Shown: positions 1-24,741, counted from the first letter of the stretch. The stretch is DNA of 24,741 nt from an uncultured archaeon (GCA_964426185.1 CAYRPF010000008.1:25651-50391), one strand, 5' to 3'. Notes: generated from the sequence alone by a model not told the origin. Program-made: numbers and translations.

Positions 1-20
1 TAGATTCAATTTCCGACTCA

Positions 21-1106
21 ATGGTAGAATCAACTTCTCACTCGACGTTAGCATCAGAATTTAGTTCTCTTGAAGATTCAAATTTATTTTCCTTTCCGAA
101 AATTTCACCCCTTCCAGATATCGTTGACGAAGTATACCATGCGCTACTTAAAGATCAATCTCTTGAGTACGATGATTATTTGACCTTGTTTGAATCGGTT
201 AACGATCTTTATCCAGATCCAATACCCTCCCTAATTCAGCAAGATAGTGAGGTGGCTTTTTACATTGGGGATACTCATGGAGCCATCAAAGATACACAGA
301 ACATAATCAGGTATTTTGACCGACTACTCTCTCGAGAGAATACAAAGCGTATTAAAATAATCTTTTTAGGTGATTATGTGGATCGAAATCCGAATGATTT
401 GGAGAATCTTTCATTGATTGTAGCATTTTGGTTGCGATTTCCAGAAAATGTGGTTATACTCCGCGGAAATCATGAAGATATGAAGATTAACCAATTTTAC
501 GGCTTTTTGCAAAACCTGCAAGATACCTTTCCCATTGAAGACTGGGTCAAAAACCTCTATCAAGAGATTCTCACCTTCTTTATGAAACTTCCAATTATCC
601 ACATAAATAACCTTATTCCCGCTTCAGATTCTGCAGAATCTTCTCCGATTCGTATTTTTGCAGTTCATGCAGGTATTCCCTTAGATCCAGCTAATCCCAA
701 AAAACCCCTCTCATTAGACCAAGTGGTAAGTGAAATCAACCCTCAAGTTTCCACCTATGAACAATTTGATACTTACATGAATTGGCTGTTGTGGGCTGAT
801 CCAAAGGAAGAAGTGGAAGAAATTGCGTTATTACCCGATATCGGCCGTAATCAATTTGGACAGAAACCATTTGATCGATTTATGTTGCATAACAATCTTC
901 AATTTATGGTTCGAGCTCATGAAGTTTTGCCCGAAGGGTTTAAATACTTTTTCAATCAACGTTTGATCAGCCTATTCAGCGCTTCCACCTATAAAAATCG
1001 CAGTATAGGGAAAGCAGCCTTCTTACGGCTTGAAGTGGGTAAATCTCCAGTGTTGTTGAGTACCGACATTGATATGCTGGAAATGGATTTAGAATATTGG
1101 AAATAA
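21..1106 (+). CDS. PPP-family Ser/Thr protein phosphatase (calcineurin-like metallophosphoesterase)
   Basis: Full PPP motif set: GDTHG, GDYVDR, LRGNHE, VHAGI, LLWADP, VRAHE, SLFSASTY. Confidence 0.93.
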   Translation: MVESTSHSTLASEFSSLEDSNLFSFPKISPLPDIVDEVYHALLKDQSLEYDDYLTLFESVNDLYPDPIPSLIQQDSEVAFYIGDTHGAIKDTQNIIRYFDRLLSRENTKRIKIIFLGDYVDRNPNDLENLSLIVAFWLRFPENVVILRGNHEDMKINQFYGFLQNLQDTFPIEDWVKNLYQEILTFFMKLPIIHINNLIPASDSAESSPIRIFAVHAGIPLDPANPKKPLSLDQVVSEINPQVSTYEQFDTYMNWLLWADPKEEVEEIALLPDIGRNQFGQKPFDRFMLHNNLQFMVRAHEVLPEGFKYFFNQRLISLFSASTYKNRSIGKAAFLRLEVGKSPVLLSTDIDMLEMDLEYWK

Positions 1107-1124
1107 ATTTAGAATATTGGAAAT
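1081..1124. repeat. 20-bp-period tandem duplication across the phosphatase stop codon
   Basis: ATTTAGAATATTGGAAAT is identical at 1087-1104 and 1107-1124. Confidence 0.9.
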
Positions 1125-1132
1125 GAAATCTC

Positions 1133-2065
1133 ATGGGATCATCAAATTTAGCAAAATACAATCAAGATTTGATTGATACACTCTCTCGATTGCAGAATAT
1201 GCAAGGTTTATCGGGCGACCTTAATGATAAATTAGATTATTTTATCACCTGGTTTAAAATCCGCCATATATGTCTGCAGATCGGAAAAATTGATGCAGAA
1301 GAAAAAGAGTCTGGATCTATTGTCTCTAAGCTAGAGGGACGCACCACCCATCTTAAACTTTTAGCGCAATTCAAAAGAGAAATTCAACCAAAATTGATAA
1401 AATTTACATCAAATCTCAAGAATCTTCCATTTTCTGACCGAATTTTACTGTTTACAGAACGTATGCGTCGTTATATCGAGCAAAGTCAGTATTTTATCAA
1501 AGATCTCCCCTCAGAAGCAATGCATGTCTATGAAAATATTTGGTTCTTTCTTCAACTCTTCCGCTTTGCCCTAGATCAAAAGCTTATTCATAACCAGATG
1601 GCGATATTAAGAAAAAACATGGCATTATTAAAACAAACCTTTGAAATTGAAGCAGGATCTCCCGATTTAGTGGAACAGCAAACTTCATTATCTTCAGAAC
1701 TACGAAATTCATTAAAGGCTTCTTCCTCACCATCTTTAATAGCGTCAGATTCTTCAGTAAAAACTAATGCTGGACAAAACATTTCTTCCCCATCTTCCGA
1801 AACTCCCATCATGAATAGCGAAATATCGCTTCCTGAATCATCCGAAGAAGAAGAGATCAGTTTGGAAGAACCCCGAATTCATACGATTCCCTCAGTGGAA
1901 GTGAAAACAATTGAGTCACACCGGTATATTTCGGTTTTTCCCTTTCATCGTTGGTTTCCCCCGCAAAGCGTAACTGAATACTGGAGATATCGATTTTGCA
2001 TTAATTGTGGAATGCGCTTAAATCTTGCCTCTCAAGCATGTTCTAATTGTGGGCAACTTAGATAA
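1133..2065 (+). CDS. Hypothetical protein: helical N-domain, Ser/Glu-rich linker, C-terminal zinc ribbon
   Basis: 310-aa ORF 26 bp after the phosphatase; ends in CINCG-x7-ACSNCG. Confidence 0.8.
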   Translation: MGSSNLAKYNQDLIDTLSRLQNMQGLSGDLNDKLDYFITWFKIRHICLQIGKIDAEEKESGSIVSKLEGRTTHLKLLAQFKREIQPKLIKFTSNLKNLPFSDRILLFTERMRRYIEQSQYFIKDLPSEAMHVYENIWFFLQLFRFALDQKLIHNQMAILRKNMALLKQTFEIEAGSPDLVEQQTSLSSELRNSLKASSSPSLIASDSSVKTNAGQNISSPSSETPIMNSEISLPESSEEEEISLEEPRIHTIPSVEVKTIESHRYISVFPFHRWFPPQSVTEYWRYRFCINCGMRLNLASQACSNCGQLR

Positions 2066-2115
2066 ATGAAATATATTCATGAAGATCATTACGTGATGCT
2101 AAGAAATGGAGTAGG

Positions 2116-2126
2116 TTTTTTTTTTT
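2116..2126 (+). terminator. Oligo-T tract, probable archaeal intrinsic terminator
   Basis: T11 run ~50 bp after the stop at 2065. Confidence 0.45.
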
Positions 2127-2200
2127 AAAGTAGATTGTTTTATGTAAAATGAAGTGTGCAAAGATATTGGCGATTTTTACGGGAATAAGAAGGTGAAGAA

Positions 2201-3460
2201 ATGGATCTAACAATGGTGCAATTTAATACTTTGTTCAAGCAAAAAATGCAGGAAGCAAAAATTATAGAAAAGACCCATCCTCGCGATGCTGAGAAATTAT
2301 GGTTTCAACTAACGCTATTTATGATTAATTTCGCAAAATCATCTAACTGTCCCCGAAAACTACGTAAGCAGCTGATTTTCCAAGCGGATACTATTGTGAA
2401 AAAAATCAAACTCATTCGAGCTGGGGTAATAAAATCAGTGGTTGATAGTAATTTTTCCAGAGAAGAATTAGATCAATTGGTAGCGTCATTGAATTCAACT
2501 CCTGCTCAAGTAACCCACACAACATCAAATTCTGAAATATTTCATCAAGATTCGGAGGCCGACCTTATTCACCCTCAGATTAATGAAGATGAATCGGTTA
2601 TTTTTTCTCAATTACAGGCGTTTCCGGATGTTCCCAAAGAATTGATGAATGCCCATCCTAACGACCTTTCCGCGGGGAATACTACCGAGAATACTACCAG
2701 GAATATCATTGGAAGTGCGATGGAAAATACGATGGAAAATGCAACTGAAAATCTTACGGGAAACATAACAGGAAATATTCCGGGAAATACGGCGGCAAAC
2801 ACACATAATAATTTTACAAAGGAACCTTCAGAAATTAAGCCTACCAATGTTCAAAATCCCTTCTTTTTACCACCTTCTTATAACCCGAAGACTAAACTTT
2901 TTAATGGAACAAATAAAGGCATAGAAAAAGCTGATTTAGCCAAATTGTCTACATTGGAGGAAGAGTTGAAGAAAATGCCCGATATTATGAAAGAAGTTTC
3001 TCCCACTCCCTTTTCCAATGCATCTATCATAACTCCGGGTGCAGTTCCTTCTAATACTCCAATTTTAAATCAGTTTAAGCAACCACCCACTACTTTGGAT
3101 ATTACCAAAACGGAAGTGGAAGATAACGCTTCCGAAATCGAACCTGCTCGAAATTTATCTACTGCAAGTTCGTCAAAAAACTATTGTAGGACTCAAAAGG
3201 CACCGAAAATTGCCGGATTTCAAAATATCAATCTGAAAAATTCAGAAGAAAATGTAAAAAACGTCGTGGATCCTTTTGGACCTCAAGGACTAGTTTCAGA
3301 TCCCCATTTTAGTCAATCAGACTTCGATTCTAGGCAACACTTTGATAAGAAGGATGAAAATAATTTAGATTCTTCTATGGAACAGTTTTGTTTTGCTTGT
3401 GGGGGTAAGTTAACTCGTGGTAACTCCATTTGTCCTCACTGTGGAACGGAAAATTTGTAA
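2201..3460 (+). CDS. Hypothetical protein: MIT-like helical N-domain, long disordered region, C-terminal zinc ribbon
   Basis: AGGTGA SD at 2191-2196; C-terminal CFACG...CPHCG; N/P/S/T-rich middle. Confidence 0.8.
   Translation: MDLTMVQFNTLFKQKMQEAKIIEKTHPRDAEKLWFQLTLFMINFAKSSNCPRKLRKQLIFQADTIVKKIKLIRAGVIKSVVDSNFSREELDQLVASLNSTPAQVTHTTSNSEIFHQDSEADLIHPQINEDESVIFSQLQAFPDVPKELMNAHPNDLSAGNTTENTTRNIIGSAMENTMENATENLTGNITGNIPGNTAANTHNNFTKEPSEIKPTNVQNPFFLPPSYNPKTKLFNGTNKGIEKADLAKLSTLEEELKKMPDIMKEVSPTPFSNASIITPGAVPSNTPILNQFKQPPTTLDITKTEVEDNASEIEPARNLSTASSSKNYCRTQKAPKIAGFQNINLKNSEENVKNVVDPFGPQGLVSDPHFSQSDFDSRQHFDKKDENNLDSSMEQFCFACGGKLTRGNSICPHCGTENL
2672..2803 (+). repeat. Degenerate 12-bp coding minisatellite (11 tetrapeptide units)
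   Basis: AGNT TENT TRNI IGSA MENT MENA TENL TGNI TGNI PGNT AANT; exact DNA doublets GAATACTACC and CGATGGAAAAT at 12-bp spacing. Confidence 0.85.
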
Positions 3461-3532
3461 AAAAATCGATAAAAAATTAAAATTCCATGTATCTGAAAAT
3501 TTTTTTGTTATTGATACCTAATTTTTTTCATT

Positions 3533-4489
3533 ATGAATATTTTAGTGACTGGTGGAGCAGGTTTCATTGGTTCCCATCTTGTGGATGCACTCTGTAATCA
3601 AGGGCATAAATGTATAGTGGTAGATTCTCTGATAGATGGTTATGTTTCCAATATTCAACCTCAAATTGATGCCAAACTATGTAAATTTTATCAAAAAGAC
3701 ATTCGAGATGAAAAATTCATGATGGAGGATTTACCTCCAGTCGATTTTGTTTATCATTTCGCTGCCGATCCAGATGTGAGAACCAGCGTTCCAAATCCTA
3801 TGAGTTCATATGACCACAACATGAACGGAACGATGATGATTCTTGAATATATGCGGAAGCATAACATTCTGAAAATGATTTTTGCAAGTTCTGGTGGAAC
3901 TGTTTACGGAGAAGTTGAAAAATTCCCGATCACAGAAGAAACTCCATTTAAACCTATTAGTCCTTACGGAGCTTCTAAGGCTGCCGCTGAAATGTATCTC
4001 TCCGCTTACGCGCATTCATACAATTTAAAAATCGCTTCAGTTCGTTTTGCCAATATCTTTGGAGAGCGCTCACACCACGGGGTGGGATGGGATTTTTATC
4101 ATCACCTAAAGGAGAATCCAAAGGAATTAACAATTTTAGGGGATGGAACGCAGCAGAAATCTTATTTACATGTAGCTGATACCATAAAAGGTATTTTATT
4201 GGTGGCAGAACATTTGACTCTCCAGAATTCACCATATGATGCCTTCAATATTGGCTCTGAATCTTGGTATACTGTGAATGAAATCGCGGCTTTGTATGAA
4301 AAAGAAATGAATTTGCATGCAGTAAATCATGTATATACGGGAGGTTCAAGAGGTTGGGTCGGTGATGTGGCTAAAACTTTGCTTTCAATTGAAAAATTAA
4401 AGAAATTGGGCTTTACCGAGCAAGTTTCCTTTCAAGAAGGCGTCCACCGTTATGTGACATGGATGGAATCCTTGGATAATTCGCCTTGA
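3533..4489 (+). CDS. NAD-dependent nucleotide-sugar epimerase/dehydratase (extended SDR, GalE-like)
   Basis: TGGAGFIG Rossmann motif, ASS, catalytic YGASK, RFANIFG, GDGTQ, FNIG. Confidence 0.92.
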   Translation: MNILVTGGAGFIGSHLVDALCNQGHKCIVVDSLIDGYVSNIQPQIDAKLCKFYQKDIRDEKFMMEDLPPVDFVYHFAADPDVRTSVPNPMSSYDHNMNGTMMILEYMRKHNILKMIFASSGGTVYGEVEKFPITEETPFKPISPYGASKAAAEMYLSAYAHSYNLKIASVRFANIFGERSHHGVGWDFYHHLKENPKELTILGDGTQQKSYLHVADTIKGILLVAEHLTLQNSPYDAFNIGSESWYTVNEIAALYEKEMNLHAVNHVYTGGSRGWVGDVAKTLLSIEKLKKLGFTEQVSFQEGVHRYVTWMESLDNSP

Positions 4490-4707
4490 TATAGCTGAAA
4501 ATGGTTGCTCTTCTCCCGTTCTATTTTTAGAAGTTTTTCCATAAATATACTATTCTGATAGGCGAAAATAGTGACCAATTTGCCAATCCAATTCATAATA
4601 TACAGTTATAATTTCTTCATATGGTAAAATAAAATTCATTTTTATTGAATTCGTTTAGGATTAGAAAAGAAAAATGGGAAAAAATGCCTGGGTTAATTTT
4701 AGATAAT

Positions 4708-5796
4708 TTATGTAAGTTGTTCAATACCTTTGGCGGTTACTAAAAAAGTATGCTCGTATTGGCTTACATAAACCCCTTTTTGCTCCCGTAGGACGTAATG
4801 TTGATAAAGTTTGCCGGTATTTGTCAATTCTCGGATGGCAAACTGACCAGTGCGAAACTCCTGTCTTAATTCTCGGGAACTAAATGGAAGGGTTTTCTTC
4901 TTGTTTCCAATCCACCCCATCACCTTTCGGGTGATTTTACCCCGAAATGGAACACGATCAGCAGAAAGATTATATTCATAAATATAACAATATGGAGATC
5001 GGCTGATGTTTCCCGTACCGGTGCTTGCAAAACATTCTAAAGCGAAAACATCTCCTTCTTCAAAAGTAATTCCGGAAGGCGCCGCTACATTGGGAATTTC
5101 CTTTCCTCCGTGAACCTGCCATTTTTCAATAGAATGTCCACTTAATTCGGGAATCGGGTTATAGCCAAAGCCTTTAATGATTTTTTGGGTTTCTTTTCCT
5201 ATTTCATTGGCTTTGACTCCAGGCTTAATCATAGAAAGACCCTTTTTTACAGCGGTTTCCACTGCTAAAACTAAGTTTTCAGTAATCGGGTCATTATTGA
5301 AAGATACTGTAAATGCGCCATCGGCACAATACCCCTCCACCGCAACGCCAATATCAATTTTCACAACATCTCCATCTTGGATCACATGTTCATCATCTGG
5401 TGGGCTGGTATAATGGGCGGCAACCTCATTAACACATACATTAGTCGGAAATCCGATTTCTCCACCCAATTCAATTATTTTCTCTTCTACTGCTTCACAA
5501 ATATCGAGATATTTTGCACCAACTTTTACTTGTGGGCGGATGAATTCAACTACTTTTCTATGAATTTCTCCTGCTTTTCGAAAAGATTCAAGCCGGAGTT
5601 GTTTTTCATTTTCTTCTTCTTGCTTGGCTTTTTCTTCTTCACTGAGTTCTGGAGAAGGGGTAGATTCATCTTCAGAAGGTTGATTTTCTTCAGGTTTTGG
5701 TGAATTTATTTTTTCACTTTCCTCTTTAGGAGAAGTTTTCGTTGGTTCTGGGGAAGTCGCCTTTGCTGACGACTTTTTAGGTGTTTTTTTCGCCAT
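4708..5796 (-). CDS. map: Methionine aminopeptidase, type II, with N-terminal extension
   Basis: AAHYT, KIDIG, CADGA, GHSI, ALEC and YEHT metal/substrate motifs; type II helical insert between the two Glu ligands. Confidence 0.95.
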   Translation of the reverse strand: MAKKTPKKSSAKATSPEPTKTSPKEESEKINSPKPEENQPSEDESTPSPELSEEEKAKQEEENEKQLRLESFRKAGEIHRKVVEFIRPQVKVGAKYLDICEAVEEKIIELGGEIGFPTNVCVNEVAAHYTSPPDDEHVIQDGDVVKIDIGVAVEGYCADGAFTVSFNNDPITENLVLAVETAVKKGLSMIKPGVKANEIGKETQKIIKGFGYNPIPELSGHSIEKWQVHGGKEIPNVAAPSGITFEEGDVFALECFASTGTGNISRSPYCYIYEYNLSADRVPFRGKITRKVMGWIGNKKKTLPFSSRELRQEFRTGQFAIRELTNTGKLYQHYVLREQKGVYVSQYEHTFLVTAKGIEQLT

Positions 5797-5884
5797 GTAA
5801 AATCACTTGGTGTATGAATAAAAAAAAATGCCATTTCCCTTTAATTTTTCCCTCATTTTAAGAAGTGTTATCAAAAAATGATAC

Positions 5885-6544
5885 TTAAAGTAGTTTTTTT
5901 TTGCTAAAATATGGCAGAGTGCGAAGATCTTTAATAATTTCATCGGTAATTTCTTTTAGACTTTTGGTAGCATCGACAATTACGTGGTTTTTATCCAGAT
6001 TTTGCTGTGCAATTTCCAAAAAGAGTATTCTTATTTTTTGCTGAAAGCTGAGTGTTTCAAATTTCTCCATTTCTACATCGCTAACATTATTATGTTGCTT
6101 CCGTCGAGCTAGACTGTCTTGAGCTTCAATATCCAGCAAATATATTCGATCGGGGATCAAGCTAAACTTATTCAAATTTTGAATCCAATCAAAGGTCAGA
6201 CCAGCCTCACTACCTTGAATTGTTTGATATACCAGTGAAGAATCGATATAACGGTCAGAGATCACAATTTTACCATCATTTAAGGCCGGTAGTATCTCAT
6301 TAAATCCATGTTCCAAACGGTCTGCGGCAAAAAGTAAAGCATCAACAGCAGGATGGATTGTATTATCTTGTAAATTATTACGAATAATCCGACCAATTTG
6401 CCCTTGTGATGGTTCTGCAGTTTGAACTACTGTGATATCATGCTTTTCAAAGAAGGAACACAAGTTTTGAGCTACGGTTGTCTTTCCACTTCCATCAATT
6501 CCTTCTAAAACCAGAAAAAATCCCGTCCAAGGTGCTTTTCTCAT
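5885..6544 (-). CDS. tmk: Thymidylate (dTMP) kinase
   Basis: EGIDGSGKTT P-loop, LLFAADR, SDRYIDSSLVYQ. Confidence 0.96.
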   Translation of the reverse strand: MRKAPWTGFFLVLEGIDGSGKTTVAQNLCSFFEKHDITVVQTAEPSQGQIGRIIRNNLQDNTIHPAVDALLFAADRLEHGFNEILPALNDGKIVISDRYIDSSLVYQTIQGSEAGLTFDWIQNLNKFSLIPDRIYLLDIEAQDSLARRKQHNNVSDVEMEKFETLSFQQKIRILFLEIAQQNLDKNHVIVDATKSLKEITDEIIKDLRTLPYFSKKKLL

Positions 6545-6567
6545 ACTCAGCTAGGATTTTAGTGGGA

Positions 6568-6718
6568 TACCTTTAAATTATTTTGAAAAATTTCCTTATG
6601 ATCAAAATTAAAACAAATTTCAAATTTGGGCCAAAAAATAAGTCTAAAAATTACCAATTTTCAACGATTAAGAAGATTTCATCCTTATTCGATTTCAATA
6701 GCTTAAGATTTAAAGGTA
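6568..6718. promoter_or_regulatory. Divergent promoter region with mirror TATA-like boxes and a central pseudo-palindrome
   Basis: ATTTAAAGGTA on the minus strand (6568-6578) and plus strand (6708-6718); TTTAAA begins 33 and 35 bp before the tmk and giant-gene ATGs; TTTGGGCCAAA at 6625-6635. Confidence 0.6.
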
Positions 6719-6743
6719 CTGGGTTCGAACTTAATAATATATT

Positions 6744-9700
6744 ATGGTGAAAGGTACTGCTAAAGTTTTGACCTGGAAAAATATCATCAAATTAATTATA
6801 CTAACTTCTTTGGTTGTGGGCGTTTACATGTTTAACACGACCCTTATTGCGTTACTCACAGATCCAACTGCTGGAGAACTAGAACGCTCTCAAAATGAGA
6901 ATGAGATCCAACCTTGGGATGATGTTACTAAAGTAGAGTTAACATTTGATCCAAGTGCCTATATTGAGGCTCTTTTAAATTCGGATCTATTAAATAATAT
7001 GTCTCTTGAAGAACAGCTAGAATTGATGGAAAATATGTTCGGTGATGGCATTGAAGATTATCTTGCTCAATCTGAATTGACTCCGAATGAGTTCTTTGAC
7101 ACATATGATGATGAATTAGCAACTTTGCTTGATAGCTTAGCTGGGGATAGTTTTTCTGGAGATTTACTCGATCAATTTAATGATCCTGCTTTAGTTGCAG
7201 TCCTTATCGCCAAACCTATGTTCTTTGCTGCAGGAAATAATCCAGCAAATCCTTGGAATGATCAGCAAGATACTCTCTTTAAAGCAAAGGCGTTTGATCA
7301 ATACGATTTGGTGAACTTTGATTGGACAGAAGGAAGTATTGGTGGTTCAGGGACCTTAATTCCAGATCCAGATAGTTCAGATCAGAAATTTCATCTCAAA
7401 GTCCCAGTTGTTATTACTGATCAAACAGTAACTACTCTATTTACCAATTCTCCCCATCCTCGTATACTTCAAGACTCTTTACAAGTATCTCCTATTTCTC
7501 CAACTTCTGATCCCAGTTTGAAGAGTCAATCCTATTTAGGAGGTGCTTGGGCAGAATCTTCTTTTTCTTTGCAAGATATGACTCAAATGACCAACTTTTC
7601 TTATGATTTACTCTACAATGATAATGATTATCCATCAGCTAGCTATTACAACGGGTTAAATTTAGAAATGACGGATTATACCGCATTAGATACTGAGGTA
7701 GAGGGTTGTTTAACCGGACCATTTGACGGGACAAATACTATCACTTGGACTCAATACCGGGCAACTCATCCCAATTTTGCCTCCGTTGCATCACAGTTAG
7801 AATCATATATAGGATTTACTTCAGCCACAACAACTTACCAAAAAATGCAAGCCATTACCGATTTTGTAGGGGCTAATTTTGTATACAATCCTCTGGGAGA
7901 TGCCCGGCCACCTGAAGGAGAAGATCCGTTAGAATGGTTCTGTCAAAGCGGTGAATCTCAATATCCCTTTGAATTCAGTTCGTTAACAGTTGCGCTTGCT
8001 CGCTTAAAGGGTATCAGTGCTAGATATGTAACTGGCTATAAATATAATGATCTATTATCCGAAAGTTTAGGAATTAGTTCGTTTTATGATTCCACCGATG
8101 GAATGACGTATTATCCCTATTTGGTTGGTAATATATATACTTGGGTTGAAGCTTTTATTCCCACTTCAGATACGACTGGTGATTGGGTTCCATTTGATAA
8201 TCATTTCACCGCCACTCCTCAAATTCCCCAGAGTCCTGATGATGTTCAGTTTATTTTAACATATAATGATGGTGGTTTTTACCCAGACATAGCAGGTTAT
8301 GAAAGAGTAGATGATTTCGGTGCGAATCAATCTGTTGATATTACTCTTACTTATAAGTTTAATGACGATCCGATGGGTTCACAATTAATTAACCTCTATG
8401 ATGTTACCTACGATCAGCCCTTAGATTTCGGTTACACCGATGCAAATGGCCAGATTACCTTCAGTTTGGATTTAAATCAATTAACTGTAGGACCGCACAC
8501 GTTAAATATTACTACGGAATACTACGGCGTGCCGATATTTAATATAACTGTAGTTAATGTCTTAGGAGAAGTAGAGATATACAGTAATGTTTCAAATAGT
8601 ATTATAGTTTCTGGACCGAATACTCCGCAAACTCAAGGAATAAGCGGTTATGCATATGATCCAGTAACTCATAGAAATGTTGCCAACGCTGAACTTAATT
8701 TCACTGGGGTTAAATTAGCTACCATTAATGAACCTATACCACAAAGCTTTGATGTTTCACCAAATAGTGTGGTAACTGGAAGTTCAGGAACATTTTCTAC
8801 TTCTGTATCTATTCCTGGATTTATTTCTGCCGATTGGGGCAGTCAGTATGAGATTTTCACCAATTTTCTGGGTGTTTTTGATATATCAGCTGATATTGCC
8901 AAATTTTCTCCTGCATTTCAGACCTACTTCTCATCATTTCCAACACGACTTCCTGCTCACCTTGCTGCGGGTTATACTGATTCTAAAAATGAAACTTTCT
9001 TAATGTATAACGATAATTACTATGAATATCATTTCTACTTAAATACTACGCGATATTCTCATAATTCTTCAACACCGACATATCAAGACTCATTAATTTA
9101 TGGTAGCCGTTCTAATTTAGTATTGAACTTCTCAGCGTCATTGTGGCAAGGCTATAATTATTCTTCGGGAGCTACAATTCAAATTTTCGATGAATCTGAA
9201 GGAAATCGGCTTGTCACTTCATTTACAACAAATTCTTTTGGATATGGATCCATACTTCATGATATTAGTTCAGATGCTGCAACAGATTGGACTGCTGGAC
9301 CACATCTATTGCGGATGGAATGGTTAGGTGCACCAAATACTGCCGAAACATATTTCTATATTTTTATTGAAGAACCGGTAGTAGTGGATCAACTTTCTGA
9401 AGTATTTAATGGGGGAACAGGAGGGTTGCCTTCAAAAACTAACGTTTATTTCTTAAATAATGAATTAGGGGATCCTTATGATAACTTCACGGTTTATGGG
9501 TGCATTTATGATGCAATAACAGGCGAAAACTTATCGAATTATGTGATTCATTATCGATTATTTGATCGATTAGGGCTGCCCCACAATGTTAGCTTTTTAC
9601 AGCAAGGTGTTTTCTCCGAAGAAGTAACCAATCCCGCATTAGGCTTCAGTGAGAAATTTAATTTCTTCAATTTTAGCGCCCCTTCATATGATCCGTTCCG

Positions 9701-12700
9701 AACCGATGTATATTTTAACGGCTTTTTCAATCTATCAGGCCACGGATGGAATAATTCATGGAATGGACTTTGGATGCCCTATTTTCAAGCCCTTCCAACT
9801 TCTAATGATTCCAGTGATGGTACTTTGGAAGTTATCAATCCTTCCACCTATACATTTGATACTTATCTGAACAATCAATTAATTTCAACATGGAACGCCA
9901 CAACTACTGTTTCAGAGCGCCAATTTGGTATTTTGGATTCACTTAATTTTACCGCTTATTTCAAGGATCAAGGAACTCCCCTTTCGGGTGCAAATGTAAC
10001 TCTTATAGATATAAATTCTTCTGCCGTTTGGATGGGTCAAACCGATGCTCAAGGCAAAATCGAATTTGTATTCAATTTCGGTCCAGGAAATATCACAGGT
10101 GTAAATAGCTTCCTCTTCAATGTTTCTTATGATGATGGGCTAATTGTAAATATCAACAGCACTCATTTCTATGTGTTTTTTAATGAAACCAAATCATATA
10201 ATTTTGATTCTCAATTAAATTTCACATCTTTTGATAGTTTGGCGCCATACTTAACTCGACAATTAGGTGTGAGTGATTTCTTCCAGCTTTCAGGGGTATT
10301 TGAATATGTTAATGGAACTAAAATTATGGGCGCACCTATAAATATAACAGATGAAAGTGATCCAACCGTTACGCGCCAAATTTTGACGGATGCAAGTGGA
10401 TATTATAATTGGACGCTTGGTTTTGGTTTTGCCAATAAAACTGGTCTTCATCGATACAATCTTTCTGTTAACTTATCCCAAGGTTCATATAGCGTTTATA
10501 TAAGCCATATCATTGAAGTTTATTTCAATGAAACTCTTAATTTTGCGTTTACTGGTTATATGAATTCCACGGATTTTAACACTTTAGGAATAATTCAAGC
10601 AGATTCTGGTAATACACTCCTAATTGATGGAGAATTTCTGTTGAAAGGTTCTGGATTCCAATCTGCTACTGTTACTTTGACTGATGGATTAAACGGAACC
10701 AGTTGGTTATTATCAACTGATGTTAGTGGTTATGTTAATTTTACCGTGTTCTTTGGTTCAAATATTCAAACTGGGTTGCGTGTATATAATCTTTCTGTAA
10801 AATATGTAGGTTCGGCTTTTACCATTCAAATGCAACGCGATTTATCCGTTAATTTTGATCCTGCCAATTTCTTTAGTTTGACGCCTTGGGATAATGTCAC
10901 AGGGGAAACTGTCGATTCTGGAGATCAGATGCATGTTACGTTGAAAGTTCTTCGTGGTGCAAGTGATTTCGATTCAGGTATTGCAACTTTAACTGACACG
11001 CTAAACGGTAGTTCATCTTGGCTTGATAATACAATTATTAACGGAAATTTTTCTTTCTTAGTGACTTTTGGATCGGGTTTACGGGTAGGAACTCACTCAT
11101 ATCTTTTGAATTATACATATACCGACCCATACGGTTATTATTACGAATATACTTATACAATTTCTAATGTAAACTTCGATCCATCGGCTTTTTACGTATT
11201 TAATCAATTTAACAATAATACTCCAATAGTATCTGGCGGGCAAACCGTTCATTTCGATACAGTATTTCAACACAATGGAATGGCACCAGAAAATCCTGCA
11301 GTAGTTAAATTAATTGACTTTGCCAATCGCTCAATGGATCAAAATCAAGGAGTAGATGGGAGTGGAAATTCTCAATTTGATTTATATTTTGGTAAAGGCA
11401 TCGTTACTGGCGACCATAGCATTACTTTGTTAGTAAATTATACAGATCAATATGGTTACGAGATATATTTTGAATACACAAATATCATTATCCATTTTCA
11501 ACCAACAGAAGGTTATCGTTTCCGACCATGGATGAATATCACCGATAATTCTTGGGTAGGTTTGGATGAACCGTTCCATATTTCAGGAATTTTTGATTAT
11601 AACGGCACAGGTTCTTTCGTTCCTGTTTCTGGCGCAAATATTACCTTAACAGATTTAACTGAAGGATCTACTTTAAATTCAATTATTACCACCGGAACTG
11701 GACAAGGGAATTTCACAGTGGAGTTTGCTGCATCAGGATATATTTTGGGTTGGCATGATTTCAAAATTAATGTATCATATACCGATGGAGCGGGATACCT
11801 GGTTTACTTTACCCATACTTATCATATTTACTTTAGCCCGAAAGGGTATACATTCGATCCATGGGATTCAACAGGTGGTGCTACCGTTGGAACAGATGAT
11901 ATAATAGATATTTCCGCAACCTTTGCCCATTACGGAAGTCCGATTAGCGGTGAAACCGTTCGACTTATTGATCAGACTGATCCCAGCATTGATGTCACAG
12001 ATATCACTGATGGAAGTGGTTATGCTAATTTTACAATCGGGTTTGCACCTGGAAATATCACAGGCTGGCATAATTTCTCCCTCTCTATTACATACGTAGA
12101 CGCTTACGGCTATACCATCGTAAATCAAACAAATGTATTGATTTTCTTCGATTATAACAAGAATTATCAATTACTCTATACCGATAATATTGTAGGTTCA
12201 GTGGGATCTGATGATACAGTAGATATTAATGTTCGATTTCTATCTAAAACTAACCCGGTTGCTGGAGTGGTTATTATCTTGAAAGATCCTGGTTCTGCTA
12301 CATTAGCAACTGGAATTACAGATGGAAGTGGATGGGCGAACTTCACATTAAGTTTTGGCCCCAGTAATTATACAGGTTTGCAAACGTATACAATCAATGC
12401 TTCCTATGATGGAATCACTTTTGTTGTGAACAAACAAGACACGTTTGATGTTAACTTTGATTACACTCAGAATTATCACCTGGATATTACAGATGATGAT
12501 ACTGGCCTGCAATATGGTGCGGGAGATTCTTTGCAGCTTAATTCCCAATTTCTCTCGCTGACAAATCCCGTTTCGGGTGCTTCTATTACCATTACAGACT
12601 CCGTTGAAGGGTTATTACATTCAGGAACGACTGATGGAAATGGATGGGTTAATTACACTGTAAACTTCGGTCCAGGATGGAATCCGGGCGCTCATGTAAT

Positions 12701-13829
12701 TACAGTGGCGGTTTCATTTGACGGTATTACTTATACTTATTCTGATTCATTCAATTACAATATCGATTTTAATGAAACTAAAAATTATATTTATTCCCCT
12801 TATGATACCATCGGTGGAATGACTCAAACCTTCGGAGATTCCGTGGAAATTTCTTGTGCATTTACCCTAAAAGGTGCAGGAATTGGCGGTGCTGCCGTAA
12901 CTTTGACCGATTTATCTAACGGAACCACTTGGAGTAGTTCCACGAATGGAAACGGTTATGCTAACTTTACTATTTCATTTAACGCAAATGTTTACCCAGG
13001 TGGTCATCATTATCAATTAGCTTTAACGTATGATGGAACAAGCTATATTATCACGAAACAATCCGATCATTGGATTTTCTACAAAAACCCGCTCAATATT
13101 TCTGCTGCGATCAGTGATTACTCATCTAACATGACTCTTGATCAAGTAGTTCCGTTCACATTCCATGTTACTGGAAATTTAGTGGACAGTAGCAATATCG
13201 CCCACGGACATTTAGATGCGCTTTTGTCAGTATATATTTATGAGGGAATTACCGATGTGAGTGATCTTTTCACATATTCTATGGTGATCAATTACTACCA
13301 TGATAATTCTGATGGAGCGTATGATATTTCTCTCAGTATAACCAACGCTCCTTACAGGGGGCAATTTACTGTTATCGTTGGATTTAATGGGAGTCTTGAT
13401 GTAGATTTGGGCAGTGTAGGTTATACTCCAGATGCTTTGCCTGTCAATTCGACGAGTGATAATGTGTATGCGTATTTCTGGGTCTATCAAAATACAACAA
13501 TTGAATGGGATTATACAATTGATAACAGTGAACTTCCATATCCATTAAATCAACAGTCTGGATTAATAATTGACGGTAGTGATGTTACCATTTTCGGAAA
13601 TCTCAGCGATTCTGATGGTATTAGGCTTGCAAATCAAAACCTTACAATAATATTATATGATAAATCTGGGAATGAATTGGATCAGTTCAATGTAACTACT
13701 GATGCTCAAGGACACTTTGAATTGTTAATAGAAGATTGTCCTTATGATCTGGATGAAATTCTTATTATATTTGATGGAAATACGGTGTTATTTTTAAATG
13801 ATATATCTGAAGGAGGTTCGATTTCGTGA
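6744..13829 (+). CDS. Giant (2361 aa) exported/surface protein: N-terminal TM or signal, degenerate transglutaminase-like domain, many Ig-like beta-sandwich domains
   Basis: Hydrophobic IIKLIILTSLVVGVYMF; TGase signatures ARLKGISARYVTGY, WVEAF, WVPFD; repeated TDxxGxxxF..G.H motif; abundant N-x-S/T sequons; Lys/Arg-poor composition. Confidence 0.88.
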   Translation: MVKGTAKVLTWKNIIKLIILTSLVVGVYMFNTTLIALLTDPTAGELERSQNENEIQPWDDVTKVELTFDPSAYIEALLNSDLLNNMSLEEQLELMENMFGDGIEDYLAQSELTPNEFFDTYDDELATLLDSLAGDSFSGDLLDQFNDPALVAVLIAKPMFFAAGNNPANPWNDQQDTLFKAKAFDQYDLVNFDWTEGSIGGSGTLIPDPDSSDQKFHLKVPVVITDQTVTTLFTNSPHPRILQDSLQVSPISPTSDPSLKSQSYLGGAWAESSFSLQDMTQMTNFSYDLLYNDNDYPSASYYNGLNLEMTDYTALDTEVEGCLTGPFDGTNTITWTQYRATHPNFASVASQLESYIGFTSATTTYQKMQAITDFVGANFVYNPLGDARPPEGEDPLEWFCQSGESQYPFEFSSLTVALARLKGISARYVTGYKYNDLLSESLGISSFYDSTDGMTYYPYLVGNIYTWVEAFIPTSDTTGDWVPFDNHFTATPQIPQSPDDVQFILTYNDGGFYPDIAGYERVDDFGANQSVDITLTYKFNDDPMGSQLINLYDVTYDQPLDFGYTDANGQITFSLDLNQLTVGPHTLNITTEYYGVPIFNITVVNVLGEVEIYSNVSNSIIVSGPNTPQTQGISGYAYDPVTHRNVANAELNFTGVKLATINEPIPQSFDVSPNSVVTGSSGTFSTSVSIPGFISADWGSQYEIFTNFLGVFDISADIAKFSPAFQTYFSSFPTRLPAHLAAGYTDSKNETFLMYNDNYYEYHFYLNTTRYSHNSSTPTYQDSLIYGSRSNLVLNFSASLWQGYNYSSGATIQIFDESEGNRLVTSFTTNSFGYGSILHDISSDAATDWTAGPHLLRMEWLGAPNTAETYFYIFIEEPVVVDQLSEVFNGGTGGLPSKTNVYFLNNELGDPYDNFTVYGCIYDAITGENLSNYVIHYRLFDRLGLPHNVSFLQQGVFSEEVTNPALGFSEKFNFFNFSAPSYDPFRTDVYFNGFFNLSGHGWNNSWNGLWMPYFQALPTSNDSSDGTLEVINPSTYTFDTYLNNQLISTWNATTTVSERQFGILDSLNFTAYFKDQGTPLSGANVTLIDINSSAVWMGQTDAQGKIEFVFNFGPGNITGVNSFLFNVSYDDGLIVNINSTHFYVFFNETKSYNFDSQLNFTSFDSLAPYLTRQLGVSDFFQLSGVFEYVNGTKIMGAPINITDESDPTVTRQILTDASGYYNWTLGFGFANKTGLHRYNLSVNLSQGSYSVYISHIIEVYFNETLNFAFTGYMNSTDFNTLGIIQADSGNTLLIDGEFLLKGSGFQSATVTLTDGLNGTSWLLSTDVSGYVNFTVFFGSNIQTGLRVYNLSVKYVGSAFTIQMQRDLSVNFDPANFFSLTPWDNVTGETVDSGDQMHVTLKVLRGASDFDSGIATLTDTLNGSSSWLDNTIINGNFSFLVTFGSGLRVGTHSYLLNYTYTDPYGYYYEYTYTISNVNFDPSAFYVFNQFNNNTPIVSGGQTVHFDTVFQHNGMAPENPAVVKLIDFANRSMDQNQGVDGSGNSQFDLYFGKGIVTGDHSITLLVNYTDQYGYEIYFEYTNIIIHFQPTEGYRFRPWMNITDNSWVGLDEPFHISGIFDYNGTGSFVPVSGANITLTDLTEGSTLNSIITTGTGQGNFTVEFAASGYILGWHDFKINVSYTDGAGYLVYFTHTYHIYFSPKGYTFDPWDSTGGATVGTDDIIDISATFAHYGSPISGETVRLIDQTDPSIDVTDITDGSGYANFTIGFAPGNITGWHNFSLSITYVDAYGYTIVNQTNVLIFFDYNKNYQLLYTDNIVGSVGSDDTVDINVRFLSKTNPVAGVVIILKDPGSATLATGITDGSGWANFTLSFGPSNYTGLQTYTINASYDGITFVVNKQDTFDVNFDYTQNYHLDITDDDTGLQYGAGDSLQLNSQFLSLTNPVSGASITITDSVEGLLHSGTTDGNGWVNYTVNFGPGWNPGAHVITVAVSFDGITYTYSDSFNYNIDFNETKNYIYSPYDTIGGMTQTFGDSVEISCAFTLKGAGIGGAAVTLTDLSNGTTWSSSTNGNGYANFTISFNANVYPGGHHYQLALTYDGTSYIITKQSDHWIFYKNPLNISAAISDYSSNMTLDQVVPFTFHVTGNLVDSSNIAHGHLDALLSVYIYEGITDVSDLFTYSMVINYYHDNSDGAYDISLSITNAPYRGQFTVIVGFNGSLDVDLGSVGYTPDALPVNSTSDNVYAYFWVYQNTTIEWDYTIDNSELPYPLNQQSGLIIDGSDVTIFGNLSDSDGIRLANQNLTIILYDKSGNELDQFNVTTDAQGHFELLIEDCPYDLDEILIIFDGNTVLFLNDISEGGSIS
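9844..13090 (+). repeat. Ten tandem ~103-115-aa Ig-like (Big-like) protein repeats
   Basis: Consensus G-x-P-x-SGAxxTLxD...TDGxGxxNFTxxFGxxxxxGxHxxxxxxxY; boundaries VFFNE, VYFNE, VNFDP, VNFDP, IHFQP, IYFSP, IFFDY, VNFDY, IDFNE, IFYKN spaced ~310-345 bp. Limits are approximate. Confidence 0.85.
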
Positions 13830-13866
13830 TATTTGTAAAAAAATATCACAAAACGAGGTGCATACC

Positions 13867-15648
13867 ATGAAATCAGTGATACGACCAAATAAATCTAATC
13901 GGAACCTAATTTTTGCTGTCATGCTTTTCTTGGGGATTTTCGGTGGAATTCTTTTTATTTCCCCTCATGATGCATTCTACAGCGTACAGAAAAATAAAGA
14001 TACCCTCGTAAAAGATATTTCTCTCAATTCTCCTCATAGTAGTGAATCTACCAATGTTTGGATTACTCTAAATCCTATTAACAATACACACATTACCAGG
14101 GGAGATAATATCACTCTTACTGGTCACGTTTTATGGTGGGATGCTCCTACTCTTAAAAATCTCACAAATTACCCAATATATCCAGTCGTTAACAACGTTT
14201 CATATAATGGACTTAGTGGAAATGCTAATCTAAGTGTTATTACAGATGCAGATGGAAATTTTGTTATTAATTATACAATTCAGCATAATGTTGATTTTAC
14301 CACAAACTTAACTATATATGCGAATCTGACTGAAAATCCTGCAAATAATATATACGTTGGACCAGATACCTTCTTAAGTGATCCGATTGAAATTGATGTG
14401 TTAGCGAGTTCAAGTATTTCATTTACAACAAATATTGTGGATCCAGTGCTGACTAATGATCAATATTCAGTTCTAATTACCTTAATCGATGACAATAATG
14501 TTCCTATTGCCGCACCCAATGTTAGTTTATATCGAAATAGTAATTCTTCGGATATCTTGCAGACAAATATCACTCTCGCTGCCAATGGTCAAGCTCAAAT
14601 AACCGTCACTCAAGAGGCAAGTTTGGTAGAATTGGGTGTTTTTTACCCTGGATTAAATCCGACCGTCCAAGATGGTTATGAATTCTTTCAAATTAGCCCT
14701 TCAAACTTTTCGCTGGTAATTCCCCGTATATCTAGCGTGCATGCTGAACTTTCTGTATCTAATGCGAAAAACAGTTCAGAAACTGGTGTTTATACAGGAG
14801 ATGATATCGAGATTTTTACAAAATTATGGATTAATGATGATACACAATCTCCATTAAATGGGCGAGAAATTGAATTTTTGTTAACTATTGGGGCTCAATC
14901 AGCGAGCTTGGGCCCTTTTACCACTGATCAAAATGGAGAAATTTCACAAACAATTAACTTAGCATCAAATGGACTTACAAATAATGGAACATTGGTTGTT
15001 GCAATATCCGTCAAAAATGGAGGTTCTACAGTCGTCCCAAGTAGCGCTATCCAAAATACTAATGAAATCAATATTGCCGTATTTGATGAGCCCGATTATG
15101 GAGGAATTGCTGTAAATATTACCATCCAACCTCCTGCCCAAAATTGGGTCAAAATTTTAATTCCCATTTTGATTGGAGCGGGACTAATAGGTGGATTAGT
15201 ATTATTCCAACGTTTCAGAATGGAACAATCTCACCGTCGATCAATTAAGCTTCGAAAAGTTGATCTAGAAAAATTTGCCATCATGAATTTACTTTATAAA
15301 GTTGATCGAAGGCGGGAAGCAATTGCTTATTCATATAAAATCTTTGCGGATTTAATTAATGAAAAATACGGACTAGTAAGGGAAAAGAATCAAACTCTGC
15401 GGGAATTTGCTATTCTCTGTGTCACAAAATATGGGTTAGATCCATTGAGAACATATCCCTATATTGCCTTAGTGGAGAATGTAACGTATGGGGCCTATGA
15501 TTTGACTCCTGAAGAGTATGAACGAGCAATGAAAGTGTTTGCCCGTATTTTCCAAGAAATCACTGGAACAGTCCTTAATTTCGCATTGGAAATCACATCG
15601 GAAACTGAGTTATTAGAAGGAGTAACCCTTAAAATCGGGGGAGATTGA
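13867..15648 (+). CDS. Membrane-anchored Ig-like ectodomain protein with cytoplasmic DUF4129-like domain
   Basis: Start moved from 13798 to 13867 (GAGGTG SD at 13855-13860); N-terminal TM LIFAVMLFLGIFGGILFI; TDADGNF and TDQNGEI Ig motifs; second TM ILIPILIGAGLIGGLVLF; QTLREFA...VENVTYG. Confidence 0.82.
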   Translation: MKSVIRPNKSNRNLIFAVMLFLGIFGGILFISPHDAFYSVQKNKDTLVKDISLNSPHSSESTNVWITLNPINNTHITRGDNITLTGHVLWWDAPTLKNLTNYPIYPVVNNVSYNGLSGNANLSVITDADGNFVINYTIQHNVDFTTNLTIYANLTENPANNIYVGPDTFLSDPIEIDVLASSSISFTTNIVDPVLTNDQYSVLITLIDDNNVPIAAPNVSLYRNSNSSDILQTNITLAANGQAQITVTQEASLVELGVFYPGLNPTVQDGYEFFQISPSNFSLVIPRISSVHAELSVSNAKNSSETGVYTGDDIEIFTKLWINDDTQSPLNGREIEFLLTIGAQSASLGPFTTDQNGEISQTINLASNGLTNNGTLVVAISVKNGGSTVVPSSAIQNTNEINIAVFDEPDYGGIAVNITIQPPAQNWVKILIPILIGAGLIGGLVLFQRFRMEQSHRRSIKLRKVDLEKFAIMNLLYKVDRRREAIAYSYKIFADLINEKYGLVREKNQTLREFAILCVTKYGLDPLRTYPYIALVENVTYGAYDLTPEEYERAMKVFARIFQEITGTVLNFALEITSETELLEGVTLKIGGD

Positions 15649-15702
15649 GAAGTTAAAACATTTAAGGGGAAAAGTTTAATACAATACTAATAGGTGTTTG
15701 TC

Positions 15703-16062
15703 ATGGCTAGAAAAAAGAAAAGCGGTTCAATGGATTTGGGTTCTCGTTTGAAGAATATCCAATTGTTAGTAGGAACAAAACGAATACGTGAAGCAATCGC
15801 GTATCAATATATGATTTTCGTTATTATTTGCACAGCGAAATATCGAGTCCAAAAGCATCCTTCCCAGAGTATTCGGGATTATGCTATGATCATAGTAAAA
15901 GAACACGGTTTAGATCCAGGTGTTGTTTATCCTTTCGTCCAAGAAGTTGAAAGTGTGATCTATGGAAATAAACCAATTACAGAAGAAATCTATAAACGTT
16001 CTTTGACTCAATTTGGAAAGGTCTTTGAAGAATTGGTGGGTAAACCTTTACCTCCTCTTTAA
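15703..16062 (+). CDS. Stand-alone soluble DUF4129-like protein
   Basis: AGGTG SD just upstream of ATG 15703 (MARKKK); colinear with the C-terminal domain of the previous ORF (REAIAYxY, SQSIRDYA, GLDP, VESVIYG). Confidence 0.82.
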   Translation: MARKKKSGSMDLGSRLKNIQLLVGTKRIREAIAYQYMIFVIICTAKYRVQKHPSQSIRDYAMIIVKEHGLDPGVVYPFVQEVESVIYGNKPITEEIYKRSLTQFGKVFEELVGKPLPPL

Positions 16063-16080
16063 ACAATATATTATAAATTA

Positions 16081-16140
16081 TCTGGATGAAATATTAAAGG
16101 ATTTTCAACCAGAAAAAAGTCAAAATTGTGTTTTTTTTTT
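16081..16140 (+). terminator. Imperfect hairpin followed by T10 tract
   Basis: TCTGGATGAAA (16081-16091) pairs with TTTCAACCAGA (16103-16113) at 10/11 positions; T10 at 16131-16140. Confidence 0.45.
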
Positions 16141-16206
16141 GAAATGGATACTAAAAGCATAATTAAAGGATACAATTCAAATTTCGATAGAAGGTATTGA
16201 TAAACT

Positions 16207-18705
16207 ATGAATTATGGTATAATACTATTTCCTTTGGGCTTATTGATGACAGCTGCTGGAATTGGAGTTGGTGCAGCAGGAGCACCTCCAGAGTTCTTTG
16301 TCCCAATTTTAATACTCGGTATTCTCATCTTCTTTATTGGATTTGCACGCCTAGTTCAAGGCAAAGAACGAAAAATCCTTGGGAAAATTATCCGACCAAA
16401 AGCTGCTGCGAGAAGCTCGATTGTGTGGGCTCTATTATTTTTCAATATTACTCCGTTTATTTTACTTAAAACTGAGGGGATTAAATATATCTTTAATAAC
16501 CTTCCCTTTCCAATCACTATCTTAATGTCGGAGAAAAATGTTGTTCAACAGTATTATTCCTGGGTACCGGCAGTTTTTGTAGCATTTCATGTAATTTGGC
16601 TGGTTTCTTTCTTCTTATCAGGAAAAATTCCAAAAATCATTAATATTTTTATGAATTTCATCATTACTCTCAGTTTTTCATTTTGGATGTCATTTGGAGG
16701 GCAATTTTTGCTATGGACCTTTGCTGCAGATAAAACTGATCTTCCTTTTATGGATCCTTGGCAATCAGCAACAACTATAGGAGAATTGGTTACACCTCTA
16801 ATTATCGGCGGAGTAATTATCATTCTTTCTTTGGTACTGCTATTGCGGATGATTAGAAATTTGCAAATCTCTTTTTCGAATTTAAACACCAAAGGAAAAG
16901 GAGGAAAAATGATTCTATCATATATTTTCCTTATTCTTTTTTATATCATTGCGATTTTTCCATTAGTCTTAGGGATTTACAATGCCATTCAATCGATCAG
17001 TCTAATTGTCCAATATACAAATTACATAAGCATCGTATTTTTAGCAATTGGAATTTTCAGCGTAATAACCAATTTAATCAATACTTCTAAAGACATGGGT
17101 AAAAAGATAGCTACCACTGGAACTGAAGGGACTGGTAGTAAAGTTTCCTTCGGAATTATGACCGCAGTTTATATTCTTGTTTTCATATTGACATGGGCTC
17201 CCATATTCATGCCTATTGTTGACAGTGGTCAAAATAGTAAAAGTAATTCAATTTACAATCCAGATTGGAATGGATGGTCTACTTTTAGGACAGGACTAGA
17301 AAACTTAGGCTATGAAGTACACCCGATTCAATCTTCTATCAGTACTGTTTCTCAATTAGATCCTACAAAACAAGTGATTTTAGTTGTGGGCGGGCCGAAT
17401 GTCTTTTATAATCCCGCTTCAGAAATACCTTTCCTATTGACTGCATTCCAAACGAATTTTTCCATTATGATATGCGATGATCACGGAACCGCTGAAACAT
17501 TACTTACAGAAGCATTTATAGCTTCAATGGCAGCCACTAAAGATCCCTCTAAAGCAACTCCTCTCACTTTCTTCCCAAAGGGTGTTTTATTAGATAACGA
17601 TTCTTTTTGGACTAATCCAGAATTTCCTGTTATCCAAGATTTTGCACCTCATGATATTACCAGCGGAATAAGTAAGGTAGTTTTAGATCACGCAACTGGA
17701 TTTTTAGGTGGAGAATTTCTTTCTGGATTTGGATGGAATTTCTTAGGCCAGACATCTGGACATTATTCTTTCATAGATATTAACGGCGATAATAAATACG
17801 ATCAAGATCAAGATTTCTATCCTTTTCCAGCAGCTATTGCGAATCTTCTAGCGGGACAGTCTGGAACGTTAGGGCTAATGGGTACATTTTTACAACAAGG
17901 AATTCCATTAGGTGGTTATGCTCAAGCAGTCTTTAGCTCAAAAGAAATTGCTTATCATGCAAGAACAGCTAATGGAAACGGGACATTTTCTAGCCGAATA
18001 TTTGTAGCAACTGATGCTTCTTGGTTAGACAACCAAATGGTAAGTTTACCTGGATTCGATAATCTGAAAATGGGTTTACAAGCAATAGATTGGTTGGCAT
18101 GTGACCGTTCACCATCAGAAACGATAGTGGTATTTGACGAAGCACATATTGCTCCAGATAGTCCTAAATGGAACGTAGGTAGAACTCAAATTTCATCTGC
18201 GGCCTCCTTTGGAGCGGTCCAATCTTATTTAAACTGGATGTCAACTAACCCCATATTAGCATTAGTTTATCCCATTTTTGCACTTCAAACTTTTCGAAAA
18301 TGGATTCCTAAAGAAGGAAGTAAAAAGAAGCTGCAACTCCAAGACTTAGAAGCATATGAAAGGGATCGAATGCGGTTAAAATTCAGAACTTCCAGTTTCT
18401 TTGCAAAGAAAATTAATTGGTATCGCCAGAAACGGCGATATCGTAAAGCTATATTAGAACTTTTCAGAAGGGTAGAACGAAAAGTTAATCGTCTTCTTGG
18501 AGAATCAGGAGACCGCTCTTTAAGTGCATTAATGCGCGCTTTGAGACAAGAACATGGCCAATATTATTCAGAAGATGTTTACAAACGCATCGAAAAGTTT
18601 TTCGAAAAAATGTTTAAAATCAAAATTGGGAAAGAACGAGTTCGTGATGAACACGAATTTGAACTTCTTTTCATGGAAATGTCTTGGGTTGCCAATAAGA
18701 TCTAA
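16207..18705 (+). CDS. Polytopic membrane protein with DUF4350 / GldG-like domain and basic helical C-tail
   Basis: About 8-9 hydrophobic segments in aa 1-335; SIYNPDWNGWSTF..L..LG, HDITSGI, RIFVATDASWLDN..DN...IDWL, VVFDEAH. Confidence 0.8.
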   Translation: MNYGIILFPLGLLMTAAGIGVGAAGAPPEFFVPILILGILIFFIGFARLVQGKERKILGKIIRPKAAARSSIVWALLFFNITPFILLKTEGIKYIFNNLPFPITILMSEKNVVQQYYSWVPAVFVAFHVIWLVSFFLSGKIPKIINIFMNFIITLSFSFWMSFGGQFLLWTFAADKTDLPFMDPWQSATTIGELVTPLIIGGVIIILSLVLLLRMIRNLQISFSNLNTKGKGGKMILSYIFLILFYIIAIFPLVLGIYNAIQSISLIVQYTNYISIVFLAIGIFSVITNLINTSKDMGKKIATTGTEGTGSKVSFGIMTAVYILVFILTWAPIFMPIVDSGQNSKSNSIYNPDWNGWSTFRTGLENLGYEVHPIQSSISTVSQLDPTKQVILVVGGPNVFYNPASEIPFLLTAFQTNFSIMICDDHGTAETLLTEAFIASMAATKDPSKATPLTFFPKGVLLDNDSFWTNPEFPVIQDFAPHDITSGISKVVLDHATGFLGGEFLSGFGWNFLGQTSGHYSFIDINGDNKYDQDQDFYPFPAAIANLLAGQSGTLGLMGTFLQQGIPLGGYAQAVFSSKEIAYHARTANGNGTFSSRIFVATDASWLDNQMVSLPGFDNLKMGLQAIDWLACDRSPSETIVVFDEAHIAPDSPKWNVGRTQISSAASFGAVQSYLNWMSTNPILALVYPIFALQTFRKWIPKEGSKKKLQLQDLEAYERDRMRLKFRTSSFFAKKINWYRQKRRYRKAILELFRRVERKVNRLLGESGDRSLSALMRALRQEHGQYYSEDVYKRIEKFFEKMFKIKIGKERVRDEHEFELLFMEMSWVANKI

Positions 18706-18808
18706 AAAAACAACCCGGCTACCATTTTTTTTAACTAAACAAATAATAAACACTGTAAAAAATCTATAAAAAATATAAACCAACTCAATGAAAAAGGAAG
18801 TAAAGAAA

Positions 18809-19768
18809 ATGACTGAAGTATTTGAAGAAGCTGATGTGGGCATTGTTCGAGAAATTGCCCAAGAAGTAATGAGCGAAGTTGCTCGTGTGATTGTTGGAAT
18901 GGGAGACGTCCTTCAAATGTTATTAATCGGACTCCTAACTAACGGGCATGTATTGCTTGAAGGTGTGCCCGGTCTGGCAAAAACAGTTACTGCAAAAACC
19001 TTTGCGGAAGCCCTAGGTATTTCGTTTAATCGAATTCAATTCACCCCAGACTTACTCCCCAGCGATTGCACCGGAAGCATGGTTTTCGATCAATCTAAGG
19101 GTGATTTCGTGATCCGAAAAGGACCACTATTTGGAAATATTATTCTGGCAGATGAAATCAACCGAACCGCTCCTAAGACTCAAGCTGCGTTATTAGAAGC
19201 TATGGGCGAAAGACAAGTAACCATTGAAGGGAAAACATATGATCTAGACAAACCGTTTATGGTGGTAGCTACACAGAACCCCATTGAGCAAGAGGGGACC
19301 TATCCTTTGCCAGAGGCGCAGTTGGATCGATTTTTATTTAAGTTATGGCTGGATTATCCACCTGAAGAGGATGAAGTGGAGATTATGGCCAGGCAGTTAT
19401 CCGGAAATAAGATTCAAATCGATCCCATCACCAGCGCCGAGGAATTAATCGAATTGCAGCGTTTGGTGGATACCGTATTTGTAAACAACACTATTTTGGA
19501 ATATATCCGGGATATCGTGTTTAAAACCCGCAACGATCCACAGATTGAGGTGGGATGCGGGCCACGGGCCAGTTTGGCGCTGATGAAGGCGGCCAAAGCT
19601 CGAGCAGCCGTACTAGGACGTGATTATGTGACTCCTGATGATGTGAAGGCGCTGTGCGTTCCGGTGCTGAATCATCGTATTGGATTAAAAGCGGAGGCAG
19701 AATTGGAAGGTTTGAGTACGACGGCGGTAATTAATCGTATTTTGAGCGAAGTAATCGTGCCAATGTAA
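18809..19768 (+). CDS. moxR: MoxR-family AAA+ ATPase (MoxR-proper type)
   Basis: GVPGLAKT Walker A, RIQFTPDLLPSD, LADEINR Walker B, ATQNPIEQEGTYPLPEAQLDRF. Start could alternatively be 18788. Confidence 0.96.
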   Translation: MTEVFEEADVGIVREIAQEVMSEVARVIVGMGDVLQMLLIGLLTNGHVLLEGVPGLAKTVTAKTFAEALGISFNRIQFTPDLLPSDCTGSMVFDQSKGDFVIRKGPLFGNIILADEINRTAPKTQAALLEAMGERQVTIEGKTYDLDKPFMVVATQNPIEQEGTYPLPEAQLDRFLFKLWLDYPPEEDEVEIMARQLSGNKIQIDPITSAEELIELQRLVDTVFVNNTILEYIRDIVFKTRNDPQIEVGCGPRASLALMKAAKARAAVLGRDYVTPDDVKALCVPVLNHRIGLKAEAELEGLSTTAVINRILSEVIVPM

Positions 19769-19898
19769 ATTAAAAAATTTTCCTTTTCATTGAGTTTTTT
19801 TTCCTTTCTGATTCGGAATTTTTCAATTTACTCTCTTATTATTATTCAGATTGCAAAATAGTTGAATTAGCAACGCACAAGAAAGAATAATAAAAAAA
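19769..19898. terminator. Bidirectional oligo-T terminator zone between convergent genes
   Basis: T-runs on the plus strand (~19795-19802) and an A-run (minus-strand T-run) at ~19892-19898. Confidence 0.45.
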
Positions 19899-21272
19899 TT
19901 AATAGAGAAAATTACGGCGATGATTTTTTTCCGATTCACGTTGTGGCCGTTTCTCTCTTTTGGAATTCGTTTGTTTTTGATAAGTTCGACGAGAGCCTTG
20001 TTTCAAAGATGTACTGAATCTTGATTTTGAGAATGTTTTTGCTCTCGATCTTTTGAAATTAGAATTTCGTGAAAATTGTCGCTTACTATTTCGCGGGGGT
20101 AATTTTCGCTGTTTTAAGTCACGTTCCATAAATCCTTCAATTCTGGAGAGAAGAGCCAATTCATCTTGTATAACTAGTGAGATGGCCGTCCCTTGGGCAA
20201 CTTCTCCTTCAACACCTATTATTCTTGCCGTTCTACCAATACGGTGCACGTAATTTTCTTCAAAAGCGGGAATATCATAATTGAATACGTGCGAAATACC
20301 TTTAATATCCAAACCACGGGCAGCGACATCGGTAGCAATTAAATGTTGGATTTTACTAGATCGAAATCGAGATAAAACCTTTTCCCGCTTAAACTGCGTT
20401 AAATTTCCACTGATCAACTCAAATTGACTTGAAATTTTAGTTTCTTGTTGAAGTCGATTGTAGAGCCATTCTCCAGTCTTTTTTGTATTTACGAAAATGA
20501 TAGAGTGCTTTGGTTTTTCTTTTTGAAAGATTCGCACAAAATGGGAATATTTATCTCGAAATTCTGGGATTAAATAGTAGAATTGTTCGCATTGTTCTAC
20601 AGTGAGGGAATCTTCCGATACATTGATCTTAGTAATAGGATCTTGTTTTGTAAATTTGGATACCAGTTGGTTAATTGCGTGGAAAAGTGTTGCAGAAAAG
20701 AGTAATAGCCGTGGATGGACTCCATGCATAGCTTGCAACAATAAATATTCAATATCAGGCATAAATCCCATGTCTAAACATCGGTCGGCCTCATCCAACA
20801 CTACGAATTTTACCTTTTTAAAGGAAACTCTGTTTCGATTGTAAATATCAATTAAACGACCAGGTGTGGCAACTATAACTTGCGCTCCTTCTTCGATTTG
20901 AGATATTTGACGGTTAATGGAAACACCACCGTAAACTTCGACAGTTTTTATTTCAGCATATTCACTTAAATTCGAAAATACTGTATGGACTTGCACACAT
21001 AATTCACGAGTGGGTACAATTACTATTGCCTGCACTTGAGGAGTTGATCGTTCAATCATTTGCACGATTGGGATAGCAAATGCTAATGTTTTTCCTGAAC
21101 CAGTTTTTGCCTGGGCGATCAAATGTGCATCAGGATTAGACAAGATGGCCGGGATGGCTTGTGCTTGAATATCGGTGGGTGTTTCGATGTTCATTTTGGT
21201 TAACCCTTTTATTATAGGGTCAATCAAGTTCATTTCTTTAAAATTGTTAATACTTTGATTTTTCATAATCAT
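19899..21272 (-). CDS. DEAD-box ATP-dependent RNA helicase (CshA/DeaD-like) with basic C-terminal tail
   Basis: Q motif TPTDIQ, AKTGSGKT, PTREL, TPGR, DEAD, SAT, ARGLD, HRIGRTAR; R/K/S-rich tail. Start may be 21266. Confidence 0.96.
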   Translation of the reverse strand: MIMKNQSINNFKEMNLIDPIIKGLTKMNIETPTDIQAQAIPAILSNPDAHLIAQAKTGSGKTLAFAIPIVQMIERSTPQVQAIVIVPTRELCVQVHTVFSNLSEYAEIKTVEVYGGVSINRQISQIEEGAQVIVATPGRLIDIYNRNRVSFKKVKFVVLDEADRCLDMGFMPDIEYLLLQAMHGVHPRLLLFSATLFHAINQLVSKFTKQDPITKINVSEDSLTVEQCEQFYYLIPEFRDKYSHFVRIFQKEKPKHSIIFVNTKKTGEWLYNRLQQETKISSQFELISGNLTQFKREKVLSRFRSSKIQHLIATDVAARGLDIKGISHVFNYDIPAFEENYVHRIGRTARIIGVEGEVAQGTAISLVIQDELALLSRIEGFMERDLKQRKLPPRNSKRQFSRNSNFKRSRAKTFSKSRFSTSLKQGSRRTYQKQTNSKREKRPQRESEKNHRRNFLY

Positions 21273-21816
21273 AACCTAAAATTCAGTAAAATTTTATCTC
21301 AGTTATCTCCATAATTCTTTGTAAAATTTGAGTGAATTTCTTTCTCCAATTGTGTTGTTGAATTAGTGTTAGATTTAATTCTTGAGATAAGAATATACTA
21401 TACTGAGAAATTTTTGATAATTTTTTGTAATGTTTCTACTTCTTATGTATGAAAATAAATCTTCGGTAAAGAATGTAACTCCTTTATTTTTTATTTTTTT
21501 TTCCAAATTCTATGTTTCAACCCTTTGGTGCTAAAAAGTTCGAAAATCATACAGTACTATCTGAAAATGAAGGAATTAGAATTTTGGGTACATTTTTGGG
21601 CCAAATAACCAAAATAAAATTATTTTTTCGGTAAGTGGCTTTCGCACCAAATTTGTTCATATTTCGAGAAGATCACTTATTTAAGTTACATTCACCTATG
21701 TTTTGGTATACGTATATGATCAAGGATGCTATGTTCCAAGTTAATATTTTTAAAAGTAATTAACAGCATTTTGATTCATAACATTGCTATTTGCTTAATT
21801 TGAGGTAGATTTAACC
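21273..21816. promoter_or_regulatory. 544-bp AT-rich divergent intergenic region with TTTGG-based palindromic sites
   Basis: TTTGGGCCAAA 21595-21605; inverted pair TTTGGTGCTAAA 21524-21535 / TTTCGCACCAAA 21640-21651; GAGGT SD before GTG 21817. Confidence 0.5.
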
Positions 21817-23145
21817 GTGCTCGGTGGAAAAGGACGATCCTTAATAATAATGGCCGCATTTTTGATTTCAGCGGGTTTAAGTTTTCATAACCACTTTTTA
21901 ATTTTGTGTGGCTCATTTTTCTTATTCGCAACTATGATTTCGATGCCTGCATTTGAGTCTTCCACAAATGTCGAAGAATTAACCGTAACCCGAGAAATCG
22001 ATAATAAACGAATTTTTCGTGACGATTTCATGCATGTGAAAGTTAGGATAAAAAATACTGGTGGCACACGCTTTGATTTTTTGGATATTTTTGATAATTT
22101 TCCAGTAGAAGTCTTTCGTTTGGTGGCTGGAGAAAATTACATTAGCACCAGAATCGATCCAAAAAGTGAAGTCGTTTTTTCCTACATCCTAGCTCCACGA
22201 GTGCGAGGAGAATTTGAACTTGGGCCTTTAGAAATTACAGTGCGGGATCGATTAGGTTTCAGTGCCGTTGAAAAGACGGTGCCAAATTCTATGACTGATA
22301 TTGTAATTTATCCCCCATACGAAGAAATTCGGGCCTTAGAATTGCTTGGAGCTAAGCGAGCGATGGCCATGTCATTCGGTGTTCATCAAGTTAAGCAAAA
22401 GGGAACTGGAACAGACTTGAGAAATTTACGACAATATGTTCCTGGTGATCAATATCGATTAATTGATTGGAAAGCGAGTATGCGGTTGCAAAAGTTGATT
22501 GTTCGAGAGTTTGAAAGTGAAAGAAACGTTTCTACTGTAATTCTTATTGATTCAAGCGAATCTATGGCTGGTGGTGCTGTGGATACGACAAAATTTGAAC
22601 TGGCAATTAAATCAGGTATGCTTCTAGCAAAATTGGCTATGGAACAAAAGGACCAAGTGGGTGTGTGCACCTTTTCAGATCGAAATCATTTTAGATGGTT
22701 GGCTCCTTCAACCCGTCGAAGTCACTATTATGATATCATTACATTTTTGGGAGAGATTACTCCAAAGGGTAATAAAGAAATCTTTTGGTCTATTGAGGAA
22801 TTCAGTCGAAATTGGGATAAGCGTTCATTGGTGTTTTTAATCACTGATTTAGAAGTAGCTGGTGTCGATATCGTTGCAGCGGTAAAAAAATTGAAATCTT
22901 ATGGGCATGCAGTGGTGATTGTTGCACCATTCAGTCCTTGGTTTGAAATCCATGAATTGGAATTATCTCCTATCGATAAAGCACTAGCAGAAGCAATTTC
23001 AGAAGAAATGATGCTTCATGTATTGCAAATACGGAAAGATTGTCAAAAATTATTGGTTCCTGTGATTTCAGTGGCACCAGACGATATGTTTGAAGTAATT
23101 GTAAATCAATATCAAGAAGCAAAACAAAAAGGGAAGGCGGATTAA
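21817..23145 (+). CDS. DUF58-family protein (N-terminal TM hairpin, Ig-like domain, vWA-like domain)
   Basis: LRQYVPGD..RLIDWKAS.R...VREFE.E signature; MIDAS-like LIDSSES and LITD; GTG start with SD. Confidence 0.92.
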   Translation: MLGGKGRSLIIMAAFLISAGLSFHNHFLILCGSFFLFATMISMPAFESSTNVEELTVTREIDNKRIFRDDFMHVKVRIKNTGGTRFDFLDIFDNFPVEVFRLVAGENYISTRIDPKSEVVFSYILAPRVRGEFELGPLEITVRDRLGFSAVEKTVPNSMTDIVIYPPYEEIRALELLGAKRAMAMSFGVHQVKQKGTGTDLRNLRQYVPGDQYRLIDWKASMRLQKLIVREFESERNVSTVILIDSSESMAGGAVDTTKFELAIKSGMLLAKLAMEQKDQVGVCTFSDRNHFRWLAPSTRRSHYYDIITFLGEITPKGNKEIFWSIEEFSRNWDKRSLVFLITDLEVAGVDIVAAVKKLKSYGHAVVIVAPFSPWFEIHELELSPIDKALAEAISEEMMLHVLQIRKDCQKLLVPVISVAPDDMFEVIVNQYQEAKQKGKAD

Positions 23146-23176
23146 TCAATCAACAAGGAAAACAGGTGGAAAACAC

Positions 23177-24739
23177 ATGGTGGAACGCAATTATCTTTTA
23201 ATAACTCTCAGAGTATGCAGTGTAGCTTTATTAGCATTACTATTAACTGAATTAAGTAAGATTTACAATCCCGAGATCTATAATGTATGGAATGTTCTGA
23301 GTATAATCGGAATGCTTAGAGATATTTTTGCATTTATATTATATATTATACTCTTTTATTTGATTAATGGCTTGGTTTTTATTGCCGTCGGAATAGCAAC
23401 GTTGTTTGGAATTAGTGCTAATTTCATACTAAATTTTGGTTATAACATTACTCAAAATTTGATCGGACGTTGGTTTAAATTTACATTTATCGATTCAACC
23501 ATTGAAACCACTTCACCAACGGTAGATCAAGCTATTCAAGGTTTAAAAGATTTATTTGAAGCGATTTCAAGCGATTTATATATGATAGGTTTGCAAATAT
23601 TGGTTATTGCCATGTTCTTTTATGCTTTACGTGGTGCTTTGACCAGTAATCCTGGAGATAGCGTTAGGGTTATTATGTATTTGAATGCCATTATTGCAAT
23701 TCCACTATTCTTTTTACAAATCGTTGAATTGTTATCCTTTTTTGGAATTCCTATCGCTACACTCCCCGAATGGTTTCAGAATATAGTTTATCATGACCTC
23801 CTTTATTCAGGTATTTTTGAAGATATTTCCCAAATGTCTTTATGGGAATTTCTCCAAACCGATATTTTTTTGGTTGCGGTTCTGGAATTTGTTTACCTTG
23901 AATTTGTGTTTCAATTATCATATGTGGATCAAGTTACCCGACCTTCTATTGAACGTGAAGAACGCCTCTCCCATCAAATTGAAGTAATGCATGAAGAAGC
24001 TCAGAAAGCGATTGCACGAATCAAAGCAATTGAAGAGCGGAAACGAGAATTAAAAATGGAAGAACGTGCTAACCTCACTCAAGAGGAACGTGAACGACGC
24101 AAACAAGAACAAGAACGTTTGTCTTTACGTTCATTGATGTCAGAATCTGGTGAACAAGTAGGTTTTTCTTATGTAGCCGAATTAATCAAAAAGAAAAAAG
24201 CAGAGCGCATGGAAGCTAAAGTTATGGGTGCTATGCGGGATACCCGAAAAATTGCCAACTATCTGGATAAATTATTCAAACAAGATCCTGAAGCACGTTC
24301 TGCCTTAACTGCCTCTTCATCGGCACCAAAATCATCACGTTTGGTATCATCTACTCTGATTAATATGTTCGTTCGAATTTTAATGATTAGTGCTATGTCT
24401 TGGGCAGCTGTGCATCCTTATCAGTTCTTTGCATTAATTGGAGCGCCTGATTCAATACTAAAAAGTGTGGAGCTTCAAATCTACGAAGGATCTTGGAGTA
24501 TTATTCTTCCTTTAGTATTAATAATTCCTCTGATTTCTTATATCATCAGAATAACCAAAAATGCCAAATTGCAAGAAATGCTTAGGTTAGAAGCCATCCG
24601 TAGGGCAGGTTTAACTGAAGAGGAATATGAAGCACTTCAAGCCCAACGAGAAGGAGAGCTTACCGAAGAAGAAGTGCAAATGGCTCGGGATAAGGATGTC
24701 CTCGCCGATGAAGCGAAAAAAGCGGCACAGTTTAAATAA
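23177..24739 (+). CDS. Uncharacterised polytopic membrane protein with long E/R/K-rich coiled-coil loop and tail
   Basis: AGGTGG SD; ~5-6 N-terminal and 2 C-terminal hydrophobic segments; EERKRELKMEER...EERERRKQEQER; TAA at 24737-24739. Confidence 0.8.
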   Translation: MVERNYLLITLRVCSVALLALLLTELSKIYNPEIYNVWNVLSIIGMLRDIFAFILYIILFYLINGLVFIAVGIATLFGISANFILNFGYNITQNLIGRWFKFTFIDSTIETTSPTVDQAIQGLKDLFEAISSDLYMIGLQILVIAMFFYALRGALTSNPGDSVRVIMYLNAIIAIPLFFLQIVELLSFFGIPIATLPEWFQNIVYHDLLYSGIFEDISQMSLWEFLQTDIFLVAVLEFVYLEFVFQLSYVDQVTRPSIEREERLSHQIEVMHEEAQKAIARIKAIEERKRELKMEERANLTQEERERRKQEQERLSLRSLMSESGEQVGFSYVAELIKKKKAERMEAKVMGAMRDTRKIANYLDKLFKQDPEARSALTASSSAPKSSRLVSSTLINMFVRILMISAMSWAAVHPYQFFALIGAPDSILKSVELQIYEGSWSIILPLVLIIPLISYIIRITKNAKLQEMLRLEAIRRAGLTEEEYEALQAQREGELTEEEVQMARDKDVLADEAKKAAQFK

Positions 24740-24741
24740 TG

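Follow-up and report, generated by a model that had tools for sequence, protein, structure and literature searches.

A candidate surface-structure operon of Asgard archaea encoding a giant TgpA-like protein together with a MoxR/DUF58 module

The window, a stretch of DNA of 24,741 nucleotides, came from an Asgard archaeon in the genus of Ca. Harpocratesius (Ca. Harpocratesius repetitus, genome G001, is a congener), in agreement with the Asgard-like host suggested in the original prediction. All seven plus-strand genes of that prediction were found at the coordinates it had given (Table 1). They had been described as a co-oriented set, and their existence, strand and, largely, their domain content were confirmed; contiguity was not, as the block is interrupted between moxR (g5) and the DUF58 gene (g7) by a minus-strand DEAD-box helicase gene and a 545-bp spacer, neither of which had been mentioned. 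In the window's genus, the inserted helicase gene cuts the operon into two transcription units.

Table 1. Features of the locus, with positions counted from the first nucleotide of the window
Feature	Coordinates	Strand	Basis
g1, giant surface protein, 2361 aa	6744..13829	+	Pfam, hydropathy, AF2 model
Pseudo-transglutaminase core, g1 aa 360-485	7821..8198	+	Alignments of 12 and 19 orthologues
Ten tandem ~105-aa Ig-like units, g1 aa 1063-2123	9930..13112	+	jackhmmer self-search; bMG3, Big_1, MG2
g2, TM + Ig-like ectodomain + TM + DUF4129-like tail	13798..15648	+	Hydropathy; Big_1
g3, small soluble DUF4129 paralogue without TM	15694..16062	+	DUF4129 19.3 bits; family matches
g4, ~8 TM + DUF4350/GldG-like (GIFT) ectodomain (aa ~345-725) + TM + basic helical tail	16207..18705	+	Hydropathy; family matches
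g5, MoxR AAA+ ATPase	18788..19768	+	AAA_3 216 bits, AAA_lid_2 90 bits
DEAD-box helicase	19899..21272	-	DEAD 161 bits
g7, DUF58 adaptor	21817..23145	+	DUF58 103.6 bits, VWA_2, TRAP_beta, BatD
g8, 520-aa polytopic membrane protein with long coiled coil	23177..24739	+	AF2; synteny; predicted complex

The largest protein, g1, is a TgpA homologue: the periplasmic domain of TgpA (6g49) was its best structural match (Foldseek E 4.7e-10, target TM-score 0.58-0.62; pLDDT of the AF2 model 74) and its best match by sequence as well (hmmsearch E 1.3e-14). A single hydrophobic segment (N-terminal TM, aa 12-38, from hydropathy) precedes a TgpA-like ectodomain with a transglutaminase core at aa ~335-485 (Pfam Transglut_core, 48.9 bits against a cut-off of 23), which is followed by Ig-like beta-sandwich repeats that match bMG3, CarboxypepD_reg, Big_1 and MG2 in Pfam and reach a C-terminus without an anchor. 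By hydropathy, no polytopic N-terminal membrane region of the TgpA type was present in g1, and g1 relatives matched TgpA_N in its distal soluble part alone, with scores below the cut-off. The C-terminal TM and DUF4129 of the TgpA architecture are likewise not in g1 and are supplied by g2; in several other Asgard lineages, fused orthologues from other families carry them in cis (TGL-Ig-TM-DUF4129; DUF4129 at 37-49 bits), while in the Lokiarchaeal order the giant protein is divided among three genes.

At the triad positions of the g1 core, Cys is replaced by Pro (QYPFEFSS) and His by Tyr (YTWVE), and Asp is retained (WVPFD). The nucleophile Cys was found in 0 of 19 aligned Asgard orthologues and His was missing in most, so that the pseudo-transglutaminase proposed originally was upheld; judged from these alignments, the domain is a catalytically dead pseudo-enzyme. 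The ten tandem Ig-like units (domain E 1e-29 to 1e-44 in the self-search) carry dense N-glycosylation sequons, and across aa 501-2361 a total of 68 N-x-S/T sequons were observed, compared with ~29 expected. Sequons were not enriched on the transglutaminase-like (TGL) head of g1 or on the DUF4350 domain of g4, and glycosylation therefore does not confirm the membrane side of these two domains.

In g2, two TM segments (aa 34-59 and 449-473) flank the Ig-like ectodomain, and the DUF4129 tail (aa ~487-593) is predicted from the sequence to be cytoplasmic. The two DUF4129 copies originally proposed, in the g2 tail and in g3, were both supported: the g2 tail aligned with the g3 family at an hhalign probability of 99.5% (E 2.7e-23), and g3, itself below the PF13559 cut-off of 24.8 bits, belongs to a family in which 7 of 19 members match DUF4129 (best E 1.2e-12). 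A third copy, considered for the tail of g4, was unsupported (hhalign probability 0.5%). The true starts of g2 and g3 are likely ATG 13867 and ATG 15703, respectively, since orthologues begin there. The DUF4350 score of g4 itself (22.7 bits) was below the cut-off of 30.4; of the 22 members of its family, 21 match DUF4350, 11 ABC_transp_aux and 2 IFT52_GIFT. The gene was found in all 41 genomes of the window's taxonomic order (41/41), and outside family f1 its product has few TM segments. The basic helical tail of g4 is probably cytoplasmic. PF07760, the family of Ig-like proteins with 2-4 TM segments (COG4743), had no match in the window genes at E up to 0.01.

The MoxR protein carries the Walker A motif GVPGLAKT and the Walker B motif ILADE, and its gene lies directly upstream of DUF58 in most of 80 DUF58-centred loci. 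For this family, MoxR/vWA pairs are established as adaptor-guided remodellers (PMC3495828). The DUF58 protein consists of an N-terminal TM hairpin (aa ~8-47), an Ig-like domain and a vWA domain in which the start of the MIDAS motif is intact (D245-x-S247-x-S249; D245 is invariant and S247 nearly so among the conserved columns, and S249 was read from the window sequence alone). Hydropathy and the predicted complex described below point to a topology of a membrane hairpin with a cytoplasmic vWA domain.

The last gene, g8, directly follows DUF58 in 80 of 80 DUF58-centred loci, at a median distance of 4 nt. Its product had no Pfam or NCBIfam match, no SpoIIM or RDD domain was matched in it or in the other window genes, and a fold search with the all-helical AF2 model (pLDDT 78) returned no match. 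The family is small (137 clusters among 1.84 billion proteins), and every named member is from an Asgard archaeon. The long coiled coil is predicted to be cytoplasmic, and a conserved juxtamembrane motif is present at aa ~335-384. A complex of DUF58 and g8 was predicted with an ipSAE of 0.63, a confidence value assigned by the model itself from purpose-made alignments, compared with 0.00 for the best of three controls. Of 80 solved complexes, 58 attain this ipSAE mark, as do 2 of 110 mismatched pairs; because of the purpose-made alignments, these counts apply only roughly to DUF58-g8. The runs shared at least 79% of contacts with a partner pLDDT of at least 68, and the predicted interface, formed by 89 of the 520 g8 residues, holds 19 of the 28 g8 residues that are invariant or nearly so. 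No solved complex in the PDB resembled it, the PDB relatives of DUF58 being isolated vWA domains. The model suggests that g8 is the membrane partner of DUF58, which it would clamp; of the interfaces anticipated within the original machine, this one is predicted.

Of 11 Asgard family-level groups sampled, 10 had the gene set in an unchanged order, those of Lokiarchaeum ossiferum and MK-D1 included. Within the window's taxonomic order, g1-g2-g3-g4-moxR-DUF58-g8 was retained in the three families sampled at locus level (four were searched), uninterrupted in L. ossiferum, and beyond it the same module and gene order recurred in seven of eight further families; the exception had DUF58-moxR-g8, with no g4 or g1 match nearby. 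All seven genes were in order in at least 47 of the 80 DUF58-centred loci, in which intergenic gaps amount to a few nucleotides, and almost all genomes of the phylum have the system, usually as a single copy. Linkage in relatives, which the original prediction had proposed to check, extends in order and strand across the Asgard phylum, and such a grouping greatly exceeds what chance would produce. Besides the window's genus, the operon is split in MK-D1 and in genomes G004 and G005, and this tolerance of splitting indicates that strict co-transcription is not required. Identity between the window and L. ossiferum decreased from MoxR (85%) and DUF58 (78%) through g3 (64%), g8 (54%) and g4 (53%) to g2 (35%) and g1 (32%), a gradient that fits a conserved cytoplasmic engine with a fast-evolving exposed part.

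Our leading interpretation, held tentatively and at slightly less than an even chance, is that the operon represents, in its Lokiarchaeal form, an envelope operon on the TgpA/arCOG01314 theme found throughout the Asgard archaea, in which MoxR, DUF58 and g8 form a membrane-anchored engine whose action on DUF4129 tails assembles or remodels a glycosylated stalk at the surface. Outside the cell would lie N-glycosylated g1 (the dead TgpA-type head and the Ig chain), the Ig protein g2 and the GldG/GIFT-type ectodomain of g4; the predicted inner components are the g2 DUF4129 tail, the free DUF4129 paralogue g3, MoxR, and DUF58 (Ig and vWA with MIDAS), the last tethered to the membrane through its TM hairpin. 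DUF58 docked on g8 would place the MoxR hexamer at the DUF4129 tails inside the cell, and ATP-driven pulling or remodelling could be transmitted via the TM segments, so that the stalk outside the cell would be assembled, held or switched to another state (inside-out control). The dead g1 head may then serve for binding and not as an enzyme. In the original prediction the stalk was a possible substitute for a classical S-layer or a means of cell-cell contact, both roles being conjectural.

L. ossiferum is without an ordered S-layer and has unidentified surface densities; among the 'complex surface proteins' seen by cryo-ET, some bridge protrusions and some are located at high membrane curvature (PMC9834061). 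That the operon encodes these proteins, with an Asgard-specific engine of MoxR, DUF58 and g8 governing their assembly or conformation from inside the cell, is unlikely; if true, it would amount to an ATP-controlled contact apparatus in the lineage closest to eukaryotes. As a separate and more remote extension, MoxR, an inactive transglutaminase-like domain and a GIFT domain lie in one operon here, and these three families have relatives in dynein/midasin, ciliary TGL proteins and IFT52.

Signalling could also run in the opposite direction, with the Ig stalk and a binding head detecting surface contact or threat and the TM-DUF4129 tails relaying the signal to MoxR/DUF58, on the pattern of the Esr pathway of Actinobacteria and the MoxR-vWA ternary conflict systems. 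The Esr surface filament of 14 Ig-like domains, with MoxR, vWA and transglutaminase, is reported to act as a sensor (10.64898/2026.09.08.750141), and the fast evolution of the ectodomains would suit such a role. The window MoxR also matches bpMoxR (38.5 bits), but AAA_3 (216 bits) fits g5 far better, and the window genes that were scanned yielded no domain of the beta-propeller, kinase, phosphatase, FHA or effector type. No further conserved gene was evident in related loci, where the Pfam scan took in the gene families of the cluster and a small number of inserts, and a single-copy system in nearly every Asgard genome is unlike the patchy conflict systems; we consider an outside-in sensor rather improbable. 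Somewhat more doubtful still is a dedicated secretion or translocation apparatus (Makarova et al. 2015), with g4 and g8 as the conduit and MoxR powering export or release of the giant protein. A novel secretion system has been predicted around DUF4350, MoxR, vWA and Ig-like membrane proteins (PMC5898192), g4 is related to GldG, and two polytopic proteins are in the set; however, the N-terminal hydrophobic segments of g1 and g2 would suit ordinary Sec export, the conserved g8 surface is predicted to bind DUF58 and not to form a pore, and the few TM segments of g4 outside family f1 argue against a conduit. MoxR ATPases are not known to act as translocases, which also counts against this alternative.

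For MoxR-vWA-YebA/TgpA-like operons, membrane-proximal degradation has been suggested, with a substrate recruited by vWA, unfolded by MoxR and cut by the transglutaminase-like domain (Zhang and Aravind 2012; PMC3495828), but this is highly improbable here given the loss of Cys and, mostly, of His from the Asgard orthologues. In addition, the g1 head probably lies across the membrane from MoxR, because it matches periplasmic TgpA and follows the single N-terminal TM, on the side of the glycosylated Ig repeats. That the genes form no functional unit and are neighbours by chance, or share membrane targeting only, might be suggested by the unrelated helicase gene and by the few genomes with a split block; phylum-wide order and strand, gaps of a few nucleotides and the g1-g2 fusion in other lineages speak against it, and we regard this least credible reading as refuted by synteny.

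Several known systems are close to the Asgard operon. In Pseudomonas aeruginosa, TgpA (PA2873, of the PA2875-PA2874-tgpA operon) has an intact Cys-His-Asp triad, in vitro transglutaminase activity and a polytopic N-terminus (PMC3507681). It shares with g1 an extracytoplasmic transglutaminase-fold domain after a TgpA_N-type soluble part, and with the Asgard system a C-terminal TM and DUF4129 (in cis in several Asgard lineages, in trans here) and linkage to moxR and DUF58. In contrast, g1 lacks the catalytic Cys and crosses the membrane just once at its N-terminus, the Asgard protein has an Ig-like chain (ten tandem units) inserted before the tail and is divided into two or three genes, and the Asgard operon adds DUF4350 and g8. 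Domain content and synteny agree with the original view of an expanded relative of the moxR-DUF58-tgpA and DUF4129-DUF4350-moxR-DUF58 neighbourhoods.

The archaeal neighbourhood of arCOG01314 (DUF4350) was described by Makarova, Galperin and Koonin in 2015 as a putative novel secretion or membrane remodelling system (PMC5898192). It comprises a DUF4350/GldG-like anchored protein, MoxR, an Ig and vWA protein, Ig-like proteins with 2-4 TM segments and small polytopic proteins, much as in the Asgard set, and its core recurs here as the DUF4350/GldG-like protein beside MoxR and the Ig-vWA protein (DUF58, TRAP_beta/BatD, VWA). That description has no transglutaminase-like or DUF4129 part (the word 'transglutaminase' is absent from PMC5898192), its Ig membrane proteins are COG4743/PF07760, to which g2 (Ig with two TM) is analogous only, and g8 is a separate family. 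The vWA protein was modelled as secreted (PMC5898192), whereas we place the vWA domain in the cytoplasm. The kind of system was predicted in 2015 and is less novel than originally implied.

In oral Actinobacteria, the Esr pathway combines a beta-propeller sensor head, Ser/Thr kinases, a phosphatase and FHA outputs, and its separate transglutaminase is a proposed covalent linker of filament and surface, the deletion of which leaves filament protein in the supernatant (10.64898/2026.09.08.750141). Esr and the Asgard cluster have in common a surface filament of Ig-like repeats, MoxR, vWA/DUF58 and a transglutaminase-like protein; the sensor, kinase, phosphatase and FHA parts and a separate transglutaminase were not found in the window genes, where the TGL domain is dead and lies within the filament protein. 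The PFNA operon of bifidobacteria (pkb2-fn3-aaa-duf58-tgm) reportedly groups a surface filament of FN3-like repeats with MoxR, DUF58 and a transglutaminase-like protein.

The original prediction of seven co-oriented genes held for the genes themselves, all of which were placed on the plus strand between positions 6744 and 24739 by ORF listing and Pfam searches, but it had missed a helicase gene on the minus strand, which together with a 545-bp spacer keeps moxR and the DUF58 gene apart in the window. Transcription of the seven genes is therefore divided among two or more units here, and a strand switch downstream of the window sets the end of the gene set at g8. The presumed Asgard-like host was also correct: the window lies on contig C8 of a genome of 3.26 Mb (92% complete) from the same genus as Ca. 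Harpocratesius repetitus FW102, which has a closed genome of 4,361,485 bp.

Features of the gene set and associated loci (positions are those of the window unless another locus is named; TM, transmembrane segment; TGL, transglutaminase-like)
Feature	Position	Strand	Length (aa)	Properties
g1, giant TGL/Ig protein	6744-13829	+	2361	one N-terminal hydrophobic segment (aa 12-38); Transglut_core at aa 360-485 (48.9 bits, cut-off 23)
g2, membrane Ig protein	13798-15648	+	616 (as listed)	Ig-like ectodomain between two TMs, then C-terminal tail
g3, soluble DUF4129 paralogue	15694-16062	+	122	without TM
g4, DUF4350/GldG-like protein	16207-18705	+	832	about eight N-terminal TMs, large soluble domain, one TM, basic helical tail
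g4 N-terminal extension	16207-17240	+	about 340	polytopic
g5, MoxR ATPase	18788-19768	+		AAA_3 (216 bits); Walker A GVPGLAKT, Walker B ILADE
DEAD-box helicase (moxR/DUF58 junction insert)	19899-21272	-		DEAD (161 bits), Helicase_C (100 bits)
g7, DUF58 protein	21817-23145	+		DUF58 (103.6 bits); Ig-like domain (TRAP_beta/BatD matches) and vWA domain
g8, coiled-coil membrane protein	23177-24739	+	520	polytopic, long charged helices
Junction insert, relative's locus L051	4761-9536			
Junction insert, relative's locus L053	5759-9865			
11-mer, two copies	6625-6635; 21595-21605			upstream of both cluster halves
Zinc-ribbon protein	1133-2065		310	adjoins the 419-aa protein
Zinc-ribbon protein	2201-3460	+	419	C-terminal zinc ribbon
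Second DUF4350 match, window's own genome	G000:C14:23286-23789			43.7 bits, above cut-off
DUF58-moxR-g8 locus L134	G089:C4:114500-134400			

Linkage of the genes in relatives, on which the original prediction depended, was clearly retained. All 41 genomes of the window's order carried a g4 homologue, nearly always as one copy, and in fifteen loci sampled from three families of the order (four were searched) the arrangement g1-g2-g3-g4-moxR-DUF58-g8 was kept wherever the DNA or contig extended far enough; in Ca. Lokiarchaeum ossiferum B35 all seven genes were found uninterrupted. With HMMs built from the order's orthologues, the same module was detected in seven out of eight additional groups at family level elsewhere in the phylum. 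The exception (group f18) carries DUF58-moxR-g8, neither g4 nor g1 being matched within 20 kb, and is a rearranged or reduced module. The best 80 loci from a search of public genomes with the DUF58 alignment were Asgard, save one contig labelled as a Nanopelagicaceae bacterium, which is probably mis-binned. In all 80, g8 directly followed the DUF58 gene (median gap 4 nt), and at least 47 retained the full seven-gene order, most others being cut by contig ends. Homologues of g8 were found in 265 of the 301 Asgard genomes sampled. The operon is real and deeply conserved.

Interruptions between moxR and DUF58 were confined to the window's family, the junction being tight in other lineages, and this site is an insertion hot spot in that one family. 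The helicase is shared by the window and H. repetitus, the latter having an additional 7.4-kb insert that includes a resolvase gene; Promethearchaeum syntrophicum MK-D1 has a 4.3-kb insert encoding TPR and LRR proteins, and in one relative (genome G004) moxR was not found within 9.8 kb. An 11-mer, TTTGGGCCAAA, upstream of both cluster halves was considered as a shared operator and rejected, since it occurs in 11 copies genome-wide (approximately 8 times a rough, composition-based hand estimate) and is missing from all relatives' loci examined, and so is not cluster-specific. Protein identity between the window and L. ossiferum was 85% for MoxR, 78% for DUF58, 64% for g3, 54% for g8, 53% for g4, 35% for g2 and 32% for g1, a gradient that fits a conserved inner engine with a fast-changing, exposed outer part.

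The best PDB match of an AF2 model of g1 (aa 1-560, pLDDT 74) was the periplasmic domain of Pseudomonas aeruginosa TgpA (6g49/6g4h; Foldseek E 4.7e-10, target TM-score 0.58-0.62), and the same chain was matched by sequence with a profile of 19 g1 orthologues (E 1.3e-14). In the TGL core of the window protein, Pro and Tyr stand at the Cys and His positions and Asp is retained. None of the 19 orthologues, taken from across the phylum, has Cys at the nucleophile position, and only a few keep His, so that the pseudo-enzyme state of the domain goes back to early in the history of the phylum. Pfam gave numerous Ig-like matches in g1 (bMG3, CarboxypepD_reg, Big_1, MG2), and self-search resolved tandem units of about 105 aa, ten at aa 1063-2123 and one further at aa 525-618. 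In several lineages, TGL head, Ig repeats, TM segment and C-terminal DUF4129 (up to 37 bits) are fused in a single polypeptide of 1100-1850 aa, and weak TgpA_N matches are seen in some of these; a 1171-aa relative has Ig repeats and DUF4129 (49 bits) and no TGL match. The tail is a standalone 150-aa TM-DUF4129 protein in another family, and in the window's order the parts are divided among g1, g2 (which carries a separate export segment) and the soluble g3, whose clear paralogy to the g2 tail was seen with hhalign (99.5%, E 2.7e-23). In short, g1 is a dead, stretched and split TgpA. The window proteins themselves score under the Pfam cut-offs for DUF4129 and DUF4350, assignments that are supported by matches in 7 of 19 and 21 of 22 orthologues, respectively. 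A third DUF4129 domain in the g4 tail was rejected (hhalign probability 0.5%).

N-x-S/T sequons were about twice as frequent as expected from composition in the Ig parts of g1 (68 against approximately 29 at aa 501-2361) and g2 (15 against 8.7 in the ectodomain), and equalled expectation in the cytoplasmic proteins, the TGL head and the g4 ectodomain. Elsewhere in the window, the larger of two adjoining zinc-ribbon proteins has 12 sequons against 6.3 expected. Half of the g4 family members (11 of 22) matched the GldG-type ABC_transp_aux model, and when the g4 profile was run against PDB sequences, only spurious GPCR transmembrane matches came up and IFT52 was not among them. The polytopic extension of g4 is limited to the window's family; DUF4350 proteins measure about 580 aa in a sister family and 375-595 aa, with few TM segments, outside the order. 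Another DUF4350 match, inside a 1787-aa open frame on a different contig of the same genome, may mark a second, different surface module.

For g8, Pfam yielded no match to the window protein and no model common to its 22 family members, and NCBIfam gave it no match and otherwise only generic AAA+ matches. AF2 modelled g8 as entirely helical (pLDDT 78); Foldseek against the PDB gave no meaningful match (best E 0.75), and the best VIA wide-search hits (Z 8.6) were generic helical hairpins under the noise level that the tool states for models of this helical kind. Among 1.84 billion representative proteins, only 137 clusters matched the g8 profile, the most distant named members being hypothetical proteins of Njordarchaeia and Helarchaeales and one partial fragment labelled Korarchaeota; Atlas neighbours were solely unnamed Promethearchaeota clusters. 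Because of its constant adjacency and its lack of a recognised family, g8 was chosen with DUF58 for complex prediction. The pair reached an ipSAE of 0.63 (runs 0.62-0.70) against 0.00 for the best control, a mark also attained by 58 of the 80 solved complexes and 2 of the 110 mismatched pairs used for calibration, counts that apply only roughly here since our own alignments were used. Contact agreement between runs was at least 79% and partner pLDDT at least 68. The model places the TM hairpin of DUF58 (aa ~5-53) between the TM helices of g8, and the Ig-like domain of DUF58 on the juxtamembrane helix of g8 and its conserved motif (aa 358-384). The 89-residue predicted interface holds 19 of the 28 invariant or near-invariant g8 residues (hypergeometric p ~1e-9), a conservation not fully independent of the model, which took the alignment as input. 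No similar solved complex was found in the PDB, where DUF58 relatives are isolated vWA domains. The predicted complex supports binding of DUF58 to g8. The MIDAS motif of DUF58 starts at D245-x-S247-x-S249, with D245 invariant and S247 nearly so; S249 was read from the window sequence alone.

From the parts, their linkage and probable membrane sides, the inactive TGL domain, the intact motifs of the ATPase and the MIDAS, and the DUF58-g8 contact, as seen in or predicted from the sequence, a mechanism may be drawn in which DUF58, clamped by g8, would bring MoxR to the cytoplasmic DUF4129 tails, and ATP-driven remodelling would be relayed across the membrane so that an extracellular stalk is assembled, held or switched. 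The loss of catalytic residues argues for binding, not catalysis, and the TGL head would act as a binding module. We hold this engine acting through the DUF4129 tails on a surface stalk tentatively, at slightly less than an even chance. An outside-in sensor of the Esr type is built of similar parts, but propeller, kinase, FHA and effector genes were not found in the window, and a single-copy distribution throughout the phylum differs from that of conflict systems, which makes such a sensor unlikely. A secretion conduit, as proposed in 2015, we consider distinctly unlikely. A membrane-proximal protease was rejected as very improbable, the nucleophile being lost and the topology placing the TGL domain across the membrane from MoxR, and that the genes are neighbours merely by chance is scarcely credible.

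Asgard archaea lack an ordered S-layer, and their surface structures and cell-cell contacts are central to syntrophy-based models of eukaryote origin. With its single copy in the order, its presence in 265 of 301 genomes and its occurrence in both cultured strains (L. ossiferum and MK-D1), the operon offers a concrete candidate set, namely the giant glycoprotein with its partners in the membrane plus an ATPase module in the cytoplasm, that is testable in two cultured Asgard strains. In cryo-ET, L. ossiferum shows complex, unidentified surface proteins but lacks an ordered S-layer (PMC9834061), which makes the operon attractive as a putative surface-structure system. Replacement of an S-layer by the giant protein, as the original prediction proposed, is so far unsupported. 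The widespread, unexplained MoxR/DUF58/DUF4129/DUF4350 module also gains a defined, testable architecture, with a TgpA-like protein both fused and split and a predicted membrane partner for DUF58.

MoxR-vWA-TGL operons were described by Zhang and Aravind in 2012 (PMC3495828), and a complex in archaea that combines DUF4350 and MoxR with Ig-vWA and Ig-like membrane proteins was predicted by Makarova, Galperin and Koonin in 2015 (PMC5898192), so that this kind of system is not new and holds no surprise for specialists aware of the 2015 prediction; among the literature matches listed, the sole one joining Asgard with MoxR concerned another subject. Pseudomonas TgpA has an intact triad, acts as a transglutaminase in vitro and shares a transcript with PA2875 and PA2874 (PMC3507681), whereas in the window's g1 the triad has changed (Pro for Cys, Tyr for His) and only Asp is kept. 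Specific to the present system are its conservation across the Asgard phylum, a dead TGL head joined to a long Ig chain, the series of architectures from fused to split, and the partner g8, with named relatives that are all Asgard and a predicted contact with DUF58.
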